From: a phage
Direction: 5' to 3' (one strand)
NCBI GenBank assembly: GCA_033286805.1
Contig: GCA_033286805.1_4727.1
Length of the DNA stretch: 64,000 nucleotides
The notes below the pieces were generated by a model that was not told where the DNA came from, made no database searches, and worked only from the letters and a program-made list of their open reading frames with translations. Numbering within the stretch: position 1 is the stretch's first letter; each line of letters opens with the position of its first letter. The position numbers and the translations under genes are program-made. This document shows, one piece after another, positions 1 through 64,000 of this stretch.

Positions 1-13
1 GCATATTAACCTC

Positions 14-50
14 CCTTCCTTCCCTAGCCGTCAAGGCCGGGGAAGGAAGG
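14..50. terminator. GC-rich stem-loop (CCTTCCTTCCC / GGGAAGGAAGG arms, loop tagccgtcaaggcc) followed by TTTATGGTTT
   Basis: Inverted repeat read directly; near-identical copy at 47150-47184; lies just past the 3' end of the minus gene 63..602. Confidence 0.5.
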
Positions 51-62
51 TTTATGGTTTAT

Positions 63-602
63 TTACTGTGTGTTCTTAGCTTCACGAATGAAAATAACAT
101 CAGGATATTCTTGGGATTCAATGAATTCAGGATTACGATAACGACGAATATGACGCATCGTTGTACAAGCAAGTTTGTAAAGATGTTCCTCCTCACGTTG
201 TGTTAATAACATCAGTTGCGCGTCTGGAATCACGAATGGGAGTCTTTCATTCACGTATTCCCGAAGGTCATCGAGATCATCGTGATGAATGCCCTCTGAG
301 AGCTTATATAACGCTTCCAGCAATTCTAATCCACCGAACTGGTAACTTCCTATTGTCGTCGTAAACAATGCGCCAGAACGCGTGGTGGATGCTCTATCGG
401 CGACATCGTATTGTTCTAACATATATCCGTAGACCATGCTACGTCGATCCAGTGTATCCGTAACGAGATTACGCCACCGTTCCAGTCTTTCGAGTGCTTT
501 GTCGATAGAGTAAACGATCATGCCATGTTCATCCAACTCTTCCGCAATACCCAATAGTTCATTGTTGTTAGGTTTTGCTGCACCGATAAGAAAAACACTC
601 AT
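63..602 (-). CDS. hypothetical protein (179 aa)
   Basis: Long ORF in six-frame track; no motif recognised. Confidence 0.5.
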   Translation of the reverse strand: MSVFLIGAAKPNNNELLGIAEELDEHGMIVYSIDKALERLERWRNLVTDTLDRRSMVYGYMLEQYDVADRASTTRSGALFTTTIGSYQFGGLELLEALYKLSEGIHHDDLDDLREYVNERLPFVIPDAQLMLLTQREEEHLYKLACTTMRHIRRYRNPEFIESQEYPDVIFIREAKNTQ

Positions 603-1015
603 TACTCAAACTCCTTATTCCAAAACTCGATTAATGAATCGAGCTGTTCCTTACTGGTTATCTCACCTCCCCTAACAAAATGAAATCGTTCTTGAATGGC
701 GATCTTTTCAAGGATGTCGGTAAGCAAATGACGGTGACAGAAATTTCCTGCAGGACAATAACACCCTAACACCACAACCGGATGGGAGAATAAAGCCAAC
801 CATTCCGATGTATGATCAACAAAGCTTTTGCGCATAAGCGTGTAGTAGCCTGCGGTATATTCATCCTCGGTTAACGTTTTTGATTTGATTCCTGTAACAA
901 GTTCCCATGAAGGTGCGAAGAGCGGGTTACCTGTTTTCACCGTCGTGTCCAGTAGGAACGCTCGTGTGTCTGAAAGCCAACGATGTTTGGCTAATTGAAG
1001 GGTGTATAAAAACAC
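602..1015 (-). CDS. hypothetical protein, possible DUF488-like (C-x-x-P-x-x-x-x-CHR-x-LL motif)
   Basis: Motif LGCYCPAGNFCHRHLL resembles the conserved CHR motif recalled for DUF488 proteins; weak. Confidence 0.35.
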   Translation of the reverse strand: MFLYTLQLAKHRWLSDTRAFLLDTTVKTGNPLFAPSWELVTGIKSKTLTEDEYTAGYYTLMRKSFVDHTSEWLALFSHPVVVLGCYCPAGNFCHRHLLTDILEKIAIQERFHFVRGGEITSKEQLDSLIEFWNKEFE

Positions 1016-1034
1016 AGCGCTAACCCCAAAGGAT

Positions 1035-1090
1035 AAAAATAAAACCTTGACATAACCACCACCGCAACCCCATACAGGGCTACGGTGGGG
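1035..1090 (-). terminator. Putative intrinsic terminator after gene 1119..1598 (stem CCACCG/CGGTGG region followed by a T-rich tract on the minus strand)
   Basis: Hairpin plus GTTTTATTTTTATCC on the minus strand immediately downstream of the stop. Confidence 0.4.
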
Positions 1091-1118
1091 TCATACAGAG
1101 AGACGTGTTAGGTTACAA

Positions 1119-1598
1119 TCAGTCTTTCAGCAGCTCAGCTGCATACGCACTGATGTTGTCGCGAATATGCTTAACCTGAGTTGTTGGGAAAGATTTCTTA
1201 TACGCGGTGGTCAGGCGTCCGTAAACCTGTTTCTTCTCGTTAGAGCCGAAACCAACTTCAGCGCTACGTTGAACCGTTGCAGACACAACGTCTTTGCCCA
1301 GCGGCAGGGTTACAGAAACAACGTCAACCTGTTTGTTATCCGCCATGAACTGCGCGCCAACGCGGCCAACCGCCAGACCGTGAGCCAGACCGATATCGGT
1401 GGTCAGTTTCTGTGCTTTTTCCAGGATTTCTTTTTCTTCCGGCGTTACCAGAGTACCCAGGAAATCACTGCCTAACTTCTGGCTACCAGATTCGTCCAGT
1501 TTAATACCAGCGGCGATTTTATCAGAAAGAGCCTGAACTTCCGGACGTACGTTAGAAGTGGTTTCAGTCGCTACGGTGGTTTCTACAGCTTCAGACAT
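1119..1598 (-). CDS. hypothetical protein (159 aa), strongly host-optimised codons, probably highly expressed
   Basis: Complete ORF; codon choice dominated by CTG/CCG/GGT/CGT/GAA/AAA; promoter-like motif upstream and terminator downstream. Confidence 0.6.
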   Translation of the reverse strand: MSEAVETTVATETTSNVRPEVQALSDKIAAGIKLDESGSQKLGSDFLGTLVTPEEKEILEKAQKLTTDIGLAHGLAVGRVGAQFMADNKQVDVVSVTLPLGKDVVSATVQRSAEVGFGSNEKKQVYGRLTTAYKKSFPTTQVKHIRDNISAYAAELLKD

Positions 1599-1710
1599 GT
1601 TAATACTCCAATTAGTTTTTTCGATCGATCAAAAGGATAAAATCAGAAGATTCTTTCTTCATAGGGAAAACACAAGTCGGTTAAGGTTTACTTCTTAAAC
1701 TCCTTGCGTT

Positions 1711-1733
1711 CTATCAGTTAGGTAATATAGACC
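1711..1733 (-). promoter_or_regulatory. Promoter-like conserved motif, copy 1 (plus-strand text ctatcagttaggtaatatagacc)
   Basis: One of four copies of GGTAATATAG with conserved flanks, each 25-115 nt upstream of a minus-strand gene start. Confidence 0.4.
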
Positions 1734-2534
1734 TCAACTTTTTTCCAATAATGCCGCAACGTTCCGTGCGAAACGAATTACCTTATAATTGCGGGTCTGT
1801 TTGATATCTTCTTCCCCATCACTGTCACCTTCAGACGGATCTTCCCACATGAAGTCTTGTTCGTCCGCTTTCTGTAAGTAGCGGTATAACTGCACCATGC
1901 TGCGTGCGGTCGGAGAGATAGCGCGAAGCTCATCCAATTCTTCATCAGTCAACAGAACGTGCGGTGAACGCAGTGGTTCCATTGTCGTATTGCACAACAG
2001 ACGAATCAGCAGATCGACACACGGAATAACAGAACCTGGTGAGGCGATTTCTGGGTGTAACGTATAACCCCAATATACGGTGTTAAAATACGTCAAAACA
2101 GCAGGTAGTGACGGATGTTCCATCGCACGGCCAATTTGTTGTCTTACGATAGATGCACGATCGTTCAATACATCGAAAGTAATCTGCTGAGGTTCCATAA
2201 CCGCAAGTGAAATACCGTACGCGTCAGCCACACCCAGGATTTCATGAAGGGCCGAACGTTCTTCTTCGGTGGATATTGTCCCGATTGCCTTACGCCCCGC
2301 AAGGTCAATCAGCATCGGTGAAACAGCTTCTTTAACCGCATTAAAAGAAGCCTGGTAAGCGTGTTTATGAATATACAGTGTCCACGCTAATGCGCGCTCA
2401 GCCGCATGAAGCAGATCGACATAAGACAGTTCTTGATGGCATGGGCCATACACACTCACAGCAAGCTTGGTGGCTTTCTCAGAGGCTTGCATAATAACAT
2501 CTGGTGATTTAGGCATATCGCGTTCTTCTTGCAT
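1734..2534 (-). CDS. hypothetical protein (266 aa)
   Basis: Long ORF; no motif recognised. Confidence 0.5.
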   Translation of the reverse strand: MQEERDMPKSPDVIMQASEKATKLAVSVYGPCHQELSYVDLLHAAERALAWTLYIHKHAYQASFNAVKEAVSPMLIDLAGRKAIGTISTEEERSALHEILGVADAYGISLAVMEPQQITFDVLNDRASIVRQQIGRAMEHPSLPAVLTYFNTVYWGYTLHPEIASPGSVIPCVDLLIRLLCNTTMEPLRSPHVLLTDEELDELRAISPTARSMVQLYRYLQKADEQDFMWEDPSEGDSDGEEDIKQTRNYKVIRFARNVAALLEKS

Positions 2535-2816
2535 CTTTTAAATTCCTACTTAACAATAAAGTTCATATACGGCGTATGTATCCGTAGAATAATGGGTTCT
2601 GGTAAGATCTTACATCAAAATGACGGCATAAAAAGTACCTCCTTACCCACATGGGTAAGGAGGTTCGTCCATCACGACGAAAGGACGTTATGTGACGCGG
2701 TGTCCATAACGGCCCTGGTAGCAGGCATTAAAGATAACAAAAAGGATGTAAGTTGAGCTAAACCACCTAAATACGGTAACGATTACTTCCGTACACAATA
2801 TAACGCAACATCTTTT

Positions 2817-3626
2817 TTACCAATGATTAAAGCTGCCCGCTTTAACGACGTCACAACGTAGGTGGTTACGTAACTGATCCAGGAAGACAACCGGACTATC
2901 ACCAGACAACATAGCCAGCGCGTGTTGGCCGCCGGAACGAACAACAAGCTCATCAACCATTGGTGCTGTAATCGGGAGATCATACGCATCCATGATTGCC
3001 TTGGCTTCCTGTTCTACGTCTTTCTGGAACCCTTCCATCGTCGGAGAGTCATATTTGGTTGCAAACTCGATCCCCGGTAAGTTAACGTAATCGTAAGTCA
3101 TGACACGGGTCATAACACGACGGCGCTCACGTTGCCAGATCTGAGGATCGGTTAACGCGCGAACCGAAAAACACACGTTCACTAGCGGTGTTTCAAAATC
3201 TTTACGTAATGGATCACCGTACGGTCCGCAAGGAATAACATCCCCCATCACCATCACGACAGGACGACCACGACGATCACGTCCAGCTTCCTCTAACCAA
3301 ATCTTAGAAAAGCAATGGCTTACCTTCGTTTCTTCGATTCGTAATGCTCGCTGCAAAAAGCTGGTTGCATCCTGACCGATCTCTGGTTTAGGGTGACCGT
3401 ATTCCCCTTTCAACGAACGATTGCGTGCGTTTGTTTGCAATAAGCTATTTTCCAGGAACAGCGGTTTCGAACGCTCAAGTTCGTAATATTCTTCGGTATT
3501 GTTAAAACAGTTAAATCCGCCTATAACACAGGTGTAGGCACCGTCAGCATTAGGACGGATAATACCTTTCTTATTCACACCAAGATAACTGGTGCAAACA
3601 AGATTACTAATTGGTGGTTGCATCAT
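2817..3626 (-). CDS. hypothetical protein (269 aa)
   Basis: Long ORF; no motif recognised. Confidence 0.5.
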   Translation of the reverse strand: MMQPPISNLVCTSYLGVNKKGIIRPNADGAYTCVIGGFNCFNNTEEYYELERSKPLFLENSLLQTNARNRSLKGEYGHPKPEIGQDATSFLQRALRIEETKVSHCFSKIWLEEAGRDRRGRPVVMVMGDVIPCGPYGDPLRKDFETPLVNVCFSVRALTDPQIWQRERRRVMTRVMTYDYVNLPGIEFATKYDSPTMEGFQKDVEQEAKAIMDAYDLPITAPMVDELVVRSGGQHALAMLSGDSPVVFLDQLRNHLRCDVVKAGSFNHW

Positions 3627-3706
3627 AACCCCTTTATAAGCAACTGAGTGAAAAAAAGCGTTACATTCCCGCTTTTACGTCAAGAAGGTGACGCGTAAGC
3701 GTTATA

Positions 3707-4438
3707 TCACCATTCATACGATCCGGCGCACTGATGCCCCAACAGTACCAACGCGTCGTCTTTGGCCGCCAGATATTTTTCTAACGTTATCCGTGAAACG
3801 GACACATTAGAGAAATCCATCACACCTAAGCGATGATCGTAATGGTTAATTTGCATCCGGTAGTAACCTTTCTTTACCACCAGAAACTCGCCTTGACGCA
3901 ACCATAGCGGAACGTCGCCAACCTCCGCATGGATATAAAACACCGGACATTCTGTCGTAACGGAGTTTTCCTTCCCATCGCTATCTGTAATCTTCCCTTT
4001 GGGAACAGCCGCGATAAAACATTCTCCGATACGCTCGGTTTGATACCCGTTTGGATAGCGCGGATCGTGAAATAACCAATGCTCATCGCTAATATCCACA
4101 TCGGATAATAACGTACGATGTGGACGTAAGGCGATATCAAACGGAACACGATAGATAACGTACCCACCTAACCAATGGGCTAAGTGACCACCGGAATAGT
4201 ACTGCTTGATTGCGGTACTGTATCCGTATATACAACCCATCAAACTGCTAGATACACAGATCCTTGGAAACGATCCGTCTTCCATACGCAAGGTACGTTG
4301 TGGGATACGCGGCATCATCGTTTTCAGTTCGGTATCGGTGCTAATATGCAATAAACCGAAAGGAAGCGTTTTGCTCGGCACCCACGCACAACGTTCCATA
4401 ATCGATCTTGGGACAATAGTCTCGATAGACGATAACAT
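3707..4438 (-). CDS. hypothetical protein (243 aa)
   Basis: Long ORF; 1-nt gap to the upstream gene suggests translational coupling. Confidence 0.5.
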   Translation of the reverse strand: MLSSIETIVPRSIMERCAWVPSKTLPFGLLHISTDTELKTMMPRIPQRTLRMEDGSFPRICVSSSLMGCIYGYSTAIKQYYSGGHLAHWLGGYVIYRVPFDIALRPHRTLLSDVDISDEHWLFHDPRYPNGYQTERIGECFIAAVPKGKITDSDGKENSVTTECPVFYIHAEVGDVPLWLRQGEFLVVKKGYYRMQINHYDHRLGVMDFSNVSVSRITLEKYLAAKDDALVLLGHQCAGSYEW

Positions 4439-4439
4439 A

Positions 4440-5150
4440 TCACCCCCTCAGAATCGCTTCTGTTTCGCTGATCGTATCCGCAGGATAAACCAAACTACTA
4501 TCGATTGCGTTATTCACGTAACCACCCATTAAGTTGGTGATGGTGTTTGTACCACTATCGATGATGTTTCGTAATCCGATATCGATGGCTTTTAACGTGC
4601 TGCGTTCCTCATCCGAAAGCAAACGCCATGCCCGACGACGATCGTTGGGGTCACGCGTGGTGATAGAAGCCAGAACAGAATAGATGCTGCTATCCGCATT
4701 CAGTTTAACGCCTGCCAATTTCGCTGACGTGTAGAGCAGCTGATATTTTTCTTTCTCAGTGTACCACCATGGCACCTTACCGAGCGTATAGATCTCGTTA
4801 TACATCAGCCATGGGAAAGAGTTTCGCATCACGACATCGGTTGACACCAACACCGTGTCACCGGGAAGAAACACAAACTCATAAAACGGCTGGCCATCCA
4901 TGGTAATTTCACGGATGTCAGACGGGTCGATATGGAGCTGGGTCAATGCGTGGCTGACACCATACTGACCATCAGGAAGAATAATCGGGCAGCACGCACA
5001 AACCCGGTTCTCACTCCCGATGATAGATAAACCCAATCCCTCGTAACGGACGGGTGTCAGAATCGAACACCCGCCACGAGTAACAACAGATTTATCTTCT
5101 TGTATGTCCCAGTCCGCAAGCACCGCAGCACCGTTGCGGACAAGCGCCAT
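4440..5150 (-). CDS. hypothetical protein (236 aa)
   Basis: Long ORF, abuts neighbours. Confidence 0.5.
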   Translation of the reverse strand: MALVRNGAAVLADWDIQEDKSVVTRGGCSILTPVRYEGLGLSIIGSENRVCACCPIILPDGQYGVSHALTQLHIDPSDIREITMDGQPFYEFVFLPGDTVLVSTDVVMRNSFPWLMYNEIYTLGKVPWWYTEKEKYQLLYTSAKLAGVKLNADSSIYSVLASITTRDPNDRRRAWRLLSDEERSTLKAIDIGLRNIIDSGTNTITNLMGGYVNNAIDSSLVYPADTISETEAILRG

Positions 5151-6674
5151 TTACACCTCGCTAATCTGGATAACGTAAAGCTGCTGGGCCACGTAATCGG
5201 TGGTCAGATGCATCGTTGCGATGGTCGCCGCTTCGAACACCGTGAGTTCAGGACGTTCACGCATAATCAAATCGATCTCGTCGATGAGACGGTTAACGCC
5301 TTGAGCGTCTTCATGATGCATCGTTTTCACGTAAAGTGTACGGAAATACTGCTGGAAGTTAGCTACGTCGGTATCGGTAAGGTTAGCAACTTCACCACGC
5401 ACAATTTCCATGACCTTCTTACGGGCATCTTCATCGAGGTCGACCGTAATCAGATCAGCGAACACACCCTGCAACGCCAGCGCGTATGCACGTAAGCGGT
5501 TTGCGGCTTGCTGGCTGGCTTTCATGTTGATGTAGTTACGGTAATGCTGCATGAAGCCTGCACCGTTAGCCAACAGTTCATCTTTACTGATGAGTTCACG
5601 CTCTAACAGGACGGCTGCGGTTAACGCTTCCGGTGAACCACCTTCTTGCAGATAACCCATGTAGACGTCTGCGTTAACGAAAATCGTCATCGTTGACGCG
5701 TCTTCAGCACGTTGAATCTGAGAAGCCGACGGTGCAGAAAGAATCAGCTCACCACGCTCCATACGCAGGATACGATCACGACCGACGCGTGCCATCCCGT
5801 TGATCGCCGCAGCACGAGCTTGTTGCATTTTAGCGCGGTAGTTTTCAAGCATCATGTCGTTGCCGTCCTGGATATCTTCCAGCAGGTTAACGGCCCACAT
5901 ATAGCAGAGGAATGCAGGAGTTGCCGCAGCGCGGGAACCGTGGAATGCAACATTATCGCTATCCGGATATGTAATCAGATAAGCGGTGTTGTTCGAAGAA
6001 GGAGCGGAACCACGGAAGAAATAGTTGTAGATGTCTTCCAGTGCCTGATCGCTCATCCCTTCCGTTGCTTGCTGTACAAAACGATCCAGGTTTTCATTAC
6101 CGGTATACAGCAACGTACGCAGCTTATCACCGGTGATAAACGCAAGCTTTCCGGTTGGAGTGAAATCGTTATTAATCGAAATCAAGCCATTGAGGTCATA
6201 ATCGCTAACTAAGGCCTGGTACTCTTCGGAGTTATAAAACTCAGGATAGTAACTCAGACTTACTGTCGGGATCAGTTTCGGTGCCAGGATGATCGAATCG
6301 ATACGTTTTTCCAGTTCCGGGTACAGCGCACGGCATTTCGGCAGGATGGTGTTACGCGCCAACTCTTTGGCGTACACCACTTTTTCCACCACGTCTTGAA
6401 CTGCGGTCTGTAAAACTTCATCGTGGATATAAACCTCGCGTTCGCTGGCAGGTGCTACAGCGCCATCTTCGGTTTCATCAAGTGTTTCAGCAACAACCAT
6501 ACGTTCAGCACTGAGCTGCACCAACGCGTCAGCGTCTTCCGGTGGTTGGTTCCAGTGCATGGTTTCACAAACCGCGGCTAACGGAGTACCTGGAATCGCA
6601 GCGACGATTTGGTTACGTTTGATAAACCCTTCGACAATAGGCTCAACAGCATAAACGGTTTTATTGGTGATCAT
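5151..6674 (-). CDS. hypothetical protein (507 aa)
   Basis: Long ORF; start overlaps the stop of the upstream small ORF (TAATG). Confidence 0.55.
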   Translation of the reverse strand: MITNKTVYAVEPIVEGFIKRNQIVAAIPGTPLAAVCETMHWNQPPEDADALVQLSAERMVVAETLDETEDGAVAPASEREVYIHDEVLQTAVQDVVEKVVYAKELARNTILPKCRALYPELEKRIDSIILAPKLIPTVSLSYYPEFYNSEEYQALVSDYDLNGLISINNDFTPTGKLAFITGDKLRTLLYTGNENLDRFVQQATEGMSDQALEDIYNYFFRGSAPSSNNTAYLITYPDSDNVAFHGSRAAATPAFLCYMWAVNLLEDIQDGNDMMLENYRAKMQQARAAAINGMARVGRDRILRMERGELILSAPSASQIQRAEDASTMTIFVNADVYMGYLQEGGSPEALTAAVLLERELISKDELLANGAGFMQHYRNYINMKASQQAANRLRAYALALQGVFADLITVDLDEDARKKVMEIVRGEVANLTDTDVANFQQYFRTLYVKTMHHEDAQGVNRLIDEIDLIMRERPELTVFEAATIATMHLTTDYVAQQLYVIQISEV

Positions 6675-6907
6675 TACTGCGCTCCCTCCAACGCATTACT
6701 ACCTACGGGTTCTTTGGTTTCCAGACGGCTGTTTAAGCGCGCAGCAACCGCATCTTCCAATCCCAACGGCATAACCTTTTTGTTCACGTCAGGATCGGCG
6801 GCATCATTACCAACGGTTTGACGTACGACCTCAGCAACCAACGTTACCGCGTTCGTCAGCGCAACAAAGCTCGCTGCTCGAGCCGTGTTAAGTTGTTCTT
6901 GGTTCAT
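6674..6907 (-). CDS. small hypothetical protein (77 aa)
   Basis: ORF with stop/start overlap to the 507-aa gene. Confidence 0.4.
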   Translation of the reverse strand: MNQEQLNTARAASFVALTNAVTLVAEVVRQTVGNDAADPDVNKKVMPLGLEDAVAARLNSRLETKEPVGSNALEGAQ

Positions 6908-6982
6908 TCACTTTTCCTTTTAATGTCAGAGCATCGCATTCTTGACGTACGTCAAGAAGGTACTGCGTTCAGCGAAATAAAC

Positions 6983-7008
6983 GAGCAGGGGCATGAAGCC
7001 CCCTGCTC
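6983..7008 (-). terminator. Intrinsic terminator hairpin (GAGCAGGGG...CCCCTGCTC) flanked by T-rich tracts on both strands
   Basis: 9-bp GC-rich stem with 8-nt loop directly after the stop of 7009..8232; GTTTATTTCG follows on the minus strand. Confidence 0.6.
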
Positions 7009-8232
7009 TTATTTGGCGTCGTTAAAATAAATATCAACAGCTCGTTCCGTTGCGTAGAGGAGACCAAGATTCACAGTCCCAACCACTTCCGGTGAACCGA
7101 TGATACGGTTAGCGATACTGGTGCCACTGAAGATAGCATCAAGGGTGTGCCCGTCTTCGGTTTTGTTCACACCATGACCCACGGAAGAGACAACGGATTT
7201 CGCTTGAGCTGCGAAGGTACCTTTATCGCCCATCCCCGCACCAAGGTCGTAACGCATGAAAATACGGATGGCGATCTGGTTCTCGCCTAACGGATTACCG
7301 TCTATTCTCACGTTACTATTATTGATACGCCCCGTAGTTGCTTCGTTGAGTTTCAGTTCCTTAACGCGTTTAGCTCGTGCTTTATCCGCTTCACCGACGA
7401 GCGCCGCCATGGTTTCACTCATATCCTCAATCTGAGCGCGGTACAGTACATCGATCTGTACAACTTCACCATGAACGTCAGCACGTGGGTTATACTGACT
7501 CATACGACGTAATGCTTCAACGGCTTCCTGACTCTCATCACTCAGATCGGTCGCAATCGGTTCTTCCAGTGTTGCAAGGATCGTTCGTGGTTCAACATGA
7601 TCGCCGATTTTCACGAGACCACGAATGTTGAGATGAGCGTCAACAATGAGCGTACGGCTCTTAATCGATGGTGTTACGAGACGATCGGCAAGATTGTCGA
7701 AGATATACGAACTGTCCTCGTGAGTCTCTGGAATATCCAGAATACCGACAAGAGACAGAACACCTGCGCGCCAAACAACCTGACCTGGGTTCCACCAATC
7801 GCGTTTAAAATAAAGACGATGGAAGACCACCACATCCTGATCCTTAACGCGATCCCCGACTTTATAATCGGTAATGAGATCGTGAGGATAATACTTACCT
7901 GGTCCTTTCCCGATTATCGTACCGAGCTGGAAAACCTCTTCCCCTAACTCTGGATCGTCGTATTGTATCGTCAGCGCAGTTTTGGTGACCTTCTTAACAA
8001 CACCGTCACCTTGGGCGGCAGCTGCAAAGAGTTTACCAACACGATGCGCGATGACAGTCTCGCCACCCGTACGCCATGGTTGTACATCGTAACCTTCAGC
8101 AGCAATCATGCGGTTGTGCTGTATACCTATAAATACGAGACGCTTTGGCGAAATCCAGCAAAATACATTTACTGTGCGTCTGGATTGTTCAGATAAGGTC
8201 GTTAATCTTATCCCGGAGGCGATGACAGGCAC
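7009..8232 (-). CDS. Multisubunit RNA polymerase beta-like segment (middle region; probable downstream exon of a split beta gene)
   Basis: IQHNRMIAAEG...VQPW...RTGGETVIAHRVG resembles the bacterial beta HDDANRALMGANMQRQAVP...VGTGME region; MGDKGT...GHGVNK resembles GDKxxGRHGNKG; ORF opens only 3 codons upstream of a GTG. Confidence 0.6.
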   Translation of the reverse strand: MPVIASGIRLTTLSEQSRRTVNVFCWISPKRLVFIGIQHNRMIAAEGYDVQPWRTGGETVIAHRVGKLFAAAAQGDGVVKKVTKTALTIQYDDPELGEEVFQLGTIIGKGPGKYYPHDLITDYKVGDRVKDQDVVVFHRLYFKRDWWNPGQVVWRAGVLSLVGILDIPETHEDSSYIFDNLADRLVTPSIKSRTLIVDAHLNIRGLVKIGDHVEPRTILATLEEPIATDLSDESQEAVEALRRMSQYNPRADVHGEVVQIDVLYRAQIEDMSETMAALVGEADKARAKRVKELKLNEATTGRINNSNVRIDGNPLGENQIAIRIFMRYDLGAGMGDKGTFAAQAKSVVSSVGHGVNKTEDGHTLDAIFSGTSIANRIIGSPEVVGTVNLGLLYATERAVDIYFNDAK

Positions 8233-8609
8233 ACCGCCTCCCGCTTACGTTCTCACGCAAGAGCAGACTATATCACATCTCGTTTCAAACGGTGCTTCTT
8301 CAGCACCTCAACGAGAGTTCACTTCTTCCCAGCGCATCCAGCGCCATTCTCTTATCCAAGGAGAATGCCTCACTCGAGGGGTACCGGGGGATGAATCCCT
8401 TAGTCGTTGAACCTTTACCTTAGAACGCTTCACAGCGATCCTTAGGTACTTGGCTGCGGATTGTCCTTAAGCTATTATCTGTTTTTATAACCATACCGTC
8501 TTTCTTTTCAGAATCCGTTTTGGTCGATAACAGCGATGGATGTCTTCGCAATTCAGTGAATCTCATCTACATGTCGCCACATAGACGGACCCTGCTATTA
8601 AAAGCGTTA
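8231..8609 (-). ncRNA. Group I intron (ORF-less), approximate boundaries
   Basis: Minus-strand reading gives P-like GAAUUGCGAAG (about 8543-8556), Q AAUCCGCAGCCAAGUACCUAAGG (about 8447-8466), R GGUUCAACGACUAAGGG (8394-8414), S GAUAUAGUCUGC (8267-8276), in canonical order with GACUA/UAGUC P7 pairing; stop codon immediately at the putative 5' splice site. Confidence 0.75.
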
Positions 8610-11600
8610 ATCATCTCTGTCGGCAGCAGGTACTGCAAGTGCCGATGTACTCATTATTGACGAGCTACCATCCGTTTTCTCGTCGTAGGGTTTCGTTTCA
8701 CCGTATACAGACACAATGTTTGCGTTAGGTGCGAGGTAAGCAGAAATACCTACGTCCCCACTATCCTTCGTACCTTCGGATACAACACCAATGTCCGACT
8801 TGTCGTATTCACGATCGCGTGCGCGTCGAAGCGATGTCTTTGAACGACCCCCGATACCGGTCATCGTTGCTTCTTCACCCTGCTTGATATCCAACATCGG
8901 GTTGGTTTCATCGATCACGATGGAAGCGCTGTCGTCGAGAATTTGGTTCCAGACGCTTACCGGACTGATTGAGATTTTCTGGCGATTTCCTTGACTGCTG
9001 TTCTCATTCTGACGAATAGCGCCAACCAGATCCTTATACACCAATTCAGCGAACTTATCGTACGTTTTAAAACGTTGGTAGTTCACATCGTTGGTGTTAG
9101 GTGCCCAGTCATCCAGAAGCAGTTCAACAGCACGCAGTAACAACATGGCGAAATCGGTAGGTTCTCCCATGTTCTGTAGCAACGTACGGCTTACCGGATC
9201 AACGAAAAGACGCTCCATGAGTTCAAGTTCGCGTAAATGACGAACCTTAAGTCCAGCACCATCGACAACGTTAAAATAGATATCTCGATTGTCAAAAGCG
9301 CCGCGAGCGTAACCAATGTAGTTACGGTACTCGTTAAACCCACCCAGCAACAACGTCGTCATGCGATCGTCTTTACTGAAAATCAAACTTTCGTCGTCAA
9401 AGCTCACCGCGAATTCATCGGGTGCTAAACCCATACGAGAACCGCGAGGTACCGTACGATAGTTTGCTTTAAGATGTTCTAATAACGGGGTAAGTCCACC
9501 CAGATAACTTAGAACAACACCGACCGGAATACGTACACCCATGAATTCAAGATCGGCAGCTTCGATCGGCATCTTAGCCGCATTGATACCGAAGAAATCG
9601 GGGAACGTCCCTACAGGTGTTGGTGTTTGTCCTGACTGACAGATATAGAGCTGATTGCGTTTATCGATTGCTAAGAATTCACCCAGCGTGTTACGCGCAA
9701 ACGTCAGGAGCCCTTCGGCTAACTGTTCGTTGAACCGATCTTCCCCGATGAACTCCGGCAATGTTTTTATATCGAGACGTATATCCCAATCAGCAAATTG
9801 GATTTGGGTATAGTTGCGTGCAAGCACAGCGAAGTAATACGGGACTTTGACGGCCGGATCAAAGACGTTACCACGTTTTAACGTGGTTAAGGGTGAGGAC
9901 TTATCGTAATACATCGCCGTAAGTTGACGTGTTAGCCAACGACCGGCGTTATTAACGACGCGCTCTGAACGTTTAACAAACACCTTACCGTAGGCGGTAC
10001 TCAACGCAACTTCGGATGACGACACCTTTCTGATAGGTTTATCGACGCGTTGTTTACGCATCCGGTACTTGATGCCGTTAACGACATAAATGCCATCCTT
10101 ACGAACCTTCGGCAACATCACCGGGAACGTGGTTGGGACACCGCCTACAGGAGCCAGTTTAATCGTGATGACTTGATAATCCCCCATCACGTCAACAACG
10201 TCTTCGACTTTATAACCCGTAACAGGGTAACCTGCTTGCTGCACCGCAACAACGGCAGCTGCGATGTCCTTTTGCATCACGTGTTCAACGTAATGTTTAT
10301 CCCACACCGCAAGCGTCGATTTACATAGGCTCTTATCGACGATAACATCCGCTTCCGGCATAACCTTTGCTGGCGCTAATTTCGCGGCTTTTGGTTTAAC
10401 TTCAACATACTCAGCAAGTGTTAATCCAGAACCGTCGGGTGCTTCGATTTCGTGGATAGCGTCAGCATTACGCATCGCTGCTTTATATTGAACGCCGCTT
10501 AACTGACCCGCATCCGCCAGATCGCTCGCGCGCACCAACACCGCATCTGATAACGACTGAATATATTCACCGTGCGTTTTTGGTAACGTTGCCGCGTCAA
10601 AGACATCAACCTTTTCTTCTTCGGTATTGTCGGTAACGACTTCGAAGAGATCGTCAGTAATGTCCTGATCTTCATCGGGTTGGAAATCTGGTTGTACTTC
10701 TACCCCGGGTACTTCACGGACATCTTCGAACGAGCGTTCTACAATGGCGTTCCACGCATCAGCGTCATCGTCTTCATCCGACCCACCAACCAACTCCGCT
10801 TCTAACTCATCGGGATCAAGAACAGTGGCCAGATCCTCACCGTTAGGAAGCACGACGTCGCGATCATCGTACTCCGCATCCGGGCTGTCCGCAAGAATAT
10901 CTCGCTCTTGACGAAGAACCTGTTCCTCTTCTTGTTTCTGTTCTTCTTCATTCGCGCTCTGCGACCACAGACGTGTTACCGCCATCATCCAACGACGCTG
11001 GAAGGTTTCAAGTGTCGTTTTATCGAGTTCTTCCCCTTCCTTAACAAGCCCGGTACGCCATTCCTCCAGTAGACCAAGATTCAACGTAAAGAAGTACACA
11101 CCGTCTGTAAATACAACGTTAAGCTTATCCAGTGTGGCTCTGTCTAACGAAGCCATCGTGCTGTTCTCACGATCGGTTCCCAACCAGCGGAAGAAGTCAA
11201 AGAACGATAGCTCCTCCGGCGTGGCGAAATTCATGAGGTTGTTACGGGTCGGTGCCTGTTGCGTGGTACGCATCAACGAAATCTTCGGCAATGTTGACGG
11301 TATACGGAACAACAGAAAGTGTTGACGATCGCTTTGCTGTGCGATTTCGTTGGCTTTCGACCAAATTGTTTTACGCACGTTGAACCATTCATCATACCAA
11401 CGGGTGAGCGTTGGACGATAAATGTACATGTGGTTAAGATGCGCGTAGTTAGCAACGATCTGAGCGTTGATGTTTTTCTCCACCGCGCTCAGATCGGTAA
11501 CCAAACGAAAACGACGATGTGACGCACGATAATCCAATTTCGCTCGTGGGAGTTGGAATCGTTGATCACGTCGAGGTGCGCCCTGTTTGGTTGCGAGATC

Positions 11601-11816
11601 ATCAGCAAACGAAATCCATAGTTGAGCACTTTCTTTACTCAGCATGTATTCGTTTTCTGGAGGACCTATCAATGAAGGATCCGTTGCGGTGTAATGATAG
11701 ACAGCATAACGCGGCAGCTGCAATAGCTGCACTAAACGTAATCTTGGTGATAGTAGCTCTTGGTAGCGTCTGACACCAAACTGTCGGTAGTAATCAAGGT
11801 ATTTAAGTTTTGCCAT
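8607..11816 (-). CDS. Multisubunit RNA polymerase beta-like subunit, N-terminal portion (1069 aa)
   Basis: C-terminal TGIGGRSKTSLRRARDREYD...GVVSEGTKDSGDVGISAYLA matches the bacterial beta GPGGLTRERAGFEVRDVH...[20 protein letters not shown] region; GGAG RBS before the ATG. Confidence 0.65.
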   Translation of the reverse strand: MAKLKYLDYYRQFGVRRYQELLSPRLRLVQLLQLPRYAVYHYTATDPSLIGPPENEYMLSKESAQLWISFADDLATKQGAPRRDQRFQLPRAKLDYRASHRRFRLVTDLSAVEKNINAQIVANYAHLNHMYIYRPTLTRWYDEWFNVRKTIWSKANEIAQQSDRQHFLLFRIPSTLPKISLMRTTQQAPTRNNLMNFATPEELSFFDFFRWLGTDRENSTMASLDRATLDKLNVVFTDGVYFFTLNLGLLEEWRTGLVKEGEELDKTTLETFQRRWMMAVTRLWSQSANEEEQKQEEEQVLRQERDILADSPDAEYDDRDVVLPNGEDLATVLDPDELEAELVGGSDEDDDADAWNAIVERSFEDVREVPGVEVQPDFQPDEDQDITDDLFEVVTDNTEEEKVDVFDAATLPKTHGEYIQSLSDAVLVRASDLADAGQLSGVQYKAAMRNADAIHEIEAPDGSGLTLAEYVEVKPKAAKLAPAKVMPEADVIVDKSLCKSTLAVWDKHYVEHVMQKDIAAAVVAVQQAGYPVTGYKVEDVVDVMGDYQVITIKLAPVGGVPTTFPVMLPKVRKDGIYVVNGIKYRMRKQRVDKPIRKVSSSEVALSTAYGKVFVKRSERVVNNAGRWLTRQLTAMYYDKSSPLTTLKRGNVFDPAVKVPYYFAVLARNYTQIQFADWDIRLDIKTLPEFIGEDRFNEQLAEGLLTFARNTLGEFLAIDKRNQLYICQSGQTPTPVGTFPDFFGINAAKMPIEAADLEFMGVRIPVGVVLSYLGGLTPLLEHLKANYRTVPRGSRMGLAPDEFAVSFDDESLIFSKDDRMTTLLLGGFNEYRNYIGYARGAFDNRDIYFNVVDGAGLKVRHLRELELMERLFVDPVSRTLLQNMGEPTDFAMLLLRAVELLLDDWAPNTNDVNYQRFKTYDKFAELVYKDLVGAIRQNENSSQGNRQKISISPVSVWNQILDDSASIVIDETNPMLDIKQGEEATMTGIGGRSKTSLRRARDREYDKSDIGVVSEGTKDSGDVGISAYLAPNANIVSVYGETKPYDEKTDGSSSIMSTSALAVPAADRDD

Positions 11817-12494
11817 GGGTTAGGCTCCACGAGGTCCCGTTAAGTTGCGTAATAGGAACGCAACCGTATCGTAACCAATATCGATGTTGAATTTATTTTT
11901 ACCACTTACCCAGAAAGCTCGCTTCTTGTGCGAGTTGGTAATTTCGTCAATAGCTTCCATGGAATAAAGAACGTTAACCGAGACCGTATCACCGTCGAAC
12001 CTTGTCTTCGCCTCAGTTCGCTACGCTGAGACCGCCTGCATGGATACGTACATCACAGGCTGCTTGCACTTTCATGCAAGAGGAGACTATATCAAACCGG
12101 CAGCACAACCTGCTACGGTAACCTACACTTCGAAGACGCTTGTCCTCTACAGGGTGGTAAATCCCTTAGTCGTTGAACCTGCGTTGTTTCACATTCTTGC
12201 AAACAAGAATGCCGTATTACTACGCAACAACCAGGCTGCTGATCGCCCATTGTTTCGCACCTTAGCACCGCTTACGCGGCTTTTCTTTCAGCCTAAGCCT
12301 CTTACGGAGGTAGTGCATCTCAACTGTTGTTTCTGCCTTTCGGCACCTCATGGGTCGTTGAGCTTTAGGGGTTCCCAGCAATTCGTAGGTTTTTCAAGCA
12401 CTCTCTTTCGAGAATACCGGACCAATTCAGTTAGTAAACAACATTATTACCATCCCCCATTCTCAAGGGTTAATTTTTTAAAATGATAGAATTA
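11814..12494 (-). ncRNA. Group I intron (ORF-less, about 680 nt), approximate boundaries
   Basis: Minus-strand P-like AAUUGCUGGGAACC (about 12370-12386), Q AUCAGCAGCC (about 12231-12250), R GGUUCAACGACUAAGGG (12160-12180, identical 21-mer to the other intron), S GAUAUAGUCUC (12085-12094). Confidence 0.7.
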
Positions 12495-13985
12495 ATGTGT
12501 TTTTGGGCTAACTCGAAGATCACCGCCTAAACCGGCGAGGTATGGCGCAGGGACAATAGTAGTTTCTACGAACGAAGCATTAGGTAACCAGTCGGGGTAT
12601 TCCCACGCAATAAATCGCTCGTCCGTTATTGGTTCCCAGTTGCTATCCAATTCGGTTTTCGGTTTTGCAGCGACGGTTGTACGCGCGTAACAGGTTAACG
12701 GAATGACGGATTGCATACCCGATACCGGATAACGTGTTACCATCGCTGCCAGGTTATTCCAGTACTTATATCCGGCAATATAGATAAGCTCGGTGTACGT
12801 GATGGGGTGAACATCCGCGCCGGGTTTATTCAACATCTCTGGGGGTAATTCACTCATACCACGGAACAGTCGAAACGAATCATTGTTCACATAGACAAGA
12901 CAAAGATATCGTCCATTAACCATGATAGGTTCGTTACGCACACCAGGATCGCTTAAGGTGTTCAGTAAACGTTCTATTCCGTCCCATGTTGTAAAGTCAT
13001 CGATGGTGTCTGGATCAAGAGTGACACGTTCACGTTCCATCGTTTCGGTATCGATAAGTTCAACTTCTGTAACATCACGGACAAATATTTCCTGCAAAAT
13101 CCCCGTACGTAACGCGTGTTGTGTTACAGGGAGAGCAGCTTTACTCATCTGGTATAACCCTAACTGAACTGCGGTACAGGAAGGCTGGTTAGGCGACCCT
13201 AGTACCTCCGTTGTGGGGTTAATTGCCGAAATAACGTTACGGGTTGAGTTCCAAACACGACGTGAGCCGAACTTCCCTTGGAAGATCCCTTTCTTACCTT
13301 GGAACATATCCAACAGTAAAGCGTAGATATCGTTGAATGTTCTCTGTAAGCTCCAGCGCTGGCCGTCGTAAACGGGATCGGAATAATCTTTTAATCCATC
13401 AGGGACGGTGTTAGAAATTGCAAGGAAACGACGATACAACTCCGTGATTTCTTGCTCGCTTTCATACCCACCTTCTTTTACTTCTATTTCACGTAAGCCC
13501 GCAGGCAATACCAGTAAGTGACGAGTCATCGCTTTGAACATGTTCTCTTCGACGACTTTAATTCGTAGCTCTCGTTGAGCTGAACCCGTTGAAACGAACT
13601 TGATATCCGCGACGTGTTGTGCAAAGAACCCATATCCTGTTTGTCCTGTTAGCGCATCGGACGCAACGAAGTCGCGTTGTTCAGGATCCCACCGAGCGTA
13701 CGCCTTCCCCGACATGATATCACCATAGAGGTGTTTTAGTCGAATGAGGCGGTCGTAAATGACAGGATGCAGGATTTCAACCTTGCATTCAATCACCGCA
13801 AATCGACGGTCTCGATCTTCACTACCCGCACTACCAAAGATGGTGTAAGAATAGAAACCGTCATCGTGGAAATTACCGGTGCTTGGGTCACGGATGCTCA
13901 TGCTCGTGATCTTGGGAAGAAAACGTAACTGCTGTTTATCGAGGTGTAAAATGCTAATGTTAAACGGCTCTCTGACTTTAGCCAT
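12492..13985 (-). CDS. Multisubunit RNA polymerase beta'-like subunit, N-terminal fragment
   Basis: DGFYSYTIFGS ~ beta' DGLFCARIFGP; FAVIECKVEILHPVIY ~ MGHIELASPTAHIWF; LLVLPAGLRE...ELYRRF ~ VLPPDLRP...LYRRV; GKKGIFQGKFGSRRVWNSTRNVIS ~ [23 protein letters not shown]. Start placed at the ATG at 13985 with AAGAGGAG RBS; ORF track extends to 14027. Confidence 0.7.
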   Translation of the reverse strand: MAKVREPFNISILHLDKQQLRFLPKITSMSIRDPSTGNFHDDGFYSYTIFGSAGSEDRDRRFAVIECKVEILHPVIYDRLIRLKHLYGDIMSGKAYARWDPEQRDFVASDALTGQTGYGFFAQHVADIKFVSTGSAQRELRIKVVEENMFKAMTRHLLVLPAGLREIEVKEGGYESEQEITELYRRFLAISNTVPDGLKDYSDPVYDGQRWSLQRTFNDIYALLLDMFQGKKGIFQGKFGSRRVWNSTRNVISAINPTTEVLGSPNQPSCTAVQLGLYQMSKAALPVTQHALRTGILQEIFVRDVTEVELIDTETMERERVTLDPDTIDDFTTWDGIERLLNTLSDPGVRNEPIMVNGRYLCLVYVNNDSFRLFRGMSELPPEMLNKPGADVHPITYTELIYIAGYKYWNNLAAMVTRYPVSGMQSVIPLTCYARTTVAAKPKTELDSNWEPITDERFIAWEYPDWLPNASFVETTIVPAPYLAGLGGDLRVSPKTH

Positions 13986-14230
13986 GGAGACACTCCTCTT
14001 TACCACCACCGGCTGCGGCGGTATCATCTGAACACACGAGAGACGTAATGGGTGATGGCGTCACCCATCGCTTCCTTGCTTGAGGCGAGGAAGTTATTAG
14101 GTTACGTACCTGCCTGATTTTATCAGGTGGGCGATGTGTGAAGTTACGCTTCAACATTATCAATGCCGAAGGTAAACTTCGTGCATCACGTTCCAACGTA
14201 ACATGGGAACGTATCGAACTGGAGGTATAC

Positions 14231-17200
14231 ATGGTAGATAAAACCCGTGTTGAGGGTGATGATAATTGGGACAACTGGGATGAAGACTTCTCCCTGGATC
14301 TCGATTTTAACGAACCCAAAGACGATCGTAAACCGATAACACGCTTTGCGATAGGAGCGGTTAAAGGTGCTGCTGAGGATCTTACTTCCTACGAAAGAAT
14401 GAAGGAGATCGCCAGAAACGCATTGCCTAAGGGCTACAGCGACGGTATGGATCTTATTGATTCCGCCGTCGGATCCACGAAGGAACTATACAATGAAGCC
14501 GTTCGTGACGTTCTTCCTAAGGTCCAAAGTTCAAAACGGTTAGCCGCACAACTGACCAAGAAATACCGTGCGAGCATGCCCGATTTCTCGAAGAAAATTC
14601 TTGAGCAATGGGAGCGAGAAGCCAAGGAAGAAGACGAACGTAAACAAGCTGAAGAAACCCTTCGTCAACGCATGGCGAGCGCGGGGGACGATGAGATCGC
14701 CCGCAAGGTTGCCGAGGTATTAGGCGAATCAGCAAACCAAAGCGCGGATCAGTTCGCTGAACAGCAAGCGAAAGAGAGTATCCGTGACGATATCGCTGAC
14801 AAACGGTACGCTGTAACCAACAAACAAATGAGTGCGATGCAAGAAGGCGTCGCCAAGATGGTTGGTTTCAACAACGAATTCGCTGCACGCTACATGCGTA
14901 AAAGCCTGGAACTGAAATATCGTTCCTTAGCGATTCAACGTGCAAGTTTTGATCAGCATAAAAAGTTAGCCGAAGTCTATATCGGTTTATTACAAAACAT
15001 CCAGAAGAATACGGCTTTACCTGATGCGGCTAAAGCAAAAATGTCGGAAGAATTCCGCCGTAGCGCGTACCAACGTTTCTTTGGTAATGCGTTAGATGCG
15101 ATGAGTTCTTTCGAGAACCGTTTCTTTGCCGATGTTAAGAAGAACCTCGCCACCAACGCATTAGGTGCTTTAAAAGGCGTCGTGTCCGGCGCAAACGATG
15201 CGTTATACGGTTTAAACGAAGCACGTGACTCGATGTCCATGATGGACGGGATGGGGTCAGAAGGCGATATTAAGGAAATGCAAGGAAAGATGTTGGGTCA
15301 GTTCATTGGCTCAACTGTCGCACCATGGATGGCTAATAAAGGCAGGATGGCGTTACGCGATTTAGCAAAACGTCACCCCAATGCTAAATTCGCTAGCGCG
15401 TTAAAAGCCGTGGATCAAGGTGGTGAGGCCGCCGCTTACACGACGCGTAATCTCGGTAAACTGCTCCAGGAAGATATTCGTAAGAACGAATTCAATCTTA
15501 GCGATCCTTTTTACAAGCAATTGTTACGCGGCGCAGGGCGTTGGGCGTTCAACATGGACAGCGGACGTAACTTCCGCGTGATGAACGACACCGCTGAAAC
15601 ACTGGCGGAGCAAACGTCTTTCGACGGTTTAACCTACCGCAGCATCAACGAGGTTATTCCAGGCTTTCTTGCACGCATTCTGAAAAGCAGTGAAGGCATC
15701 CGCACGGGAAACAGCGATCCTGACTACGAGGTCTATGACGGCATCAGCGGGCAATTCGTGTCTCAGCGCACGCGTGAACAAAGCGTCAATGACACGCTGT
15801 TTAACAAACGTACATTTGGTTATTACGCCAGCCGTTTCAATGAAGTCATCTCGGTCATCGATCCTGATAAGCAATTATCGGATAACGCAAGAAAAGGATT
15901 AGCAAAACAGCTAGCTCGTGACAGCGACGCAAACATTGCATTCGACCCGGCTCGTTTTACAGATGAAAGCAACTTCGATCGTAGTATCGACCGTGACGCT
16001 ATTAAGGAACTTTCTAATTACTTCCGTAACCGTTACGGTATCGACTACGTACCCGATGAAAAAGGACAACGCCATCAGGTCATTGGAAACCGCGGGCAAT
16101 ATTACACGGAACGTAACCGAGCGGATCTTCGCTACGGAAATCTGAAATCGTTACAACCGGATATCCAGCGTAACCTTAACCTACTGAAACGCACTGGTGA
16201 CGTCCAATATCTGGAACGTATTGGTATTGTAACGAGAAATAGCGACGGAAGTTACTCGGTTAATCACGATCGGTATTTCTCTGAAATCGATCGGTACATC
16301 GACCGACCGGAGTACGCTGACCGCGGCGATGTTAATACGCGATTAACCGCTCAGGAAACAAGAGCGCTGGCGCTGGGTTATCGTGACGCAAAACCGTCAG
16401 CTGGCGACGTCCAAAATGCGGGTCTGCCGAACATCGACCGTAAGGCTGCTGGAACAGTAACCATTGATGAAAACATCGGTTACGATAAATGGTGGAACGA
16501 CACAGGTGTTATCACCACATCGCTCGAAGAACAGAATCGAGCGTGGCAAGAACTTTATCTCGAAGCGTTGTCCGAAGCATCCGAACAACGTGTCGAAATG
16601 CTTGCGTTGCTGAAAGCCATTTCTGAGAAAGACTGGTCTAATAACGTTTCGCTGGATGGCGAAGATGTACCTGAAGGTACGGCACCCATTTCATTTATCG
16701 ATCGTGCCAAACAAAAACTCGGCACACGCAACCTCTTTAAAGGTGGTCGTAATCTCCTCTGGAAAGGAATTAAAAATACCGCACGTTTGGGTGTTAAAGG
16801 CGCGCGCTGGGGTGCAGAACGCACGTTGGGTAGTTTGGTAAATTCTGGCCGACGCATTATCAATTTCAACCGCTTCGTGTTCGGCGCATTATCCAAGGTC
16901 GATCAGGTTCCGTTTGACATTTACGTTAAAGGGGAATCCCAACCACGCATACTGGCTGCCAAACTTCGTCAGGGGTTATACTTCGACGAAGCGACAGGAA
17001 AAGCCGTAAAACGGATGAAGGATATCAAAGGCCCACTCGTTGATGCGGATGGAAACATCGTAATCAGCAACGAGGATATCGAGAAAGGGTTGGTCACTCG
17101 CGCTGGTCGTGCCTTTGATAATTCAGGACTTAAAGCATGGGCACGTGAAGGTCTTAATGGAATAACGACGGTATTAAGTCTCCCACGGATGTTAAAACGC

Positions 17201-20200
17201 GGTGCGGTCGAGATCTACAAGCAGCTTGACAAAACACCCGACGTTTACGTCAAGGGAGAATCAACGCCTCGTCTATTATCCATGGTGTTAGCGGCGGGTG
17301 GGTACTTCCGTCGCTCGGATGGACAAGTCATCAAAAATCTTGAAGACATCGATGGTGATGTTGTTGATGCACAAGGTAACGTCGTACTTACGCTTGCCGA
17401 CATGCAGAAAGGACTTGTCGATAAATACGGTAAGGCGATTCGTCGTTTAAAAGAAAAGCTCATCAACTTCGGTGTGAAAGCTTTCACGTTACCGTTAACC
17501 TTACTACGCAAGACAAAGGACATCCTTAAAGCCCTTCCAGGTAAAACCGTTAACGGTCTACGGCGGATGGGATTAAATTTCCAATCACCTGACGCATTAC
17601 TGGTGGGAACAACGTCGAGCATGGTAGATCGGCTCGATGCGATTTACCAGCTTCTTGACCAGCGTATGCCGGGTGGTGATAAGGATTACCGCGATTGGAA
17701 TGGCGATGGTGTTCGAGAAGGATCGTTGGAAGACCTGAAACGTAAGCGTGAAGCCAAGGAAAACGGTAAGGACGACACCGGCAAAGATTCCAATAAAGGG
17801 GAAGAAAAGGAGAAGAAACGAGGATTACTCGGAAGCCTTTTCGATATGCTCGGCGATACCGCATTAGGTAAACGACTCATGGCGAGTCCGCTTGGAAAAA
17901 TTCTAGGCGGTCTTGGGGCGGTGTTAAGCGGCGGAGCATCGTTAACCGGATTGTTGGGCAAGGGTCTCATTAGTGGAACCGGCGCGCTAGTCAAGGGAGG
18001 ACTAAGTGCGGCAGGATGGTTAGGACGTGGTGCGTTAATGGCGGGTGGGGCCGCGTTGAACGCCGTTGGTGGTTTATCGGGATTAGGCGCATTCCTTATA
18101 TCACCTGTTGGGCTTGCTATTGCAGGTGGTGCATTGGCTGCTTATGCTGGATGGAAGATCTATCAACATTTCGCCGAGAAGCCTGACCCGATGCAGAAGC
18201 TCCGTCTTATTGCATACGGTGCAAAAGGGGACGATAAAGACTTCAATAAGAAGCTGCTTGCGACAGAAACATACCTCACCGACCATGTGGTTATGACCGG
18301 GGATACCATCGGATTCGATCCGAAAGCGGATTCGGAAAAGATTCTCGAAATCTGGGAATTGTCTCTGGAAGATTCCGATCGAATGAACGAATGGAAACGC
18401 TGGTATCTGCATCGTTTTATTCCTGTTTTCGCTCGTGCGTACAAACTCTGGAAAGAGCATATGCCGGACGAGAAGAAATACATGGAAATGGATAAATATC
18501 CAAACGGTGAGAACAAAGTGAAATGGTCAGAAGCGTTCATCTGGCCTTCCGATAGTCCTGATGGTCCGTATTACGTCGAAGCTAACCCGTTGGGTTCTTC
18601 TGGTGCGACGCGTTATATTGCTGGTCAAGACGTCAAAACCTTGATGCTGAAACAACTCGAAGCCATCAAGAAAGAGTACCAGAATCAGATTAAGCAATAC
18701 ACTCATGATGAGGCTATTGCTGATTGGTCACGGATGTCTGACACACAACGTAAATCCGTTGCGCCTAACGCATTACGTGGTCAGAAAGCGTCGTTACGTT
18801 TTAACGATAAACGTTACAACAGCGCTGGCGCTAAAGGACGACAGAAACTGGATGCAACCGCGGTTATTGAAAGCGTAGACCGTCGCGGTAGGAAATGGGT
18901 TGCCGGTGGATACATCGATGAACTCACCAGTCTCCGTGTTCGTGCGTACGGTATTAAGGTTCCGTTGCTAAGTCAGATAAAAGTGCTGATGGAACTTGAA
19001 GACGCTGTAGAACCTGGTGTAGTCGCTGAAGGTAAAGGTGTTAAATACGGTGGCGATCTTGTTGCGCTCTACAAGAAATTCGCGACGAAGTTCGGAAGAG
19101 ACGTTAACAGCAAGCGGGATCAGGATATCTGGTTTGCTTGGATGAATAACCGTTTCCTGCCCGTCTTTTTAACCTATTACCAACAAGTTAGCGAAATGGG
19201 TGGTCAAGGTCTTCTGTCCGACGTGGTACAGAACCTGAAAGACAGCCAACGTTGGGAAATCGGTGAAGCACTTGTCGCAACGCAATACCGTGATGAGAAA
19301 GGTACACTGCAGCCCGTATGGTCCTGGAATAGTTGTGGTTTCTCCGGTACTGAAGCTAACACCACCAGCAGTTCAACAAAGAGCCAACTCGATCTGTTAA
19401 AAGAATATGCGGATAAAGAGAAGGTTCGTGAGAAGAACGCGGAAGCATCACAAGAGGATACCGATAAATTATCGAAGATCCAAGAGCTGATGATGAAGCA
19501 GGCTGGGTACGAGAAGAAAGACGGTGTCTGGCAGAAGAAATCTCGCATTACCGGCGGGATGAGTAACTCCGAAGCGAATTACAACCCCAATGGGAATAAG
19601 GTCGGTGAAAGCAGCTTTACGGCTTCAGCTACTTCCAGTGCGGGATTGGGGTCAACCGGCGATCTTACTGGATTGCCTAACATGGGCTTACAGAAACCTG
19701 CAACGGGACCAGGTCCTGAAGCTGGACGTCGTGCGCTTGTTAAATCCGCTGTAAAACGCGGTATTACCGATCCAATGGAAATGGCGATGTTCCTTGCGAA
19801 CATCGAACATGAATCGGGGAACTACACTCACGTACGTGAGGGGAACTATAAGACACCAGAGCGTCTTAAACAGGTCTTCCCTTACAAATTCCGTGATGTG
19901 CAGGATGCCGCACAGACGATCAGCATGGGGCCGGAAGCGGTATTCGAACGTGTGTATGGTAATCGTAAAGATCTCGGAAACACACAGAAAGGGGACGGGG
20001 CGAAGTATTTAGGACGTGGCTTCATTCAGGTTACTGGTAAAGCTAACTACGCTCGTCTGTCTAAGACCTTGAATAAGGATCTTGTCAGCGATCCGACATA
20101 CCTGGAAACGCCGGAAGGTGCAGCGGAAGGTAGTGTTGCATGGTGGCTCAACCGAGGTAACGTATTACGCGATCCCGCAAAACGGGGTGACGTACGCCAA

Positions 20201-20896
20201 GTTCGTTATCTGGTTAACGGTGGTTTTAACGGATTACGCGATGTTGAACAACGTTCAGCTTATTGGATTCAGGCGGCTAAGAACGGCACCCTGAAGAGAA
20301 TGATGGACGAGTTATCAGGGTCAACATCAGACGATCAAGCTGAAGGACCGACTACTGCCGAACAGGTGAAGAACGAAGCGGCACAAGAGGCAAACGGAAC
20401 ACCTGCTGTAAGCAACGATCCGCAAGCCCCAGTATCTTCTACTATCCCTGAAGCTAAACCGTCTGCGGCTGCCGGGACGGCTCCAGCACCTGGAGAAGCA
20501 TCGCCAACGCCTGGAAGTTTCGAAACAGCGAAAGCTGCGGCAGGACAACCGACATCGACGCCAGCGCTTAGCGATTTGCCGTCAAACCCGGGCGCAAATC
20601 GAGGGATATCGGTTCCGAATACGCCTGCACAGGTTGCGCAGTCTGCGACACAAACGTCGGCTGCAAGTGAGAACTTCTACGGTAGCGCGGGTGAAATTCT
20701 CCGACAGCAGCTGACCACGCAGCAGAACATCGAGAAGAACACCGGTAGAACGAATGAACTTATTTCGGAATTAATCCAAGCCGTTAAGGGTTCTTCTATC
20801 GGTAAGGGTTCTGCAGGTCCTTCTCAACAACAGACGATGTCGCTACCTAATCGTCCGCAAGGAATATCTCCAACACGGACAAGGTACGCACAGTAG
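14231..20896 (+). CDS. Giant protein (about 2220 aa) with GH19 lysozyme/chitinase-like domain; tape-measure/ejection-protein-like
   Basis: GH19-like motifs FLANIEHESG and YLGRGFIQVTGKANY (about nt 19780-20290); long Gly-rich hydrophobic segment (about nt 17880-18170); internal tandem duplication at about 16910-17560; start placed at the ATG at 14231 with GGAGG RBS (ORF opens at 14138). Confidence 0.7.
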   Translation: MVDKTRVEGDDNWDNWDEDFSLDLDFNEPKDDRKPITRFAIGAVKGAAEDLTSYERMKEIARNALPKGYSDGMDLIDSAVGSTKELYNEAVRDVLPKVQSSKRLAAQLTKKYRASMPDFSKKILEQWEREAKEEDERKQAEETLRQRMASAGDDEIARKVAEVLGESANQSADQFAEQQAKESIRDDIADKRYAVTNKQMSAMQEGVAKMVGFNNEFAARYMRKSLELKYRSLAIQRASFDQHKKLAEVYIGLLQNIQKNTALPDAAKAKMSEEFRRSAYQRFFGNALDAMSSFENRFFADVKKNLATNALGALKGVVSGANDALYGLNEARDSMSMMDGMGSEGDIKEMQGKMLGQFIGSTVAPWMANKGRMALRDLAKRHPNAKFASALKAVDQGGEAAAYTTRNLGKLLQEDIRKNEFNLSDPFYKQLLRGAGRWAFNMDSGRNFRVMNDTAETLAEQTSFDGLTYRSINEVIPGFLARILKSSEGIRTGNSDPDYEVYDGISGQFVSQRTREQSVNDTLFNKRTFGYYASRFNEVISVIDPDKQLSDNARKGLAKQLARDSDANIAFDPARFTDESNFDRSIDRDAIKELSNYFRNRYGIDYVPDEKGQRHQVIGNRGQYYTERNRADLRYGNLKSLQPDIQRNLNLLKRTGDVQYLERIGIVTRNSDGSYSVNHDRYFSEIDRYIDRPEYADRGDVNTRLTAQETRALALGYRDAKPSAGDVQNAGLPNIDRKAAGTVTIDENIGYDKWWNDTGVITTSLEEQNRAWQELYLEALSEASEQRVEMLALLKAISEKDWSNNVSLDGEDVPEGTAPISFIDRAKQKLGTRNLFKGGRNLLWKGIKNTARLGVKGARWGAERTLGSLVNSGRRIINFNRFVFGALSKVDQVPFDIYVKGESQPRILAAKLRQGLYFDEATGKAVKRMKDIKGPLVDADGNIVISNEDIEKGLVTRAGRAFDNSGLKAWAREGLNGITTVLSLPRMLKRGAVEIYKQLDKTPDVYVKGESTPRLLSMVLAAGGYFRRSDGQVIKNLEDIDGDVVDAQGNVVLTLADMQKGLVDKYGKAIRRLKEKLINFGVKAFTLPLTLLRKTKDILKALPGKTVNGLRRMGLNFQSPDALLVGTTSSMVDRLDAIYQLLDQRMPGGDKDYRDWNGDGVREGSLEDLKRKREAKENGKDDTGKDSNKGEEKEKKRGLLGSLFDMLGDTALGKRLMASPLGKILGGLGAVLSGGASLTGLLGKGLISGTGALVKGGLSAAGWLGRGALMAGGAALNAVGGLSGLGAFLISPVGLAIAGGALAAYAGWKIYQHFAEKPDPMQKLRLIAYGAKGDDKDFNKKLLATETYLTDHVVMTGDTIGFDPKADSEKILEIWELSLEDSDRMNEWKRWYLHRFIPVFARAYKLWKEHMPDEKKYMEMDKYPNGENKVKWSEAFIWPSDSPDGPYYVEANPLGSSGATRYIAGQDVKTLMLKQLEAIKKEYQNQIKQYTHDEAIADWSRMSDTQRKSVAPNALRGQKASLRFNDKRYNSAGAKGRQKLDATAVIESVDRRGRKWVAGGYIDELTSLRVRAYGIKVPLLSQIKVLMELEDAVEPGVVAEGKGVKYGGDLVALYKKFATKFGRDVNSKRDQDIWFAWMNNRFLPVFLTYYQQVSEMGGQGLLSDVVQNLKDSQRWEIGEALVATQYRDEKGTLQPVWSWNSCGFSGTEANTTSSSTKSQLDLLKEYADKEKVREKNAEASQEDTDKLSKIQELMMKQAGYEKKDGVWQKKSRITGGMSNSEANYNPNGNKVGESSFTASATSSAGLGSTGDLTGLPNMGLQKPATGPGPEAGRRALVKSAVKRGITDPMEMAMFLANIEHESGNYTHVREGNYKTPERLKQVFPYKFRDVQDAAQTISMGPEAVFERVYGNRKDLGNTQKGDGAKYLGRGFIQVTGKANYARLSKTLNKDLVSDPTYLETPEGAAEGSVAWWLNRGNVLRDPAKRGDVRQVRYLVNGGFNGLRDVEQRSAYWIQAAKNGTLKRMMDELSGSTSDDQAEGPTTAEQVKNEAAQEANGTPAVSNDPQAPVSSTIPEAKPSAAAGTAPAPGEASPTPGSFETAKAAAGQPTSTPALSDLPSNPGANRGISVPNTPAQVAQSATQTSAASENFYGSAGEILRQQLTTQQNIEKNTGRTNELISELIQAVKGSSIGKGSAGPSQQQTMSLPNRPQGISPTRTRYAQ

Positions 20897-20906
20897 TCAT
20901 TAGTTA

Positions 20907-20940
20907 AGGGCGGGAGATTCCCGCCCTCTTCTTGAGGAAT
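20907..20940 (+). terminator. Putative intrinsic terminator/attenuator (GGGCGG...CCGCCC stem, then TCTTCTT)
   Basis: GC stem-loop 11 nt after the stop of the giant gene, immediately before the RBS of the next gene. Confidence 0.5.
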
Positions 20941-20945
20941 GTTAC

Positions 20946-23087
20946 ATGGGTATTCTTGTTCAAAACGCCCTAATTACCAAACAAGCGTTTTTATTACCAG
21001 GCGATAGCAGCACGCTTAGTGCCGACATGATTAAAGCGAGACATACACCGTATTCCTACGATAACGTCGATGATACCACCTTAGGCGGGAACTGGGTGCT
21101 TAACCCACCACCGCAATATACCAAATTTGCCGACATCAAAGAACGCCGACGTGCGGTTATGCCGGGATCAACGGGCATGGGCCGAGGCTATAGTGAAAGC
21201 ATTAACAGCTTTAAAGAAGTCGTTACGTTACGATTCGGTAAACCTCGCTTTACAGGCGCAAGTATCTTCTTTACTGATTTCTACGATGCGGATGTTGCCG
21301 TAACGGTTAAAACCGGTCGCGATCCCGGTATTCTTTATTACGCAGCCAAAGCGTATACCACCGTTCTTTCTTACCTCACACCTCTACCTTACCTGTATAT
21401 GGTTGGACGTATCGGTCGATATTTCCTGGGTAAGCCTACCAGTCAATATTACTATCAAGTACCAACCATGCACGTGTATTGGGCGTCTTTCCAGACGCTG
21501 GTAAACCAAACAGCGATAAACATGGGTCTTATCGCCGGTGCCGGTAAAGATAAAGGCTATGTTGAAGAAGGGGGTACCGTACTCCACCAATATTCAATCG
21601 GTGGTCAGAACGTTGAAGAATTCATCAACTACGCCTCTAAGACGCTACCGGGGATTTATAAGAAAGGTGGTGGGATCGATATCTACCAGATTGCAACACG
21701 TCGTCAGCGTATACAGAACGCATGGGTACGTCGTATTCAATCCATGATGGAAAACGATTACTCGTCTTACGAGGAGTTCTGGAACGATCTTGATAAACGA
21801 CTTGATAGCGGAGCGTTTCCATCGGATGTAACCGGCCGTACGTTAACGCAGTATCTCGCCGACACACAGAAGTCTGCTGTTTACAGTGCGACAGCTGGTG
21901 ATAATAAACAAACGATGGACGACCTTTTATTTGGAAGAGCCTCGTACACCAATAAAGATGCTGACGCCAACTTCAATGTCTCAGCGGCTACCTCCGACGG
22001 AGGTACGTCAACACAGAGTCAGGGTACAACAGCCAATGTCGGTAATTCAACGTCAGGGACAACGCAGGCTTCAACAGCAGCATCAACGGCTGGAGGCGCT
22101 AACGTACAGAGCAAAGGAATCGGTCAAACGAACGCAGCCGAAGAAGCTACGTTTCTTGATCTGATGGATGCTGAACTGGCCGATGGTGCTCAGTTTATCA
22201 GTTTTCGAGTCGACTCTGTCACCAGTGTAACCGAAACGTTTTCAAACAGTGCTTCAGAAAGTTCAATCGCGCAGACGATGAACAGTCGTGCGCAAGCGAA
22301 CATCGAACGTCGTTTCACCCTTTCCGGTGGTAATACAGGTTGGGCTGTACTAGACGAAGCAATCAAAGCCGGTTCCGATCTCGTCAACGGTGCTATTTCC
22401 GGAATGGGTCTGGATGGTATTTTTGGTGCCTTCATGGGTTCCGGCTTCGCTGATATTCCGAAATTCTATTCTGGGTCTTCGGTAAGTCTACCGCGTGCGG
22501 ATCTGACGATGGAATTACGTTCCTGGAGTGGGGATCGTTGGTCGATCTTTACGAACCTCATGGTACCTCTTTTAGCTATCCTTGCAGGTGGTTTGCCTCA
22601 GGCTACCGGTAAATCGTCCTACGGGATGCCATTCATGTGTGAGTGTTATATTCCCGGTAAAGTCCAGATTAAAATGGGTCTTATCGATAACATCACCGTG
22701 ACGCGTCATGTTGGAAACGTACCATCAACACGTGAGCGGTTACCGTTAGGCATCGATGTCAGCTTCAGTGTTTATGACCTGTCGTCCATCGTCGCCATGC
22801 CGATCACAACGACAGCCGCATCGATCGCAAAACTGGATCCTCGTGGCTTCTTAAGTGATCTTCTTGCTGATGATACTCCGCTCAACAACTATCTTGCTGT
22901 ATTATCGGCATTGACACTTACGGAACAAGTTTACATGATTCCTGATTTAAGTCGTCGCATGCATAAAACCATGGCTGATATCGATAGTTTCTGGAGCAAA
23001 GGTAATTTTGCTAGCTGGTTGTCTGACACCATGCCTGGCAGGATAGCATCAGGGCTGTTATGGAAACGTACAGAACGACCGTTCTGA
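20946..23087 (+). CDS. hypothetical protein (713 aa) with Ser/Thr/Gly-rich low-complexity segment; possibly structural
   Basis: Long ORF downstream of the giant gene; low-complexity stretch ATSDGGTSTQSQGTTANVGNSTSGTTQASTAAS. Confidence 0.55.
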   Translation: MGILVQNALITKQAFLLPGDSSTLSADMIKARHTPYSYDNVDDTTLGGNWVLNPPPQYTKFADIKERRRAVMPGSTGMGRGYSESINSFKEVVTLRFGKPRFTGASIFFTDFYDADVAVTVKTGRDPGILYYAAKAYTTVLSYLTPLPYLYMVGRIGRYFLGKPTSQYYYQVPTMHVYWASFQTLVNQTAINMGLIAGAGKDKGYVEEGGTVLHQYSIGGQNVEEFINYASKTLPGIYKKGGGIDIYQIATRRQRIQNAWVRRIQSMMENDYSSYEEFWNDLDKRLDSGAFPSDVTGRTLTQYLADTQKSAVYSATAGDNKQTMDDLLFGRASYTNKDADANFNVSAATSDGGTSTQSQGTTANVGNSTSGTTQASTAASTAGGANVQSKGIGQTNAAEEATFLDLMDAELADGAQFISFRVDSVTSVTETFSNSASESSIAQTMNSRAQANIERRFTLSGGNTGWAVLDEAIKAGSDLVNGAISGMGLDGIFGAFMGSGFADIPKFYSGSSVSLPRADLTMELRSWSGDRWSIFTNLMVPLLAILAGGLPQATGKSSYGMPFMCECYIPGKVQIKMGLIDNITVTRHVGNVPSTRERLPLGIDVSFSVYDLSSIVAMPITTTAASIAKLDPRGFLSDLLADDTPLNNYLAVLSALTLTEQVYMIPDLSRRMHKTMADIDSFWSKGNFASWLSDTMPGRIASGLLWKRTERPF

Positions 23088-23104
23088 TATTCACTGCATA
23101 AACC

Positions 23105-23136
23105 CCCTCTCCCAACCCGTAGGGGAAGGGAGAGGG
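23105..23136. terminator. Conserved stem-loop family member (CCCTCTCCC aa CCC gtag GGG aa GGGAGAGGG) between convergent genes
   Basis: Inverted repeat read directly; same architecture as the hairpins at 40118, 51964 and 63924. Confidence 0.55.
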
Positions 23137-23142
23137 AATATG

Positions 23143-24212
23143 TTAACCTAATGTCACTGTCGGTAAATCAGGATAAAGTTTCTTCAAGCCAGCCATTGTG
23201 GTGGTAGTTGTATAATTCTTACCCATCACAGCAAGAGATGCATATTTCCTGCTGCGGGAGAAAAGAGAATAGAACCCACTGGATGTTTCCATCCACATCG
23301 TGAGGAGTTCTGCATCGTTACCGTGATAGTTCGTTTTACCCCATCCGGGTTTAAACGCATCGGCAAAATCAATTAAACGCGAGGCTTCAGCGTCGTATTC
23401 TTTAAGGGTAATATACGATGGGATACGGTAGTTACGAAACAGTAACGTAATGAGTTCAGGGACAACACTGCGGGCACGTTCAGCCGTAATGAGTTCGGTG
23501 ATAACAGCAGCCGTACGGAAATCGCCGTTGAGACCAACGCTACTTAACGATTCCGCTAAGGTGGTCGCCATCGCTACTTTATCCTCCGCTGACCCGGAGT
23601 CATACAGACTACGTACATCGATGTAGTTGCCTGCTAATGCGGCTTGACGAATCAACGACGTGACAACCGTCCGGTTCGTCTTATAGTCGTTGTAACTGAA
23701 TTCGGTTCGCGTTTTCCCTTGATCGTCGAGATACCGATCGACAATCGTTGAAAGTTTATAATACTCATCGCCCGACATCAGACTATCGAGAAGCTTAACG
23801 TTTCCATCTTTATCAATAAGCTTCCCTAACGCGCCATTGGATTGCTGGTTAATGGTACTGTAAATCTGGTCTTTTACTTGCGATAGGATGTTATCGGTTG
23901 ACGATATATTCAGGCCAGTAACATCTTTGATCTTATTCATCAACGCGTTTTCATTCAGGGAGATTTTGCCTCCGCTGATATCGATGAAAGAATTAAGATC
24001 GCTTATGGAAATCAGGTTTCCTGTTAACGCCGATAGTGTACTATTGATACTGTTCGTAATACTGCTGCGAAAACTGGTTAACGCATCCGCCGCTGAAACA
24101 GCGGTACCGCTAACCGCTTTAAGGAGCGTATCGCGCCCTGTCGAAAAATCGCTGGTGATGGTTTTGATCTTGGACGTATCTATACTCGGCAGTTTGTCGT
24201 AAAGACTCATCA
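23143..24212 (-). CDS. hypothetical protein (about 356 aa)
   Basis: Start placed at the ATG at 24212 (MSLYDKL...) preceded by CAGGAGGA RBS; the ORF-track start at 24261 overlaps the upstream hairpin. Confidence 0.5.
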
Positions 24213-24249
24213 CGTCCTCCTGAAAAAGAAAAAAGAAATACGGCATAAA

Positions 24250-24275
24250 GCCTACCCACACAATGGTGGGTAGGC
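24250..24275 (-). terminator. Intrinsic terminator on the minus strand (GCCTACCCAC...GTGGGTAGGC, then T-rich tract)
   Basis: Perfect 10-bp stem; minus strand continues TTTATGCCGTATTTCTTTTTTCTTTTT. Confidence 0.6.
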
Positions 24276-24292
24276 TAAGATCAACATCGATG

Positions 24293-24850
24293 TTAAACTT
24301 CTTCGTTTTCTGAACCTAATGATTCAGCATCTGGATCGTCAACAGGAATTGTTGCATCAAAATACCGTTTCGTATGCGTGGTTGTATATCCTACGCTATC
24401 TGTGATGGAAATCGTAAACGTGACTTCCCTTGCACGGATTAAGCGTAGTTTATTCATGAAGTTACGGAACGGCATCGATCCCCGATTCAACTCCTTAATG
24501 ACGTTTCCCCGAATACTGGAAATGTCTTTATTCGTTTTATCAGGGTGTCGTTTCTTCACATCACGCATATGTCGGGTAATATACGAATTGAGCTGATTTG
24601 CGCCGATCCCTCTCTCCGTATAAATCTGCAACAGGAACTCCGTAAGGAAATCCTGTCTGCCCGTAGGCGTCCAGAAGTTGTTACCGTGGTTATAGTTAGT
24701 CGCTCGTCCTCGATTACTTTGAGGATTTTCATCATCGCTTTCGTCACGACGCTTAAGCGGATTAATGCGTGCGCGAAAAGAGACTTCGTTATATTTATCG
24801 ATCATATTACACCAGTGTATTGACTGAGTGCGAAGGTTAGGAGTTCGCAA
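24293..24850 (-). CDS. hypothetical protein (185 aa)
   Basis: ORF; overlaps the upstream ORF, so the true start is probably internal. Confidence 0.45.
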   Translation of the reverse strand: MRTPNLRTQSIHWCNMIDKYNEVSFRARINPLKRRDESDDENPQSNRGRATNYNHGNNFWTPTGRQDFLTEFLLQIYTERGIGANQLNSYITRHMRDVKKRHPDKTNKDISSIRGNVIKELNRGSMPFRNFMNKLRLIRAREVTFTISITDSVGYTTTHTKRYFDATIPVDDPDAESLGSENEEV

Positions 24851-25317
24851 CAGTCTCTCGCTAGTTTCCTTGTTTTGCGTAATCCATAAGCCGCATCCAA
24901 ATCGTCACGTTCCGCCAGCGCGTCTAACCACGTCGCAAGTATGCGTCCATACTCGATAACGTCACGCATGAGAACGTCGAACTGGATAACACGACCATCG
25001 GCATCAGCAAGCCAACGATTGAATGTGATTTGTGGTGCTAGTATTGCATATGTTCTCTCCTCTAATGCGATTATGTTTATGTTGCCTTCGTTATCGAACG
25101 CTTGATGCCAACGGCGAAGGTCAAGCATCAACGACTCAGCGTCCATATACCACAACGGTAAATACGTTTTACGTGCAACGCGTATATCGTAGATGTTGTG
25201 AACCCAGGACGTTGTTTTGTAAAGCAACAAGAGTTCGTTTAACCGTTGCCTATCATCTTGAAACGTCTTCCTTTTATAACGTTGGAACGCACGCCTCAAG
25301 AAAAAGCGATGTAACAT
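24802..25317 (-). CDS. hypothetical protein (171 aa)
   Basis: ORF with promoter-like motif about 85 nt upstream. Confidence 0.5.
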   Translation of the reverse strand: MLHRFFLRRAFQRYKRKTFQDDRQRLNELLLLYKTTSWVHNIYDIRVARKTYLPLWYMDAESLMLDLRRWHQAFDNEGNINIIALEERTYAILAPQITFNRWLADADGRVIQFDVLMRDVIEYGRILATWLDALAERDDLDAAYGLRKTRKLARDCCELLTFALSQYTGVI

Positions 25318-25401
25318 GGCATCACCTATGTATCATTCTTGCAGGCATCAATGAAGCCATCACAAGAAGGTAACGTTATACGTCGCCTTCATGACTGTCA
25401 T

Positions 25402-25420
25402 CATGAAGGTAATATAGTCC
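25402..25420 (-). promoter_or_regulatory. Promoter-like conserved motif, copy 2 (catgaaggtaatatagtcc) in a divergent intergenic region
   Basis: Shares GGTAATATAGTC with the copies at 1711, 38520 and 51230. Confidence 0.4.
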
Positions 25421-25450
25421 TGTTATTTTTTTCAATACGGAGAATGTAAA

Positions 25451-26080
25451 ATGAGCGAATATGGTGTTGCCCCCGTAGATGATGAACCGCAAGAAGCACC
25501 AGATAAATTCGAGGTCCGTCTTGACGAAACCCGTAATATCCGCCAACGATTTATTCAACGCCTTGAAATGCTGTTAGATAGCGAATTCAAAGAATTTGAG
25601 CTTAATCACGGCGCTGATAACAAAGCCATCGTCGACGTCGAAAACGTCGACCGAATAGGTAAGCTGTTGTTGAAATCGTTGGGTGATAACGACAAAGTCG
25701 ACTTAACGTTGAAACGTATCAGTGCCGACCAGGCCATGAACGACAGCGCGCTGAAAACAGCACAAGCCCTAACCGAAACCATGCTGCGCCGCTTAGGTCA
25801 GATGGATCAACATCCTCTCGCAGCAGGGGCTGTTTATGAAGGCGAAGTCGTGAAGCCAGTCACGCCTGAAGAACGTGATCGTCGACTTGGTTTTGCGTCG
25901 TTGGAAGAGTTCGATAGCAAGGAGTTTTCACCAGGCGTTCTCATCCAGGGACGTGTCGAAGAAACCAGTGATGCTTTCTACGCTAGAATGGCTCAACTGA
26001 CGGCGTCGGTTCGTGAGGAGGTATCTCAGAAGATGGCTGCAGACCATCAGTCTTCGGAGGCGTCACACGAGGAGGAATAA
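25451..26080 (+). CDS. hypothetical acidic protein (209 aa)
   Basis: ORF with AGGA-type RBS; acidic C-terminus. Confidence 0.5.
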   Translation: MSEYGVAPVDDEPQEAPDKFEVRLDETRNIRQRFIQRLEMLLDSEFKEFELNHGADNKAIVDVENVDRIGKLLLKSLGDNDKVDLTLKRISADQAMNDSALKTAQALTETMLRRLGQMDQHPLAAGAVYEGEVVKPVTPEERDRRLGFASLEEFDSKEFSPGVLIQGRVEETSDAFYARMAQLTASVREEVSQKMAADHQSSEASHEEE

Positions 26081-26771
26081 AATAACTGAACCATTTTATT
26101 CCAAAGAACCGCATGAACATCACAGGTGCGTTAGAAAGTTCGATTGCTTCGTAAAGTTTGTCATAAGCCAGATCGGAATCAGGGATGGTTTCACTGATTC
26201 GTCTGGCTACAACCAATACGTTACAAATCGGATTGTCTTCTAACAGCATCTGATTGGGGAGGTGCCAGCGTTTGAAATCGTAAAAGAACATCGCATTATA
26301 CGTCTTACGGATTTCTGACGGATGCAGTGTGGCCGGATGACGGTAAATAATCTCAACGCTATCTTGCGCGCCGAGGTATTGCTGGATGCCTTCTTTTAAC
26401 GCAATTGCAGCATCTCCCACAAATTCAAACGGGTACGTATTCACATGAACCGAAAAATCCGGCGCAGCAATCCCCGTCAAGCGGTCTTTCATGTAGTCCG
26501 CTACCACGTAACATAATCGCCACATCAACTCCGTCGGAATGCATTTATCGAGAATGGTTTCATCGATATTTGCTAACGCACCCTTAAACTCTTCGTAAGT
26601 GTAAGTAACACCCGCCTGCTTCTCCGGCTCCAGGTTATAGGGTCGGTAATGCCATTTCTTCCCCCACTTTCTGATAGCCTCCGGATCCAACGTTGTTGCT
26701 ACCGCCATTTCGATATCAAGCAGCGCCTCGAGTTCTACGTACACCGTCACTAACGCCGCATTTCCAGTCAT
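25983..26771 (-). CDS. hypothetical protein (262 aa)
   Basis: Long ORF. Confidence 0.5.
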   Translation of the reverse strand: MTGNAALVTVYVELEALLDIEMAVATTLDPEAIRKWGKKWHYRPYNLEPEKQAGVTYTYEEFKGALANIDETILDKCIPTELMWRLCYVVADYMKDRLTGIAAPDFSVHVNTYPFEFVGDAAIALKEGIQQYLGAQDSVEIIYRHPATLHPSEIRKTYNAMFFYDFKRWHLPNQMLLEDNPICNVLVVARRISETIPDSDLAYDKLYEAIELSNAPVMFMRFFGIKWFSYFIPPRVTPPKTDGLQPSSEIPPHEPTPSVEPF

Positions 26772-27475
26772 CGTTGCTCTCCAGCTTCACCGGTTAACAT
26801 CTGCATATCGGGAGACGTTTTAATTTTCTTCTCGTACTCTTTTGTTTGCTTGAATACCAACTCACCGATTTCTTCCAATTCTTCAACGGTGACGGTATGC
26901 AAATAAAGCAACGGAATAATCCAGGTATTCGCACGAAGCATATCCCGAATATCATCAACGGTGGGTAATTCCGTAAAGAACTGTTCGTCTACCGCGAATA
27001 AATCCCGGGCGATACCATCCACCAGTTTATGATTGCTTTCATGGATCCATGCAAAACTTCCAGCAAGATGATCGATAAGCATATCGATGTCATCGACCGT
27101 TGAGAACACTGTACGGCGAACATGCGTTGTGAGGTCCATCGTAAAACCCATTAACGAAGGGGTTTCCTCAGAACGGAGTTCACGCCAAAGACGGATCATG
27201 TTTTCAGGGATAAACAAATCATGGATGAACGTCACACTGAATTTCGTAACCCAATCACGAATTGTTGCCCCTTTGGAATATTGCTGCGGTGGGGAATACA
27301 AATACACCCAGCGTTTTGTGTACGCGATAACTTCCTTTCGCATCGCTGCATCTAAAACAAGCACGTAACGATCGGAAGCAAGCTCTTCTAATAAAAGCTC
27401 GAACGCAGTATCACTCTCTGGGGAGAACGATCGTTTTATTTCTGCGATACGTCGTGATAACCGACCACGTAACAT
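26768..27475 (-). CDS. hypothetical protein (235 aa)
   Basis: Long ORF, 4-nt overlap with the downstream gene. Confidence 0.5.
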   Translation of the reverse strand: MLRGRLSRRIAEIKRSFSPESDTAFELLLEELASDRYVLVLDAAMRKEVIAYTKRWVYLYSPPQQYSKGATIRDWVTKFSVTFIHDLFIPENMIRLWRELRSEETPSLMGFTMDLTTHVRRTVFSTVDDIDMLIDHLAGSFAWIHESNHKLVDGIARDLFAVDEQFFTELPTVDDIRDMLRANTWIIPLLYLHTVTVEELEEIGELVFKQTKEYEKKIKTSPDMQMLTGEAGEQR

Positions 27476-27477
27476 AA

Positions 27478-28152
27478 TTAGCCCTCATCAAGGTTATTCT
27501 GGAGATGCATCGCGGTGAGGATAACGCCAACCGCCGAAACCGATTTTGCCTTGCTGTCTTCAGGGAGCTGCTCCAAGCTTACGGTACCTGTTTCTAACAG
27601 CATGCGGTTCATCGCGTTGAACTTCTTATCGTCACCACCACGAGCCTGCATCAGCTCTCGGTTCACGTTCGGCATCGACCGTCCTAACGTCGCTTGCATT
27701 TCCGGCTGACTCCAAGTGGAACCCTTACTTTCACCCGTCGGCTGATTGGTGAGTTGGTCCTTGGTGTTGTTGTTTTTCGGAATCGATATTTTAGCACTCA
27801 ACGTTTCGGCTTGTCGGCGGTTTGGAATCAGGTACAATCTGGTTGGGCGGTCACGAAGCACCAATTGCCCTGTTTTCTGGTCGGTGAGATAAATGCGCTG
27901 GAAGAAGGGGAAACCGTATTTCTTACCAACTTCCAACGCACGTTTTATCGTCACCTCGTTTTTGTTCATGTTGGGTACCCAGATGGGTAGAATCTCTTTC
28001 TTATCCCGACATAAACGCATATAGGCATCAAACGTCTCATCATCGATTTCAGCAAAACGTTTTTTGTAAATAGCGTAAGTCGGGCTCGATTCACCCACCA
28101 GGTCTTTGATATACCCAAGAATGAATTTTTCTGCTGCAGCGCGGTTGGACAT
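27478..28152 (-). CDS. hypothetical protein (224 aa)
   Basis: Long ORF. Confidence 0.5.
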   Translation of the reverse strand: MSNRAAAEKFILGYIKDLVGESSPTYAIYKKRFAEIDDETFDAYMRLCRDKKEILPIWVPNMNKNEVTIKRALEVGKKYGFPFFQRIYLTDQKTGQLVLRDRPTRLYLIPNRRQAETLSAKISIPKNNNTKDQLTNQPTGESKGSTWSQPEMQATLGRSMPNVNRELMQARGGDDKKFNAMNRMLLETGTVSLEQLPEDSKAKSVSAVGVILTAMHLQNNLDEG

Positions 28153-28161
28153 AAACGTCTC

Positions 28162-28503
28162 CTATTGTCGTGTCTGTTGCGGAAATACCCGAAACACCTG
28201 GACAATGATGTTCTTGTCCTCGCGGTTGGCGATGTCGATCATGTGTTTTGTTCCAGGACTTTTGAAATCCCAGAACGCAATTAAATGCGTAATGACATCG
28301 CCCATCCACTCATTGCGTCTGAATCCAGCACCTTTACGATAAGGGCCATCCCAATCGGCAGGAAACGTGGTGTATTTGAACCCGTAATCCTTCGCATAGC
28401 GGCGCACATGCAAATCAGCACCTGAATGCGCACCGCCAGCAATGAGATGAACCTTGTCGTGAGGAAGGTTGTGTAACATCTGGTTCATACGCTTTTCGAA
28501 CAA
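28162..28503 (-). CDS. SLOG-fold protein, DUF2493/YspA-like (possibly N-terminally longer, to about 28611)
   Basis: HLIAGGAHSGADLHVRRYA...FPADWDG...GAGFRRNEWM...HLIAFWDFKSPGTKHMIDIA matches the recalled GGARGAD...FPADW...GPIRN...AFPGG...GT pattern; the frame stays open upstream and encodes a further RVGVSGSRYWDD strand but has no ATG. Confidence 0.55.
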   Translation of the reverse strand: MFEKRMNQMLHNLPHDKVHLIAGGAHSGADLHVRRYAKDYGFKYTTFPADWDGPYRKGAGFRRNEWMGDVITHLIAFWDFKSPGTKHMIDIANREDKNIIVQVFRVFPQQTRQ

Positions 28504-28556
28504 GGGATAATCATCCCAGTAGCGTGATCCTGATACCCCTACACGATAGGGTTCGC

Positions 28557-28877
28557 TTATCTTCCACCGCGCAATGACTTTACGTTGCGCGCAATAAAGG
28601 GTGCGACGTAATCACGGAAATTATGAATCCATCCTTTAATGGGTTGGTTGTCTAGTAAGCACTCACGTACCGAAAACGTACTTACTTCTAATACACCAAA
28701 CTGTAGTCGCCAATAGCGATTGATTTCAGCTTGGGTATGTTCTAATGTCATGTACTCAGGAACACGAGCCAATAGGTCGTGTTTAAATTGCTCAGCAATC
28801 GCTGGTTGATGTGACGCAATTGTCTGCGTGATAACATCAATCAGTTCATGTGCATGCTTGATAGCAGGTGCGGTCAT
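28557..28877 (-). CDS. hypothetical protein (106 aa)
   Basis: ORF; its 3' end overlaps the open upstream frame of the SLOG gene. Confidence 0.45.
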   Translation of the reverse strand: MTAPAIKHAHELIDVITQTIASHQPAIAEQFKHDLLARVPEYMTLEHTQAEINRYWRLQFGVLEVSTFSVRECLLDNQPIKGWIHNFRDYVAPFIARNVKSLRGGR

Positions 28878-28889
28878 TTATTTAGCCTT

Positions 28890-30380
28890 TTATTTTTTAC
28901 TCGGACGATTCAATGCGGGTACCGGGTTCTTTGGTTGCTTTGTCTTTTCATCCATCCAGTACGGGAAGTACTCACCGGTACGCATACGCAATAAGTCCAT
29001 TGTGGACAGGAACGGCAGTGGGTTAGGATCGTCCAAATACGTCCAGTAACCACGCGTGTTTAACAATACATCCCAATCGAAACCTTTTGCTTTAAGATCG
29101 TCATACAGTTCCTGTGGGGTGCAATACAGCTGTGGGTTTTCGTAAACCTCTTGACGCCAGAGATTATGCATCTGACACAGCTCCGACGTGATTTCCAGAG
29201 CACGCTGTAAATACTCATCCTCTTCGCAGAGAGAACGAATGGTCGTACGCTGCAACGCAACATCCGGATAAATATCCAAATATACCGTTGAAGCGCCATC
29301 AGCTGATTTACCACCTGACGCATGCATACCCCAACCACGCATCCAATCTTTATCACGCAGGTAGTGGTATTCCGTTAACGATGGCTTAACCCCTTCGCTC
29401 TGACTAACCACAATCGGGAACGGTAAGCCGGTGGGTCCGTTTTTAGCACGCATGTTGAAGACTTGAATCAACTGCAGATCGGTATCCCCGATAAGGTTGT
29501 CACCAGGCCCACGCGGATAAAGGACGCGTTTATCGGCGTTCTGAAGAATCGTCAGTTTATCGATTTTCCAGAGGTTATTCGTATAAAACGTGAAGCGTTC
29601 CGGGACGTTCTTAAACTTCTCATCGCCCTTAAACCCTTTCAGTTTTCGTACCGGCTGCTGTCCCGGCATACCACCGACGTTTACACCATCACCAAGGTGG
29701 GCGGTCATGGTAATGTAGATACCCGCCGACGCTGTGAGTACTGGCATCTGTGATAAAATCTGGCTTTTCGCTGCTGCGGAACGCATCGCTTCAGCATTCA
29801 GTTTTGCACCACCGGCGGTTTCTTTATCAAACAACGCATCAACAGCATCGATTGGTAACCCAGAGAAACTGTCGATGAGTACAACGGTCGGCAACCACCA
29901 GGTATAGTTCTCACCGTGTTTATTAATAAACGGAACGGCTTTGCGTTGAGATTTATCTTTGACCTTATCGTCACGGAATTTCTTAATCGCATCAAACCAA
30001 ATGTTACCGCTCATCTGAACAGCATCGGTGATAAACACACGTTCTTCTTCGAAAAGATCGACACCTGCGATATTAGACATGTTCATCGCAAGCGTTAAGA
30101 TACGTGTTGTCGTTAACGACATTTCTGTGTCGTAAACGCTACTATTGCTGTTTGCGTAACGATCGATAACGCGTAACAAGCGAAACATTATGAACGTGGT
30201 TTTGTTCATGTTGCCGCGAGCGCCTGCGCCCTCAACAAGCATCATGCCGCCATTACAAATGCTTTCACCGTGTTTACCGACATAGTACCGACCACCAGAT
30301 GTGGGAATATCCATTAAGCAACCAATGTTGAGATTAAAACGCATCTCTTCACCAGGAGAAAGGTACTTATTAAGATTCAT
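28890..30380 (-). CDS. hypothetical protein (496 aa)
   Basis: Long ORF; only a degenerate P-loop-like GAGARGNMNKTT, no confident assignment. Confidence 0.5.
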   Translation of the reverse strand: MNLNKYLSPGEEMRFNLNIGCLMDIPTSGGRYYVGKHGESICNGGMMLVEGAGARGNMNKTTFIMFRLLRVIDRYANSNSSVYDTEMSLTTTRILTLAMNMSNIAGVDLFEEERVFITDAVQMSGNIWFDAIKKFRDDKVKDKSQRKAVPFINKHGENYTWWLPTVVLIDSFSGLPIDAVDALFDKETAGGAKLNAEAMRSAAAKSQILSQMPVLTASAGIYITMTAHLGDGVNVGGMPGQQPVRKLKGFKGDEKFKNVPERFTFYTNNLWKIDKLTILQNADKRVLYPRGPGDNLIGDTDLQLIQVFNMRAKNGPTGLPFPIVVSQSEGVKPSLTEYHYLRDKDWMRGWGMHASGGKSADGASTVYLDIYPDVALQRTTIRSLCEEDEYLQRALEITSELCQMHNLWRQEVYENPQLYCTPQELYDDLKAKGFDWDVLLNTRGYWTYLDDPNPLPFLSTMDLLRMRTGEYFPYWMDEKTKQPKNPVPALNRPSKK

Positions 30381-30478
30381 TGGGTAAAGACTCCTTCGAT
30401 TCTTCGACTAATTCTTAGTGTTCAGAGAATAACTATTTTTAGTTAAGACTGACAACCGCTATTTCCACGAGGACAATC

Positions 30479-31321
30479 ATGCATAAATTTACCATTCCTG
30501 AAGACCCGATTACACTGCAGACCCTTTGGGATTCACATCGTGCTTTATCAATGGAAGGCTTTGCGCAAGACTTCGCTTCACTTACCGCAGTAACGAACCT
30601 TCGTAGTATGTTTACCAACGGTAAGAAGTTTGTTACCGATTGGCTTAAGAAACGTGATGTGACGGTTTATCCTAAAGTTTTCGATGACCTCGACACCATC
30701 TTTAGCAACAACGCTTACAGCAATCTCATTGGGTATCGTGCTTTTATTCCGAATGGTTTAAATGCGCCGATGTCAGATTATGTTGTCGCTTTAACTCAGA
30801 GTCTGGATAGCGTAATTGGCACCATCCTACCCGATTTGGATAAGTTGACCGTAACGTGCGCTAAAGCCGTCAACGACGTTAACTTCCGCCGTAGTAGTGG
30901 TATGGCTCAAACGCTACCTAAAAACGATCCAGAGAACGTTCTAGAGACGTTACGTGCGATGTTCAAACAAGGGACGGTAACACAGACCACTGTAGGCCGT
31001 GCATATAAGAACGAAGATGATATTCGTCAGATCGGAAAAGATCTGGATGCTTCCCGTATCCGTGCGCTTGACGTTAATCCTAAAGACGTGAAGAAGGCAA
31101 TCGAACGTTTCATGGAGGTAGCTGACCGTTTAACCGAAATCCTGGTTCAAGACTACAACGAAGGTGCGGTGAGCAACGCGATGATTCGCGATATTAGCGA
31201 CGCTATCTACCAAACAGCCAAGCAGGCTGAACTGTACGCGTTTCTCGTGAACGCTTTGGCTGAGGCGATCATCGCATATAACGATACCTGGGACGCTGTT
31301 AAGAAGAACGCGAAAAAATAA
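30479..31321 (+). CDS. hypothetical protein (280 aa)
   Basis: Long ORF followed by a hairpin. Confidence 0.5.
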   Translation: MHKFTIPEDPITLQTLWDSHRALSMEGFAQDFASLTAVTNLRSMFTNGKKFVTDWLKKRDVTVYPKVFDDLDTIFSNNAYSNLIGYRAFIPNGLNAPMSDYVVALTQSLDSVIGTILPDLDKLTVTCAKAVNDVNFRRSSGMAQTLPKNDPENVLETLRAMFKQGTVTQTTVGRAYKNEDDIRQIGKDLDASRIRALDVNPKDVKKAIERFMEVADRLTEILVQDYNEGAVSNAMIRDISDAIYQTAKQAELYAFLVNALAEAIIAYNDTWDAVKKNAKK

Positions 31322-31329
31322 CATAATAA

Positions 31330-31365
31330 CCCACCCTACTACCCCGTTAAGGGCGGTAGGGTGGG
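31330..31365. terminator. Stem-loop (CCCACCCTAC...GTAGGGTGGG) between convergent genes, followed by TAAGGTTTATTTG
   Basis: 10-bp stem with inner CCCC-GTTAA-GGG. Confidence 0.55.
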
Positions 31366-31372
31366 ATAAGGT

Positions 31373-31804
31373 TTATTTGCCGTATAGTTGTACCACTCGT
31401 TGTGTCGTAGGAACGCAGACTCTTACCAGAAGCTTTTTAATCTCCTGACGAATCGTTGCTTTATCATCATAATAAAGCCATGGCGGAACGCGTTGCATTA
31501 TGCACTGCACGGCTTCATCGTAGTTCGCCGTCTCATTAAGTAACGTCTCACTATCCAGATCTTTCCATGCAGTAATACCAAGTCGCGCAGCAAACATCAA
31601 CGCTGAAACCGACTCAGCTATCTCCAATCGCTCATTCATATCCGCAAGACCTTTTAGCATGATGTAATTATCATCATGCTGATGTAAGGTGCCATACAAA
31701 CTTCCGAAGAGAAGTATACGTTTAGCTTTTGCGGTTAAGAGGAACGACAGGAGAGCGTGTTTCAACGGTTGTTTCTCACGTTCTACCTGTTCGACCATCA
31801 CCAT
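31373..31804 (-). CDS. hypothetical protein (143 aa)
   Basis: ORF, 3-nt gap to the upstream RNase H gene. Confidence 0.5.
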   Translation of the reverse strand: MVMVEQVEREKQPLKHALLSFLLTAKAKRILLFGSLYGTLHQHDDNYIMLKGLADMNERLEIAESVSALMFAARLGITAWKDLDSETLLNETANYDEAVQCIMQRVPPWLYYDDKATIRQEIKKLLVRVCVPTTQRVVQLYGK

Positions 31805-31807
31805 TGA

Positions 31808-33346
31808 TTACTCCAACACATAACGTGGGTTACTGTATATGTTAGCCCATATACCAACGTCGGCACCTGACTCAATAATCACAGCGAAACGAAACGCAAC
31901 ATCAGACTCGCGATATGTTACCGCGTACGCTTTCGTTTCCGGTGATGCTAAATAGCTCAAGTTCAGACGTTGAGGCAGGTCTAACCCCAAGGACATGGTA
32001 CAAGACGTAACACCCTGCTTATCGGGGTTCAGTCTGTAATTCACATCCACCTTCAGGCTTTTCGTAACCTGCGTAATCGCACTATGCACTTTGGTCACCG
32101 TTTTGCCTTTCTTATCCTTTTCTGTTTCGAAAAGAACGTCGGTGATTTCGGTTACAACCAGACGCGGTGTGGATTCGCGGTTAGCATCAAGCCATTCATC
32201 CAGTAACGTCTTTAAGAAGTTCAAGGAATCAATCGCACGCCAAGCAAGGTTAGGTGGATTGCACGCTTCCATTAAAATGGCTGTGTTCGATCCACCTAGC
32301 GGAAGATGCACGCTCTTACCGAGGCCCGTCGGACGCATCGTAAGATCGCACTCACCCTCAAGAATATCGCGATGATATTGACGATGATGAAGGTTATCCG
32401 TGTATGCGATATACACTGACTCCGTTGTCCCATGCTCTAATACCCGAGATGCATGCGTACGCATAATCTCAACAGCGTCATCCGGCTTACTTAAATAGAT
32501 AACACTATACGCACTATCGCTAATCCTTTTCCCTAACTCAAGACGTCCCTTGTTGTCTTTATCGGTGTTACCACCGAAATAGATGTAGCGGCCATCTTTC
32601 GCACGCTCTTGCTGCTGGTTGGTGGTAAAGTAGCAGCGTGAGAACGTAAAGAACGGGCTTATTTCCGGTTCGGGGCTCCAATACCCCTTAGCTGGAAGTT
32701 CGCGGCGTATTTGGGTTCTTACAGCCCAGTCCTGGTTTTGTGACAGATATGTTCCACGCGTTGCCAGCATATCCGCACGTTCGTTACCAACATTGCCCTC
32801 GTGTCCAGGAACATAGCGCAGCGAAATATCGATAGCGTCGCGCTTCGCATCCCTTATCGCGCTATCGAGTTTCCGCCACCGTTCCGCATTCATTAACGGT
32901 TTATTGTCGGATTTAACCCAGTTGTTCTCTCGCCAATTAGCAAGATGGTTGGTGGCACCTACAACAACATATTGGCTGTCCGACAACAGCTGGATCCGTT
33001 TTGCCCCCTTTGCTTTTCCAAGTTCAATCGCACGTATTGCAGCATCCAACTCAGCCTGATTGTTCGTTACGTTGAAACCCAAAGCCTCTAACTCGTCCAC
33101 GTATTCCTTGGGTTCGACCAGCACAGCGTCTTTAGGAAAGTCGAGTTTAGGGTCAACATAACCGTATTGCGTTGGTTTGGGCTTCCCACTTTTTGAGGGT
33201 TCCAAGGTGCCTTTTATTTCTTTCACCATATCGTAGGTGTAGCCGTGCACGCCGTAGCCACCATACCCACTCGATGTTGGACGGGATCCTCCATCACAGT
33301 AGAAAACGGCACCGAGCTCAGTATTTCCTGCCATTGTAAACCTCAT
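31808..33346 (-). CDS. rnhA: RNase HI-like ribonuclease with about 300-aa C-terminal extension
   Basis: N-terminal YCDGGSR, NQAELDAAIRAIE, LLSDSQYVV, YVPGHEGNVGNERAD match the RNase HI catalytic D-E-D-H-D arrangement. Confidence 0.8.
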   Translation of the reverse strand: MRFTMAGNTELGAVFYCDGGSRPTSSGYGGYGVHGYTYDMVKEIKGTLEPSKSGKPKPTQYGYVDPKLDFPKDAVLVEPKEYVDELEALGFNVTNNQAELDAAIRAIELGKAKGAKRIQLLSDSQYVVVGATNHLANWRENNWVKSDNKPLMNAERWRKLDSAIRDAKRDAIDISLRYVPGHEGNVGNERADMLATRGTYLSQNQDWAVRTQIRRELPAKGYWSPEPEISPFFTFSRCYFTTNQQQERAKDGRYIYFGGNTDKDNKGRLELGKRISDSAYSVIYLSKPDDAVEIMRTHASRVLEHGTTESVYIAYTDNLHHRQYHRDILEGECDLTMRPTGLGKSVHLPLGGSNTAILMEACNPPNLAWRAIDSLNFLKTLLDEWLDANRESTPRLVVTEITDVLFETEKDKKGKTVTKVHSAITQVTKSLKVDVNYRLNPDKQGVTSCTMSLGLDLPQRLNLSYLASPETKAYAVTYRESDVAFRFAVIIESGADVGIWANIYSNPRYVLE

Positions 33347-33384
33347 TAATCATTGTCCGTATGATAGCCCAAAGTTGTACGGTA

Positions 33385-33936
33385 TTACCGATTACCGTCG
33401 GTTGACGTTGGTTGATCGCGATCGACTTTCATTGACCGCAGTTTTCCGCCGTTAATTACACATTGATTGCGTTGTTTGGCGGAGGTCAGACTATTACAGA
33501 CGTAATAGGTATCGATAAAACGTTCAACGCGTTCTTGAAACTCCCTCTCGTCAACTTTATCTTTTTCAAAGGTTCGTAACGCTCGATCAACCTCACCCTG
33601 GAGAATCCGGTTCTGTTCAACCATACTGTCGATTAAACGGCCTCTTACTTCGTTCGATGTGTAGAGTTGACGAATCAGTTCTCGGTTGGTGTCTCGTGCA
33701 TAACGCAATGTTGCATTTTCCTGACGTAAACTAGTCACGTCAGCCATCAAGGTAATGATTTTTTCGCCAGCAAATAACGTCACGATACCCAATACGATGA
33801 AAAAGCCCGTAATCAAGAATATCGAGGACTGTCGAGCTCCATCTCGACGATAGCGTGTGGGCGGTCGCTTACTTCGCCGAAACAACTCGCGAAGAAAAGG
33901 GAAAAGCCAGGGCAACGCCTTGAGTGTAGTAAACAT
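33385..33936 (-). CDS. membrane/coiled-coil protein (about 183 aa)
   Basis: Start placed at ATG 33936 with AAGGA RBS; hydrophobic helix FLITGFFIVLGIVTLFAG then coiled-coil-like segment. Confidence 0.5.
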   Translation of the reverse strand: MFTTLKALPWLFPFLRELFRRSKRPPTRYRRDGARQSSIFLITGFFIVLGIVTLFAGEKIITLMADVTSLRQENATLRYARDTNRELIRQLYTSNEVRGRLIDSMVEQNRILQGEVDRALRTFEKDKVDEREFQERVERFIDTYYVCNSLTSAKQRNQCVINGGKLRSMKVDRDQPTSTDGNR

Positions 33937-33990
33937 GCGTGTGTCCTTGATAGTATGAAATTTCCAATACAACTTAACCGAGGACGTCGA

Positions 33991-35331
33991 ATGATTAGTA
34001 TTTTTGGTTTTTATACGTACAAAGGGTACGCTAATAACCACCCAAAAACCACGGCGAAATTCGGTGAGTTCAGTCAGCACAGTGCTACGTTCAGTCGCGA
34101 AATCGGCATCTATACCAACACGGCGTACGCACGTACGACCTTATTAGTGTTGAATGCCGAAAACGAAGCTGGTGAAGCACAAACGCTGAATGACGACACC
34201 GCAGGCCGTATTCTTCAGGTTGGTCAATGGTTGCTGGAAAAAGCCGCATCGGGCGAAATCCAAGATGACCGAGACCAAGTTATTGGCTACCTAAAAGACG
34301 ACTTCACAACGTATTTGGATTCTATCGACATCCCGACACCCACCACCGATGGGAACGTCTATCTACCGGCGTGGATCAGTTTCAAGATAACCGCCACGGG
34401 TGATGTTGTCAAGATATGGCTGTCTGATAGCGTATTCCAAAGTCAATATCCAAAATACGAATACGAAGTCGTTCCTCCTGTTCCTAAGGATCAGTTAGAC
34501 ACCTTCTTCGAAGATCTGGCAACGTTGAAGAAACTGGTTGACAGTCGAAGCAGCGAGAAACTGACCGAAGAAATCAACGAGGTGCGCGACCAATTCCCAG
34601 ACACACAATTGTGGACGAAAACCTATAAAGCGTACGATTACACCGACGATTCGAAGTACATTGATACCGATTGGACGGTGATTATCTACGGTGCAGCAGG
34701 TAACAATATTGATAATATCAAGGAGTTCCTGCAAAACTGGATTCTTAGCAATAGCACGCATGGACGCCCAGACTGGGAAATCGTTCTGCCGGATCTTTTT
34801 ATCCCGACAGAACACATCTTCATTCCAATCTGGAACCGCCACAGCGCTCCGGAGATGACCAATCAGGCACGTATCTATAGTCCCATCTTCGATGATTCGT
34901 TGATGGATACCTACCTGAAAAACTTTGCTGATGGTTACGGCGAAACCGCCGAAGTCCGTAAGTCGCTTCAAGCGGTGCCGACGTTGTGGCGCTCGATCGG
35001 TTTCTTAAGTGTTGGTAACTCACGTAACCGTGATGGTAAACTTAAGTTCTACGACCGCTGGCCACAATACGCGCTCATCAGCACAACCAGCATCGACATT
35101 AACCGTATCGACGATGCGACACGTGAATTCATCACCTTCACTTACGAAATGCTGAAACTGGCAGAATCGCTGACCGAAGACGACCCGGTACCGTTGGGTT
35201 ATAGTCGTGTTACGCGTGGTAGCAATAGCTTCTTAGCGAAAAGCCATAACGATGTTCAGTATCTCTTCTTAACAAAAGAAGCGTTCCTGAAGAAAATGCC
35301 GGATGAAGCCGACACGCCTGTTGGAGGTTGA
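33991..35331 (+). CDS. hypothetical protein (about 446 aa)
   Basis: Start placed at ATG 33991 with GAGGA RBS (ORF-track start 33955 would overlap the divergent gene). Confidence 0.5.
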   Translation: MISIFGFYTYKGYANNHPKTTAKFGEFSQHSATFSREIGIYTNTAYARTTLLVLNAENEAGEAQTLNDDTAGRILQVGQWLLEKAASGEIQDDRDQVIGYLKDDFTTYLDSIDIPTPTTDGNVYLPAWISFKITATGDVVKIWLSDSVFQSQYPKYEYEVVPPVPKDQLDTFFEDLATLKKLVDSRSSEKLTEEINEVRDQFPDTQLWTKTYKAYDYTDDSKYIDTDWTVIIYGAAGNNIDNIKEFLQNWILSNSTHGRPDWEIVLPDLFIPTEHIFIPIWNRHSAPEMTNQARIYSPIFDDSLMDTYLKNFADGYGETAEVRKSLQAVPTLWRSIGFLSVGNSRNRDGKLKFYDRWPQYALISTTSIDINRIDDATREFITFTYEMLKLAESLTEDDPVPLGYSRVTRGSNSFLAKSHNDVQYLFLTKEAFLKKMPDEADTPVGG

Positions 35332-35960
35332 TTATGGCTGTAACACGCATGACGCCAAGTCCCGGTGCGGTCGGGGTATTCACAGTATCAGCGCCGTTTT
35401 CCGTTGGTGCGTCAACGCTATATACCGTTACAGCGTTACGCCGATTCAGCGAAGTCATCGGTAGTGGAATCGATCTATTTACGGAACTGTACGAACCGTT
35501 ATCAATAGACAAATCCACTTTCGAAGCGCATCTCGAAGCGAATGCTTATCTCGTCACGTTGCAACCGGATTATGGTGCGCCCGTACTGGTACCTGATACG
35601 TATATCACGTCGTACCCAAAGAACGATTCCTTGCGGTATCGTCGCATTATTCTGGGTATCGATTTCGGGCCTCTTCCTCCCGGTCTTGACCTTTCGTATT
35701 TAACAACGATATTGAAAGGTAAGGCCAGTGATATTCTTGGTGTCGAACCTGAAGTTAAAACGATGGAAATCACTCTCGATGATACCGTTACTCAGGAACA
35801 ACATCAGATAAACGAAGCCCGTCGTCAGGCTGCGATAAAAGAGCGGGATACCATTTACGCACGCTGTGAAACGCAAGAGAAGCAGATAACGGCTTTACTT
35901 GCAACCCAAAAGCAACTTATCAAATTGCTTCAAGACGCCGGTATCAATCCGACACCTTAA
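35328..35960 (+). CDS. hypothetical protein (210 aa)
   Basis: ORF overlapping the upstream stop (ATGA). Confidence 0.5.
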   Translation: MIMAVTRMTPSPGAVGVFTVSAPFSVGASTLYTVTALRRFSEVIGSGIDLFTELYEPLSIDKSTFEAHLEANAYLVTLQPDYGAPVLVPDTYITSYPKNDSLRYRRIILGIDFGPLPPGLDLSYLTTILKGKASDILGVEPEVKTMEITLDDTVTQEQHQINEARRQAAIKERDTIYARCETQEKQITALLATQKQLIKLLQDAGINPTP

Positions 35961-35966
35961 CATATT

Positions 35967-35998
35967 CCCTCCTCCTTCCCTGTTGGGTTGGAGGAGGG
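35967..35998. terminator. Conserved stem-loop family member in inverted orientation (CCCTCCTCC...GGAGGAGGG) between convergent genes
   Basis: Reverse complement is nearly identical to the hairpins at 51964 and 63924. Confidence 0.55.
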
Positions 35999-36070
35999 TT
36001 ATGCCGTCAAGCAAAAAAAAAAAAATGATAGTCACAGGCTCTCCAATGAAGGAGAGCCGTGACCGTCAGT

Positions 36071-36772
36071 TTAAGATGCAGATAATCTCGCGTACTTCTG
36101 GCGAACATGGTTCTTACGGCGAACTTCGTCGTCCTCGTCACGCCATTCGAGGTAAGCAACGAATCGACGTAACTGCGCCGCCGTCATCGTTGACGAGCGG
36201 TCTTCTACGTCTAGAACAACGTAACGAACATCACCAACACCATCGCAATCAACGTAACTGAATACCAAAAGACCATCACCGTATTCAACGATGGTAACTT
36301 CGAATCGTTTATTGAACAAATAAAACAGTTCCGATTCAATGATCATCGGAATGACGCATAAATCAGCACGATTGAGGATTTCCATCATCACCCGTAACGC
36401 GCGAGGAGTATGGCGAGCGAACTGGTCGTTAAAACGTTGTTTCATCGCTTGTTCCACGCCATCTGTTTTTGTTCCAAACCAAGGACGTATTACAGATTTC
36501 GGTGGTGTGAGACGAAAGCGATATGCTTGTATAAACAACAGAATATCAGCGACGTTAGGAAATTCTTCCTGGTCTTCGTATATCTTGCGGATAATATCCG
36601 GAATCGTAACCATCAAGTATTTCTTATCGCCTCCCACTTTCTCGAGATTAGCAATATGTCCTTCTACCATAGGCTGGTAAACGAAATTATACCAATGACG
36701 GTATCTTTCGGTGCGTTGGTAGTTTGGGATAAAATTAAGAATAATACTCACTGCGCGTTTTAATGGGTTCAT
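36071..36772 (-). CDS. hypothetical protein (233 aa)
   Basis: Long ORF. Confidence 0.5.
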   Translation of the reverse strand: MNPLKRAVSIILNFIPNYQRTERYRHWYNFVYQPMVEGHIANLEKVGGDKKYLMVTIPDIIRKIYEDQEEFPNVADILLFIQAYRFRLTPPKSVIRPWFGTKTDGVEQAMKQRFNDQFARHTPRALRVMMEILNRADLCVIPMIIESELFYLFNKRFEVTIVEYGDGLLVFSYVDCDGVGDVRYVVLDVEDRSSTMTAAQLRRFVAYLEWRDEDDEVRRKNHVRQKYARLSAS

Positions 36773-36786
36773 CGGAAGGATCCTTC

Positions 36787-37221
36787 TTATGTTTTAATAT
36801 GCACATCGTCAATCCCCTCGGTAATCCAGCCGATGGGAAGGACAATCGTTGTTATCGTGTTATGGGTGTAATGATTGAGAAAGTGGAAATAGTAATTTTT
36901 GTTAGACTGTTCGATCCGTAGGTCGAGGTGCGCGTCTTCAGGTAACCGTAACCAAGCACCGTACAGTTCATTAAACTTACGCTGAATTTTACCGGGGTTC
37001 ATTGGAACCCCACGACCACGACGATGTAGCTGACGTAATGATTCAATCAAACACTCAGAGATACCCGTTGTCGTTCCGTTATCGCTTGTATCAATAACGA
37101 TGAACTCTCGTGACCCACGACCGAGATAAAAGCCAGCGACAAAAGCTGCAGCAACAAAAATTATCGTACCGATACCAATATACCAATAGTAAGTATCCAT
37201 AACGACCTCACTTATACCCAA
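36787..37221 (-). CDS. small membrane protein (about 140 aa)
   Basis: N-terminal hydrophobic helix YYWYIGIGTIIFVAAAFVAGFYLG. Confidence 0.5.
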   Translation of the reverse strand: MGISEVVMDTYYWYIGIGTIIFVAAAFVAGFYLGRGSREFIVIDTSDNGTTTGISECLIESLRQLHRRGRGVPMNPGKIQRKFNELYGAWLRLPEDAHLDLRIEQSNKNYYFHFLNHYTHNTITTIVLPIGWITEGIDDVHIKT

Positions 37222-37787
37222 TAGTCGGCAAGCGGTTTTACCTTATTAATGGGCAACTGTACTTTACCGATGTTCTCTACATCCGCATCAGCGTAGAGAA
37301 CAATTTTATCATCGTCTCTTTCCCAACGAATAATAAATCGACCAGGAAGAAGATTACTCTGTTCAAGAGACGCAGTAACCTGCTGCGTCAAAACAGACAA
37401 CCAAGCAGGCATCAATGTTGCAATATCTAAGTCATTTGACCACTCAGCACGTTGCTCCACTGGACGTAACATACGTTCGACGGTGCGTTGAACCGTTGCG
37501 GTGATATAGCCTTTATCTTCGTCACTGATTGGATCAGGACGAGACACAAAACGTTCAGCAGGCTTGTGGGTAATATATTCATGCAAATCGATGAGTGGTG
37601 TTGTCATAGTACTCGCTCCATCAGAATGTAATTGGGTAACCCGTAGGGTTGTCTGCATGCTATTCAGAAGCGCAAAAGCGCCATAAACAACAACGATACC
37701 AAGTATAGCCAAAACAGAAATCATTAACGTGTATTGCATTGTCATCTCCCCTACATACGCATCTTGAAGATCGGTTAAAAACAACAA
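37212..37787 (-). CDS. membrane protein (about 190 aa)
   Basis: N-terminal hydrophobic helix LMISVLAILGIVVVYGAFALL. Confidence 0.5.
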   Translation of the reverse strand: MLFLTDLQDAYVGEMTMQYTLMISVLAILGIVVVYGAFALLNSMQTTLRVTQLHSDGASTMTTPLIDLHEYITHKPAERFVSRPDPISDEDKGYITATVQRTVERMLRPVEQRAEWSNDLDIATLMPAWLSVLTQQVTASLEQSNLLPGRFIIRWERDDDKIVLYADADVENIGKVQLPINKVKPLADYWV

Positions 37788-37840
37788 AAGAAAAAACGAT
37801 ATAAAGCAAGGTCCTCTGATATCAGAGGACCTTGGATCAA

Positions 37841-38497
37841 TTAGCTTGCAGCTTCTTCATTTGTATCAGGTTTGCTTCCCCCTAACAAACCGTCAAACAG
37901 ACCCGTATGTTTCAGGTAGAAGAGAGCGATAGCGCCCATTGCTGCTGCGCTCGTCGCCGTTAACGCAACCCCAGCACGATACTGCCATTTACGGTCAGGC
38001 TTTTGATCAAGAGCCATACGACGCATGTATTCAGCCTCTGCTTCATTCCGATGAATTTCGGATTCAGCCAAGCGGGCTAAGGTATCGCGGTCAAGGTTAT
38101 CATAACGTACGTTCATGGTGGTTTCCTCTTGTTTGGAAGTTGATTGCTTAGTGGATTCTTGGTCAACAGTCGTTTCAGATGGTTCAAACGGCTGGTTGTT
38201 CATTTTCTGATCTTTATTGGTCATGATAGACTCCTTCGATTTTTGAGATGAAATTGATTTAAACCATCGTGGATGGCGGTATTCAGTTTTACATGTGCAG
38301 TTAAGTTTCTCGTGCAGGAAAGCGTAAAAACGTTTTGCGCCTACACGTAAGGCTTTCAGCATTACCCATCCACGAGCACTCAAACGGTGTAGCTGTTGCG
38401 GTATGTCTAGTTTCCTAGCCAAGCGAAAGTATCTTTCAATCACTTCGATAGGAAACCATTGTTGTTCCACATCGGTGAGACTGAAAGTCTTATCCAT
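37841..38497 (-). CDS. hypothetical protein with C-terminal transmembrane helix (possibly two genes, internal start near 38224)
   Basis: Internal ATG at 38224 preceded by AAGGAG; C-terminal hydrophobic GVALTATSAAAMGAIALFYL. Confidence 0.45.
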   Translation of the reverse strand: MDKTFSLTDVEQQWFPIEVIERYFRLARKLDIPQQLHRLSARGWVMLKALRVGAKRFYAFLHEKLNCTCKTEYRHPRWFKSISSQKSKESIMTNKDQKMNNQPFEPSETTVDQESTKQSTSKQEETTMNVRYDNLDRDTLARLAESEIHRNEAEAEYMRRMALDQKPDRKWQYRAGVALTATSAAAMGAIALFYLKHTGLFDGLLGGSKPDTNEEAAS

Positions 38498-38519
38498 GAA
38501 TGAAATCTCGCTGGCTTAC

Positions 38520-38541
38520 TTCACTTAAGTAATATAGCCGT
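38520..38541 (-). promoter_or_regulatory. Promoter-like conserved motif, copy 3 (tcacttaagtaatatagccgtg)
   Basis: Near-identical over about 24 nt to copy 4 at 51230; 23 nt upstream of the minus gene start at 38497. Confidence 0.45.
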
Positions 38542-38629
38542 GAAAAATGTTGGAATAAGTTAAATACCGCAACCGCAGCTAATTTTATAGGCTTTTAGCC
38601 TAAACCAATCATCTTCGGAATCATCATCT

Positions 38630-39469
38630 TTGAAACAGGAATCTATCATGGAAAAAGTATTTGTTTGTAAGCTGTTTACCAACGGCAATAGCCAACCAAT
38701 GTACCTGACCGATCCAGTTCTAGGTAATCGGAACAGCACCGTATTCAAAGAAGCTTTCGAATACGCTAAAAATAAAGCCGTGAGAACACTGACGTCCGAT
38801 GACTGTATCAACGGTATCACGTGGGCGGAGTTATTCGGTGATGCTGTTAGACACTTCGTTCGGGACGCAAGAAAACGGGAAATCTGTCTCACGACTATCG
38901 TTGTGCGTGAAAATGCAGAAATTTTATCAAACGTTTTGGTTGATTTTAATGACGTTTGCGTGTTTAATCCAGAGAACACGTTTGAACAATATCTTACTGC
39001 CCTGAACAACCAGCTCGGTAAAGATATTCATCCCGAATTCGCCAAGTTAACATATCAGTTACTTTTTGACGACGTCGATCCAAATACGAAGATCGATACC
39101 AGCTTATCGCCCCTGGTAAAGAAATACGGATCGGTTCTCGCTACGGCAACACCCACCACCGATGGCGGTTATGATATCGAATTGGATGGTCCATTAAAAG
39201 AACAAGAGCCTACTGGGGTTAGGGCGGTACATCACAACCTCGTCGTTAAATCTGATGGGTGCGATGAACATTACGCTATGATAAACGATGAAAACAATTA
39301 CCGTTTAAGTCAAGCGATTGGTGTTCTACGCTATACCGAACCCACTGTTGTAGACGATTATACATCGACAACAACGCACACCACGTGTTTCATTTTCATC
39401 TATCCCAATGAAAGTGTGTACATTACTGACTGCTACGGCAATACCGTAGATAGCTTACGTCGTTACTAA
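38630..39469 (+). CDS. hypothetical protein (279 aa)
   Basis: Long ORF followed by a terminator. Confidence 0.55.
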   Translation: MKQESIMEKVFVCKLFTNGNSQPMYLTDPVLGNRNSTVFKEAFEYAKNKAVRTLTSDDCINGITWAELFGDAVRHFVRDARKREICLTTIVVRENAEILSNVLVDFNDVCVFNPENTFEQYLTALNNQLGKDIHPEFAKLTYQLLFDDVDPNTKIDTSLSPLVKKYGSVLATATPTTDGGYDIELDGPLKEQEPTGVRAVHHNLVVKSDGCDEHYAMINDENNYRLSQAIGVLRYTEPTVVDDYTSTTTHTTCFIFIYPNESVYITDCYGNTVDSLRRY

Positions 39470-39473
39470 TCGT

Positions 39474-39505
39474 CGAGCCTGTCCTTCGGGGCAGGCTTTT
39501 ATGCT
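39474..39505 (+). terminator. Intrinsic terminator (GCCTGTCC-TTCG-GGGCAGGC, then TTTTATG)
   Basis: 9-bp stem with UUCG tetraloop plus T-tract immediately after the stop at 39469. Confidence 0.7.
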
Positions 39506-39571
39506 GTTAAATATCAGGAATAAGAATTAACAAAATAGGAAAATGGTGTGAATATAACACAAAGGAGGGAG

Positions 39572-39694
39572 ATGATCATGTTACTCATTTTAATGGAGAG
39601 AGCATTGCTGGCGGGTATCTGCGCATTCTCTGTTAAACACGCTGTTGCTATCATGGCTGAAGAAAGGCGTAATACGCATAATGTATTACGCTGA
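39572..39694 (+). CDS. small hydrophobic peptide (40 aa), unannotated in the ORF track
   Basis: AAAGGAGGGAG directly before the ATG; translation MIMLLILMERALLAGICAFSVKHAVAIMAEERRNTHNVLR. Confidence 0.4.
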   Translation: MIMLLILMERALLAGICAFSVKHAVAIMAEERRNTHNVLR

Positions 39695-39804
39695 AAACAC
39701 TGTGTGCATTAGTGTATGACGAGAAATCGTCGAGGCCCCCGTCTTCACGAGGGCCAACACCTATGCATGATTATTCATCGTCTGTTAAACAAAAGGTTAT
39801 AAAC

Positions 39805-40113
39805 ATGAGCAATTTGAACGTTGAATTTACTTCAACAACGCCTGTCATGAATGGTGTTGGCACTGAAACCAAAATCGTATTAGAACCCATTCCAGGGTTA
39901 CGCGATCTCGGTGATTTTTATCCACTGATGCCGCGTATACGGAAGGCCTTAAACAGTATCGATCTTGATTCCAATAAAGATTTCCAACACGATACAGAAA
40001 ATACCGATCATGTATTGCTGCCATCAGGGATCGCAAAATTCACCTACACGCAAACATTGAAAGCCTCCGATGGTGAAATCCGTCGTTTTATCGTTGAAGT
40101 AGAAAGCGCATAA
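39805..40113 (+). CDS. hypothetical protein (about 102 aa)
   Basis: Start placed at ATG 39805 (MSNLNVEF...); ORF track begins at 39712. Confidence 0.45.
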   Translation: MSNLNVEFTSTTPVMNGVGTETKIVLEPIPGLRDLGDFYPLMPRIRKALNSIDLDSNKDFQHDTENTDHVLLPSGIAKFTYTQTLKASDGEIRRFIVEVESA

Positions 40114-40117
40114 AAAC

Positions 40118-40149
40118 CATCCTCCCAACCCGTAAGGGAAGGGAGGATG
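40118..40149. terminator. Conserved stem-loop family member (CATCCTCCC aa CCC GTAA GGG aa GGGAGGATG) between convergent genes
   Basis: 9-bp outer stem, A-A internal loop, inner CCC/GGG closed by GUAA (GNRA-type) tetraloop. Confidence 0.6.
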
Positions 40150-40166
40150 AAATATGCCGTTAAACG

Positions 40167-40808
40167 TTATTCAACAAACCCTGCATTCAACAGATTGTCG
40201 TAAACACGATTAGCGACATCAACAGGAGAATGTGTGTTACTGGTATCTATACGCAGCGTTTTCGCGTCGCCGAGATAGTCCATAAAATCCATGTAACGAT
40301 AACGTCGTTTATTGAATGTCGCTTCATCGATGTTATCAAACATCTGATGTTTAGCGTGACGAACACGGAACCGTCTTAAATACGTAGGATAGTCAATATC
40401 CAGATAAACATAGTAAGACGGCATGATAATCGACGGTAGGTTCGGCAACAACGCGTCAAACAGCTTAACGTTGGCATCATTAACCTGGTAAACATACGTC
40501 GAAGCAATCGAACGATCGCTAAGCACAGTTTTCCCTTCGTTAAGGGCTGGATGAATCACCTTGTTGAAGAGATGATTACGTTGCGACATCATCGCCAACA
40601 GCTCGGTTTCCGGATCGAATCTGTTTGTTGGTGTTTGGTCTTCCAGGATAAGTTTACGAATGGCTTCTCCGTAGAGAGTACCACCGGGTTCACGTACGAC
40701 ACAGACATTGTTTAAACGGCTGTGTAAAGACGAGATAACCGAACTCTTTCCTGAATAATCCAAACCTTCAATAACGATATACTTATTACGAGACATTCCC
40801 CGCTCCAA
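40167..40808 (-). CDS. tmk: thymidylate (dTMP) kinase
   Basis: KYIVIEGLDYSGKSS P-loop and REPGGT...GE.IR lid match E. coli Tmk (KYIVIEGLEGAGKTT...REPGGT); true start probably the internal MSRNKY. Confidence 0.8.
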   Translation of the reverse strand: MERGMSRNKYIVIEGLDYSGKSSVISSLHSRLNNVCVVREPGGTLYGEAIRKLILEDQTPTNRFDPETELLAMMSQRNHLFNKVIHPALNEGKTVLSDRSIASTYVYQVNDANVKLFDALLPNLPSIIMPSYYVYLDIDYPTYLRRFRVRHAKHQMFDNIDEATFNKRRYRYMDFMDYLGDAKTLRIDTSNTHSPVDVANRVYDNLLNAGFVE

Positions 40809-40812
40809 TTAA

Positions 40813-41988
40813 CTACTTCGTTTTTGCTGCCAACGGCTGCGATACTGTAATCTCTACCCGATTCTCATCGGTACGTTTAACGATGATAAGGCTGCGTTCA
40901 TCACCGAATGGTTCTGAGATCTTACAAGCCTCTTTAAGATTTTCGAGAATCGAGCCATGGGGTTCAAACACCGCAAAACCGGAACTAGCGTCGATTCTTA
41001 CTAAATATACACGCACATCGTTTACGGTAATGGTGTCATCCGTCTTGAACCCACAGCAGGAGGGTAGATGGAACTGGCCGGGAATACCGGCTACGTATGC
41101 CTCACCACCGAACATTTCTATTAACGTCACCGGTTTAAATGTTTTCTCTGGGAAAGCATTATTAAGAATATCGTTTCCATTCACAAACCAGATCGTTACT
41201 TTATCTTCAGAATACGCTAGTCGGTATGGTTGAGTTGCGGACGCTTGCGCTTTATGCTGGTTAAATAACTTTGATTTTGTCGCAATCACAGCACGGCCTT
41301 GGGCGTCAAAGTACAGAACTTCATACCCAACACATCCGATAAACACGCGACGGTTATTAAGTTCAGGGATTCTGACTACTAACGCATTACCATCTTCCGT
41401 CGGTGTAATACCCCGCAGGATAATCGATTCGTTATTCAATACTGAGTTGTCCACAACGATGCTTCGCATTACCGCTGGGGTTACTGTTTTATCTGCGGTG
41501 GGTTCAGGTTGCTCAGCAATGCGGTCAAAAGGTTCGATGGATACCATGGGAACGAAGTATTCAACGATATGCTTGTTTTCAGCACCAACGTCCATGACGG
41601 TGATCTGCAAACGCGTAGCATCCGAATTCAATGCTTGTTTCACACGTTCTGCATTAGGAGTATCACGGTCAATATGAATCAAGGCTTTTACCACACCGTC
41701 GTCTTCCAACCATCCCGTTAAAACGCGACCGACGATATCATTCACGTCACGAATCGGGAAGCACAGTTCAGCGCCATCGAGCACCGCTTCGATTTTACTG
41801 CTAATGACGGGCACCTTACCGTCGTTAAGATGCGCCAGCAGACCGGTTACTGCACCTTCACTAACCGGATGTTTTGTCGTCGTACTGACCAACGGTACGA
41901 TAAAACGATCTTCGCTGTATTTCTCGACACCACAGATAACCGGGACTTGAGGGCATTGATCAACCAGCCCCCATTCAACAGTATTCAT
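40813..41988 (-). CDS. hypothetical protein (391 aa)
   Basis: Long ORF. Confidence 0.5.
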   Translation of the reverse strand: MNTVEWGLVDQCPQVPVICGVEKYSEDRFIVPLVSTTTKHPVSEGAVTGLLAHLNDGKVPVISSKIEAVLDGAELCFPIRDVNDIVGRVLTGWLEDDGVVKALIHIDRDTPNAERVKQALNSDATRLQITVMDVGAENKHIVEYFVPMVSIEPFDRIAEQPEPTADKTVTPAVMRSIVVDNSVLNNESIILRGITPTEDGNALVVRIPELNNRRVFIGCVGYEVLYFDAQGRAVIATKSKLFNQHKAQASATQPYRLAYSEDKVTIWFVNGNDILNNAFPEKTFKPVTLIEMFGGEAYVAGIPGQFHLPSCCGFKTDDTITVNDVRVYLVRIDASSGFAVFEPHGSILENLKEACKISEPFGDERSLIIVKRTDENRVEITVSQPLAAKTK

Positions 41989-42024
41989 AACGTTTTTTTT
42001 CCTTCTTGGGTTTTGTACGAGTTG

Positions 42025-42666
42025 CTAACGGCGTTTTGTACCGACCTTCCCATTTCGATGGTCATCAAGAATACGCCATTCTTCGAACAGGAGTTCAGCG
42101 GCGAAATAACCGACGGCGATGCTGTCTATCGCATGCTCATCAAGATTCGCTAACACAACACCGTTTCTGGGTGTGATGTTCATGAGGTTCAACACTTTCT
42201 GGCGAACATCGTCCTTACCAACACGGGACGTCATAATCCCAACAGCGCGTTTTGCGCTTCGGTTATCAACCCCTAAGAAAGACACCGTAGGGTCAAAATC
42301 GATAACCGTTGTCTGAATCGCTGAAAACAGCTCGCTGAGCGCCATACCGCTTTGCTTGAAACGACCGATGAATGGTGTCTCACAAGCAACCGCTTGCGGC
42401 TGGTACTCTTGCAATAACGTTGTCAGCGAACGACGGTGTTCTTGGATACGTGCGGCACGATTACCGTATCCAAGCGCAATATCACCATCGGGATCATATC
42501 GACGTGAAGCGTGCCATGTCCCTGCATACAGCAGTTCAATATCTTCGACACGCACGTCCAAACGTAGTAACGACGCACCGAGCGTATCGGTGCCAGGGTC
42601 GATTGCCAGAATATCGTAAGCGTATTCTGGTGGGATCATGGTGTTACAACAGCCTCTACTGACCAT
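42025..42666 (-). CDS. RuvC-like Holliday junction resolvase (RNase H-fold nuclease)
   Basis: ILAIDPGTDTLG, ACETPF and DEHAIDSIAVGY correspond to the RuvC IDPGS...E...D..DA.AIA acidic catalytic motifs. Confidence 0.65.
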   Translation of the reverse strand: MVSRGCCNTMIPPEYAYDILAIDPGTDTLGASLLRLDVRVEDIELLYAGTWHASRRYDPDGDIALGYGNRAARIQEHRRSLTTLLQEYQPQAVACETPFIGRFKQSGMALSELFSAIQTTVIDFDPTVSFLGVDNRSAKRAVGIMTSRVGKDDVRQKVLNLMNITPRNGVVLANLDEHAIDSIAVGYFAAELLFEEWRILDDHRNGKVGTKRR

Positions 42667-43454
42667 GGGAAGGTTTTCGCAACAACACCTTCCAGGAAGC
42701 GTTCAACTTCCGATTGCTCATACACCGAAAGCTTTTCGAACGGCGTTTGGTCTTCGGTTAAACCTACCGCATGAATAGGACCCAGGTCTTTAACCAGGGT
42801 GACTTCACCTTTAACGCCTTCACGTTTAACGATAACGGCGTGGTCATTAACCTTGGGATCGTACAGCACGCGCATCATGGTTACTGCATCATCCGGTTCA
42901 TAACCGAAATCGATGGCAACACGAGCATTCGTCCCTTCATCATCCAGAAGCTTGCTCAGCGCTTTACAACGGTCTTCAATCCAATCCAACGCGACCACGG
43001 TTTCTTGGCGTAGCTGAACCTCAACCTCTTTTCCTTGTTCGTCGATACGTTTCACGGTAACAAAATCGTGTAATAAACGGTCAGGAAGGAGAGAAGCAAT
43101 AAGCTCAACGTCGGGTTCAGGTTTTTCGTTTTCCAGAATGATGGTCGCTTGTGCGTCCAGATGTTCTTTAAAACGGATGTAGCGTGTTAATCGCAGAACT
43201 TCGTCTTGGGATTTTGCGTCTTCGGGAATAATCTCCGTCATGACGTTATAGATCTTTTCAGCGAACGTCGGAATTACGGTGATTGTAATTCGTGCTGGCG
43301 TGCCACGCTCCTGGTACTCATCGGCTAATTTCTTCGCCATCCCGTTAAAGTAGGTTTGGAGAAACGGTTGCTGCGTTAGAAACATTTTCTCCAGATCGGA
43401 ATAGCGATGCTTGCGTGCATGGCCTAGCTTCTTCATGGGTTTTTTCATCAACAT
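42636..43454 (-). CDS. hypothetical protein (272 aa)
   Basis: Long ORF; no phosphoesterase motifs seen, so not an obvious SbcD/Mre11. Confidence 0.5.
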   Translation of the reverse strand: MLMKKPMKKLGHARKHRYSDLEKMFLTQQPFLQTYFNGMAKKLADEYQERGTPARITITVIPTFAEKIYNVMTEIIPEDAKSQDEVLRLTRYIRFKEHLDAQATIILENEKPEPDVELIASLLPDRLLHDFVTVKRIDEQGKEVEVQLRQETVVALDWIEDRCKALSKLLDDEGTNARVAIDFGYEPDDAVTMMRVLYDPKVNDHAVIVKREGVKGEVTLVKDLGPIHAVGLTEDQTPFEKLSVYEQSEVERFLEGVVAKTFPWSVEAVVTP

Positions 43455-43469
43455 AAATCCTTATTTATC

Positions 43470-45926
43470 TTAAATAATCGTGACGTGTTCGTTATACGTT
43501 TCAGGGAGGATGATGTTCGTTTTATCAAGAACCATACACTCGGCTTTACGGAATGATGCATGGTTGATCACATAGTGACTGATGAACCACACCTGGCTTA
43601 CGCGGTGGCCATCAACCAGACGACGAACAAAATCCATGGCATTAGATTGGTGTTGCGGATCAAATGTTGATGCGAATTCATCTAACATCAACGGATAATC
43701 CGTAAACCCTTTGTAATGCATCATCGCGATGATAAACGCGATATTGATAATTTCCTTTTGCCCCTTACTCCCATAAACAATATCTTTTCGCGGTGTCGGA
43801 TACTTCTCAGTTAAAAGCGGAAAACGATAGTTCAATCCTTGCGCGTCGATAGCACACGGGAGTATCTGAAGTTGGTATTCCCAAATACTCGCAATGATGC
43901 CGTTCATGTACTCAACGAACGCGTTGATGGGACCCGCAATTGTTTCGGCAATCAGTCCGTTGGATGGACTCAACTCATCCAGAACAAGTTGTGCGTAACT
44001 GAGCTGTTCTTCCACCTCTTTTTGTGTCGTTTCCAACTGAGCCAGAAGCTGCTGGTCGGTTTTAGCTTCCTGTAACTGCTGTTCGACATGGCTTATTCGG
44101 CGAACCGTATCAGACATCGCAGCACGTAACGATTTCGTGTAGAGGTGTTGCAGATACTCTAACCACAGTTGCGTTAACGCTTTATCGCTGTTATCAGAAC
44201 GCACCTGATCTTCCATAATCGCCGTAATGGTTTCCAATCTACCTTCCGTAGCTGTGATGGCTTGTGTTAACCGCTCAACGGTTGTTAACAACTCTGTCCT
44301 GTTCTTATAAAGCAATTCTCGACGTTGCTGTAACGGTTCAACATCAACCGCTTGTACCCGTTCGAGCATGCCTTGAAGATGCTTCCGTTCCTGTTCGGCT
44401 TGTGTGTAACGCGCAAGTTTCTCAAACGCAAGCAACCAATCGTTAATGATTCCAATGCTGCGGAATCCTAAACCGTTTTTACGTCCTTCTTCCAGCAGAT
44501 TGTCCCACATGGGTTTAATGGCGTAATAATCCTTCGTCCAACGTGTTAACTGACGATGCTGTTCCATCCAGAGCGTATAGCGCTGAACCTTCTCACTAAG
44601 CTCAGCTAACGATTTCTCTTGTTCTTCAACCCAAGCACGACCCTTCTGAATACGTTGTTCAATACCCGCTTTGCTGGTCTTTTCTGTTTCACCAACGTGA
44701 AAGCGATAATTGCATTTTGGACAGCTGGTCTGGGGTTGGTGGTTAAGGTGGTCGAGGTGCGCTTCTAAATCGGCTAACGCATGTTTCGCGTTACGCAAAC
44801 GCATTCTTGCCGCCTCTTCCTCCTTGATGTAAGCTTCAGCATCGTAAACATGATAGGTGTTGTCGGTATCAATCCATTCTTGCAATAGTTCTGTTAACGG
44901 AGCCTGAACTTGCGTGAGCTGTTGTAAACAAACCGCGGCGTCCAGATTCATTGTTAAAAGCTCACCTGGATGATCTTGCTGAAGTTGTTCGTCCAAACAG
45001 GCAAGGCGGGCTTTAATTTGATCAATATCACCTTCTCCAGACTGTTTCAACTGGTCAAGGATATTATCGATACCCAACAGCTCGTCAACCTGACTTTCGA
45101 GTTTCGCATTCGCATTCGCGAGTTGCTCTCTTAGTTCAGCCAGATTCCGCTGTTCTTGTTGCGATGTTCCTCCTTGGTAACGAACAACAGCACGAAGAAG
45201 CTCACGATTAAAATGATGGGCGCGTTGTGCGGATTCCAGAAGCTGTCGTTGATCAACATCGCTATCGAATAACGGCAATCCCATCATCGCTTCGAGCGCT
45301 GAGCGTTGCTGTTTTAACTCTGCTTCCAATCCCTGATGGTCGGTGCCGGTGTATTTCGCTTCAATGCGTTGTGATGTTTCAACCAACTTATTCAGCGTAT
45401 GCTCATTCACCGCTTTCAGTGAACGTACTTGTTGCTTAACCACCTGAAACAACTCAAGCGCATAATCGACGTTAACCGGACATATCTGCGTTAATCGTTC
45501 GCGACGTTTCATCGGTCCCATTTCGGTGAACTGATAAGCCGTTTCGTAACCTAACAACAAACGAATAGTGTCATCATTAAGTTCGAAATGTTCTTCAATC
45601 AGTTTCCACTGAGCGGGTTGTGTACCACCACCATTCAGGTTCTCGCTGTCGTTAACGTAGAACTCATGCTTAAACCCTTTTTCTAAACGACTGATAAGAC
45701 GGTATTGCTTATTACGGTGTTCGCAGCGGTACTCGTAATACCCGTCTTTATCAAAATCGGCACGCTCAGGAACGGTTGGATACAGCAAAGGCAATAGACT
45801 ACTCTTACCCGAACCGTTGCTGCCTAAAATGAGTTGTACGGGATTATCTGGCCGGATGACCAGCTCCCGAATCATCCCGGTATCAAAACGATTGAATCCA
45901 CGTAAGTGGAGATAGGTGCATCGCAT
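43470..45926 (-). CDS. Rad50/SbcC-like SMC-family ATPase
   Basis: N-terminal Walker A LILGSNGSGKSSLL, long coiled-coil-like middle with CPKCNYRF zinc-hook-like motif, C-terminal LMLDEFAS Walker B/D-loop; start placed at ATG 45926 (ORF track begins at 45989). Confidence 0.7.
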   Translation of the reverse strand: MRCTYLHLRGFNRFDTGMIRELVIRPDNPVQLILGSNGSGKSSLLPLLYPTVPERADFDKDGYYEYRCEHRNKQYRLISRLEKGFKHEFYVNDSENLNGGGTQPAQWKLIEEHFELNDDTIRLLLGYETAYQFTEMGPMKRRERLTQICPVNVDYALELFQVVKQQVRSLKAVNEHTLNKLVETSQRIEAKYTGTDHQGLEAELKQQRSALEAMMGLPLFDSDVDQRQLLESAQRAHHFNRELLRAVVRYQGGTSQQEQRNLAELREQLANANAKLESQVDELLGIDNILDQLKQSGEGDIDQIKARLACLDEQLQQDHPGELLTMNLDAAVCLQQLTQVQAPLTELLQEWIDTDNTYHVYDAEAYIKEEEAARMRLRNAKHALADLEAHLDHLNHQPQTSCPKCNYRFHVGETEKTSKAGIEQRIQKGRAWVEEQEKSLAELSEKVQRYTLWMEQHRQLTRWTKDYYAIKPMWDNLLEEGRKNGLGFRSIGIINDWLLAFEKLARYTQAEQERKHLQGMLERVQAVDVEPLQQRRELLYKNRTELLTTVERLTQAITATEGRLETITAIMEDQVRSDNSDKALTQLWLEYLQHLYTKSLRAAMSDTVRRISHVEQQLQEAKTDQQLLAQLETTQKEVEEQLSYAQLVLDELSPSNGLIAETIAGPINAFVEYMNGIIASIWEYQLQILPCAIDAQGLNYRFPLLTEKYPTPRKDIVYGSKGQKEIINIAFIIAMMHYKGFTDYPLMLDEFASTFDPQHQSNAMDFVRRLVDGHRVSQVWFISHYVINHASFRKAECMVLDKTNIILPETYNEHVTII

Positions 45927-46040
45927 GCTATGATAATCCTTCTTCGATACCTTCTGAACCCGTGGTTCAGAATGCGAAGCTGAAGCCATACTTCAGCGTT
46001 ATTTTCTATATCGTTATTTAAATCAGTAGGAGATTACAGC

Positions 46041-47129
46041 ATGAGCGACCTGGCAACAGACAATCGCACAAAAGGGAGTCAGCTAGCTCCAGACAACAAC
46101 GTAAGCGTTTTCCGTATCTTTGCCTTGGGTACTGTTGCTGCCGACTTTTCCAATAAAAGTCTGGAGGAAGATCCTAACCAAACGCTGGAGGTCTTTCTTG
46201 ATGAGATGATGTCAGGCGCTGATGGGAAAGTTGAAGCGGCGGGAAGCGTTAAAGAAGTCAGTGCAACAGACGCTCAAGGAAACAGCTATACGGCGAAAGC
46301 GGCAACAACAACCAGCGTACAGTGTTACTGGTTACCCTTCGGCAGTAACCGGATGACAGCACCTAACTTGAGGAAAGGTCAGCGTGTGGTGGTTTGGCGT
46401 ACCGCCGATGAAGAACAGCTCTACTGGCAACCCAAAGGAGGGGATAGCGAGCTGATGACCATGGAATCGGTTATCCTCACCGTCAGCGCACGTCCTAGCG
46501 CTAAGAAGGACCGTAAATCGATTTCAACGGAAGACTGCTATTACCTAATGGTTGATACCTTCCTCAAGAAGGCGGTTATCGGCACCAGCGCACAGCTTGG
46601 TGAAGTTACCCAAGTTTACATGGAACTTAATCTGGACGAGGGTTACCTACAGGTTGCGGACAGCGTCCATCAAAATCTGCTGTTACTCCATTTCGTTGAA
46701 CATATGCTGCGTTATCAAAACCAGGATGACAGCATCATCGACGTGACAAAAAAGAACATCACATTCCAGTGCGAGGATACGCTCAAAGCAATCGCTAAGA
46801 ACGATATCCGAATGAAAGCAAAAAACATTTATACCGAATGTGAGAACTTCGAGCGTACCAGCAAAACAGAAAGCGTTACGAGTCAGAATGTTTCTTTGAA
46901 GTGTGATCGTTACACCGCGCAAGTATCAGGACAGACCATGTTTAAATGTCCGAATACGGTATTCACTGGGGCTGTAAGCTTCACAGGTGAAGACGGAAAC
47001 ACGATGACGTTGAATGGGAACTTCATACACGTCGCAGGCTCTTGGCGTTCACCAACCGGAACAAACGTATACACCCACGATCACGGCGGTGTAGACCGTG
47101 GCAGCGGTCGTACAGATCCGTTCCAATAA
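46041..47129 (+). CDS. hypothetical protein (362 aa)
   Basis: Long ORF with AGGAG RBS, followed by a hairpin. Confidence 0.55.
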   Translation: MSDLATDNRTKGSQLAPDNNVSVFRIFALGTVAADFSNKSLEEDPNQTLEVFLDEMMSGADGKVEAAGSVKEVSATDAQGNSYTAKAATTTSVQCYWLPFGSNRMTAPNLRKGQRVVVWRTADEEQLYWQPKGGDSELMTMESVILTVSARPSAKKDRKSISTEDCYYLMVDTFLKKAVIGTSAQLGEVTQVYMELNLDEGYLQVADSVHQNLLLLHFVEHMLRYQNQDDSIIDVTKKNITFQCEDTLKAIAKNDIRMKAKNIYTECENFERTSKTESVTSQNVSLKCDRYTAQVSGQTMFKCPNTVFTGAVSFTGEDGNTMTLNGNFIHVAGSWRSPTGTNVYTHDHGGVDRGSGRTDPFQ

Positions 47130-47149
47130 AAAAAAGAAATGCTATACAA

Positions 47150-47184
47150 CCTCCTTCCCTAGCCGTCAAGGCCGGGGAAGGAGG
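47150..47184. terminator. Bidirectional stem-loop (CCTCCTTCCC...GGGAAGGAGG, loop tagccgtcaaggcc), near-identical to 14-50
   Basis: Perfect 10-bp arms; A-run on the left and T-rich on the right give U-tracts on both strands. Confidence 0.6.
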
Positions 47185-47199
47185 ATTATAGTTTATTTA

Positions 47200-47637
47200 T
47201 TAACGCGTTGCATTCTGGATGATTTCTTTTCCGATCTTAACCAAAGCGGGTATCTGTACAGCGGTTGCGCCTCGATGACGAAACGCGGTCGTTAACGCGG
47301 TATCGATACTCACCGCACGTCCGTGAAGACGATCGAAATAGACTTGAGTGATTGCGGTAGCGTAATCCTTTCGCTGTTTCTTGGTTTGGCTCAACAGCGC
47401 CGCACTATGACTAACGATGAAGTAAGCGATTAAGAAGAACGCCGCTGACCGCGAACCAGGTAGAAAACCTTGTCGCTTAGGGAGCATCTCACAATCGCGA
47501 ACACTATTATCGTTCGCCAGCTCTTCCATATCAACACAGCATAATTTTGCATAGGTGTGGAGATAGTGGGTAAAAGTTGAATTTAACATTTTTCTTTCCT
47601 CGATTACAATGAGTTCAATGTATAGCTTAAACGTCAC
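47200..47637 (-). CDS. hypothetical protein (145 aa)
   Basis: ORF, last gene of a minus-strand small-gene operon. Confidence 0.45.
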   Translation of the reverse strand: MTFKLYIELIVIEERKMLNSTFTHYLHTYAKLCCVDMEELANDNSVRDCEMLPKRQGFLPGSRSAAFFLIAYFIVSHSAALLSQTKKQRKDYATAITQVYFDRLHGRAVSIDTALTTAFRHRGATAVQIPALVKIGKEIIQNATR

Positions 47638-47695
47638 AGAACGACGTATAACGGTTTGTTTTAATTTCTAATGGGTTTCCTTATCTAAGATTGAA

Positions 47696-48058
47696 TTAAA
47701 GCGCTCTGAAGAGTTCTGTAGCGTTCTCGTCACGTAAACAGGCTTCGTTCAACAATTCAGCTAACAGCTTCGACCGAACTTCAACAAATGTCCTGAGGCG
47801 ATGCTCCCATTCTAAACGGATAGTGTACGTATTATCCAGGTTTTTGTAATCAACGACAGATACCGAGCAGCGGGGTTCACGTTTGTTCACAGCACTCCAA
47901 ACATCACGGATAACCGTCACGCCTTTCTTGGTGCATGTAAACGTTAAAATACAGCGGTTATTCGCAGCTTCTTCACGGACGCCAACAAATTCACTTCGTA
48001 ACGATGAGACTTTGATCAGTCGGTCAATGGCGAGCGATAAACCGATACGTTGTTGCAT
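47696..48058 (-). CDS. hypothetical protein (120 aa)
   Basis: ORF. Confidence 0.45.
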   Translation of the reverse strand: MQQRIGLSLAIDRLIKVSSLRSEFVGVREEAANNRCILTFTCTKKGVTVIRDVWSAVNKREPRCSVSVVDYKNLDNTYTIRLEWEHRLRTFVEVRSKLLAELLNEACLRDENATELFRAL

Positions 48059-48059
48059 A

Positions 48060-48488
48060 TCAAATCCCCTCTTTCAGAATCTCATTGAGGCTATTAGCAA
48101 CCGCATCTAACTTCGTGCTGATTACTTTTGGTGTCAATCCGTATATTTTCCAAACTATCTGTGGTTGACGTATTCCATTTGTCTGACAATACATCTCGAT
48201 CGACAACACCATATCGTCGGTGAACGTCGTGCTTTCGCAACAACGAAGATAGGCAGCCTCAAGCAACGTCTTTCCTAACGTGGTACACACAAAAGTCAAT
48301 CGAACGCAACGCATAGACAACGTGTTCGCATTCATTGATGCTGAGATCGGCTGAATGTGTTCACGCAGTTTTTCGTCTTCACGTAAAAGTGATAGGGTGC
48401 GATGTAAGCTGGTGTGCTGAGCAACCAGTGAATGATAAAGACCAACGCGCGCTGCAGTTACTGCTGATTCGGGCCATTTAATTTTCAT
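48060..48488 (-). CDS. hypothetical protein (142 aa)
   Basis: ORF. Confidence 0.45.
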   Translation of the reverse strand: MKIKWPESAVTAARVGLYHSLVAQHTSLHRTLSLLREDEKLREHIQPISASMNANTLSMRCVRLTFVCTTLGKTLLEAAYLRCCESTTFTDDMVLSIEMYCQTNGIRQPQIVWKIYGLTPKVISTKLDAVANSLNEILKEGI

Positions 48489-48503
48489 GTTCGATTCCTC
48501 GTA

Positions 48504-48947
48504 TTAACACTGTGTTCCATTCGATAAGCGGGTGGTATCAAAACGATCCAGTTGGTGTACAATGCTATTAGCAACACGATGCAAATAGTGTATTTTGTCC
48601 ATTCGTGAAATCGCAGAAATCGTCCAGCAAGCCTCTGACGTCCAATAGGTGCCGTCTTCACTAAGGCTAACGTTATAAACTAACTTCGTCATCACATTTC
48701 TCGCCTTATGCTCAGCAGACCAGAATATGTTTTCTAACACATCCTTCCCCGTTTGTGAAAACACGAACCCAAGCTTCACGTCGAAGTCGGATGCTTCAAG
48801 ATTAACGCAGTGAAGATGATTCTCTAACGGCGCAAAAGAGGCTAAACGTTCCAGCGCGTTTTGCAGTGTGGGATGATCGAGCTTTTCGAGATCATCCACA
48901 GGTTGTTCAGGTACAATCGCGATCGATTTACAGAATTTAATTTCCAT
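48504..48947 (-). CDS. hypothetical protein (147 aa)
   Basis: ORF with AGAGGA RBS; palindrome 31 nt upstream. Confidence 0.5.
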   Translation of the reverse strand: MEIKFCKSIAIVPEQPVDDLEKLDHPTLQNALERLASFAPLENHLHCVNLEASDFDVKLGFVFSQTGKDVLENIFWSAEHKARNVMTKLVYNVSLSEDGTYWTSEACWTISAISRMDKIHYLHRVANSIVHQLDRFDTTRLSNGTQC

Positions 48948-48977
48948 GGTAGGTTCCTCTTGATAGATGGTAGTAAC

Positions 48978-48997
48978 GGGGATACCGCGGTATCCCC
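48978..48997. promoter_or_regulatory. Perfect 20-bp palindrome GGGGATACC-GC-GGTATCCCC
   Basis: Read directly; related GGATACCC-TG-GGGTATCC at 62562-62579, both about 31-33 nt upstream of a minus-strand start codon. Confidence 0.45.
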
Positions 48998-49004
48998 TAA
49001 GTCT

Positions 49005-49475
49005 TTATAACACGCCCCAAGCCATATTGGGTACAGGCTCGTTACGTTCGATGTAATACATCAAGCGTTCTTTAAGTTTGGTTAACGCCTCAGCAACGAT
49101 GTTCTCTATGGCGACGACCTTTTCCATATTGCTCATCGTATCCTTCCACGTGAACCATTCGATCAAATTAACGGTGTGTAAGACCTTGTTATCGTCGGTC
49201 ATAACCTGGGTATTTTCACGACGATCGCGGGTTGTATACAACGGCGTTTGTATATTCGTTTTAATACGTGTCCAAAGCTCTTCCAGGAACTCACTCGATC
49301 GACTATCTGCCGTGACGATAAGCTCACTACGTACTGATTGTTCTCCTCGCTTTTCAATAACAAATAAACCATCGTAATCGATGTTCATCAATTTACGGAG
49401 GTTATCATTGCTATTCCAGTCTTTTACAACGGCAGGAAGTCGGCTATTGTAACCTTCAGGCAATCTCTCAATCAT
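49005..49475 (-). CDS. hypothetical protein (156 aa)
   Basis: ORF. Confidence 0.45.
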   Translation of the reverse strand: MIERLPEGYNSRLPAVVKDWNSNDNLRKLMNIDYDGLFVIEKRGEQSVRSELIVTADSRSSEFLEELWTRIKTNIQTPLYTTRDRRENTQVMTDDNKVLHTVNLIEWFTWKDTMSNMEKVVAIENIVAEALTKLKERLMYYIERNEPVPNMAWGVL

Positions 49476-49905
49476 CGGTTTCTGCTCCTATATCACGTTT
49501 AAGGTCGGCCACCAGTTTTTCATAATGGTCTTTTATTACATTGGCAATAACGAATTGCACTTTTCTCACCAGCTGCTCATTGGCATCACTGAACGTAAGA
49601 TGCTCACGCACTTCAACCGGACGTGATACACCGCCGATATCGTAGACTTTGTTCGATGTACGGCGAGCAATCACTGGAAGCGGTTCCACGGCGGCCAGTG
49701 CAGTACAGATTTCCGTAACGAGTTCTTGAATGCTGCTTCTGCCTTCGATAATAACAGAACAGCGATAGACATCTACCTCGTTAAGCTGTTCAACGACATC
49801 AGCCTTGATTTTGAAATTTCCAATAAGCGAGCTCACCAAAGTGCTATGCCAGTTGTTCACCACCCCGACCAACAGCGGATGATTCTCAAGATCTCTTCTA
49901 TTCAT
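49468..49905 (-). CDS. hypothetical protein (145 aa)
   Basis: ORF. Confidence 0.45.
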   Translation of the reverse strand: MNRRDLENHPLLVGVVNNWHSTLVSSLIGNFKIKADVVEQLNEVDVYRCSVIIEGRSSIQELVTEICTALAAVEPLPVIARRTSNKVYDIGGVSRPVEVREHLTFSDANEQLVRKVQFVIANVIKDHYEKLVADLKRDIGAETDD

Positions 49906-50080
49906 CAGTTAGCTCCTAAATAGATCTACAACGAACTTTCGATGGAAGGGAGTATGTTTCCCTTCCTTGGGTTCGTTTATTGCGTTACGAAGCTTTACAG
50001 CTTGCGTAAACCACAACGGTTCCATTGTTGATTACCTCAACATCATCCTGGTCCGTTTGATCGCAAGTTTGGTGTCCGCA

Positions 50081-50425
50081 TTAACTCCCTCTGTGGTGCG
50101 AAAACAAAACATCTAACTGTTCCCGTTGTTCTTTTAAGCATGCAGGAAGCTGGTCTTCCCGTACCGTTCCGATTTCCAACGTGATGTACCAACGTTGTTC
50201 TGAGGCCTGCCATTGAAAACTGCTCTGTAACCGCAGGATGTTAGGATCACGTACCTTGTTTGCACTGTAACGGTTGAACCAATCCAGGTATTCTGCTTTC
50301 CCTTCCTCGTCGGCAACGTAACGCTGCACGCTGTTCTTCCCTTTGTTCTCGTATCCCGTTGCACGTATCATGCGAACGTTTCTCCTGTAATGTGTTGTGG
50401 GCGTTGTAGCATGGTAACATCCCAT
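50081..50425 (-). CDS. hypothetical protein (about 100-114 aa)
   Basis: ORF; overlaps the upstream gene, start uncertain. Confidence 0.4.
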   Translation of the reverse strand: MGCYHATTPTTHYRRNVRMIRATGYENKGKNSVQRYVADEEGKAEYLDWFNRYSANKVRDPNILRLQSSFQWQASEQRWYITLEIGTVREDQLPACLKEQREQLDVLFSHHRGS

Positions 50426-51150
50426 TGTACGATCCGGCTCCGGCTTACCAGCATCATGACGGATTCATCATCAAGCCCTGGTTGCGCAACCGGCAACCAA
50501 CGTTCGTTAAGCACCTTCGCTTCAACGCGTTTCTTGCGGGGATTGTAACGCACCTCGCTGACCCAAGCGAATCCAAGCGGATGCACAACCCGTGGATAAT
50601 ACATGCGAAGCAATTGATGCATTTGATCCATTGCCTCCAAGCTCGCATCCGCCAGGTAAGGTTTCACCATGGCAAGCTTTTTGGTGTAATACGTTCCAAC
50701 GGTATGGTTCGCCCACCCAGGAAGCGCGTGATGGAATCCTACCTGTAATTGTGTATTGCCGTTCACCTTCAGCCAACCGTATTGTCCCGCCGCACGTCCC
50801 TCGTCAGTATCGATCCATGTAAGTATATCGATGAACGCACGATCGGCGATCTCGATGCGTTCCACCCGTTCATCCAACGCACCACGTACCACGAATCCGC
50901 TCGCGCTCAGCCGTGCAGGATGCTGGCTACGATGTGCGTACCAATTCTTGTTGCCGGTAAGCAGGTAAGGATACAAGTGCGCACCACGCCAAACAACCTT
51001 TCCGTTCGTCCCGTCGACGCAACGTACACGCATCCCAGCCTGACCGCTGCTGTAGCATGCTACCCTCACGCATTCGTTTTGAACATCGCTCGGTAACGCC
51101 AGGTATTCATCTCCAGTAAACATGGTATCAAAAATCAATGCTTCTTTCAT
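50368..51150 (-). CDS. hypothetical protein (260 aa), first gene of the minus-strand operon
   Basis: Long ORF directly downstream of the large non-coding region and promoter-like motif copy 4. Confidence 0.5.
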   Translation of the reverse strand: MKEALIFDTMFTGDEYLALPSDVQNECVRVACYSSGQAGMRVRCVDGTNGKVVWRGAHLYPYLLTGNKNWYAHRSQHPARLSASGFVVRGALDERVERIEIADRAFIDILTWIDTDEGRAAGQYGWLKVNGNTQLQVGFHHALPGWANHTVGTYYTKKLAMVKPYLADASLEAMDQMHQLLRMYYPRVVHPLGFAWVSEVRYNPRKKRVEAKVLNERWLPVAQPGLDDESVMMLVSRSRIVQWDVTMLQRPQHITGETFA

Positions 51151-51229
51151 CTAAAAAGATCCTCTGTTTTTCACGTTAATTAAACAACGTATTGATTTCT
51201 ATTTGACACAATACGAACATTGTACGTAT

Positions 51230-51257
51230 CTATCACTTAGGTAATATAGTCGTGAAA
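51230..51257 (-). promoter_or_regulatory. Promoter-like conserved motif, copy 4 (ctatcacttaggtaatatagtcgtgaaa)
   Basis: About 80 nt upstream of the start at 51150; shares extended identity with copy 3. Confidence 0.45.
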
Positions 51258-51351
51258 GGATTTGCATTAAAGCAAGGGTTTTGTTTTTTAAGAAGGGATG
51301 GATTTAGAAGAGGTGTTTCAAGGAAGGTAAACGAGGATAGGTATTTTGATT

Positions 51352-51367
51352 TAAGTAAGTAAGTAAG
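51352..51367. repeat. (TAAG)x4 microsatellite
   Basis: Read directly: taagtaagtaagtaag. Confidence 0.8.
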
Positions 51368-51370
51368 ATG

Positions 51371-51516
51371 TTATCTGTATTTGTTAAAAGTGTATTGTCT
51401 AAGTTATCTTGTTTATCTTAGGTTATGTCTTATTGTTTAATCGTTTTATCTTTGTATGTTTAAGTTGTTTTATTTATCTTGTTTGTTTATTTAAAAGTAA
51501 GTTAATAAGCTTATCT
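51371..51516. repeat. Six direct TTATCT(T) repeats at roughly 30-35-nt spacing in a C-depleted T-rich tract
   Basis: Copies at 51371, 51404, 51413, 51446, 51474 and 51511; C is rare on the plus strand between about 51260 and 51520. Confidence 0.6.
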
Positions 51517-51733
51517 TCAAAACAATGGATAACATGTGTTTACCACCTTAACGGTAACACATGTCATCTGTGCATTACACTCCGCTATCACTTCGTTACA
51601 TGCTTATATGTTGGATAACTCAAAAAACATTTGTGATACTCTTCTTCACGTTGTTCATCAGAGTATCTCGTCTATACTCATTGCATTCGTATACGACATA
51701 ACCGTTATACGCTAACGCTACGCTTATAGCTTG

Positions 51734-51800
51734 ATAACTCTAAGGATAAAAACATAAACTCGCTTCGCTCGTTTAGTTTTTCTTTTTCTTAGAGTTATCC
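51734..51800. repeat. 12-bp inverted repeat GATAACTCTAAG ... CTTAGAGTTATC separated by about 43 nt
   Basis: Arms at 51734-51745 and 51789-51800; further GGATAAC-type motifs at 51527 and 51613. Confidence 0.55.
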
Positions 51801-51963
51801 TGTTGCTCGTCTCTAAAGGACTTCGCTCCTCCCCCGTCCCCCGAAGGGGCCGAGGTCGTGGAAATTTTACTTTCCAAATACATTTACAACATCTGTAAAC
51901 TTTTACTCCAGGTACTTAATCTTATCATTAGAAATTATAAAAGAGAATAAACACAAACATAAA

Positions 51964-51995
51964 CCTTCCTCCAACCCAACAGGGAAGGAGGAAGG
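51964..51995. terminator. Conserved stem-loop family member (CCTTCCTCC aacccaacaggg aa GGAGGAAGG) at the 3' end of gene 52012..52905
   Basis: Near-identical to the reverse complement of the 35967 hairpin and to the 63924 hairpin. Confidence 0.55.
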
Positions 51996-52011
51996 GAGAG
52001 ATTAATTAAAA

Positions 52012-52905
52012 TTAATCAGCGACGTTATAACCGAATACTGCTTTACCGTAGGTGTGAGTACCGTTAGCTAACGACAGCACCAGCACATGGTTGTACGTAG
52101 CGTTAACGCCCTTGTCAGTAGACTCGGTGGTAGCACCGTTATAGACAAAGGTAGCCGTTTGCAGATTGGCTTTCAGTTCATTGATGATATCATCACTTAC
52201 GCCGGTCTGCTCTTTGATCAGGGTGGTCAGGTTACCTGCTAAGCTTGCATCGATATTTACTTCGTTGCCAGTAATAGCTTGTAAACCTGGAGCGTAAGTA
52301 CTGAAGTCTAACGGATAGGTTAACAGACGTGCTGACGTTTTGGTACCATCGCCTTCATCAACGTAGGTTAAGTTACCCAGGTTGGTAACCTTGATGATGT
52401 TAGCCAGATCCAGCGTGGTGTTATAAACTTTAACTTGAACAGAGCCATACCACGCCAACGAATCTTCTTTGGCTTCCAGGGTGATCGTCTGGATACCTGA
52501 CTGATCAAAGGTAACCTGAGTAGCTAACGTTTCGGCTTTGATGTCTTTCGTTTTATCCAGGAACTTCTCACCGGAAGGCGTGATCATACCGTAGCGTTGA
52601 GCTACAAGGTCAACCACATCACCGATGGTGGTGTTCGCCTCAACGTTAACACGTACAGCGATCTTCTGGAACCACTTAGCCAGATCCAGACGATGGTAGG
52701 TGACATCGCGGTTATTGAAGTAAGGGGTACCTTCACCAGGACTAAGTGTTAAAGTTGCTTCTGGAGCAGAAGGATTCTTTTCTTTAAGGACGTATTTAAG
52801 GTCGGTGTATTTAAAGTTGGCACCAGTGTCGGCGTTGAGCTGGTTAATCTCATCAACGATAAGTTGCCAAGGTGTTTTTAAAGTAAGCGATACTTGAGCT
52901 GTCAT
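52012..52905 (-). CDS. hypothetical protein (297 aa), paralogous to 53048..53590; possibly virion-associated
   Basis: Shared segments with the neighbouring gene (TYHRLDLAKWF ~ YYDRLALSEVF; LAWYGSVQVKV ~ LVYTGTLQVAL). Confidence 0.55.
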   Translation of the reverse strand: MTAQVSLTLKTPWQLIVDEINQLNADTGANFKYTDLKYVLKEKNPSAPEATLTLSPGEGTPYFNNRDVTYHRLDLAKWFQKIAVRVNVEANTTIGDVVDLVAQRYGMITPSGEKFLDKTKDIKAETLATQVTFDQSGIQTITLEAKEDSLAWYGSVQVKVYNTTLDLANIIKVTNLGNLTYVDEGDGTKTSARLLTYPLDFSTYAPGLQAITGNEVNIDASLAGNLTTLIKEQTGVSDDIINELKANLQTATFVYNGATTESTDKGVNATYNHVLVLSLANGTHTYGKAVFGYNVAD

Positions 52906-53047
52906 TTTCTACCTCTATGGTTGTTACATCACTCTCAAAAGATGTAAGTGTTTACAGAAATAAGTATATTTTATATTAAATGTGAATAATATGGAGAACG
53001 ACTCCGAATCTCCTTTTCGACCATCAAAAATCAGAGGACACACAATC

Positions 53048-53590
53048 ATGGCCTTAGACTTTAACAAAGCAGCGAAATCCCTTCTGCTTGATCTTATCAA
53101 CACCAAAGCAACCCGTGCACTGGCCGAACAAGAACTGCAGTTCGGTACCCCGGGGGCATCTTCCGAACATGAAAAGAACACCGTTATTCAGCTGGACGCT
53201 GCGCCTGAAGCAGAAAACCTGCAGGGTAGTCAGCAGTTCTACTACGATCGTCTGGCTCTGTCCGAAGTTTTCGCTGATGTAACCGGCGACGTTACTTTCG
53301 AACTGCCGCACGGTACCGACAGCATCCAGGCTTCTGAACTGGTAAGCAAGCTGGTCACCAAATTCGGCCTGGCTTCCCTGAACGGTGAAATCAAAGAAGA
53401 AACCTTCCAGCTGTCTGCTGGTACTGTTGGTCAGGTAACTCTGAGTGCGATCGATAATGGTCTGGTATATACCGGCACTCTGCAGGTTGCTCTGACCTAT
53501 GCAGCAGCACCGAAAGACCAACTGGCAACTGTTCTGGCGGATAACGTAGCTGATGGCTTCGTGAAACCGACCGTTAGCGTTGTTGGCTAA
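53048..53590 (+). CDS. hypothetical protein (about 181 aa), strongly host-optimised codons, paralogue of 52012..52905
   Basis: Start placed at ATG 53048 after GAGGA RBS (ORF opens at 52982); codon choice almost exclusively CTG/CCG/GGT/ACC/GAA. Confidence 0.6.
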   Translation: MALDFNKAAKSLLLDLINTKATRALAEQELQFGTPGASSEHEKNTVIQLDAAPEAENLQGSQQFYYDRLALSEVFADVTGDVTFELPHGTDSIQASELVSKLVTKFGLASLNGEIKEETFQLSAGTVGQVTLSAIDNGLVYTGTLQVALTYAAAPKDQLATVLADNVADGFVKPTVSVVG

Positions 53591-53604
53591 TACCAATAGC
53601 TTAG

Positions 53605-53644
53605 AGCAATAGTATGGGTTTTGTACAGCTCGGCTATTGCTCTT
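53605..53644 (+). terminator. Possible terminator hairpin (AGAGCAATAG...CTATTGCTCT) after 53048..53590
   Basis: 10-bp inverted repeat with long loop 15 nt after the stop; U-tract weak. Confidence 0.35.
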
Positions 53645-53792
53645 CTACAATTTGGTTGTAACAATCTGCGTGGTTGCACGCTTATCTTTCTCATTGAGCG
53701 CTTCGTGTGAAGCGTGGTGTTGAAAGGGTTGTGGATCTCCTCAAGCGGCCAGGGACCCAGACCAACCTGAATAAACACGAACACCTGTTAAG

Positions 53793-53824
53793 CCCCTCCT
53801 CATCCGTTATTGGGTGAGGAGGGG
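53793..53824. terminator. Stem-loop CCCCTCCTCA...TGAGGAGGGG followed by TCTTATACGTCTTTAT
   Basis: 10-bp GC-rich stem between convergent transcription units. Confidence 0.55.
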
Positions 53825-53887
53825 TCTTATACGTCTTTATGCGTTCCGTTCGTTCTGGAGCGTTTTAGGACGGTTTACTGCAAGGTT

Positions 53888-54523
53888 TTATTCAACACTG
53901 AAACCGTTCAAACAGATAGCTTCGTAACGCTTACGTTCACGACGTTTACGCGCCTGCCAACCGTAAATGAACTTCTCGTCTTTCTCACGACGTTCAGCTA
54001 ATTCGATGTAATAGGTGCTCTGCATGTCCAGCATCGCATCGATGAGATAATCCTTACCAGTTGCGCCACGCTTAGCGATGTAGGCATCAAGAGCTGCCAG
54101 TGATTTGGGACCCATTGCACCATCAGCATCAATATCTTTCCAGTAAGTTTGACGGTTGTTCATGACGTTCAGGTAACGCTGAAGGTTCTTAACCGCAACC
54201 GTTTTACCTGCATTGATACCCAGGTCAAAGAGACGGTCAGCCAAGAACACAGAACGTTTCATGACTTCGTCAAGCTTCATCTTATCCCAGAAGTGGGTCT
54301 TGTAGATAAAGAACGCCATTTCCGTGGTAAGGTTACGCATGTTACCGTCCCACCCGAATTTCGTTTTCAGCGTGGTTTTGTACTGATCCGCAAGCGCTTT
54401 CGTAATGCCGTGGTTTGTACATTTTCCGCTGTCGTCTGGGTCATCAACATACCCGCCTTCAACATCGGTTTTGTCGCGAATGATGAATTCGCAGGTAAAA
54501 TCTTTTTCAGTAATCTTAGCCAT
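53888..54523 (-). CDS. Endolysin, GH108-type N-acetylmuramidase with peptidoglycan-binding region
   Basis: N-terminal EGGYVDDPDDSGKCTNHGIT matches the GH108 signature E-GGY...D.GG.T..GIT; length and C-terminal basic region fit a PG-binding module. Confidence 0.7.
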   Translation of the reverse strand: MAKITEKDFTCEFIIRDKTDVEGGYVDDPDDSGKCTNHGITKALADQYKTTLKTKFGWDGNMRNLTTEMAFFIYKTHFWDKMKLDEVMKRSVFLADRLFDLGINAGKTVAVKNLQRYLNVMNNRQTYWKDIDADGAMGPKSLAALDAYIAKRGATGKDYLIDAMLDMQSTYYIELAERREKDEKFIYGWQARKRRERKRYEAICLNGFSVE

Positions 54524-54625
54524 TAGAACTCCTCGTTGGAATAACGATTTAGAGGAACAGGGAAGCCCTAGAACACGATAAACGATTTAATCCAGGCAAA
54601 CCCCAGACTAAACTTTTCTAAGCGT

Positions 54626-54639
54626 TAGAACGCGTTCTA
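54626..54639. promoter_or_regulatory. 14-bp perfect palindrome TAGAACGCGTTCTA about 100 nt upstream of the endolysin start
   Basis: Read directly; too tight for a hairpin loop, so more likely a protein-binding site. Confidence 0.3.
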
Positions 54640-54649
54640 GAGCGCAATA

Positions 54650-56698
54650 TCAAATACCTTTGGTTCCCTTCACGTGATGTGCGATTTCTTCAACCATTGC
54701 ACGCAGGGCACGAAGCTGTTGGTCGTGTTCGTACCAACCGCCTAACAGAACCCCGCTATACACCATGGTGTCAAGACTTAACAGTCCTTTATCTGATACG
54801 TTGATCATTTCAGGGAACTGTTCTTGAACACGCTGTGCGATAACACCGATCTTCTCGACATCAGGATCGTAGTTGTGACGGAAACGGGCAAGCCCGCTGC
54901 GCGCCATTTCACGTAAACGTTCACTGAGAGATTCCGGATGATCTTTCAGATAACGAATGTCGTGTTTACTGCGTTCATCCGAGCGGATGTATGCGTTAGG
55001 AACATCGATGTTACTGTTGAAGTACAGCGCACTACCACCACCTGCAGAGTTCCCCCAATAGAAGCGTGTGATCTCACCGCCGCCATTCTCCGTGATGATG
55101 ACATGTTTACCTAAACGCGTACCACCATTACCATCAACGAAGACCAGTTTGTTTCCGCTGTAAGAACCCCAGAACAAGCGTGTATCGATGATGTGTGTTG
55201 CGGCGAGACGGGCGTTACGTGGTGTAGAATACACGGTGTTAACATCTTGCTGTGCATGCGCATCGGAAGCGATCCCGTAGTTCTGTACGTTACCCAACCC
55301 TACCTGCGCTTTTGTAACAGCATGAGGGTTATCCCGACGGTTGGCGTGAGCGTTAACCAGATCACCCGCTAATTTCTGAATTGCCCAGTTGGTAGACTGT
55401 GGTGTCATGTAACGGTTCGTTGCAGAACCACCTTGCGCTTCAGCTTGGTTAGCGGTTGGGTAGTTCTCAACACTTCCTAACCCTACTTGTGCTTTAGACA
55501 CTTGGTGTGGGTTATTCTTATCGGCGATGTGTGCATTAAGCGGAACTAACGCAAAGGTCTCAATGGACGCTTTGGTTGTGTTCGGTGCCATTAATCGGTT
55601 AGCTGCAACACCAGCACGCGCTTCTTCTTCAGAAGCCATTGGGTAGTCTTGCACATTCCCTAACCCAACCTGTGCTTTGGTCACCCTGTGTGGGTTGTTA
55701 TAATCGGCTTTATGCGCATTAAGCGGAATCAATGCGAACTGTTCAATCGATGCAACGGTACGTAGCGGCGTCATGAAACGGTTGTTCGCTGTTCCGGCTT
55801 TCGCCTCATCATCCGAAGCGGTCGGGAAGTTATCAACGTTCCCAAGGTTAACCTGTGCTTTGGTGACACTGTGTGGGTTATCCCGACGGTTAGCATGCGC
55901 GTCGACTAGATCGCCCGCCAGTTTAGCAATCGCCCAGCCAACCGTTTGTGCGGTCATGTAACGGTCAGGTGCGGTACCGGCTTCTGCCTCCGCCTTGTTT
56001 GCGGTAGGATAGTTCTGTACGTTACCTAGTCCGACTTGGGCTTTTGTTACTTCGTGTGGGTTATCGGTACGGTTAGCGTGAGCGTAATGCAGATCGGTTA
56101 GATCTTTATCCGCCGCTTGCATGTCTTTGCGTAGCTGATCGATTGCCGCCCAGAGACGGTTATCGGACGCAGCATCACCGATGAGTATTGCGGCTTTTAA
56201 CGAATAGATCGCTAAGCAAAGATGTTCGGTACCGTAAATAGCACTAACGTGGTGGATGTGTGGTTCAGGCGGATAGAGTTCCGGTTTGTTCTTGATGTCA
56301 TCCCAGTTGATCGGACGATCGTCAAGTTTGAGTTCTTCGATAGCCTGATATAACGCGTCAATAAGACTTACGTAAACACCACCGATGATACGATAGTCGT
56401 TAATTAACGTCCCCTCGATATCATCGTTGATAATGGCGATGGCTGCACAGATTTCTTTACCCGCGTAAAGCGTAGCGTCCTGATACAAGAAGATAGGTTT
56501 GTAGTCCACGCCTCGCACCAGTGTCTTACCGGTAAGCTTTTCAGTGATGACCAGACTTTCGGTGAAGAACGGTCCGCCATCAAGGGCGTAACATTTATTC
56601 TCGGTTCGTGGAACGGTATGTTCTTCGCCAACGATGTGGTTGCTGGCGAGTGTACCGGTCCAGTCCTCGGGGTACTTCAGGGTAATTGGTGTCGACAT
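54650..56698 (-). CDS. Tail fibre protein with repeated NPH-x-VTKAQVGLGNV modules and C-terminal intramolecular chaperone (peptidase S74-like) domain
   Basis: About 5 tandem modules of roughly 40 aa; C-terminal SDERSKHDIRYL matches the S74 chaperone SD-x-R-x-K-x-x-I start motif. Confidence 0.7.
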   Translation of the reverse strand: MSTPITLKYPEDWTGTLASNHIVGEEHTVPRTENKCYALDGGPFFTESLVITEKLTGKTLVRGVDYKPIFLYQDATLYAGKEICAAIAIINDDIEGTLINDYRIIGGVYVSLIDALYQAIEELKLDDRPINWDDIKNKPELYPPEPHIHHVSAIYGTEHLCLAIYSLKAAILIGDAASDNRLWAAIDQLRKDMQAADKDLTDLHYAHANRTDNPHEVTKAQVGLGNVQNYPTANKAEAEAGTAPDRYMTAQTVGWAIAKLAGDLVDAHANRRDNPHSVTKAQVNLGNVDNFPTASDDEAKAGTANNRFMTPLRTVASIEQFALIPLNAHKADYNNPHRVTKAQVGLGNVQDYPMASEEEARAGVAANRLMAPNTTKASIETFALVPLNAHIADKNNPHQVSKAQVGLGSVENYPTANQAEAQGGSATNRYMTPQSTNWAIQKLAGDLVNAHANRRDNPHAVTKAQVGLGNVQNYGIASDAHAQQDVNTVYSTPRNARLAATHIIDTRLFWGSYSGNKLVFVDGNGGTRLGKHVIITENGGGEITRFYWGNSAGGGSALYFNSNIDVPNAYIRSDERSKHDIRYLKDHPESLSERLREMARSGLARFRHNYDPDVEKIGVIAQRVQEQFPEMINVSDKGLLSLDTMVYSGVLLGGWYEHDQQLRALRAMVEEIAHHVKGTKGI

Positions 56699-56711
56699 AA
56701 CCTGGAGGTCC

Positions 56712-59306
56712 TTATAACGTGACTGTACCTAATTTGGTTGTCTTATTGAGATTAATGACAGAGATCTGGGTATCGCTGGTCGTAATCGTTCCGATATTAA
56801 CGCGCTGTCCTTTATCATCTTCTTGCTTGTAGATGGTTAACTCCAGCTCTAACTGGTCGCCATTAGGAACAACGGAAACGTACCATGTTTTATTACCTGG
56901 TGAACTATTATAGTCTTTTAGGTTATAATGGCCTTTAGGTAAGGTCATGACCTTACCGGCAAACAAGCAAGTGATGTCTTCGTTGATGTAGATATCGTAA
57001 CCGGAAGCAGCAACGACCGTAGAAACCATGTAGACATGTTTGACGGTACCTGCGAGGTATTCGGCTACGCTTGGTCCGTATGCTCTGAATACCTGTCCAC
57101 CATTGGATAAACGGTACGCTTCCCCAAGGTCGACGTACCCCAGACCCCATACCGGATGGACGTTGTAACGACGTCCGCTGCTGGCCAAATACTCATAAAG
57201 GTCATCTACCGATAACCCAACCCACGCACCACTGGCGTTCTTAGCACCACGGAATTGAAAATCGTTTGCGTTTCCTGGAGTAGCAACGCGCACGGACATC
57301 GCCCCGGCGATTAACCAACCATCAGCGCATTTACGATACCCTAATGGTCCCCACGCCCCCAGAGTGTTGTCAATGTTATTGATTTGGTCCCGAAGCGTGT
57401 AAGTTACCGTTGTGACGACCCCCGTTACGGTAATGTTCCCTTCCCGAGCGCTGGTCGTCACTTCAGACGTCATGATAGCCGCCTTCCTGGAGACAGGATC
57501 GTACACCGATATGAACATCAAGCAGGGGGCCCCTGTGGACGCCGGAGGAACCACGATAGAGCCGCGTATAACGGAGTATCTCTCAAGCTTCGGCGACGTG
57601 TAGGTATCCCAACAAAGTTTGGCCGCTCTGTCGAGTTCTGCCTGCGTGATGCTTATCGATGCCCCCTTTAAGGCTAACGTATCAGGGTCGACCTCAACCC
57701 TGCTGCTTAATCTCCCTTCCTGTAGCCAACTGCCAGTCACTATCGTCTGGTCGTCGCTCATGTGAATTGTCGCGAAACGTTCGCTCACTGAACCGCCTAC
57801 GTGGACGCGACTGGTTGGCGGGAATCCCATCACATCGACCACGCTGTTCTTATAGCGATAACTCAAATCCCAATCAGCGGTTATTAACCGCTTTTCGAAA
57901 TTGCTCTGACCCCCTGGGATGCGGGATAAGACATAGACCTTGTTCTTCGCCGTGAAGCCAACGAAGCCGTGTGGGCCACAGGACCCAACAACGCGGTCCT
58001 TGATGTTAATCCAGTTCCCCACCTCGTACGCGGATATTGGGGTGAGTTTTGCAAGTTCGTCGAAGACATTACCAGCGTAGTCACCAATGCGATACGATCG
58101 AACCATCGGCGAGGCCAGGTTATCATTCACACAGCTGGTAACCAGACCGTCCTCGCGAATGACCATGTTCCCGGTAAGGTTGGCCCCACCCCATGCCCAG
58201 AATCCGTCTTTATAATCACGGTCACGAGTTGACATCGTACAAGGGCCACGAAAGGACACCGAACCATCGGAGTTCACTTGTAATGACGGCGTTCCAGCAT
58301 TGGGACTTAATGTCCATTGCTTCGTATCCAGGTTCAAATCGACGTACCAGATCGTTGTCCCCTGGTCGGCGATATTCACGGTACTGTTAGTGTACCATGC
58401 CGTCGTGCAGTAGATTCGCGCAATGTTACCTTTTACAACAGCGTAATTTCTAATACCCGCACGAATAGGGACAAGCGTCGTTAATTGACTAGGATACGCT
58501 GTATGGTTTAACACTTCCCAGAAAAGAATATGGTCGAGGTTGGTTTTCGTCGTTCCCTCAAAAATCTTTCCACTAAACCCGGTTTCTTTGGTGAACTGTA
58601 CAGCCGCACCATTTTTAATGTCCGATAACATACAGGTATGTACATCGAGCCCGTTTTTCCCTTCATACGCCCACCAGACTAACAGGTACACTTTGTTTTT
58701 GTAGACGAACGTACTACAGCGCGCCATGCTGTCGGTAATACCCTCTACCGACCCGGTACACATGGCGGCGACATGCTTCTCTACGTTGAATGTGCCGTTA
58801 GTCAGAACGATGTAGGGCTGTGTGTTCTCGTCGTTTGCGTCCATCGCGACACCCATCATCACGCCGTGGTTATGACACCAGACCGATTGTGGGATTTTAG
58901 GTAGTGCTGTAGGCCTATACTGGCGACTGGTACCTATGGCGGTATCGAGCAGCCCTTCACCATTGTTTTTACAGATAGCGTAATACACCCCGTTTTTCAT
59001 GCTGTTGGATGCCGAGCGAAGGATGGAAACACTCCCGTCTGCTTCCTGACAGATTCCGTAGGTACGACGTTCGGTCATGGCTATCGCGCCATCAGCTGAC
59101 CCTTCGATGGCGAGAGGGAAGTAACTTTGATCGCCAATTTGTTCGATATCGGTTACGTCAATATCAATGTACTTTTCCATCTCGGTGTTGAACTCTGCGG
59201 TGCTGTACGCGCCGAGATCGCCAGCCTTTAACCCTGTTGGATTGCTTCGACTAGCGATACGCTCAGTAACGCTGGTCACCAGTTCGCTAAATTTTTTCAT
59301 TGCCAT
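56712..59306 (-). CDS. large hypothetical protein (864 aa), possibly tail spike/receptor-binding
   Basis: Long ORF within the tail-fibre cluster; no motif recognised. Confidence 0.45.
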   Translation of the reverse strand: MAMKKFSELVTSVTERIASRSNPTGLKAGDLGAYSTAEFNTEMEKYIDIDVTDIEQIGDQSYFPLAIEGSADGAIAMTERRTYGICQEADGSVSILRSASNSMKNGVYYAICKNNGEGLLDTAIGTSRQYRPTALPKIPQSVWCHNHGVMMGVAMDANDENTQPYIVLTNGTFNVEKHVAAMCTGSVEGITDSMARCSTFVYKNKVYLLVWWAYEGKNGLDVHTCMLSDIKNGAAVQFTKETGFSGKIFEGTTKTNLDHILFWEVLNHTAYPSQLTTLVPIRAGIRNYAVVKGNIARIYCTTAWYTNSTVNIADQGTTIWYVDLNLDTKQWTLSPNAGTPSLQVNSDGSVSFRGPCTMSTRDRDYKDGFWAWGGANLTGNMVIREDGLVTSCVNDNLASPMVRSYRIGDYAGNVFDELAKLTPISAYEVGNWINIKDRVVGSCGPHGFVGFTAKNKVYVLSRIPGGQSNFEKRLITADWDLSYRYKNSVVDVMGFPPTSRVHVGGSVSERFATIHMSDDQTIVTGSWLQEGRLSSRVEVDPDTLALKGASISITQAELDRAAKLCWDTYTSPKLERYSVIRGSIVVPPASTGAPCLMFISVYDPVSRKAAIMTSEVTTSAREGNITVTGVVTTVTYTLRDQINNIDNTLGAWGPLGYRKCADGWLIAGAMSVRVATPGNANDFQFRGAKNASGAWVGLSVDDLYEYLASSGRRYNVHPVWGLGYVDLGEAYRLSNGGQVFRAYGPSVAEYLAGTVKHVYMVSTVVAASGYDIYINEDITCLFAGKVMTLPKGHYNLKDYNSSPGNKTWYVSVVPNGDQLELELTIYKQEDDKGQRVNIGTITTSDTQISVINLNKTTKLGTVTL

Positions 59307-59318
59307 TATTCACCTCAG

Positions 59319-59804
59319 TTAAATCGGCGAATCAGGTAATTGGCCATCGACAATCTCGGTAGTGGCCACTTTACGTGTCGCAGCAAGATGTGCTGTGCCC
59401 TGAACTTTGTTCCAGGTACCGATACGCATCACGTTTTTATAGCTGCTGTTACTGTCGCTCAATGTGTAAACAAAACCGTTATCCGTGACAGCAAGATAGA
59501 TCCAACCGGTTGATGCGCTAACACCAGAAACATCCAACGTGGTCGCGGGCACCGTTCCTGTTATCGTGTTGTATTCCGCTTCACCTTGGCCGATGCTGAT
59601 CCTCCCGTTGTTGTAGCTGGCTGCTGGAATTATTTTATTTCGGCTGAAGAAAAGGAACGGAAGATAACGTTGTGTGACAAGAGGTGTAAGTTTAGGAGCC
59701 ACTTCTGTCTTGGCGTACACGTTTGTCTGCGTCGTTGTTACTGAATGAGGATTCTTCTTGGCCAGGTAGGCTCCCCATTCAGAAAGCAATGTCGATAACT
59801 TCAT
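59319..59804 (-). CDS. hypothetical protein (161 aa), tail-fibre-cluster gene
   Basis: ORF in the fibre cluster. Confidence 0.45.
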   Translation of the reverse strand: MKLSTLLSEWGAYLAKKNPHSVTTTQTNVYAKTEVAPKLTPLVTQRYLPFLFFSRNKIIPAASYNNGRISIGQGEAEYNTITGTVPATTLDVSGVSASTGWIYLAVTDNGFVYTLSDSNSSYKNVMRIGTWNKVQGTAHLAATRKVATTEIVDGQLPDSPI

Positions 59805-59808
59805 ACGA

Positions 59809-60324
59809 CTACCCCATATAACGTTTTTGGCCGAGGATAAAGACCTTGTTAAGGACCACCGAGGTAATGCCTGACGCGTTGCAACTCACCTGCCCAACAC
59901 GAATCGCTGTTGATGAATCAGCCCCAGCACTACTGTTCCAACTCCAGCCGACCGACCCACCTTTCTGATGAATAAACAGATATCCGGTTTTGTTTGCCCA
60001 ATCGGAAGTAAGATTTTTGATGTCTAACGTTCCTTTCGCCAGAATATAGTCGGTACCAGCGATCATGACGGGGATTTCAGGATACGAGATTACCGTACCG
60101 CTGGCGGTAACGTTGCTGATGCGATCACTACGAATATCAGTACAATCACCGAAATACGCTACGGGGAGTATCCCCTTAGGGAGCTTTTTGCCGATTCTCG
60201 TATCGATAGTGTTTTTATCGGGTGCGTCGATTTGCGCTGCAGTGACTTGGTTAGGGTTATCCTTCCTTGCGTACCATGTCGTCATGCGAGCACCCAATTC
60301 ACTCATTTTTGTGCCCATTTTCAC
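59809..60324 (-). CDS. hypothetical protein (171 aa), tail-fibre-cluster gene
   Basis: ORF in the fibre cluster. Confidence 0.45.
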   Translation of the reverse strand: MKMGTKMSELGARMTTWYARKDNPNQVTAAQIDAPDKNTIDTRIGKKLPKGILPVAYFGDCTDIRSDRISNVTASGTVISYPEIPVMIAGTDYILAKGTLDIKNLTSDWANKTGYLFIHQKGGSVGWSWNSSAGADSSTAIRVGQVSCNASGITSVVLNKVFILGQKRYMG

Positions 60325-60352
60325 ATCCTATCGAAAAATAAAAAGAAGGAAA

Positions 60353-60369
60353 GGTGGGTAGAACCCACC
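60353..60369 (-). terminator. Intrinsic terminator on the minus strand (GGTGGGT...ACCCACC, then T-rich TTTCCTTCTTTTTATTTTTCG)
   Basis: Hairpin immediately after the stop of 60376..62529 with a long U-tract on the minus strand. Confidence 0.6.
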
Positions 60370-60375
60370 CATCCG

Positions 60376-62529
60376 TTATAACGTTTCGAAGTCGGTTGCT
60401 TTGATAACCGCGTTGAAGTTGGCAAGGAATTCCTTAAGCAATGCTTGGAAGACATCACGGAACGCTGTGTTCGTCTGCAAGCTGGTTAAATAATCGTTCT
60501 TAAGGTAATCGCTCAGCTTACCGATCTTCTGCATCTTCTCGCCGTCTTGGTTCTCTCCAGGTTCTTGGCTGTTGATGTTAACCCATTTGATCCCTTCGAG
60601 ATCACCATCGGCAAGGAAGTTGGCGGGTGTCTCATCGTCGTTCAGGATTTTAATCGTATCACTGGATTCAATGCCACCGTAAGCTTCCAGAAGCTGGTTG
60701 ACTGTTAGCGTGTTGGTGTTGATTGAACCATTGACACCATCAATACCGATGCCTGCACCTGTGATGGATGTCGCCGAAAGATCGATCGGTCCGGTTAACT
60801 TACCACCGTTGATCGGTAACGCACCAACTTGCTCGGCGGTGTGTGTATGGTTAGCTAACGCCGCAAACGCCACGATAGACTTATACGTCGAATACGGCGT
60901 CATATACGCTGATTGGTTGGTGTTGTCAGCCGCTTCAGTATCGGTAGCGACATTAAAGTTCTGCACGTTGCTGAGACCGACCTGCGCCTTCGTTACTTCA
61001 TGCGGATTGCTCTTATTGACAACGTGTGCTGCAAAACCATCACCAGCTAAAGCAGTGATTGCCGCTTTTGTCGCAGCCGGTGTCATATAGCGGTTGGTTG
61101 CTTCACCCGTTTGCGCCTCTTCGTCGGAAGCAACAGGATAGTTCTCAACGCTCCCCAAACCAACCTGAGATTTTGTTACTTGGTGTGGGTTTTCGGTATT
61201 CGCGATGTGACTACTGAACCCTTGACCAGCCAGTTGCTCGATTGCGTAACGAACAAGTATTGGCGTCATGTACTTGTTGTTAACTTGACCATCGATAGCT
61301 TCTTGGGTGGTGGCAACCCCGAAGTTTTGCACGCTCCCCAACCCAACCTGCGCTTTCGTAACAGCGTGGGGGTTATTGGTGTTACCGATGTGATCGGTAA
61401 CCGTTGGGGTGATTAATCCTGCGATAGCGGCTGCCGTGGTCGCAGGGGTCATGTATTTATCGTTAGCAACACCCGCAGCAGCTTCTACGTTAGATGCTAC
61501 ACCGTAGTTCAATACATTTCCTAACCCAACTTGAGCTTTGGTTACCCCGTGGGGGTTGTTCTTGTCTCCGGTATGGGTTGTCAACGTAGCGTTAACGTTA
61601 TCGATACGCGTGCTTAAGCCATCGGTGATTGCTTTGATTGCGGCTCGTACACCCACTGGTGTCGTGTACAGATTGGTGGCCGTACCGGTAATGGTTGCAT
61701 TACTATCGGCTGTACCGTAGTTCTCAACGTTTCCGAGTCCCACCTGGGCTTTCGTTACCTTGTGTGGGTTGTTATAGTTGCTGATGTGTGCAGCAGCACT
61801 ATCACCACTCAGGTTAGCGATCATCTTACGCGTCATCGCCAACGTCATGTACAGATTTTCACCGATGGTTTCCAGATCGCTCTCGGTCGCCGTTGTGAAG
61901 TTCTGAACATTCCCCAATCCAACTTGAGCCTTGGTTACCCCATGGGGGTTATCGCGACGATTCTCGTGCTGCAGCAATGCGGTCATTGCTTTATTGAACC
62001 CTTCTTCAAGCGGTTCTTTCAATGATTCGATTGCGGCCACCACATCGTCCCACGTCATTGTGTCGGTTTCGACATTATGTTGGTGGTTGATTGGTGGGAA
62101 TACGGAAGGAACGTCGGCAACCTTTTCCCAGAACGTAACGCGGGGATCGTAAAGGTTGTTGGCTAAAACGTTAAGAATTTGTTGTTGATCAAGTGTAAAC
62201 TCACCCCCCAGTGAATAGTAGTTCAGTTGCAACTGTCCACTGAATGCGGTGTCCAACAGCATGATGGAACCGTATAATTCCAGGCCGGTCAGCGCAGCCA
62301 TGGCACGGAAGGGGTGAGTGCATAAAAAGTCAACGCCTTCTTCCAGATACGCGTTTGTTTCAGGGTTGTAGATCTTTAACCCATTACGAAAATATGGCGC
62401 GTATTTAGGAACGAGAAAGTTAAATCCGGTCCCCGTGGAAGGACGGACAGTGACGAGTTCTTCTGGAACCCATGCGCCATCCAAATTCCCCTGCGGGTTA
62501 TACGGAAGGCGTTTAATTTCATCTGTCAT
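60376..62529 (-). CDS. Tail fibre protein paralogue with about 7 NPH-x-VTKAQVGLG(N/S)V modules
   Basis: Same repeated module as 54650..56698 but no S74-like C-terminus. Confidence 0.65.
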   Translation of the reverse strand: MTDEIKRLPYNPQGNLDGAWVPEELVTVRPSTGTGFNFLVPKYAPYFRNGLKIYNPETNAYLEEGVDFLCTHPFRAMAALTGLELYGSIMLLDTAFSGQLQLNYYSLGGEFTLDQQQILNVLANNLYDPRVTFWEKVADVPSVFPPINHQHNVETDTMTWDDVVAAIESLKEPLEEGFNKAMTALLQHENRRDNPHGVTKAQVGLGNVQNFTTATESDLETIGENLYMTLAMTRKMIANLSGDSAAAHISNYNNPHKVTKAQVGLGNVENYGTADSNATITGTATNLYTTPVGVRAAIKAITDGLSTRIDNVNATLTTHTGDKNNPHGVTKAQVGLGNVLNYGVASNVEAAAGVANDKYMTPATTAAAIAGLITPTVTDHIGNTNNPHAVTKAQVGLGSVQNFGVATTQEAIDGQVNNKYMTPILVRYAIEQLAGQGFSSHIANTENPHQVTKSQVGLGSVENYPVASDEEAQTGEATNRYMTPAATKAAITALAGDGFAAHVVNKSNPHEVTKAQVGLSNVQNFNVATDTEAADNTNQSAYMTPYSTYKSIVAFAALANHTHTAEQVGALPINGGKLTGPIDLSATSITGAGIGIDGVNGSINTNTLTVNQLLEAYGGIESSDTIKILNDDETPANFLADGDLEGIKWVNINSQEPGENQDGEKMQKIGKLSDYLKNDYLTSLQTNTAFRDVFQALLKEFLANFNAVIKATDFETL

Positions 62530-62561
62530 GATGCGCCCTTTACAAGTTGTTAGTAAGTATG

Positions 62562-62579
62562 GGATACCCTGGGGTATCC
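62562..62579. promoter_or_regulatory. Palindrome GGATACCC-TG-GGGTATCC upstream of the tail fibre gene
   Basis: Related to the palindrome at 48978-48997; downstream TTACTA element shared. Confidence 0.45.
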
Positions 62580-62633
62580 TGTGTTAACAGCGGTAAAATA
62601 TTACTGTAACTATAAAATAAGGGGGCCTCTCCC

Positions 62634-63914
62634 ATGTATACATTGGTAAAAACTTACGGATTACCCGTAGGTTCTGGCACGGCCTGGACAGCGCTTGAGG
62701 CGGGTGAAAGTGTCCTGAGTACGTTGTTCTCAACGTATCAAAAACTCAAGATCCAGGTCCATGAAAGCTATGCTGACCAGCAACAAGTTATTGATCTGTA
62801 CGCGTTCCAATCCGAGCTTCAAAACAGCAGTGATACGCTCAATGCGTGGCTGAAGGCGAAATCGGACGCACATACTAACCTCCGTGGACAGCCAGGCGAG
62901 CTGTCGATTAAAACCCACAAGCTTTATTGTCACGACGTTATTACAGTAGGCTTTCTCCCTAAAGTCGGTAATAGCGGCTATCATCCGAGCAACGCGATCC
63001 CTGAGTCGGAACGCACTGATATCCTGTTGACGAAAGCGAATACGAACTACGAAAATATCGGTAAGCATTGCTTGTTTACCGTAGGTGGTTATGTTCATCC
63101 TCACGTTTACGGTAAAGACGTCGGTGTCTATATCCAGGGCGGGTTCAAGACGGCACAGCGTAGCCAAGAAAACGATATCGGCATGATTGATTTTAGCCGT
63201 ATCGGGAGTTTGGAAATCCATGCCATCACAGAAGAGATGATTGCTGATTCCACGAAGCTCTTGCCGTATAAGGACGAGATGTACTTGCGGTTACCGCGCA
63301 AGGTCGCCGAAGATGAAACCGTCGCGCTGGTGTTCGGGGGATATTTACATCTTCTTGACGATTGTTACACGATCGTTAGTGACACGACAGCAAAAATAAA
63401 CTGCATTAACATGTTTCTTTATGAAAGATACTTCCGTTCCCGCAAATACCTTGATCTAACGTCTCTTGGTATTCTGTTGAACGAAGAAGACCCGCAGTCC
63501 GATATTGTTGCCAATCGTTTATTGTCCGATAAAGCATTAAAAGCGTGGGTGACGCATCCTTGCAGTTTCTGGGTGTATATCAAAGCAACATCGATTCAGG
63601 TTACGCAAGAACCTTTACCACGAAGTGGTGTACCAGGACAATATTTCTTAGGTAAGAAACCGGAAGGACTGATTCGAGCCGATCTTGGTGAGTTACCGGC
63701 TTACGTGCAGACCTATGAAAAACCGTTATGGGTACTTCACTCGCGCTGGGGACTTCGTAAGAACATGTTGTTTGAAAACACATTGTACAAGCACACCCGC
63801 GTTAAGCGGCTTAACGATACGCCTTATCTTCACCAGGTCTGGTTGGAAACGCACGCGACGTTGCAGACAGTACACAAGCTCGAATTGATCGATTCCAGTC
63901 AGAAAAACAAATAA
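62634..63914 (+). CDS. hypothetical protein (426 aa)
   Basis: Long ORF followed by a conserved hairpin. Confidence 0.55.
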   Translation: MYTLVKTYGLPVGSGTAWTALEAGESVLSTLFSTYQKLKIQVHESYADQQQVIDLYAFQSELQNSSDTLNAWLKAKSDAHTNLRGQPGELSIKTHKLYCHDVITVGFLPKVGNSGYHPSNAIPESERTDILLTKANTNYENIGKHCLFTVGGYVHPHVYGKDVGVYIQGGFKTAQRSQENDIGMIDFSRIGSLEIHAITEEMIADSTKLLPYKDEMYLRLPRKVAEDETVALVFGGYLHLLDDCYTIVSDTTAKINCINMFLYERYFRSRKYLDLTSLGILLNEEDPQSDIVANRLLSDKALKAWVTHPCSFWVYIKATSIQVTQEPLPRSGVPGQYFLGKKPEGLIRADLGELPAYVQTYEKPLWVLHSRWGLRKNMLFENTLYKHTRVKRLNDTPYLHQVWLETHATLQTVHKLELIDSSQKNK

Positions 63915-63923
63915 CCAAACATA

Positions 63924-63955
63924 ACCCTCCTCCAACCCGTAAGGGAAGGAGGAGG
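63924..63955. terminator. Conserved stem-loop family member (CCCTCCTCC aa CCC GTAA GGG aa GGAGGAGGG)
   Basis: 9-bp outer stem, GUAA tetraloop on an inner CCC/GGG stem; immediately after the stop at 63914. Confidence 0.6.
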
Positions 63956-64000
63956 GAATATGCTGTTATGCTACATATAAGGTTAGATAACCATCGATGA

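Follow-up and report, generated by a model that had tools for sequence, protein, structure and literature searches.

phiKZ gp181 (2237 aa), the founding member of its family, is a structural peptidoglycan hydrolase whose characterization as a virion lysin dates from 2008 (Briers et al. 2008). The lysin domain has muralytic activity, and a value of 60,000 U/mg has been given for gp181. The protein is essential, transposon insertions are absent from orf181 over 6.7 kb, and gp181 is thought to be the tail tape measure. The equivalent protein of SPN3US, gp239 (259.1 kDa), has been named the tail tape measure by those who study that phage, and its level drops more than 10-fold in particles without tails. 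In purified virions of the Escherichia phage Goslar, mass spectrometry detected a third member of the family by 34 peptides, with copy number estimates of 3.4, 5.1, and 8.0, and listed it as “Tail protein.” The 2026 cryo-EM papers on Goslar and phiKZ neither model nor mention the giant protein, and the words “tape measure” do not occur in them; neither atlas resolves it, which counts against the tape-measure reading. An essential protein of 250 kDa is thereby left unplaced, which matters for jumbo-phage biology, and the key open question posed in the Goslar paper is how these phages deliver their DNA into a membrane vesicle.

Here we describe the corresponding gene in a 64-kb stretch of phage DNA (the window), which is 96% identical in nucleotide sequence to Goslar (Chimalliviridae). 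The kind of gene is already known, since Goslar has an almost identical, annotated counterpart and phiKZ gp181 had been characterized previously; our subject is its domain map.

Identity and setting of the giant gene

The gene and the regions flanking its repeats are as follows.
14138 to 20896, plus strand: giant coding sequence of 6.8 kb, 2252 aa counted from GTG 14138
14231 to 16912, plus strand: N-terminal region of about 890 aa (phrog_3201 positions 8 to 801)
20946 to 23087, plus strand: downstream gene equivalent to Goslar gp203 and phiKZ gp182 (phrog_3181, E = 6e-172)

The giant product is 98% identical in amino acid sequence to Goslar YP_009820915.1 (HOV27_gp204). The ATG at 14231, giving 2221 aa, is the likelier start codon, as judged by the GGAGGT at 14221 to 14226 lying 5' of it and by the homologue P0003 (88% identical), which begins MVDKTRV. 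In a PHROG profile search, phrog_3201 covered the whole protein (E = 4.2e-293), and when the protein was cut into chunks of 200 to 500 aa, each chunk up to aa 2060 matched phrog_3201, in order, the C-terminal 192 aa being the sole chunk without such a match. Both phrog_3201 and the RefSeq product name carry the label “tail fiber protein,” but we consider it most improbable that the protein is a tail fiber: Pfam, PHROGs, and fold searches found no fiber, receptor-binding, or trimeric beta-helix domain, the protein carries a lysin domain and a membrane segment (see below), and the label is a propagated one, the same records in GenBank saying chitinase, lysozyme, or peptidoglycan hydrolase.

Sequence comparison identifies the giant protein as the orthologue of Goslar HOV27_gp204, phiKZ gp181, and SPN3US gp239, in a family for which 85 giant homologues were collected, and synteny is shared by the giant gene, phiKZ gp181, and SPN3US gp239, with virion RNA polymerase genes lying divergently and the hub ring gene directly downstream. 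According to the cryo-EM work, the product of that downstream gene is a hexameric tube-initiator/spacer ring in the baseplate hub. The divergent position relative to genes for an injected RNA polymerase would suit a protein that, like T7 gp16, is stored in the head, leaves through the tail, cuts the wall, and forms an inner-membrane channel without any role in tail length. T7 gp16 is classed in a review as an internal head lysin, the giant protein resembles it in combining a low copy number with a lysin and a membrane segment, and chimalliviruses inject many proteins. We nevertheless regard packaging in the capsid as decidedly unlikely, since tailless SPN3US particles keep the head contents and yet are depleted of the homologue, since the next, co-oriented gene encodes a baseplate hub ring, and since the Goslar protein was classed with the tail.

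The setting also bears on the tape-measure reading. A tape-measure gene would be expected between tube or chaperone genes and baseplate hub genes. On the downstream side a hub ring gene does follow immediately, but the gene upstream is the divergent RNA polymerase gene, instead of tube or chaperone genes. Counting against the reading, no frameshifted chaperone pair was seen upstream, and the giant gene does not adjoin the tube and sheath genes, which in Goslar are gp217 and gp218. Also against it, the protein matches none of the curated tape-measure families in Pfam and NCBIfam. Its N terminus is acidic and conserved (DDxWDxWDxD...PKDDRKP) and is followed by a body conserved across the family (83 homologues); we presume that the N-terminal ~890 aa form the head-proximal, length-spanning part.

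Two repeated modules around a hydrophobic segment

Between the N-terminal region and the lysin, six features can be delimited.
Nucleotides 16913 to 17236 (aa 926 to 1033), plus strand: module A copy 1 (self-alignment; family HMM, E = 7e-41)
Nucleotides 17237 to 17560 (aa 1034 to 1141), plus strand: module A copy 2 (self-alignment, family HMM, AF2)
Nucleotides 17723 to 17824 (aa 1196 to 1229), plus strand: Lys/Glu/Asp-rich linker
Nucleotides 17822 to 18163 (aa 1229 to 1342), plus strand: Gly/Ala/Leu-rich hydrophobic segment (G 26%, L 21%, A 17%)
Nucleotides 18173 to 18688, plus strand: module B copy 1 (profile core aa 1346 to 1442; AF2 domain aa ~1351 to 1517)
Nucleotides 18905 to 19363, plus strand: module B copy 2 (profile core aa 1590 to 1689; AF2 domain aa ~1595 to 1742)

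The first-pass annotation of this DNA had described an internal tandem duplication of a module of about 108 aa, and the module lies where it was placed, as do the linker, hydrophobic segment, and GH19 domain given in that annotation. The two copies of module A align with a Smith-Waterman score of 181 (shuffles: mean 29.2, standard deviation 5.3, maximum 61), corresponding to a highly significant z of 28. What did not hold is the reading of the repeat as a local event in this gene. The 66-aa cores are 47% identical in protein and 52% identical in DNA, with only 24/66 third codon positions the same, and the duplication is hence old. Furthermore, copies of module A number from 0 to 6 per protein among 86 giant homologues, and a profile of the pair matches 1379 cluster representatives, the best 150 of these 1379 being nearly all over 1,200 aa in length. 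On this sequence evidence, the module A repeat is ancient and family-wide. In each copy, a beta-rich core of ~65 aa precedes a linker of ~40 aa that is basic and helical; AF2 modeled the core with pLDDT above 90 and the linker with 50 to 65. That the cores are predicted to be globular beta domains, with no extended coiled coil, argues against a tape measure. Similarly, module A copy number does not track tail length, because phiKZ-like gp181 has 3 recognizable copies and phiKZ has 43 tube rings, whereas the Goslar protein has 2 copies and the Goslar tail has 46 rings.

The repeats are followed, as the first reading had it, by a charged linker (65% charged residues) and then by a Gly/Ala/Leu-rich hydrophobic segment. 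All 19-residue windows of the giant protein with a mean Kyte-Doolittle value above 1.0 fall within this segment, which contains uncharged runs at aa 1255 to 1274 and 1298 to 1339 and, on hydropathy, about three candidate membrane helices. Its position in the distal half of the protein is a trait of tape measures. The glycine zipper proposed for this segment could not be upheld, the strict pattern ([GAS]xxxGxxxG or GxxxGxxx[GAST]) occurring there 2 times, compared with 5.5 +/- 2.3 in shuffles of the same composition. The segment weakly matches the tape-measure PHROGs 28, 1533, and 58 (E = 3e-5 to 7e-4), but these matches are limited to this compositionally biased stretch and so count against the tape-measure reading. 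A comparable uncharged hydrophobic run of 30 to 95 aa lies between the last module A and the first module B (B1) in 78/79 homologues, and in most of them it stops a few residues short of B1. In PA7 gp181, which is phiKZ-like, a similar charged linker is followed by a GLFGxLGD motif.

Module B, which was absent from the first-pass annotation, is conserved across the phiKZ gp181-like family. Copy 1 begins 4 residues past the hydrophobic segment and is mainly helical with a beta-hairpin, and a disordered linker (aa ~1539 to 1591) precedes copy 2. The two copies align with a z of 8.6 (Smith-Waterman; 0/2000 shuffles scored as high), and their profiles find each other reciprocally with E = 1e-14 and 8e-15. 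AF2 gives copy 2 a pLDDT of 85 to 98, and the AF2 models of aa 915 to 1145 and 1343 to 1800 show globular cores connected by helices whose confidence is low to medium. For neither module A nor module B was a significant match found in Pfam, NCBIfam, or solved structures, and we found no description of them in this protein in the literature.

The order of parts, namely, a variable number of copies of module A, the hydrophobic run, one to three copies of module B, and the lysin, is kept in 78/79 homologues, as well as in PA7 gp181 and SPN3US gp239. Among the sequences searched, every instance of the cassette, an uncharged Gly/Ala/Leu segment with module B directly after it, came from a giant tail protein encoded by a phiKZ-like jumbo phage. 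The distance from the N terminus to B1 is ~1350 to 1640 aa (interquartile range) and is uncorrelated with the number of recognizable module A copies (Spearman rho ~0), a steadiness that fits a length constraint.

The lysin and the C terminus

Three further features complete the protein.
Nucleotides 19733 to 20287 (aa ~1866 to 2050), plus strand: GH19 endolysin-type peptidoglycan hydrolase domain (phmmer, PHROG)
Nucleotides 20315 to 20662 (aa 2060 to 2175), plus strand: Ala/Pro/Ser/Thr-rich low-complexity spacer (composition)
Nucleotides 20669 to 20893 (aa 2178 to 2252), plus strand: C-terminal helix and basic tail conserved over 83 homologues

The GH19-like domain reported in the first reading is borne out by phmmer comparison with solved GH19 phage endolysins (9EOI, 1.9e-24; 7R6S, 4.3e-23; 4OK7, 3.4e-19) and by a match to phrog_181, “endolysin” (E = 1e-53). 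The chitinase-centered Pfam model PF00182 scored below its cut-off of 25.5 bits, with 23.9 bits when the domain was scored by itself and 18.2 within the whole protein. Using the residue roles and numbering of the GH19 Engineering Database paper (Table 1; PMC8547705), the proton donor corresponds to E1892, the base to E1901, and the water-coordinating residue to T1966, and by sequence alignment the Glu/Glu/Thr triad is intact. Also kept are G1959-R1960-G1961, Q1964, and N1970-Y1971. The domain thus shares E49/E58/T130, GRG, Q128, and N134-Y135 with the GH19 endolysins (SPN1S endolysin 4OK7, 9EOI, and 7R6S), whereas at position 45 (GH19 numbering) it has Asn in place of the usual Gln. Unlike the free 20-kDa lysis enzymes of the GH19 endolysin subfamily, it is internal to a 250-kDa virion-type protein. 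Across the family, the same slot is occupied interchangeably by SLT, GH19, VanY, M23, CHAP, glucosaminidase, and SleB-type domains, as expected if any wall-cutting activity suffices.

Downstream of the lysin, the Goslar virion peptide AAAGQPTSTPAPSDLPSNPGANR, identified by mass spectrometry, maps onto the spacer, so the particles keep this stretch. The conserved helix and tail are a candidate anchor to the baseplate hub, in analogy to the complex predicted for T4 gp29 and gp48. In a rival reading, the giant protein is an externally mounted baseplate enzyme, either a cell-puncturing device or a peripheral component, that digests the wall from the baseplate and neither measures the tail nor enters the cell. 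Older literature places phiKZ gp181, as a putative trimer, in a “needle-like cell-puncturing device,” much of the peripheral baseplate has no assigned protein in either Goslar or phiKZ, and ~6 copies would fit a six-fold structure. However, in both atlases other proteins fully account for the spike, the spike cap, the hub, and the inner wedges, the near-universal uncharged hydrophobic run is hard to square with an exposed soluble baseplate protein, and those who study SPN3US assign the homologue as the tape measure. We therefore think a baseplate enzyme unlikely.

A proposed role in DNA delivery and comparison with known systems

On its sequence and kinship, the giant protein is probably a low-copy virion protein and most likely the tail tape measure. 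The protein probably represents the giant tail-internal protein of chimalliviruses (the phiKZ gp181/SPN3US gp239 family), a tape measure or scaffold that is ejected and acts as a membrane-inserting lysin. The earlier suggestion, a protein for tape-measuring or ejection that spans the envelope and degrades peptidoglycan, is therefore supported, through homology and the role ascribed to the orthologues in the literature. The data on tail length, two points only, speak neither for nor against a ruler, Goslar having 46 rings and phiKZ 43 with proteins of nearly equal length.

We infer a location in the lumen, a ruler function, ejection, and membrane insertion, which could be combined as follows. 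Most likely 3 or 6 copies would be built into the tail. The C terminus would be fixed at the baseplate hub, next to the ring encoded by the adjacent gene, and the long N-terminal part would probably extend upward through the wide lumen of the tube and serve as scaffold or tape measure. Taking a lumen of ~68 Å and a rise of 37.7 Å (both phiKZ values) over the 46 Goslar rings, the volume is ~6.3e6 cubic Å, of which 3 to 6 copies of 245 kDa would fill ~14 to 28%. Upon sheath contraction, the giant protein would leave the tail before the DNA does. Its GH19 domain would open the peptidoglycan locally, and the Gly/Ala/Leu segment, together with the module B domains next to it, would become inserted in the inner membrane, where the inserted segment may form or line a conduit for DNA and co-injected proteins. 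For T4, recent work reports that the tape measure gp29 forms the inner-membrane channel. A bolder proposal, to which we give little credence, is that the inserted cassette gives shape to, or acts as a gate of, the lipid EPI vesicle that receives the injected DNA of chimalliviruses, with the tape measure as a resident pore or anchor of this first compartment and more than a transient channel. The domain map offers experimental handles on DNA delivery, namely, two repeat modules, a family-conserved membrane segment that usually abuts module B, a slot in which lysins are interchangeable, and the conserved candidate anchor at the C terminus.

The tape measure of the siphophage T5, Pb2, reportedly combines fusogenic and muralytic activities (Boulanger et al. 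2008). Pb2 has a long N-terminal part, hydrophobic membrane segments, and a C-terminal wall-degrading domain and is expelled at infection, an order of parts that resembles that of the giant protein. Pb2 differs in its 1219 aa, its metallopeptidase-type lysin, and its lack of modules A and B, and we detected no sequence relationship between the two. A review lists Pb2 as a muralytic tail protein. In the myophage T4, the tape measure gp29 has a transmembrane region and a C terminus that, by prediction, binds the tube-initiator ring gp48, the equivalent of which is encoded by the gene adjoining ours, but gp29 has 591 aa and no lysin domain (T4 uses gp5), and no sequence similarity to it was detected.

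SPN3US gp239 is closer. It has the same virion RNA polymerase synteny, two copies of module B, and hydrophobic runs (1350 to 1372 and 1398 to 1436) just before B1 at 1442, and it differs in having one recognizable copy of module A, in its length of 2372 aa, and in its ~23% identity over the aligned parts. phiKZ gp181 belongs to the same family (tblastn over aa 66 to 1761; ~25% overall identity), and it and its PA7 orthologue share with the giant protein both the neighborhood and the order of module A, a Gly/Ala-rich segment, two copies of module B, a lysin, and a conserved C terminus. The lysin is of the SLT type (PF01464) in phiKZ gp181 and GH19 here, three copies of module A are recognizable in phiKZ-like gp181 rather than two, and the hydrophobic segment of phiKZ-like gp181 is shorter and far weaker, a difference that counts against the tape-measure reading.

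Gene identity and genomic setting

The giant protein is encoded by an ORF of 2,252 codons (14138..20896, plus strand), which corresponds to one gene of the Escherichia phage vB_EcoM_Goslar, with 96.3% DNA and 98% protein identity. Goslar belongs to the Chimalliviridae and is a jumbo phage that forms a nucleus. The Goslar product (YP_009820915.1; HOV27_gp204) is labelled "putative chitinase" in GenBank and "tail fiber protein" in RefSeq; that it would act as a tail fibre, as the latter label has it, we find scarcely credible. Neither the protein nor the role proposed for it is new to the literature, and a 98%-identical genome already carries an annotation of the gene. Our analysis adds two repeat modules lacking a significant match to a family or solved structure, a membrane segment that usually abuts the second of these modules, an interchangeable lysin slot, a probable start-codon correction, and a negative result for the glycine zipper.

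On sequence grounds, translation probably begins at ATG 14231 and not at the annotated GTG 14138, from which residues are numbered here. GGAGGT lies 4 nt 5' of ATG 14231, a homologue with 88% identity begins MVDKTRV, and remoter homologues start with the corresponding acidic motif. The GTG start adds 31 residues (14138-14230) that are missing from more distant homologues. Among the mass spectrometry peptides listed, none comes from this extension. Residues 601 to 800 (about 15938-16537 in the window) are a local divergence hotspot within the N-terminal body, holding 16 of the 42 amino acid differences from P0001, the closest database protein (98% identical).

Neighbouring features in the window
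8244-8611, minus strand: group I intron in the virion RNA polymerase gene (Rfam RF00028, 55.3 bits, E = 7e-12)
12063-12447, minus strand: second group I intron, also in Goslar (56.5 bits, E = 3e-12)
12040-12486, plus strand: 148-aa ATG ORF, antisense across the second (shared) group I intron
20946..23087: Goslar gp203 homologue, beginning 50 nt 3' of the giant gene
23143-24261, minus strand: Goslar gp202 homologue

The product of the adjacent gene (Goslar gp203, phiKZ gp182) is identified in the Goslar and phiKZ cryo-EM studies as a ring of six subunits placed between the tube and the hub. By cryo-EM, gp202 is assigned to the lower baseplate wedge, which places the giant gene at the margin of a baseplate gene cluster. 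The equivalent position is occupied by gp181 in the phiKZ-like phage PA7 and by gp239 in SPN3US. On the other side lie divergently oriented virion RNA polymerase genes, one of which is marked "similar to phiKZ ORF179" in the Goslar record. The first intron is missing from Goslar, where 33 bp correspond to 494 bp in the window (8147-8640), and it cuts the Goslar gp207-like ORF into 8607..11816 and 7009..8232. Beside the second intron, the window has 94 bp (12424-12517) in place of the 1570-bp Goslar stretch that holds gp206 (490 aa, "similar to phiKZ ORF179"), and the genome of the window therefore lacks the gp206 gene. We suspect that gp206 is a homing endonuclease, given its position beside an intron and the intron-borne endonuclease reported for PhiPA3. 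The 148-aa antisense ORF is most likely spurious.

Two repeat modules and a putative membrane segment

Every element of the first-pass annotation lies where it had been placed. It had proposed a tandem duplication within the protein, and windowed Smith-Waterman comparison against shuffled sequences bore this out for module A (residues 926-1033 and 1034-1141), with a score of 181 versus 29 +/- 5 in shuffles (z = 28); blastp self-comparison of the whole protein gave the diagonal alone and detected no repeat. The module cores share 47% identity in protein and only 52% in DNA, with third positions near-random, so that the duplication is old and a recent DNA duplication is ruled out. A search among 5.8 billion proteins yielded 85 homologues of 2,048 to 3,880 aa, in which a profile built from both copies with one iteration counted zero to six copies per protein (two in 58 of 86, five or six in single proteins). 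Where proteins have two copies, a given copy is more like its positional counterpart in other proteins than like copies at the other position (mean likeness 98 versus 83), which indicates that the duplication is older than the spread of the family; judged by these sequences, the repeat is a trait of the family as a whole. A profile of the A pair matched 1,379 cluster representatives among 1.84 billion, and nearly all of the best 150 of these exceed 1,200 residues. AlphaFold2, run on a 41-sequence alignment, predicts for each module a small core, rich in beta structure and about 65 residues long (pLDDT above 90); the basic helical linker after it has low to medium confidence.

A second repeat, module B, which had not been noticed on first reading, emerged from windowed self-comparison (residues 1346-1442 versus 1590-1689; z = 8.6, with 0 of 2,000 shuffles scoring as high), and a profile from the orthologues of one copy finds the other at E = 1e-14. 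Two copies are present in 61 of 83 homologues. Both are predicted by AlphaFold2 to be similar and mostly helical with a beta-hairpin (pLDDT 85-98), joined by a disordered linker. Searched alone by tblastn, the B pair occurs in 192 phage records, at one place per record, and those listed are all phiKZ-like jumbo phages of 210 to 316 kb. Modules A and B and the N terminus have no Pfam or NCBIfam match above cut-off; matches to DUF3659, Talin_R4, DfrA26, and PRK04517 fell far under their own cut-offs and were dismissed.

Neither total length nor the position of the first B copy, which is held at about 1,350 to 1,640 residues, tracks how many recognisable A copies a protein has (rho about 0). In proteins with more A copies the array begins earlier, and the sequences flanking it are therefore probably degenerate A copies, the overall length of the part before module B appearing to be constrained. 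We rejected A copy number itself as a tail ruler, since it correlates with neither total length nor the position of the membrane segment and since phiKZ-like gp181 has more copies yet a shorter tail.

Between the two modules, the charged linker (residues 1196-1229, 65% K/R/D/E) and the Gly/Ala/Leu-rich segment (residues 1229-1342, 64% Gly+Leu+Ala) described in the first-pass annotation were both recovered. All strongly hydrophobic 19-residue windows of the protein fall in the latter, which also has two runs without charge, one of 20 and one of 42 residues. The description of this segment as a glycine zipper did not hold up: the strict i/i+4/i+8 pattern was counted twice, below the 5.5 times that composition would predict. 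Of the 79 homologues having both modules, 78 have an uncharged hydrophobic run after the last A and before the first B; it is 18 to 98 residues long, typically 30 to 95, and mostly ends a few residues short of B. Several homologues (among them P0044, P0033, P0028, P0018, P0016, and P0085) have a second such run directly before their second B. Three B copies occur in P0044, and three units of hydrophobic run plus B in one protein. The recurrence of the run before further B copies suggests that "membrane segment plus module B" is the ancestral repeating unit, of which the giant protein of the window would have lost the second hydrophobic run.

The GH19 domain and the lysin slot

The proposed GH19 domain (residues about 1866-2050) is real. 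Six solved GH19 lysins from phages or prophages match it at E = 1.9e-24 to 9e-18, and PHROG 181 does so at E = 1e-53. It is divergent from the chitinase-centred Pfam model, scoring 23.9 bits where the cut-off is 25.5. It keeps E1892 (proton donor), E1901 (base), and T1966 (water coordination), together with the GRG motif, Q, and NY. After module B, homologues carry one or more wall-degrading domains that vary by protein (SLT, GH19, VanY, M23, CHAP, glucosaminidase, or SleB-like), followed by a low-complexity spacer, a conserved C-terminal helix, and a basic tail. The homologues P0009, P0044, P0059, and P0071, among others, have differing and sometimes multiple domains of this kind, and a Peptidase_S74 self-cleaving chaperone domain or DUF5675 is also present in some members. 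The C-terminal third looks like a swap-in cargo slot.

A proposed role inside the tail

In Table S4 of the Goslar virion paper, YP_009820915.1 is represented by 34 peptides (24% coverage), is labelled "Tail protein," and is estimated at 3.4, 5.1, or 8.0 copies per virion. The main text of that paper neither discusses nor models the protein, the terms "gp204" and "tape measure" being absent, and the main text of the chimallivirus core-genome paper does not include it. That the giant protein is an external baseplate enzyme we think unlikely; in the Goslar paper and the phiKZ atlas, the density of spike, hub, and inner wedge is wholly assigned to other proteins. We consider it quite probable that the giant protein is instead a tail-internal, ejected, wall-cutting, and membrane-entering protein; its tail location, ruler function, and membrane insertion are what we infer. 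Goslar has a tube of 46 layers; that of phiKZ measures 2000 A in length, and its lumen is about 68 A. Calculated from the Goslar layers and phiKZ dimensions, three to six copies would take roughly 14 to 28% of the lumen volume.

A few copies would lie within the tail, with the C terminus at the hub ring and the N-terminal part up the lumen. On contraction the protein would exit first, the GH19 domain would open the cell wall, and module B would enter the inner membrane along with the hydrophobic segment. The one reading that would be exciting, if true, draws on lineage restriction and topology and seems unlikely to us: this membrane cassette might help to build or gate the EPI vesicle, the membrane vesicle that receives chimallivirus DNA.

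The order of long body, membrane segment, and lysin is also that of T5 Pb2. For T4, a 2026 preprint reports that the channel through the inner membrane is formed by the tape measure, for which binding to the tube-initiator ring is predicted. phiKZ orf181, which had no transposon insertions, has been called the likely tape measure, and a lysin fragment of gp181 is highly muralytic. Ejection from the capsid rather than the tail seems improbable to us; in tailless particles the amount of SPN3US gp239, described as the tail tape measure (259.1 kDa), is down more than 10-fold, and gp239 is a member of the family, with an architecture matching that of the giant protein of the window.

Follow-up and report, generated by a model that had tools for sequence, protein, structure and literature searches.

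Stem-loops at gene ends of a Goslar-like phage as a probable lineage-specific variant of the phiKZ-type transcription terminator

The terminator motif of phage phiKZ, BCCYCCCCHWWDGGGRRGGBYTTATKYYGT, was obtained by ONT-cappable-seq and is present in 61 terminators (Putzeys et al. 2024, PMC10914365). Six bidirectional terminator regions of phiKZ are located at convergent genes (PMC10914365). In phage 201phi2-1, terminator motif A (n = 59) resembles the phiKZ motif, and eight terminators have been validated in vivo, where they stopped transcription in a reporter trap (PMC11512511). The late promoter core of phiKZ, 5′-TATG-3′, is recognised by the beta-like subunit gp123, which reads the non-template strand (PMC4666361, PMC12809450). 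Direct inspection of phiKZ and Salmonella phage SA002 DNA shows a CATAA-hairpin-TTATG layout, and phiKZ DNA samples passed through the scanner used here contain 16 pyrimidine-first hairpins versus one purine-first hairpin.

The DNA analysed here (the window, a 64,000-nt stretch of phage sequence) shares 92.6% identity with Escherichia phage Goslar, a chimallivirus and nucleus-forming jumbo phage, and thus comes from a close relative of that phage. Beta-like subunits of a phage RNA polymerase (RNAP) are encoded within it, and homologs of gp123 (E = 4e-53) and gp55 are present in Goslar. The beta-like ORF at 12492-14027 was considered as the ortholog of the TATG-binding gp123 and rejected, as the two share no similarity (E = 0.38); it is a member of another family of RNAP subunits, and the Goslar gp123 homolog is encoded elsewhere. 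Sigma-70-like promoters are not enriched in the window (30 found versus 34.9 expected). Searches against Rfam at the gathering score assigned no family to any hairpin of the window. Two group I introns are the sole Rfam matches above threshold in the window.

Ten stem-loop elements whose 5′ arm is rich in pyrimidines and whose 3′ arm is rich in purines were found in the window. Coordinates with two dots include the flanking boxes, where present, and CATA on the + strand equals TATG on the - strand:

2..56, both strands: bidirectional element of subfamily 'tagccgtcaaggccg'; stem-loop 14-50 has an 11-bp outer stem and an inner GCC/GGC stem, with a predicted RNA fold of -28.2 (+) and -27.3 (-) kcal/mol; TATG at 53-56 on +, CATA at 2-5; 14-50 is identical to Goslar 200229-200265, where genes 218 and 219 converge.
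2627..2664, - strand: unidirectional element between co-directional - strand genes; stem-loop 2637-2664 is a simple 12-bp stem with a 4-nt loop, ACCTCCTTACCC-acat-GGGTAAGGAGGT; TATG on - at 2627-2630, tgacggCATAaaaagt; the loop is flipped in the Goslar ortholog 202853-202880 (ATGT versus ACAT).
23097..23142, both strands: bidirectional two-tier element; stem-loop 23105-23136, CCCTCTCCC-AA-CCC-GTAG-GGG-AA-GGGAGAGGG (fold -24.3/-24.9 kcal/mol), lying 17 nt past the stop of + gene 20946-23087; the stop of - gene 23143-24261 is 6 nt away; CATA at 23097-23100, TATG at 23139-23142.
31322..31365, both strands: bidirectional element of a third variant; stem-loop 31330-31365, CCCACCCTAC-t-ACCCC-GTTA-AGGGC-g-GTAGGGTGGG, where genes 30479-31321 (+) and 31373-31804 (-) converge; its single box, CATA at 31322-31325, is on the - strand side, and the + side reads ataaggTTTATTT; the Goslar ortholog 232609-232644 is annotated 'putative transcriptional terminator'.
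35961..36003, both strands: bidirectional two-tier element with a reversed interior, TT-CCC-TGTT-GGG-TT; stem-loop 35967-35998, between the converging genes 35328-35960 (+) and 36071-36772 (-); CATA at 35961-35964, TATG at 36000-36003 (ttATGCCGT); the loop varies among relatives (TGTT, TGAT, ATTAC).
40109..40156, both strands: bidirectional two-tier element; stem-loop 40118-40149, CATCCTCCC-AA-CCC-GTAA-GGG-AA-GGGAGGATG, where genes 39712-40113 (+) and 40167-40808 (-) converge; CATA at 40109-40112, TATG at 40153-40156 (aaaTATGCCGT); the interior is flipped at the orthologous site of relative c182k.
47150..47184, both strands: bidirectional element of subfamily 'tagccgtcaaggccg' at the convergent junction of 46041-47129 (+) and 47200-47637 (-); TATAG, not TATG, on both sides (gCTATAcaa ... 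atTATAGttt); the Goslar ortholog 11186-11220 is an annotated terminator.
51958..51995, - strand: unidirectional two-tier element between co-directional - genes; stem-loop 51964-51995, 16 nt past the stop of - gene 52012-52905, with the + strand interior AACCC-AACA-GGGAA; the transcribed (-) side has a box, CATA at 51958-51961, and the + side, gagagatt, has none.
53793..53824, both strands: bidirectional element, CCCCTCCTCA-tccgttattggg-TGAGGAGGGG, at the convergent junction of 52982-53590 (+) and 53888-54523 (-); exact TATG on neither side, the + side reading tcTTATAcg; the stem shows compensated differences between relatives; the Goslar ortholog 17603-17637 is an annotated terminator.
63920..63962, both strands: bidirectional two-tier element; stem-loop 63925-63956, CCCTCCTCC-AA-CCC-GTAA-GGG-AA-GGAGGAGGG, 10 nt past the stop of + gene 62634-63914; CATA at 63920-63923, TATG at 63959-63962 (aaTATGCTGT); the Goslar ortholog 27746-27777 is an annotated terminator.

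An earlier note on this DNA had listed at least eight such sites in two interior subfamilies. All eight exist, but details of three needed correcting. The last palindrome is at 63925-63956 rather than 63924-63955. The hairpin at 31330-31365 carries a third interior variant, taccccgttaagggcg, and 35967-35998 has the AACCC..GGGAA interior in reverse orientation, ttccctgttgggtt. Two further members, 2637-2664 and 53793-53824, had been missed.

Chance does not account for these hairpins. With perfect arms of at least 8 bp, at least 50% GC and a pyrimidine 5′ arm as criteria, the window contains 10 hairpins, whereas 60 dinucleotide shuffles gave a mean of 0.13 and a maximum of 2. The Goslar genome contains 28 (mean 0.4 in 20 shuffles), and the core motif CCTCCAACCCNNNNGGGAAGGAGG has three matches where 0.00 are expected. 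The 5′ arm is at least 80% pyrimidine in all ten window members and 100% pyrimidine in seven; the lowest value, just 80%, belongs to the arm CCCACCCTAC of 31330-31365. Although 92% of the window is coding, all ten lie entirely between genes; in the Goslar genome, which is 93% coding, 25 of the 28 members are intergenic. Eight of the nine convergent junctions in the window carry a hairpin, and the other two members are located between co-directional genes. The statement that most sites separate convergent genes was therefore correct, both for those originally listed (7/8) and for the full set (8/10). In Goslar, about 18 of 20 convergent junctions have a hairpin (14 by an automatic rule and four by inspection) versus 2 of 20 divergent junctions. 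Every window site has a Goslar ortholog at the same position (10/10), with no presence/absence polymorphism. Besides Goslar and two close relatives, a scan of IMG/VR with a 20-nt core recovered four small contigs that are unrelated. Of the latter, L010 and L024 (68% GC) look like chance matches, and L021 has a hairpin at a convergent junction that is followed by a T run. The SA002/Ea35-70-like jumbo phage contig L019 is the only informative one among the four.

No U-tract of the usual kind (about five or more U in the 8 nt directly after the stem) follows these hairpins. The first 8 nt after the stem contain a mean of 3.6 T, and a run of four or more T occurs in only 3 of 56 Goslar flanks. A standard hairpin-plus-T-tail scan detected none of the four members within 22-42 kb, so the earlier remark that several sites lack a clear U-tract was well founded. 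What that reading overlooked is a conserved box, wTATGCYGT, just 3′ of the stem, with its G at +5 to +8 in Goslar flanks. Of the 56 Goslar flanks that lie in the direction of transcription, 43 have TATG no more than 12 nt 3′ of the stem, including 17 of 18 at co-directional sites, as opposed to 3 of 18 non-transcribed flanks and 2-3% of background. The box thus tracks the direction of transcription. Its exact tetranucleotide is absent from 13 of the 56 transcribed Goslar flanks. In the window, 13 of 18 transcribed flanks have the box, and the sites at 47150 and 53793 have TATAG or TTATA where TATG is expected. Conversely, of 26 TATGCYG boxes in intergenic DNA, 21 have a hairpin ahead of them. 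The box appears to replace the missing U-tract, and would explain its absence.

The stems are G+C-rich, with stabilities of about -21 to -28 kcal/mol. When paralogous copies are aligned, 98.8% of cells are paired; seven of nine outer pairs have changed on both sides, and one-sided changes and G·U pairs are absent. Compensated arm changes are also seen at orthologous sites. Both the compensation and the lack of G·U pairs are expected if the hairpin has to form in both strands. At convergent junctions, most copies in the Goslar lineage have the two-tier form: an outer stem of 9-11 bp is followed by a 2x2 internal loop, AA/AA (or UU/UU), and then by an inner CCC/GGG stem closed by a tetraloop. 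The interior has no fewer than two other variants. The outer arms are 12-16 nt apart in 9 of 10 window members, with a second-tier mini-hairpin between them, and only 2637-2664 is a simple stem with a 4-nt loop. The AA/AA internal loop, which is invariant in the two-tier form and peculiar to the Goslar lineage, is not explained by a simple terminator model, nor is the CCC/GGG inner stem. Between close relatives (genomes 90-98% identical), the interior is the exact reverse complement at no fewer than four sites, while arms and flanks are unchanged. A constrained orientation of the interior, such as a GNRA loop on one strand, was rejected, as both orientations occur at co-directional sites and flips separate relatives.

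The hairpins are in all probability transcription terminators for the phage's multisubunit RNAPs, the Goslar-lineage version of the phiKZ/201phi2-1 motif, and we infer that transcripts of the window phage end at them. The bidirectional termination proposed in the earlier note agrees with the gene context, in which nearly all convergent and almost no divergent junctions are occupied, and with the mapped phiKZ motif. The phage polymerase is probably involved, as that note suggested. The earlier interpretation is thus supported in its terminator reading and incomplete in having missed the box.

The signal would have two parts. One is a G+C-rich stem of great stability whose 5′ arm is pyrimidine and whose 3′ arm is purine; the other is a short A/U spacer leading to a UAUG(CYG) box whose G lies 5-8 nt past the stem. 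As the stem is a perfect Watson-Crick palindrome, it should fold equally well in RNA from either strand. Boxes on both sides would therefore make a site bidirectional at convergent gene ends, and a box on one side would make a unidirectional terminator between co-directional genes. It is proposed that, during a polymerase pause at U-G, the hairpin invades a weak A/U-rich hybrid in its upstream part, so that RNA 3′ ends lie on or beside UAUG. A more speculative extension, which we consider rather unlikely, is that UAUG is read during elongation by the same RNAP pocket as the TATG late-promoter core, so that a promoter motif doubles as a pause and release signal in place of the U-tract. In phiKZ this pocket is in gp123, of which Goslar has a homolog. 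If G is the nucleotide about to be added, the RNA would end 5-7 nt beyond the stem, as in hairpin-driven termination. The G-rich purine 3′ arm would then be at the upstream edge of the hybrid, a possible reason for the strict arm polarity. In a stronger form, termination and re-initiation at the same TATG would couple neighbouring transcription units and, at convergent junctions, could give rise to antisense RNAs as reported for phiKZ-like phages. That the terminator box is a late promoter site in general was rejected, because P119L, the phiKZ late promoter studied in most detail, lies in a divergent intergenic region and has no stem upstream of its TATG. A functional link between terminator box and promoter TATG is offered as a hypothesis only.

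Transcription could instead end elsewhere, with 3′ exonuclease trimming or an endonuclease cut leaving the hairpin to set mRNA half-life. The great stability of the hairpins and their lack of U-tracts would suit such protection or processing elements, and phiKZ long-read 3′-end mapping alone cannot distinguish termination from trimming to a hairpin. However, trimming would remove the 3′ box, and protection therefore does not account for a conserved, direction-specific sequence beyond the stem. RNase III prefers roughly two helical turns, and its T7-type processing hairpins have some 20 bp or more of double-stranded RNA with few interruptions; the pairing here (9-12 bp outer plus 3-4 bp inner, with an internal loop between) is well short of this. 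The related 201phi2-1 terminators, moreover, halt transcription itself in a reporter trap (PMC11512511). Processing or stability is improbable as the main function and may be a secondary role.

Less probable still is translational control, in which a GGAGG arm would be a Shine-Dalgarno (SD) sequence masked by a CCUCC anti-SD arm, regulating a start codon or titrating ribosomes. The likeness of the arms to SD and anti-SD sequences that had been pointed out is real, as a resemblance whose function is not demonstrated: GGAGG is present in seven of ten window 3′ arms, and the two arms of 2637-2664 match the 16S anti-SD/SD sequences exactly (ACCUCCUUA/UAAGGAGGU). The ATG of the box follows the purine arm by 4-7 nt, and at 4 of 18 co-directional Goslar sites (49776, 117670, 152277 and 166927) it is the annotated start of the next gene. 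Yet no gene starts within the 15 nt that follow any of the ten window sites, and in none is the purine arm placed as the SD of a real gene, with a start within about 4-9 nt. At convergent sites the ATG opens frames of just 3-6 codons antisense to the neighbouring gene. GGAGG often arises by composition in a G-rich purine arm without long G runs, and phiKZ has the same polarity and box at mapped transcript ends.

A REP/MITE-like repeat, or a DNA-level protein-binding or cruciform site spread without a role in transcription, might explain the near-identical 14-nt interior of many copies, the interior flips (through hairpin-mediated inversion), the mild + strand bias of interior orientation (13/15 in Goslar) and an element at Goslar 93445 that differs as a whole from the orthologous ones, as though conversion had given it the commonest sequence, but it is scarcely credible given that all ten window sites are orthologous in Goslar without presence/absence polymorphism, that copies are tied to gene 3′ ends and, through the box, to transcription direction, and that arm differences between copies are all compensated. 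ChmC, an RNA-binding protein of Goslar/PhiPA3, was also considered as the reader of the hairpins; its eCLIP peaks, which are near start codons and have no motif, lend this no support.

Read as terminators, the hairpin and wTATGCYGT together provide a usable rule for transcription-unit ends in Goslar-like and other enterobacterial chimalliviruses. Most such sites escape standard terminator finders, and the Goslar GenBank record marks just 4 of the 10 orthologs as putative terminators. The elements are also compact candidate bidirectional insulators for E. coli jumbo-phage engineering. No biochemical characterisation of termination by sigma-less phage multisubunit RNAPs was found in the literature searched, and the promoter core motif within the termination box, the strict arm polarity and the lack of wobble pairs offer an entry to that process.

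Compared with classical intrinsic (Rho-independent) terminators, these elements have the same stable G+C-rich hairpin just past the stop codon, followed by a weak A/U-rich segment, and the 5-8 nt from stem to presumed 3′ end is the usual geometry. As in bacterial bidirectional intrinsic terminators, a single palindrome would act for both strands at convergent genes. They differ in their lack of a U-tract, their conserved downstream box, their strict arm polarity and their being missed by a standard scan; the polymerase, too, is presumably the phage enzyme and not that of the host. The terminator box holds the same TATG tetranucleotide as the phiKZ late promoter, and Goslar has a gp123 homolog, but promoter TATGs have no hairpin and their G is the start site, whereas here TATG follows a terminator-like stem. 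Small inversions of hairpin loops have been described for chloroplast non-coding hairpins; the interior here is likewise reverse-complemented between inverted arms, in this case within putative phage terminators and recurrently, at four or more sites.

The closest likeness is to the terminators of phiKZ and 201phi2-1, with which the Goslar-like elements share a G+C-rich hairpin whose arms are pyrimidine (5′) and purine (3′), TTAT(G)YYGT right after the stem without a U-tract, intergenic locations at gene 3′ ends, CATAA...TTATG flanks on bidirectional sites at convergent genes, and a chimallivirus genome transcribed by its own multisubunit RNAPs. Termination has been mapped in phiKZ and 201phi2-1, while the Goslar-like elements are known from sequence. 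The stems of phiKZ are single, 7-9 bp long, with loops of 4-5 nt that are often UUCG; the single short stem and 4-5-nt loop (HWWD) of the published phiKZ consensus are not found in 9 of 10 window members. Because only 2637-2664 has a simple stem, the hairpins are assigned to a lineage-specific variant rather than to the exact phiKZ motif, a variant that is real and, as a member of a known terminator class, largely explained already.

The window phage is a close relative of Escherichia phage vB_EcoM_Goslar (Goslar), a 237-kb, phiKZ-like, nucleus-forming jumbo phage. A 6.1-kb piece of the window shares 92.6% identity with Goslar, its sole match in the phage collection, and the window corresponds to approximately Goslar 200.2–237.3 kb followed by Goslar 1–28 kb. 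Intergenic hairpins with a pyrimidine 5′ arm and a purine 3′ arm (here "the elements") recur along it. All eight sites listed in an earlier note are present, with the last shifted by one nucleotide from the 63924–63955 given there, and an exhaustive search of the window for perfect inverted repeats revealed two more of the same design (2637 and 53793).

Elements in the window
14–50: second subfamily, interior tagccgtcaaggccg, convergent junction
2637–2664: one-tier form, between co-directional minus-strand genes
23105–23136: convergent junction
31330–31365: third interior variant, convergent junction
35967–35998: common interior in reverse orientation, convergent junction
40118–40149: convergent junction
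47150–47184: second subfamily, interior as at 14, convergent junction
51964–51995: between co-directional minus-strand genes
53793–53824: convergent junction
63925–63956: convergent junction

All ten elements lie wholly between genes, although coding sequence makes up 92% of the window. As the earlier note had it, most lie between convergent genes (8/10), where they fill eight of the nine convergent junctions. The note's description of the arms and of two interiors fails at 31330, where the arms are 80% pyrimidine. Pyrimidine-first hairpins number 10 in the window, where 60 shuffles that preserve dinucleotides average 0.13, and 28 in the whole Goslar genome, against 0.4 expected; only six Goslar hairpins have the opposite polarity. 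Intergenic enrichment, implied by the note's reading, holds genome-wide in Goslar, where 25 of the 28 are intergenic and the genome is 93% coding. A pyrimidine-first hairpin occupies 14/20 Goslar convergent junctions by an automatic rule, with four further junctions (83251, 134586, 189103 and 232609) positive on inspection, and only 2/20 divergent junctions. Terminators would be expected to be placed in this way, the bidirectional ones at points where two transcription units meet head-on. The elements are thus real, strongly non-random and functionally coherent. They are also already known in part, as the Goslar GenBank record labels the orthologs of four of the ten as "putative transcriptional terminator".

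The lone hairpin-free convergent junction in the window lies between ORFs 25451–26080 (+) and 25983–26771 (−), which overlap by 98 nt; Goslar genes 237 and 238 are annotated with the same arrangement. One of the gene calls may be wrong, or termination may differ there. Seven more gene-end hairpins in the window do not have pyrimidine-first polarity, and three of them are purine-first.

Gene-end hairpins without pyrimidine-first polarity
6983–7008: T-richer tail; a terminator in the Goslar annotation
20907–20927
24249–24276: box still present on the transcribed strand (cggCATAa)
36037–36058
37807–37834: T-richer tail; a terminator in the Goslar annotation
48978–48997
49944–49966

Most copies have a two-tier architecture, in which an outer stem of 9–11 bp, with an all-pyrimidine 5′ arm and an all-purine 3′ arm, is followed by a symmetric 2x2 internal loop (AA/AA on one strand, hence UU/UU in the opposite-strand RNA) and a CCC/GGG inner stem capped by a tetraloop (GTAA, GTGA, AACA, AGCA and others). 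One-tier, simple forms occur at window 2637 and at several Goslar sites, e.g., CCCTCCC-cgaa-GGGAGGG. The predicted RNA fold is the same from both strands (−21 to −28 kcal/mol). The sequence of the internal loop and inner stem does not vary. When 21 distinct two-tier copies are aligned, pairing is retained in 98.8% of cells, falling to 49–65% in a slid-partner control. Changes on both sides of a pair (C-G to U-A) occur at 7/9 outer pairs and one-sided changes in none of the copies; as these copies are paralogs, the counts are not of independent events. Because every change is two-sided, no G·U pairs arise. A G·U pair in the RNA of one strand would be a C·A mismatch in that of the other, and a hairpin formed from both strands therefore requires strict Watson-Crick pairing. 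Arm differences between relatives are likewise compensated at orthologous sites (e.g., Goslar 93445 and 17604). Judging from this covariation, the hairpin structure is under selection.

The flanks, overlooked in the earlier note, are symmetric as well, with CATAww 5′ and wwTATG 3′ of the stem. Of the 18 co-directional sites in Goslar, 17 have a TATG no more than 12 nt past the stem when read in the direction of transcription, and 3 have one when read in the opposite direction. Across all transcribed Goslar flanks it is found in 43/56, against a background of 2–3%, and the box-aligned consensus is wTATGCYGT, with the G 5–8 nt (most commonly 6) past the stem. Conversely, 21 of the 26 intergenic occurrences of TATGCYG in Goslar have a hairpin upstream. 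The window has exact TATG in 13/18 transcribed flanks; at 47150 and 53793 it is replaced by TATAG or TTATA, symmetrically so at 47150 (CTATA...TATAG). The scarcity of U-tracts remarked on previously is borne out, with a mean of 3.6 T in the first 8 nt and T4 in only 3/56 flanks, and a standard hairpin-plus-T-tail scan detected none of the four elements between 22 and 42 kb. Such stems may have a secondary role in RNA protection or processing, but this leaves the conserved box 3′ of the stem unexplained.

The likeness of the arms to Shine-Dalgarno (SD) and anti-SD sequences is a real resemblance, and the elements could be read as masking SDs. The arms of 2637–2664 are exactly the anti-SD of the E. 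coli 16S 3′-end (ACCUCCUUA) and the canonical SD (UAAGGAGGU), and at four co-directional Goslar sites (49776, 117670, 152277 and 166927) the next gene is annotated as starting at the ATG within the TTATG box. At these four the purine arm occupies the expected SD position, so read-through transcripts would carry that SD locked in a stem. No window site, however, lies within 15 nt upstream of any gene start. The strict orthology of the elements and their tie to gene ends contradict the reading as a mobile or DNA-level repeat.

Orthologous interiors were compared between the window, Goslar and a pair of related IMG/VR contigs (182.9 kb and 237.5 kb; 90–98% identical), and several proved to be flipped.

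Flip loci
Goslar 4149, 48107, 63715 and 174267: 14-nt interior an exact reverse complement, arms and flanks unaltered
Goslar 202853 (window 2637–2664): 4-nt loop likewise flipped
Window 40118–40149: interior flipped at the orthologous site of one relative

The flips are recurrent, hairpin-mediated small inversions among closely related genomes. Both interior orientations are also found at co-directional sites; interior orientation relative to transcription is therefore unconstrained, which argues against strand-specific recognition, e.g., of a GNRA loop. The AACCC...GGGAA orientation is on the plus strand in 13/15 Goslar copies, despite free flipping and the location of most genes on the minus strand.

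For termination, the anatomy, location, directionality and covariation of the elements are direct observations; that transcripts end at them in the window phage is what we infer by analogy with mapped relatives. The nascent hairpin would form once transcription has advanced to the A/U-rich spacer and UAUG, leaving a weak residual hybrid (e.g., AAUAU), and a pause at U-G would buy time for the hairpin to invade that hybrid. The logic would match intrinsic termination, except that a specific box stands in for the U-tract. Multisubunit RNA polymerases (RNAPs) generally prefer to pause at Y(−1)G(+1) when the upstream edge of the hybrid is G-rich, and this could be one source of the pause. A second, more specific source could be the phage polymerase's own TATG-binding pocket. 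Transcription by the phiKZ nvRNAP needs a TATG late-promoter core, the G of which is the start site (PMC4666361), and the beta-like subunit gp123 binds it on the non-template strand (PMC12809450). A homolog of gp123 is present in Goslar (E = 4e-53). The TATGs of promoters and those of terminators are separate sites, because the phiKZ late promoter P119L is without an upstream hairpin; we hypothesize that the two are linked. Sigma-70-like promoters are not enriched in the window (30 observed vs. 34.9 expected). ChmC was considered as a reader of the hairpins and rejected, since eCLIP yielded no motif and had peaks near start codons.

Phage multisubunit RNAP subunits in the window
7009–8232 + 8607–11816: intron-split, RNAP beta-like (PHROG 3148)
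12492–14027: RNAP subunit

The RNAP beta-like gene is interrupted by a group I intron (Rfam Intron_gpI, 8244–8611, − strand; insertion 8147–8609). This 463-nt insertion is absent from Goslar, where the same gene (Goslar_00228) is unbroken. A second group I intron (12063–12447, − strand, and 12424–12517) is also present in Goslar (211817–212245); beside it, approximately 1.5 kb of Goslar (Goslar_00230, phiKZ ORF179-like, HNH-like) is missing from the window phage, a difference that looks like homing-endonuclease presence/absence. Directly downstream (minus strand) of terminator 51964 lie 813 nt (51151–51963) in which ORFs do not exceed 69 aa, kept at 93.6% in Goslar (14921–15814), where they are also unannotated. 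They gave zero Rfam matches at gathering score and could hold a non-coding RNA or small genes.

In phiKZ, ONT-cappable-seq mapped 61 terminators with the common motif 5′-BCCYCCCCHWWDGGGRRGGBYTTATKYYGT-3′, a pyrimidine/purine hairpin followed by TTAT, and six bidirectional regions between convergent genes (PMC10914365). Motif A of phage 201phi2-1 (n = 59) is similar to it; 15 of the 132 mapped termination sites are bidirectional, and eight terminators were active in a reporter trap (PMC11512511). With the same scanner, two 50-kb pieces of phiKZ DNA contain 16 pyrimidine-first hairpins and one purine-first hairpin. The convergent junction of phiKZ genes 031.1/032 is laid out like those of the window (cagCATAA-GCCCTCCC-attgc-GGGAGGGC-ATTATG). 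Salmonella phage SA002, of a separate enterobacterial jumbo-phage lineage, has gene-end hairpins followed by TTATGC(Y)G as in Goslar, but with looser arm polarity. A metagenomic contig of an SA002/Erwinia Ea35-70-like jumbo phage (IMGVR_UViG_3300042934_000386), without nucleotide similarity to Goslar, carries a two-tier element at a convergent junction (4936–4971; CTACTCTACCC-AACCCGTGAGGGAA-GGGTAGAGTAG, then TTATGCTG). This shared layout makes the hairpin-plus-box grammar family-wide, and the two-tier form is a variant that occurs in its enterobacterial members. This class of terminator is already known and mapped in phiKZ-like phages, and the elements are its lineage-specific, two-tier variant.

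Follow-up and report, generated by a model that had tools for sequence, protein, structure and literature searches.

Goslar-like phages probably carry a genuine small gene, gp006, between two virion-protein genes

Membrane events in nucleus-forming phages, such as those at the early infection vesicle and at lysis, are poorly understood. Among holins and antiholins, the phage lambda proteins S105/S107 combine a short hydrophobic helix and a charged C-terminal end with two in-frame starts two codons apart (Met-Lys-Met). The type I toxins of enterobacteria (Hok, Ldr, TisB, Ibs, and ShoB) are proteins of about 20-50 amino acids with a single hydrophobic helix, encoded in strongly structured mRNA regions at chromosomal or plasmid addiction loci; the helix of TisB contains charged residues. 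Phage phiKZ has short autonomous single-gene units ('moron'-like) that are bracketed by a hairpin and (T)TATG, and the terminator motif of this phage, GGBYTTATKYYGT, is a hairpin with TTAT(K)YYGT (PMC10914365).

We analyzed a small open reading frame (ORF) in a 64,000-nucleotide stretch of phage DNA (hereafter, the window). About 1.6 kb around the ORF share 97.5% identity with the DNA of Escherichia phage vB_EcoM_Goslar, a nucleus-forming jumbo phage of E. coli (Goslarvirus), and the gap region (window 39400-39830) is 97.7% identical. The stop codon of gp005 at 39469 and the start of gp007 at 39805 leave a gap of 335 nt, in which the ORF runs on the + strand from a first ATG at 39572, through a second in-frame ATG at 39578, to a TGA at 39692-39694. 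Its full translation from 39572 is MIMLLILMERALLAGICAFSVKHAVAIMAEERRNTHNVLR. The elements of the locus are as follows.

39475-39503, + strand: T1, the terminator after gp005, with a 10-bp GC-rich hairpin (39475-39498), a T-run, and TATG (39500-39503)
39504-39560, + strand: AT-rich spacer, the presumed 5' leader or promoter region of the small gene
39561-39571, + strand: Shine-Dalgarno (SD) sequence AAAGGAGGGAG, with the 7-nt core AAGGAGG at 39562-39568
39572-39577, + strand: upstream in-frame ATG and one further codon, probably untranslated leader outside the protein
39578-39694 (including the stop), + strand: coding sequence of 38 amino acids, MLLILMERALLAGICAFSVKHAVAIMAEERRNTHNVLR, the Goslar gp006 orthologue
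39666-39692, + strand: hairpin A, with an 11-bp stem, a perfect 9-bp core (39667-39675 / 39683-39691), and a 5-nt loop
39705-39766, + strand: nearly invariant block, with a 5-bp hairpin (39718-39731), hairpin B (39734-39755), and TATG (39762-39765)
39805-40113, + strand: gp007, 102 amino acids, an abundant Goslar virion-associated protein

The original prediction, made from the letters of the window, reported an unannotated 40-codon ORF with a strong SD sequence. The ORF and its SD are present exactly as described, but it is not unannotated in the public relative, because the 38-residue product is 100% identical to the hypothetical protein Goslar_00006 / HOV27_gp006 (QBO63799.1, YP_009820691.1, UniRef100_A0A482GK72). 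The small ORF is thus already catalogued in GenBank and RefSeq as Goslar gp006. Both ORFs occupy the same place between gp005 and gp007 behind the same upstream terminator (the start at 39578 corresponds to Goslar 3610), and the two bases that differ between window and Goslar in the ORF region are synonymous or untranslated. An exact look-up found the 38-amino-acid sequence on 433 public contigs, and nine other database representatives are all 38 amino acids long and 84-97% identical to the window product. Most likely, then, we are dealing with an ordinary orphan gene restricted to Goslar-like phages. As found, it matters little, being a catalogued orphan of a well-studied model jumbo phage; what we add is comparative evidence of protein-level selection and a correction of the start codon.

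The start had been placed at 39572, but the second ATG is the probable beginning of the protein, and the product is then 38 amino acids long. The SD core AAGGAGG is separated by 9 nt from the ATG at 39578 and by only 3 nt from that at 39572, the codon after the first ATG varies among relatives (I, T, or N), and the second ATG is used by the Goslar annotation and by most metagenome gene calls (all nine database representatives). In one lineage this second start is GTG. Few SD matches in the window equal the AAGGAGG of the small ORF: a 7-nt match is reached by only 2 of 58 ORFs of at least 150 codons, with the best-SD start picked for each. The core GGAG/GAGG is kept in 18/18 versions of the locus despite five substitution events in the SD.

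ORF length alone is uninformative, because 31% of dinucleotide shuffles of the gap yield a + strand ATG ORF of at least 38 codons. This result suits the alternative that the ORF is fortuitous and gives no functional protein, in which case the SD would be incidental and the gap would be the structured 3' end of gp005 and/or a leader or control region of gp007. Another caveat pointing the same way is that AAGGAGG occurs 11 times in the window and that 10 of the 11 copies lack a following ORF of at least 30 codons. Against a fortuitous ORF, only 0.8% of the shuffles paired an ORF of 38 or more codons with a 5-mer SD core lying 3-16 nt upstream, and the SD core persists in all versions.

We collected 18 distinct DNA versions of the locus by four routes: protein look-ups, relatives of gp005, a relative of gp007, and exact matches to the downstream hairpin among viral and metagenome contigs. 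All 18 preserve the start, stop, and length of the ORF and have no indels in it, and the frame is also intact in the loci obtained independently of the ORF (via gp005, gp007, or the downstream hairpin). The reading frame, whose absence from related genomes had been named as grounds for dropping the prediction, is therefore conserved. Intactness says little at this divergence, because relocating the observed substitutions creates no stop in 84% of simulations, a result with which a fortuitous ORF is equally comfortable. The same gene order (gp005 or a remnant of it, the ORF, gp007, and thymidylate kinase downstream) is found in Goslar and in the loci L005, L007, L009, and L010, and in L008 and L011 as far as their contigs extend. 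In L007 (ENA ERZ28649724 scaffold_1, 3634-4000, compared with window 38640-39420), two deletions have cut gp005 to short remnants, a decay that has spared the terminator, the small ORF, the hairpins, and gp007. The L011/L022 contig (GCA_002832795.1, MAVE01000409.1) is a 1.36-kb sequence in a bacterial assembly that contains Goslar-like phage DNA with rearrangements and is probably contamination or a chimeric assembly. L011 had appeared as an '82%' gp007 relative, a reading that was discarded: it is a near-identical contig in which the gp007 frame is disrupted, apparently by assembly indels.

The substitutions themselves are more telling, although the evolutionary tests rest on about 28 events, as all relatives are closely related. 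The ORF contains 14 synonymous events against 8.9 expected (P=0.03), and the events are distributed 11:4:13 over the three codon positions, a deficit at the second position (4/28) that, like the synonymous excess, disfavors a fortuitous ORF. For the two most diverged lineages of the set, the Nei-Gojobori pN/pS ratio is 0.11 (L021; Fisher p=3e-4) and 0.13 (L019; p=1e-3), against 0.4-2.6 in four of the five other frames; at the same divergence the flanking genes give 0.20 (gp005) and 0.10-0.13 (gp007). The L005 lineage shows no constraint (pN/pS 0.89), as a fortuitous ORF would predict. Amino-acid changes common to several sequences are mostly conservative (A/T, M/I, R/K), and in the common variants they cluster at residues 23-31, with residues 1-22 and the C-terminal NTHNVLR essentially fixed. 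No indel falls in the 117-nt ORF, whereas five distinct indel sites lie elsewhere in the gap, a difference that tells only weakly against a fortuitous ORF (P about 0.12, our own estimate). In two lineages this substitution pattern, read from aligned DNA, points to purifying selection acting on the protein. All considered, we judge it likely that the small ORF is a real protein-coding gene, and rather unlikely that it is a chance frame.

A 46-codon ORF read on the minus strand (from 39654 to 39514) overlaps the small gene and its SD, and we asked whether it could be the functional gene, with the + strand ORF as its shadow. It is open in the window and its pN/pS against L021 is 0.11 (p=3e-4), but this value mimics that of the small gene because the third-codon (wobble) positions are shared. 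Against L019 the ratio rises to 0.31, and against L005 and L016 the signal is absent. The antisense ATG is preceded by CTTTCTTCAGCC, which holds no SD; the stop is replaced in 7/18 versions; radical changes (F/S, Y/C, P/T) occur outside the overlap with the + strand ORF; and transcription would oppose the direction of the gp005-gp007 island. A functional antisense gene is accordingly extremely improbable.

The most constrained element of the gap is not the ORF but the block at 39705-39766, whose 62 nt carry a single substitution event, whereas the 87 nt of the ORF body carry 14 (Fisher p=0.004, in the 10 loci not selected through hairpin B). The spacer at 39501-39560 changes at 0.15 substitutions per nt (unbiased set), as slowly as the ORF body. 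Both observations favor a fortuitous ORF, as does the folding of the region, since 39655-39815 forms three hairpins and folds much better than its shuffles (z=-4.0). Directly upstream of gp007, the adjacent 39767-39804 is hypervariable and rich in indels (11 events in 38 nt, 10 loci). Metagenome gene callers extend gp007 through part of this segment (39763-39804) to 116 amino acids from an ATG at 39763; the extension crosses 1-nt indels and dense substitutions, so the start at 39805, used in the Goslar annotation and giving 102 amino acids, is the credible one. The block itself probably serves as the terminator of the small gene and/or as an upstream control element of gp007, judging from its sequence.

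Hairpin A spans the last nine codons and the first base of the stop. It has three substitutions, all compatible with the structure: G39666A turns a G-U into an A-U pair, C39668T replaces C-G with U-G, and T39679C is a loop change; A39665G, the fourth event counted, is just outside the stem. These changes are too few to prove selection on the structure. The minimum free energy fold also paired the start region (39572-39580) with 39766-39774, recalling the fold-back inhibition of hok, which we rejected because an AT-to-GC change at 39767-39768 in seven relatives breaks a pair and is uncompensated.

The position of hairpin A raises the question of a leader ORF, in which translation itself would matter: ribosomes would unwind hairpin A, remodel the downstream hairpins, and so tune gp007. 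That hairpin A ends at the stop codon, that two more hairpins follow before gp007, and that a near-invariant block separates ORF and gp007 would all fit, and gp007, being present in many copies per virion, may plausibly require controlled expression. The Goslar virion proteome gives about 250 copies of gp007 and about 8 of gp005 per virion (bioRxiv 10.64898/2026.04.21.720040, Table S4), so that both immediate neighbors of the small gene are virion proteins. Nevertheless, an ORF that was purely a leader would not be expected to show the amino-acid selection seen in L021 and L019, its stop lies about 110 nt and a terminator-like element away from the gp007 start, and the last 38 nt before gp007 are hypervariable. 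Moreover, translation-coupled attenuation is impossible once transcription is confined to the phage nucleus, as is established for chimalliviruses (PMC12908238). We therefore consider a leader ORF very unlikely, and return to a translated gene whose protein matters.

Transcription signals around this gene were examined through the recurrent pairing of hairpins with TATG. T1 is an annotated terminator in Goslar, has no substitutions in the 18 versions (a 1-nt indel occurs in two), and matches the phiKZ terminator motif almost exactly (GGCTTTTATGCTGT). It also fits a phage-wide signature: TATG follows a strong GC-rich hairpin within 9 nt in 17 of 74 cases, whereas the 289 TATG sites in 128,000 positions would predict about 1.5. 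Such sites are found at 14-50, 2637-2676, 23102-23139, 24249-24288, 28399-28436, 31330-31365, 35967-35998, 39475-39498, 40117-40150, 51964-51995, and 63925-63956, several of them on both strands, and bidirectional terminators have hairpin and TATG on both sides. Hairpin B (GGCCC.CGU-CUUC-ACG.GGGCC, with TATG at +7) resembles this signature. Compared with phiKZ terminators, this putative terminator is weaker, has no T-run, and places 6 nt between hairpin and TATG.

TATG is also the late transcription-start motif of phiKZ, and terminators and late starts may be coupled. The TATG after T1 was considered as a late promoter for the ORF, a reading that we downgraded because bidirectional terminators carry hairpin and TATG on both sides, where no gene follows, and because TATG lies within the phiKZ terminator motif (PMC10914365). 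The spacer at 39504-39560 contains neither a sigma-70-like site nor the early-promoter-like motif TATATTAC. No sigma-70-like promoter was found on either strand of the gap, and the only such site in 38400-40400 lies inside gp005 on the minus strand (38949-38921); promoters of phage RNA polymerases are unpredictable. Rfam, sRNA families included, gave no match within the gap (39470-39804), and a fortuitous ORF would need none. AATCGTCGAG, which precedes both hairpins, was set aside, as it is no more frequent in the window than chance would give. An RNA-seq study of Goslar reports expression classes (Armbruster et al., bioRxiv 10.1101/2023.09.20.558163).

The protein had been predicted to be a single helix, and AlphaFold2, run with the family alignment, agrees, giving one helix over residues 2-37 with a mean pLDDT of 84. 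The residues E7, R8, K20, and H21 break up its hydrophobic stretch, and no more than 11 consecutive residues are uncharged. The Kyte-Doolittle mean over 19 residues peaks at 1.97 (threshold 1.6), we estimate the Hessa-scale sum at +2.3 kcal/mol or more, and the amphipathic moment is low. The basic tail that had been noted, EERRNTHNVLR, has a net charge of only +1 by our own count, and the whole peptide has +2. The model thus depicts a hydrophobic helix that is not a textbook transmembrane segment, and membrane insertion is uncertain because charges interrupt the helix and the longest uncharged run is so short. If the gene is real, we put the chances that gp006 is membrane-associated at about even. 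Among the peptides of the 38-residue product are ALLAGICAFSVK and HAVAIMAEER; the part of the Goslar virion proteome table available to us (bioRxiv 10.64898/2026.04.21.720040) has no gp006 entry or tryptic peptide, a result also in keeping with a fortuitous ORF.

Database searches returned essentially the family itself. With tblastn against 50,697 phage records only Goslar matched; a word-indexed search of 5.8 billion proteins gave only relatives at 84-97% identity; and an exhaustive HMMER profile search of 1.84 billion representatives recovered the family and P0012, a repeat-derived junk protein that we dismissed as a chance match rather than a distant homologue. Pfam, PHROGs, and NCBIfam, holin models included, gave no match even at E<=1-10, and PDB sequences had no match to the peptide. 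No DNA similar to the small gene was detected in 5,426 E. coli genomes, and a host origin was discarded on this ground; a repeat or mobile element was likewise discarded, the region having no significant repeats within the window. Synteny could not be traced further, because gp007 has no relatives outside Goslar-like phages and the sole distant relative of gp005 (27% identity, Erwinia phage pEa_SNUABM_9) sits in unrelated, tRNA-rich surroundings that hold no small ORF of this kind.

These searches and the neighborhood lend no support to the suggestion that the peptide acts as a holin, antiholin, toxin, or regulator. Like lambda S105/S107, gp006 is a short hydrophobic helix with a charged C-terminal end and two in-frame starts two codons apart (ATG-ATC-ATG). 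The residue between the two methionines is isoleucine (threonine or asparagine in relatives) and not basic as in the lambda-S-type dual start, only 3 nt separate the first ATG from the SD, and the helix is interrupted by charges. Nor does gp006 have a holin family match or a neighboring lysozyme or spanin: within about 4 kb, no endolysin, spanin, or lysozyme domains were detected in the neighboring genes, which have DUF7194, thymidylate kinase, RuvC, and SMC_N domains or none. Supposing that the gene is real, a holin or lysis-timing role has a slim chance at best. The likeness to type I toxins lies in size, in the single hydrophobic helix, which contains charged residues as TisB does, and in a strongly structured mRNA region. 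However, gp006 has no sequence or model match to Hok, Ldr, TisB, Ibs, ShoB, or Fst and no similar E. coli DNA, and the gene lies between virion genes of a lytic jumbo phage rather than in a chromosomal or plasmid addiction locus; the scan for sigma-70-like promoters found no antisense site in the gap. The short single-gene units of phiKZ, bracketed by hairpin and (T)TATG as gp006 is, offer the remaining parallel.

Taken as a whole, we favor, with moderate confidence and from sequence comparison, the reading that the ORF is a genuine translated gene, the orthologue of Goslar gp006, organized as a self-contained cassette and encoding a helical protein. The strong ribosome-binding site would drive initiation at the ATG at 39578, and the 38-residue product would form one continuous, mostly hydrophobic alpha-helix. 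The cassette would lie between two virion-protein genes, bounded upstream by the gp005 terminator and downstream by three hairpins, the last of which is followed by TATG as at other putative terminators of the phage; we infer this architecture from the hairpin-TATG signature and by analogy with the phiKZ terminator motif (PMC10914365). The helix may insert into or associate with a membrane, or pack against a partner protein, and it would probably be oligomeric, because charged residues interrupt its hydrophobic stretch. A membrane-associated accessory helix would be the most plausible mode of action, with gp006 presumably acting as a non-core accessory factor of Goslar-like phages. Very few small accessory proteins of nucleus-forming phages have a defined role, and gp006 would join them if it proved membrane-active. 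A more elaborate version is quite unlikely: a dual-function cassette confined to nucleus-forming phages of the Goslar type, in which a membrane-active helix would target membranes of the host or of the early infection vesicle (in superinfection exclusion, the handling of vesicles, or the timing of lysis, for instance), and the RNA hairpin in the last codons would, with the 62-nt block, control message stability or gp007 output. Independently of the protein, the hairpin-TATG signature and the invariant block could guide the annotation of transcription units in Goslar-like phages.

Several further features were observed in the surrounding DNA. Three consecutive minus-strand genes beside the small ORF, gp002 (36787-37221), gp003 (37212-37787), and gp004 (37841-38497), each contain one hydrophobic, transmembrane-like segment, N-terminal in gp002 and gp003 and C-terminal in gp004, and the locus therefore appears rich in putative membrane proteins. 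The TATATTAC motif occurs with conserved flanks, (g/a)cTATATTACct(a)a, at 51248, 38536, 25416, and 1729 (position of its first base), all on the minus strand; we take it to resemble the core of the early (virion RNA polymerase) promoter of phiKZ. The copy at 38536 lies just upstream of gp004, and none lies in the gap. The octamer CTGTTAAA has four copies in the window, three of them within 280 nt on the + strand (39504, 39630, and 39782), and the third is not conserved among relatives. Finally, TATATTACC occurs six times against 0.56 expected.

Follow-up and report, generated by a model that had tools for sequence, protein, structure and literature searches.

An ultraconserved, hairpin-rich non-coding core in a large gap of Goslar-like phage genomes is a candidate structured RNA

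What does the longest non-coding stretch of a Goslar-like phage genome carry? In the window (the whole 64,000-nucleotide stretch of phage DNA that was analysed), the gap at 51151–52011 is a composite: ordinary minus-strand signals occupy its ends, and together with them lies one unexplained conserved element. Sequence comparisons indicate that this core, at 51629–51926, is under strong purifying selection. We favor, at a probability of roughly 45%, the reading that a structured non-coding RNA is encoded on the minus strand, with the core as its gene or as its 5' domain. The original prediction had placed its interest in the C-poor, repeat-bearing half of the gap; the constrained part is the core to the right of that half, where one inverted repeat had been noted.

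Layout of the gap

The gap is 861 nt long and lies between the minus-strand ORFs 50368–51150 (the gp021 side, left) and 52012–52905 (the gp022 homologue, right). It is non-coding, as predicted, and by a crude ORF map it is the longest such stretch of the window, the runner-up having 665 nt. Its Goslar homologue, of 854 nt (14,972–15,825), is the largest unannotated gap in the Goslar record. We found no paper discussing this region, and the jumbo-phage reviews and transposon-mutagenesis papers that we searched do not mention the locus. The features of the gap, with the evidence for each, are as follows:

51151–51234, minus strand: 5' untranslated leader of a leftward small-gene operon, homologue of Goslar gp021 to gp014 (sequence, conservation)
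51228–51265, minus strand: early promoter of the virion-RNA-polymerase (phiKZ) type, TTTCACGAC-TATATTAC-CTAAGTGA (motif count, weight matrix)
51266–51520, no strand assigned: tract depleted of C on the plus strand (of G on the minus strand), 26% G+C, with (TAAG)4 and six TTATCT (composition, comparison)
51527–51571, minus strand: 17-bp hairpin followed by CCAUUGUUUUG, terminator-like (fold, sequence)
51621–51626, minus strand: T tract of 5–9 T depending on the genome, candidate 3' end (alignments)
51629–51926, minus strand: ultraconserved, hairpin-rich non-coding core (alignment, folding)
51636–51668, 51670–51697, 51704–51730, 51733–51799, 51829–51858, 51859–51876 and 51883–51899, minus strand: local hairpins of the core (predicted fold)
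51895–51906, no strand assigned: palindrome GTAAACTTTTAC, of the form GTAAA-NN-TTTAC, invariant in 19 of 19 genomes (alignment)
51958–51961, minus strand: TATG immediately past the terminator hairpin; the non-virion RNA polymerase may start at its G51958 (motif recurrence)
51964–51995, minus strand: terminator hairpin of the virion-protein gene (gp022 homologue, DUF7941), CCTTCCTCC...GGAGGAAGG with a T-rich tail (copies, Goslar annotation)

The promoter-like motif and the terminator hairpin between which the original prediction had placed the region are both real, both on the minus strand, and both recurrent elsewhere in the window. On the left, the operon leader contains a ribosome-binding site (AGAGGA, 51160–51165), a conserved block (51169–51208), and an insertion hot spot near 51226–51232, where some relatives carry inserts of 20–60 nt. 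Upstream of it, the central promoter motif TATATTAC is one of seven copies in the window, all on the minus strand, against 1.9 expected; a full-text literature search with this motif returned unrelated papers only. Promoters of the phiKZ early type start transcription about 6 nt downstream and are active early. With a weight matrix built from eight Goslar sites, including one upstream of the nuclear-shell gene chmA, the site in the gap scores 43.7 bits, and the only four window sites above 12 bits all lie upstream of minus-strand genes. The motif thus agrees with the virion-polymerase promoters of phiKZ-like phages, which are extended, conserved and AT-rich (PMC5312081), and its consensus recurs ahead of early genes. 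It does not drive the region: it fires leftward, away from it, into the small-gene operon.

On the right, the gp022 terminator has the form of an intrinsic terminator, its 9+3-bp stem leading, on the minus strand, into TTTATGTTTGTGTTTATT; a simple terminator scan missed it because its loop is longer than the limit of the scan. Hairpins of this type also occur at 35970–36000 and 63923–63953 in the window, one of them at a gene end, and in 8–9 intergenic copies in Goslar, two of which are annotated there as terminators. The TATG that follows is found in 16 of 19 genomes; the other three have TATA. A hairpin followed by TTTATGC(C/T)G (or TTTATGGCG) stands at 15 intergenic places in Goslar; the TATG at the gap is without the C(C/T)G seen after it at the other Goslar sites. 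Late promoters of phiKZ are TATG, with the start at G (PMC4666361, PMC5312081). Within the phiKZ promoter set (early AT-rich, middle AAanTTACc, late TATG; PMC4666361, PMC5312081), the left-end promoter matches the early type and the TATG the late type; the Goslar promoter consensus sequences were derived from sequence alone.

Between the C-poor tract and the core, the terminator-like hairpin at 51527–51571 is absent in at least 4 of 19 genomes. The GGATAAC-type motifs of the original prediction are present as TGGATAAC at 51526 and 51612. We considered TGGATAAC as a DnaA box and dropped the idea: the match by eye is 7 of 9, and host proteins are expected to be shut out of the phage nucleus. The T tract at 51621–51626 falls exactly at the left conservation edge of the core, 7 nt past the hairpin at 51636–51668.

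The C-poor tract and its repeats

The plus strand at about 51260–51520 is as depleted of C as had been predicted (A74 C15 G53 T119 over that interval). In the 260 nt from 51255, C makes up 5.0%; the mean for the window is 24%, and the next-poorest stretch has 13%. The homologous tract in Goslar, with 5.8% C, is the extreme of the whole 237-kb genome, where the next value is 13.1%. Read as minus-sense RNA, the tract is nearly structure-free (its minimum free energy is −8.9 kcal/mol for 255 nt, where the window averages −68 ± 10), and over 51250–51350 that RNA is G-free and pyrimidine-rich. Among relatives the tract changes rapidly in sequence and length and retains its composition. No other part of the locus varies as much across 19 related genomes; indels are many, and identity is 68–93% at partial coverage. 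The 69-aa ORF at 51409–51618, already suspected of being non-coding, lies in this most variable stretch and is broken by indels of 1, 2 and 10 nt relative to Goslar; thus, it is not coding.

The predicted repeats themselves are there: (TAAG)4 at 51352–51367, and six TTATCT copies at 51371, 51404, 51413, 51446, 51474 and 51511. The number given for TTATCT was right; the spacings, put at about 30–35 nt, are 33, 9, 33, 28 and 37, and so not regular. Besides (TAAG)4, the sole period that a tandem-repeat search (TRF) reported was a weak one of 23 nt (2.3 copies, 77% matches). A repeat array resembling a type III antitoxin or decoy RNA was rejected, since TRF detected no near-identical tandem units of ~34–45 nt. 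The composition of the tract would also suit a Rho loading site; we note this as a remark only, as host Rho is not expected to reach nuclear transcription.

Could the TTATCT copies be the iterons of a replication origin, as had been proposed? They resemble the iteron origins of plasmids and phages in being direct repeats in AT-rich non-coding DNA beside inverted repeats: all six lie within 146 nt, almost all C's of the tract fall inside them, and the G+C content of 25–32% over 51100–51500 supplies the AT-rich, easily unwound region that such an origin has next to its repeats. Iterons, however, are three or more helically phased repeats of ~17–22 bp, whereas the units here have 6–7 nt in common (longer registers are 71–85% alike) at irregular distances of 9–37 nt. 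Nor is their number conserved, with 0–6 copies in the 12 related genomes counted and deletions of 27, 73 and 88 nt. No initiator-like gene is recognized nearby, and the flanking small proteins have no Pfam match. The full-genome skew analysis suggested in the original prediction was run on Goslar, where cumulative GC skew has its minimum at 215,114, its maximum at 140, and only a local bump at 15 kb; it shows no turning point at the locus, a weak test because skew in such phages mostly follows gene orientation. Because only composition is kept among relatives, we do not regard the tract as an iteron array, and we rate the iteron origin as highly improbable, since comparison among the relatives already goes most of the way to refuting it.

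Conservation and folding of the core

How strongly is the core conserved? In 18 relatives its identity is 93–100%, against 77–95% for gp022 and 71–95% for gp021, and the difference per bin is 0.1–6% in the core and 11–47% in the rest of the gap. In none of the 18 comparisons is another segment better conserved, and in only one is there a tie; this includes genomes whose flanking genes are only 77–81% identical. Two core haplotypes exist among the relatives, along with recombinants between them, a pattern that speaks for constraint over a long time and against a single recent sweep. The phage contigs bearing the core come from Escherichia coli, Salmonella and Shigella assemblies and from metagenomes.

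The core is confined to this group of phages. We found no further copy in the window or in Goslar and none in IMG/VR outside Goslar-like contigs, where a 16-mer scan gave 56 extra loci that were all due to chance. GTDB genomes contain neither the core nor its long hairpin, and no relative of gp022; megablast and blastn against E. coli genomes and plasmids showed no similarity to the core. In the phage collection the element matches Goslar alone, and close relatives of the flanking proteins were likewise limited to Goslar there. In two sister-clade contigs, the homologous junction consists of the terminator and TATGCCG and then, within ~10–20 nt, the early promoter, with nothing between. The ~700 nt that separate terminator and early promoter in Goslar-like phages are therefore probably a clade-specific insertion, as judged from these junctions.

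Six-frame translation of the core gives interrupted frames throughout and no credible ORF. Over 50000–53500, the Rfam 15 covariance models yielded no match even at E ≤ 1; at gathering scores, the whole window holds only two group I introns, away from the locus. ARAGORN found no tRNA or tmRNA at the locus. A scan of the locus for sigma-70 promoters and terminators did not rise above shuffled sequences and gave no canonical terminator at the end of the core. The template repeat of a diversity-generating system and an antisense regulator were discarded, as similarity and complementarity to the window or Goslar do not exceed 16 nt. We also dropped a CsrA-type GGA sponge, the GGA count by hand being about that expected from composition.

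The core is predicted to fold into ~8 hairpins, with z-scores of −5.6 on the minus strand and −4.9 on the plus strand. Among these hairpins is the perfect 12-bp inverted repeat of the original prediction, one base off the position first given; its arms (51733–51744 and 51788–51799) extend to a 67-nt imperfect hairpin. Compensatory changes occur in these stems. At a polymorphic hairpin tip, both sides change in 5–7 genomes (pair 284:290 from AU to GC, pair 285:289 from UA to CG), and in the GC-rich hairpin a C-G pair becomes U·G in five genomes and U-A in one. Across 19 genomes there are both-sided changes at three core pairs and several one-sided changes to G·U, with little variation overall; in the 12-genome set, one pair changed on both sides, a result equalled by 39 of 500 shuffles. 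Covariation is thin because the core barely varies.

Which strand would fold? Among pairs common to the predictions for both strands, all three variants that alter one side only give G·U when read on the minus strand and A·C when read on the plus; including the GC hairpin, the vote is 4 to 0 for minus (p of about 0.06, one-sided). Fold energies and mirrored structures were set aside as a guide to the strand, since each strand favors its own prediction. Most stems are pure Watson-Crick palindromes that would form in DNA or in the plus strand too, and in one genome a hairpin loop is flipped (TTCG in place of CGAA), a DNA-level event that favors neither strand. Loops and linkers are conserved along with the stems, which exceeds the need of a simple hairpin array. 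The only repeated potential binding site inside the core is GATAACTC, present three times, two of these being the arms of one hairpin. The invariant palindrome GTAAACTTTTAC occurs five times in Goslar against 0.33 expected (four copies intergenic, one at a gene 3' end); the four outside the locus comprise three intergenic copies and the one at a gene 3' end, and two of them adjoin DNA-polymerase genes. This palindrome resembles the phiKZ middle-promoter motif AAanTTACc (PMC4666361).

Competing readings and the candidate RNA

The core could instead be a cis-acting DNA element, a cluster of protein-binding palindromes serving as an origin, packaging or partition site, with the C-poor tract as melting region and the early promoter for transcriptional activation. 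We consider this unlikely, though worth keeping in view. It would suit the place of the core in the largest non-coding gap of the genome, the perfect Watson-Crick form of most stems, the dimer-binding-site form of GTAAA-NN-TTTAC with its recurrences, the constraint that loops and linkers share with the stems, the extreme strand asymmetry of the AT-rich flank, and the loop inversion. RNA-primed initiation is also conceivable, because Goslar replication requires an RNase H domain in the polymerase complex (PMC13648698). Against a DNA element stand the lack of a skew turning point at the locus and the absence of the core from the sister-clade junctions, where an essential origin would have to lie elsewhere; in addition, the core is without repeated binding sites beyond the GATAACTC copies, and its G·U intermediates and a stem tip flanked by GA/AG suit RNA better. 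A structured RNA read rightward from the plus strand, ending near the GC hairpin or the gp022 terminator hairpin, seems less probable still. The plus-strand fold is significant, two plus-strand genes have related sequence upstream (gp245 the 16-mer TCTGTAAACTTTTACT itself, in plus orientation, and gp069 a similar site), and the depletion of C would fit a frequently displaced non-template strand. Yet upstream of the core there is neither a conserved promoter-like motif (a plus-strand TATATG at 51605, just before the core, was rejected, not being conserved in relatives) nor a match to the early-promoter matrix, no plus-strand hairpin has a T-rich tail, and all four one-sided stem variants are A·C mismatches on this strand.

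That the core has no function of its own, being a spacer or the remnant of an old insertion homogenized by recent recombination, is very unlikely. Divergence among Goslar-like genomes is mosaic, and the perfect window–Goslar run at the core, of 314 nt, is exceeded by seven others and equalled by one; but the core tops conservation in nearly every comparison, also where the flanking genes are only 77–81% identical, two haplotypes with compensatory differences persist, and the adjoining non-coding DNA is hypervariable. We give almost no credence to a very small protein, for which the one intact ORF of the core (36 codons, 51883–51773, minus strand) would be the example. This ORF is intact in 19 of 19 genomes, but it has no ribosome-binding site and no synonymous excess (the few differences among relatives include non-conservative ones, with S to P and Q to H among the changes), the loop flip rewrites four of its codons, and conservation reaches well past it on both sides.

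A non-coding RNA or leader, one of the candidates in the original prediction, is the best class of explanation for the region, and we infer the transcription, strand, ends and mode of action of the minus-strand RNA as follows. Minus-strand signals bracket the core, with the terminator and TATG on one side and, on the other, the T5–9 tract at the conservation edge, and both flanking genes lie on the same strand. The two end signals are non-canonical, as the U tract lies 7 nt from its hairpin and the TATG is without C(C/T)G. The RNA would start at the TATG after the terminator, near 51958, or alternatively ~24 nt downstream of a GTAAAAGTTTAC motif, at ~51875–51881. It would fold into ~8 hairpins and end at the U tract 51626–51621, or at the next hairpin and its U-rich tail near 51520, giving a length of roughly 260–440 nt, of which we favor 260–340 nt; in Goslar it would fall at about 15,440–15,790. 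The fast-evolving, G-free, structure-free tract would separate it from the early promoter. Such an RNA may serve as a protein-binding scaffold or decoy, or else as a leader or attenuator controlling late read-through into the early operon. It would more likely act through its fold than as an antisense RNA, because no long complementarity to phage or E. coli DNA turned up.

How does this candidate compare with known systems? GOLLD and ROOL are large, conserved, structured RNAs of phages and prophages that form Rfam families and whose function was long unknown; the core is smaller, restricted to one genus, and without an Rfam match. ColE1 RNA II serves an RNA-primed origin and is G-rich where it is hybridized. 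It shares with the locus a multi-hairpin RNA domain followed by a tract of strongly skewed composition, and RNase H is needed in the phage replication complex too (PMC13648698). In contrast to RNA II, the minus-sense RNA is G-free and pyrimidine-rich at 51250–51350, which makes for the least stable RNA–DNA hybrid, and there is no skew signal. In phiKZ and 201phi2-1, ONT-cappable-seq revealed small RNAs derived from intergenic regions and 5' UTRs (PMC11512511, PMC10914365). Like the candidate RNA, these belong to nucleus-forming jumbo phages, are non-coding, and lie between a start site and a nearby terminator, and some are conserved by position among related phages. They are shorter than 250 nt and were found from transcripts, whereas the core, known so far from its sequence, is larger and has many hairpins; unlike them, it has no sequence relative outside the Goslar group.

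More tentatively, we suggest that Goslar-like nucleus-forming phages may carry a genus-specific, near-invariant structured-RNA gene of ~300 nt that falls outside all described families and has a G-free, structure-free RNA tract coupled to it. Its product would be made in the phage nucleus and would act through its fold, for instance by serving some host or phage protein as scaffold or decoy, or by working as a switch that gates late read-through into the early operon. For the transcription map of this phage group, the analysis has two by-products, a 38-nt early-promoter consensus and a recurring terminator-then-TATG module. Goslar is the E. coli model for nucleus-forming phages, and RNA-seq, dCas13d knock-down and Cas13-selected recombination have already been applied to it; a published RNA-seq time course, covering 5–60 min, describes its results at the gene level (PMC10541120). 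The core evolves more slowly than the neighboring virion and early genes, and this makes a new functional RNA, or else an essential cis element, a strong candidate for what it is.

Locus and related copies

What does the longest non-coding stretch of the window hold? The original prediction had singled out this gap (51151-52011), and at 861 nt it is indeed the longest, the next reaching 665 nt. It corresponds to 14,972-15,825 in Escherichia phage vB_EcoM_Goslar (Goslar), where it is the largest unannotated gap of the record. The flanking genes, both on the minus strand and with no annotation between them in Goslar, are gp021 (a hypothetical protein, first of eight small genes in a row) and gp022 (a virion structural protein, DUF7941). 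In the phage collection, the gap region matched Goslar alone (93.5% over 951 nt), and sensitive blastn of that collection found no match beyond it; overall, the window and Goslar are 95.9% identical. The locus is not mentioned in the literature searched; an RNA-seq time course of Goslar exists (PMC10541120).

We compared 18 related copies of the locus, from Goslar, two IMG/VR contigs, eight metagenome contigs, and seven further contigs found via gp022 homologues and their encoding contigs (one a Salmonella assembly). Their gp022 DNA identity to the window is 77-95%. Two contigs (L078 and L082), with a gp022 relative at only 50-52% amino-acid identity, form a sister clade. Goslar-like contigs of up to ~245 kb, including L081 (GCA_007261085.1) and those behind protein matches P0007, P0016, P0017, P0028, P0033, and P0045, were found in assemblies labelled Salmonella enterica, Shigella flexneri, and E. 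coli. Lytic phages are reported in bacterial isolate assemblies, and Goslar-like contigs there fit.

Elsewhere in the window, blastn found no Goslar counterpart for 49155-50116 or 57033-58966; replacement appears to have affected a portion of the early small-gene operon and a portion of a large structural gene. An Rfam match to a group I intron (RF00028, 55 bits; 8244-8611, minus strand) is the second such intron in the window, and the segment around it (8147-8609) is missing from Goslar at that position. The other, at 12063-12447, is the counterpart of an intron annotated in Goslar.

Early promoter, terminator, and the sequence between them

The window holds seven copies of the motif TATATTAC (1.9 expected), all on the minus strand, and four of the seven sites have a longer, 38-nt consensus in common (TTTCACGGC-TATATTAC-TTAAGTGA). 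The features at the two ends of the gap, with the other consensus sites, are as follows:

1709-1746, 25396-25433, 38516-38553, and 51228-51265, all minus strand: strong matches to the early-promoter consensus
51151-51234, minus strand: leader of the gp021 operon, with a ribosome-binding site at 51160-51165
51995-51964, minus strand: gp022 terminator hairpin with a T-rich tail

Goslar has the consensus ahead of its nuclear-shell gene chmA and of other genes. Scored with a weight matrix from eight Goslar sites, 51265-51228 reaches 43.7 bits, and no site in the rest of the gap reaches 12 bits on either strand. Published phiKZ-like virion-polymerase promoters are extended, conserved, and AT-rich, with transcription starting ~6 nt downstream (PMC5312081). 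The site at 51228-51265 agrees with these; it is predicted to be an early promoter that faces away from the gap and drives the gp021 operon leftward. Just downstream lies an insertion hot spot (~51226-51232), used at the same point in L006, L011, L015, L016, and L086; the inserts in several relatives are 20-60 nt long, and some are palindromic (CATCATGAA...TTCATGATG), resembling a miniature mobile element.

The terminator hairpin has two further copies in the window and 8-9 in Goslar, two of which the Goslar record annotates as terminators. The predicted placement of the region between a promoter-like motif and a terminator hairpin is borne out at both ends, as early promoter and gp022 terminator. 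TATG directly follows the hairpin in 16 of 19 genomes (TATA in the other 3), and the bases after it are unlike the Goslar consensus. Goslar has 15 intergenic sites at which a hairpin leads directly into TTTATGC(C/T)G or TTTATGGCG, with the next gene beginning 3-306 nt downstream. In phiKZ, the G of TATG is where the non-virion polymerase begins transcription (PMC4666361, PMC5312081), and the hairpin-TATG module has the appearance of a terminator fused to a late start site. Its hairpin is G+C-rich, often with a UUCG loop (e.g., Goslar 55080, 110468, 132984, 140970, and 180586; window 51958-51995).

At the sister-clade junction, the terminator and TATGCCG are followed after at most ~10-20 nt by an early promoter (TACATTACCTAGGTGA); neither of the intervening elements of the gap (i.e., the C-poor tract and the hairpin-rich core) is there in L078 or L082, for which 4-9 kb were covered. 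The ~700 nt between terminator and early promoter are, on this sequence comparison, probably an insertion.

The C-poor tract

The reported C depletion is real: 51260-51520 holds 15 C in 261 nt, and the lowest-C 260-nt stretch of the window has 5.0% C (mean 24%, next lowest 13%). The homologous tract is likewise the lone extreme of the complete Goslar genome (5.8%, next 13.1%). The (TAAG)4 run, six TTATCT copies, two TGGATAAC motifs, and a 12-bp perfect inverted repeat were all recovered. The TTATCT copies hold up in number, not as a regular array, their spacing being irregular (33, 9, 33, 28, and 37) and their common unit only 6-7 nt.

The original emphasis on these repeats is the reverse of the conservation pattern, in which the core is constrained and the repeats vary. 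From the C-poor tract through ~51620 lies the most variable part of the locus (20-47% difference per 40-nt bin, indels counted), with 0 to 6 TTATCT copies in the 12 genomes counted and deletions of 27, 73, and 88 nt among relatives. Composition alone is kept, at 8-12 C per 200 nt where the tract is present. As minus-sense RNA, the tract is predicted to be nearly structure-free (-8.9 kcal/mol over 255 nt; window mean -68 +/- 10, the least stable of 160 other segments being -20). Its composition reflects either local mutational bias or selection, the latter either for an unstructured G-free RNA or for DNA that melts readily ahead of the early promoter.

The suggested iteron or origin role is not supported, the repeats being neither iteron-like nor conserved. 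Nucleotide skew across the full Goslar genome does not turn at the locus, no initiator-like gene is adjacent, and both sister-clade contigs lack the region at this junction.

A conserved, hairpin-rich core

Eight relatives carry the core (51629-51926) unchanged (100% identity), and in nine others its identity is 93-99.7%; the most divergent copy, in L013 (90.9%), is about equal to its gp022 (91.0%). With L013 excluded, the core exceeds gp022 (77-95%), gp021 (71-95%, often alignable in part only), and the promoter region (71-96%) in each comparison. Perfect runs of its length are not rare in the window-Goslar pair alone. Because there are two core haplotypes, plus recombinants between them, the conservation points to long-term constraint and not to a single recent sweep.

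What is being conserved? The reading we favour as most likely, at a probability of roughly 45%, is a minus-strand structured RNA that is so far undescribed. The core has no credible ORF, no tRNA, no Rfam family match at E <= 1, no second copy in the window or Goslar, no relatives in IMG/VR or GTDB genomes beyond Goslar-like contigs, and no similarity to E. coli genomes. It folds better than shuffles on both strands (z = -5.6 minus, -4.9 plus), into about eight predicted local hairpins that variants respect where the core varies. At the polymorphic tip of hairpin 51670-51697, 5-7 genomes have both partners replaced in two pairs (AU to GC, UA to CG), and one genome shows a G·U intermediate. The GC-rich hairpin (51829-51858) includes a C-G pair that is replaced by U·G in five genomes and by U-A in a sixth. 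Three one-sided variants fall in pairs formable on both strands; each gives G·U when read on the minus strand and A·C when read on the plus. Adding the GC-rich hairpin brings the count to 4 to 0 (about p = 0.06), which is suggestive of the minus strand but short of proof. A shuffle control on the 12-genome set was non-significant (39/500), and a mirrored-structure comparison proved uninformative as a strand test.

The main rival, which we consider unlikely, is a cis-acting DNA element. Most stems are perfect palindromes, and one of them recurs in Goslar:

GTAAA-NN-TTTAC palindrome: window 51895-51906; Goslar 15706, 81200, 173087, 176758, and 188961

These five Goslar copies compare with 0.33 expected; four lie between genes and one at a gene's 3' end. 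Two are close to the pair of DNA-polymerase genes, and another falls in the divergent region separating chmA and gp245. The palindrome resembles the phiKZ middle-promoter motif AAanTTACc, centred at -24 (PMC4666361), and is a possible operator or promoter; if a promoter, its minus-strand start would fall near 51875-51881.

On the minus strand, a T5-9 tract sits exactly at the core's left conservation edge, and beyond it most genomes have a strong hairpin with a U-rich tail (51571-51518). Because GATAACTC is present three times (51613-51621, 51733-51740, and 51792-51800; two copies direct and one inverted), the long hairpin could pair through its 5' arm with the distal copy just past the U tract; at least four relatives have other sequence in place of that copy, and such a switch is therefore doubtful. 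Overall, the gap is a composite of early promoter and leader, fast-evolving C-poor spacer, ultraconserved hairpin-rich core, and terminator-TATG module.
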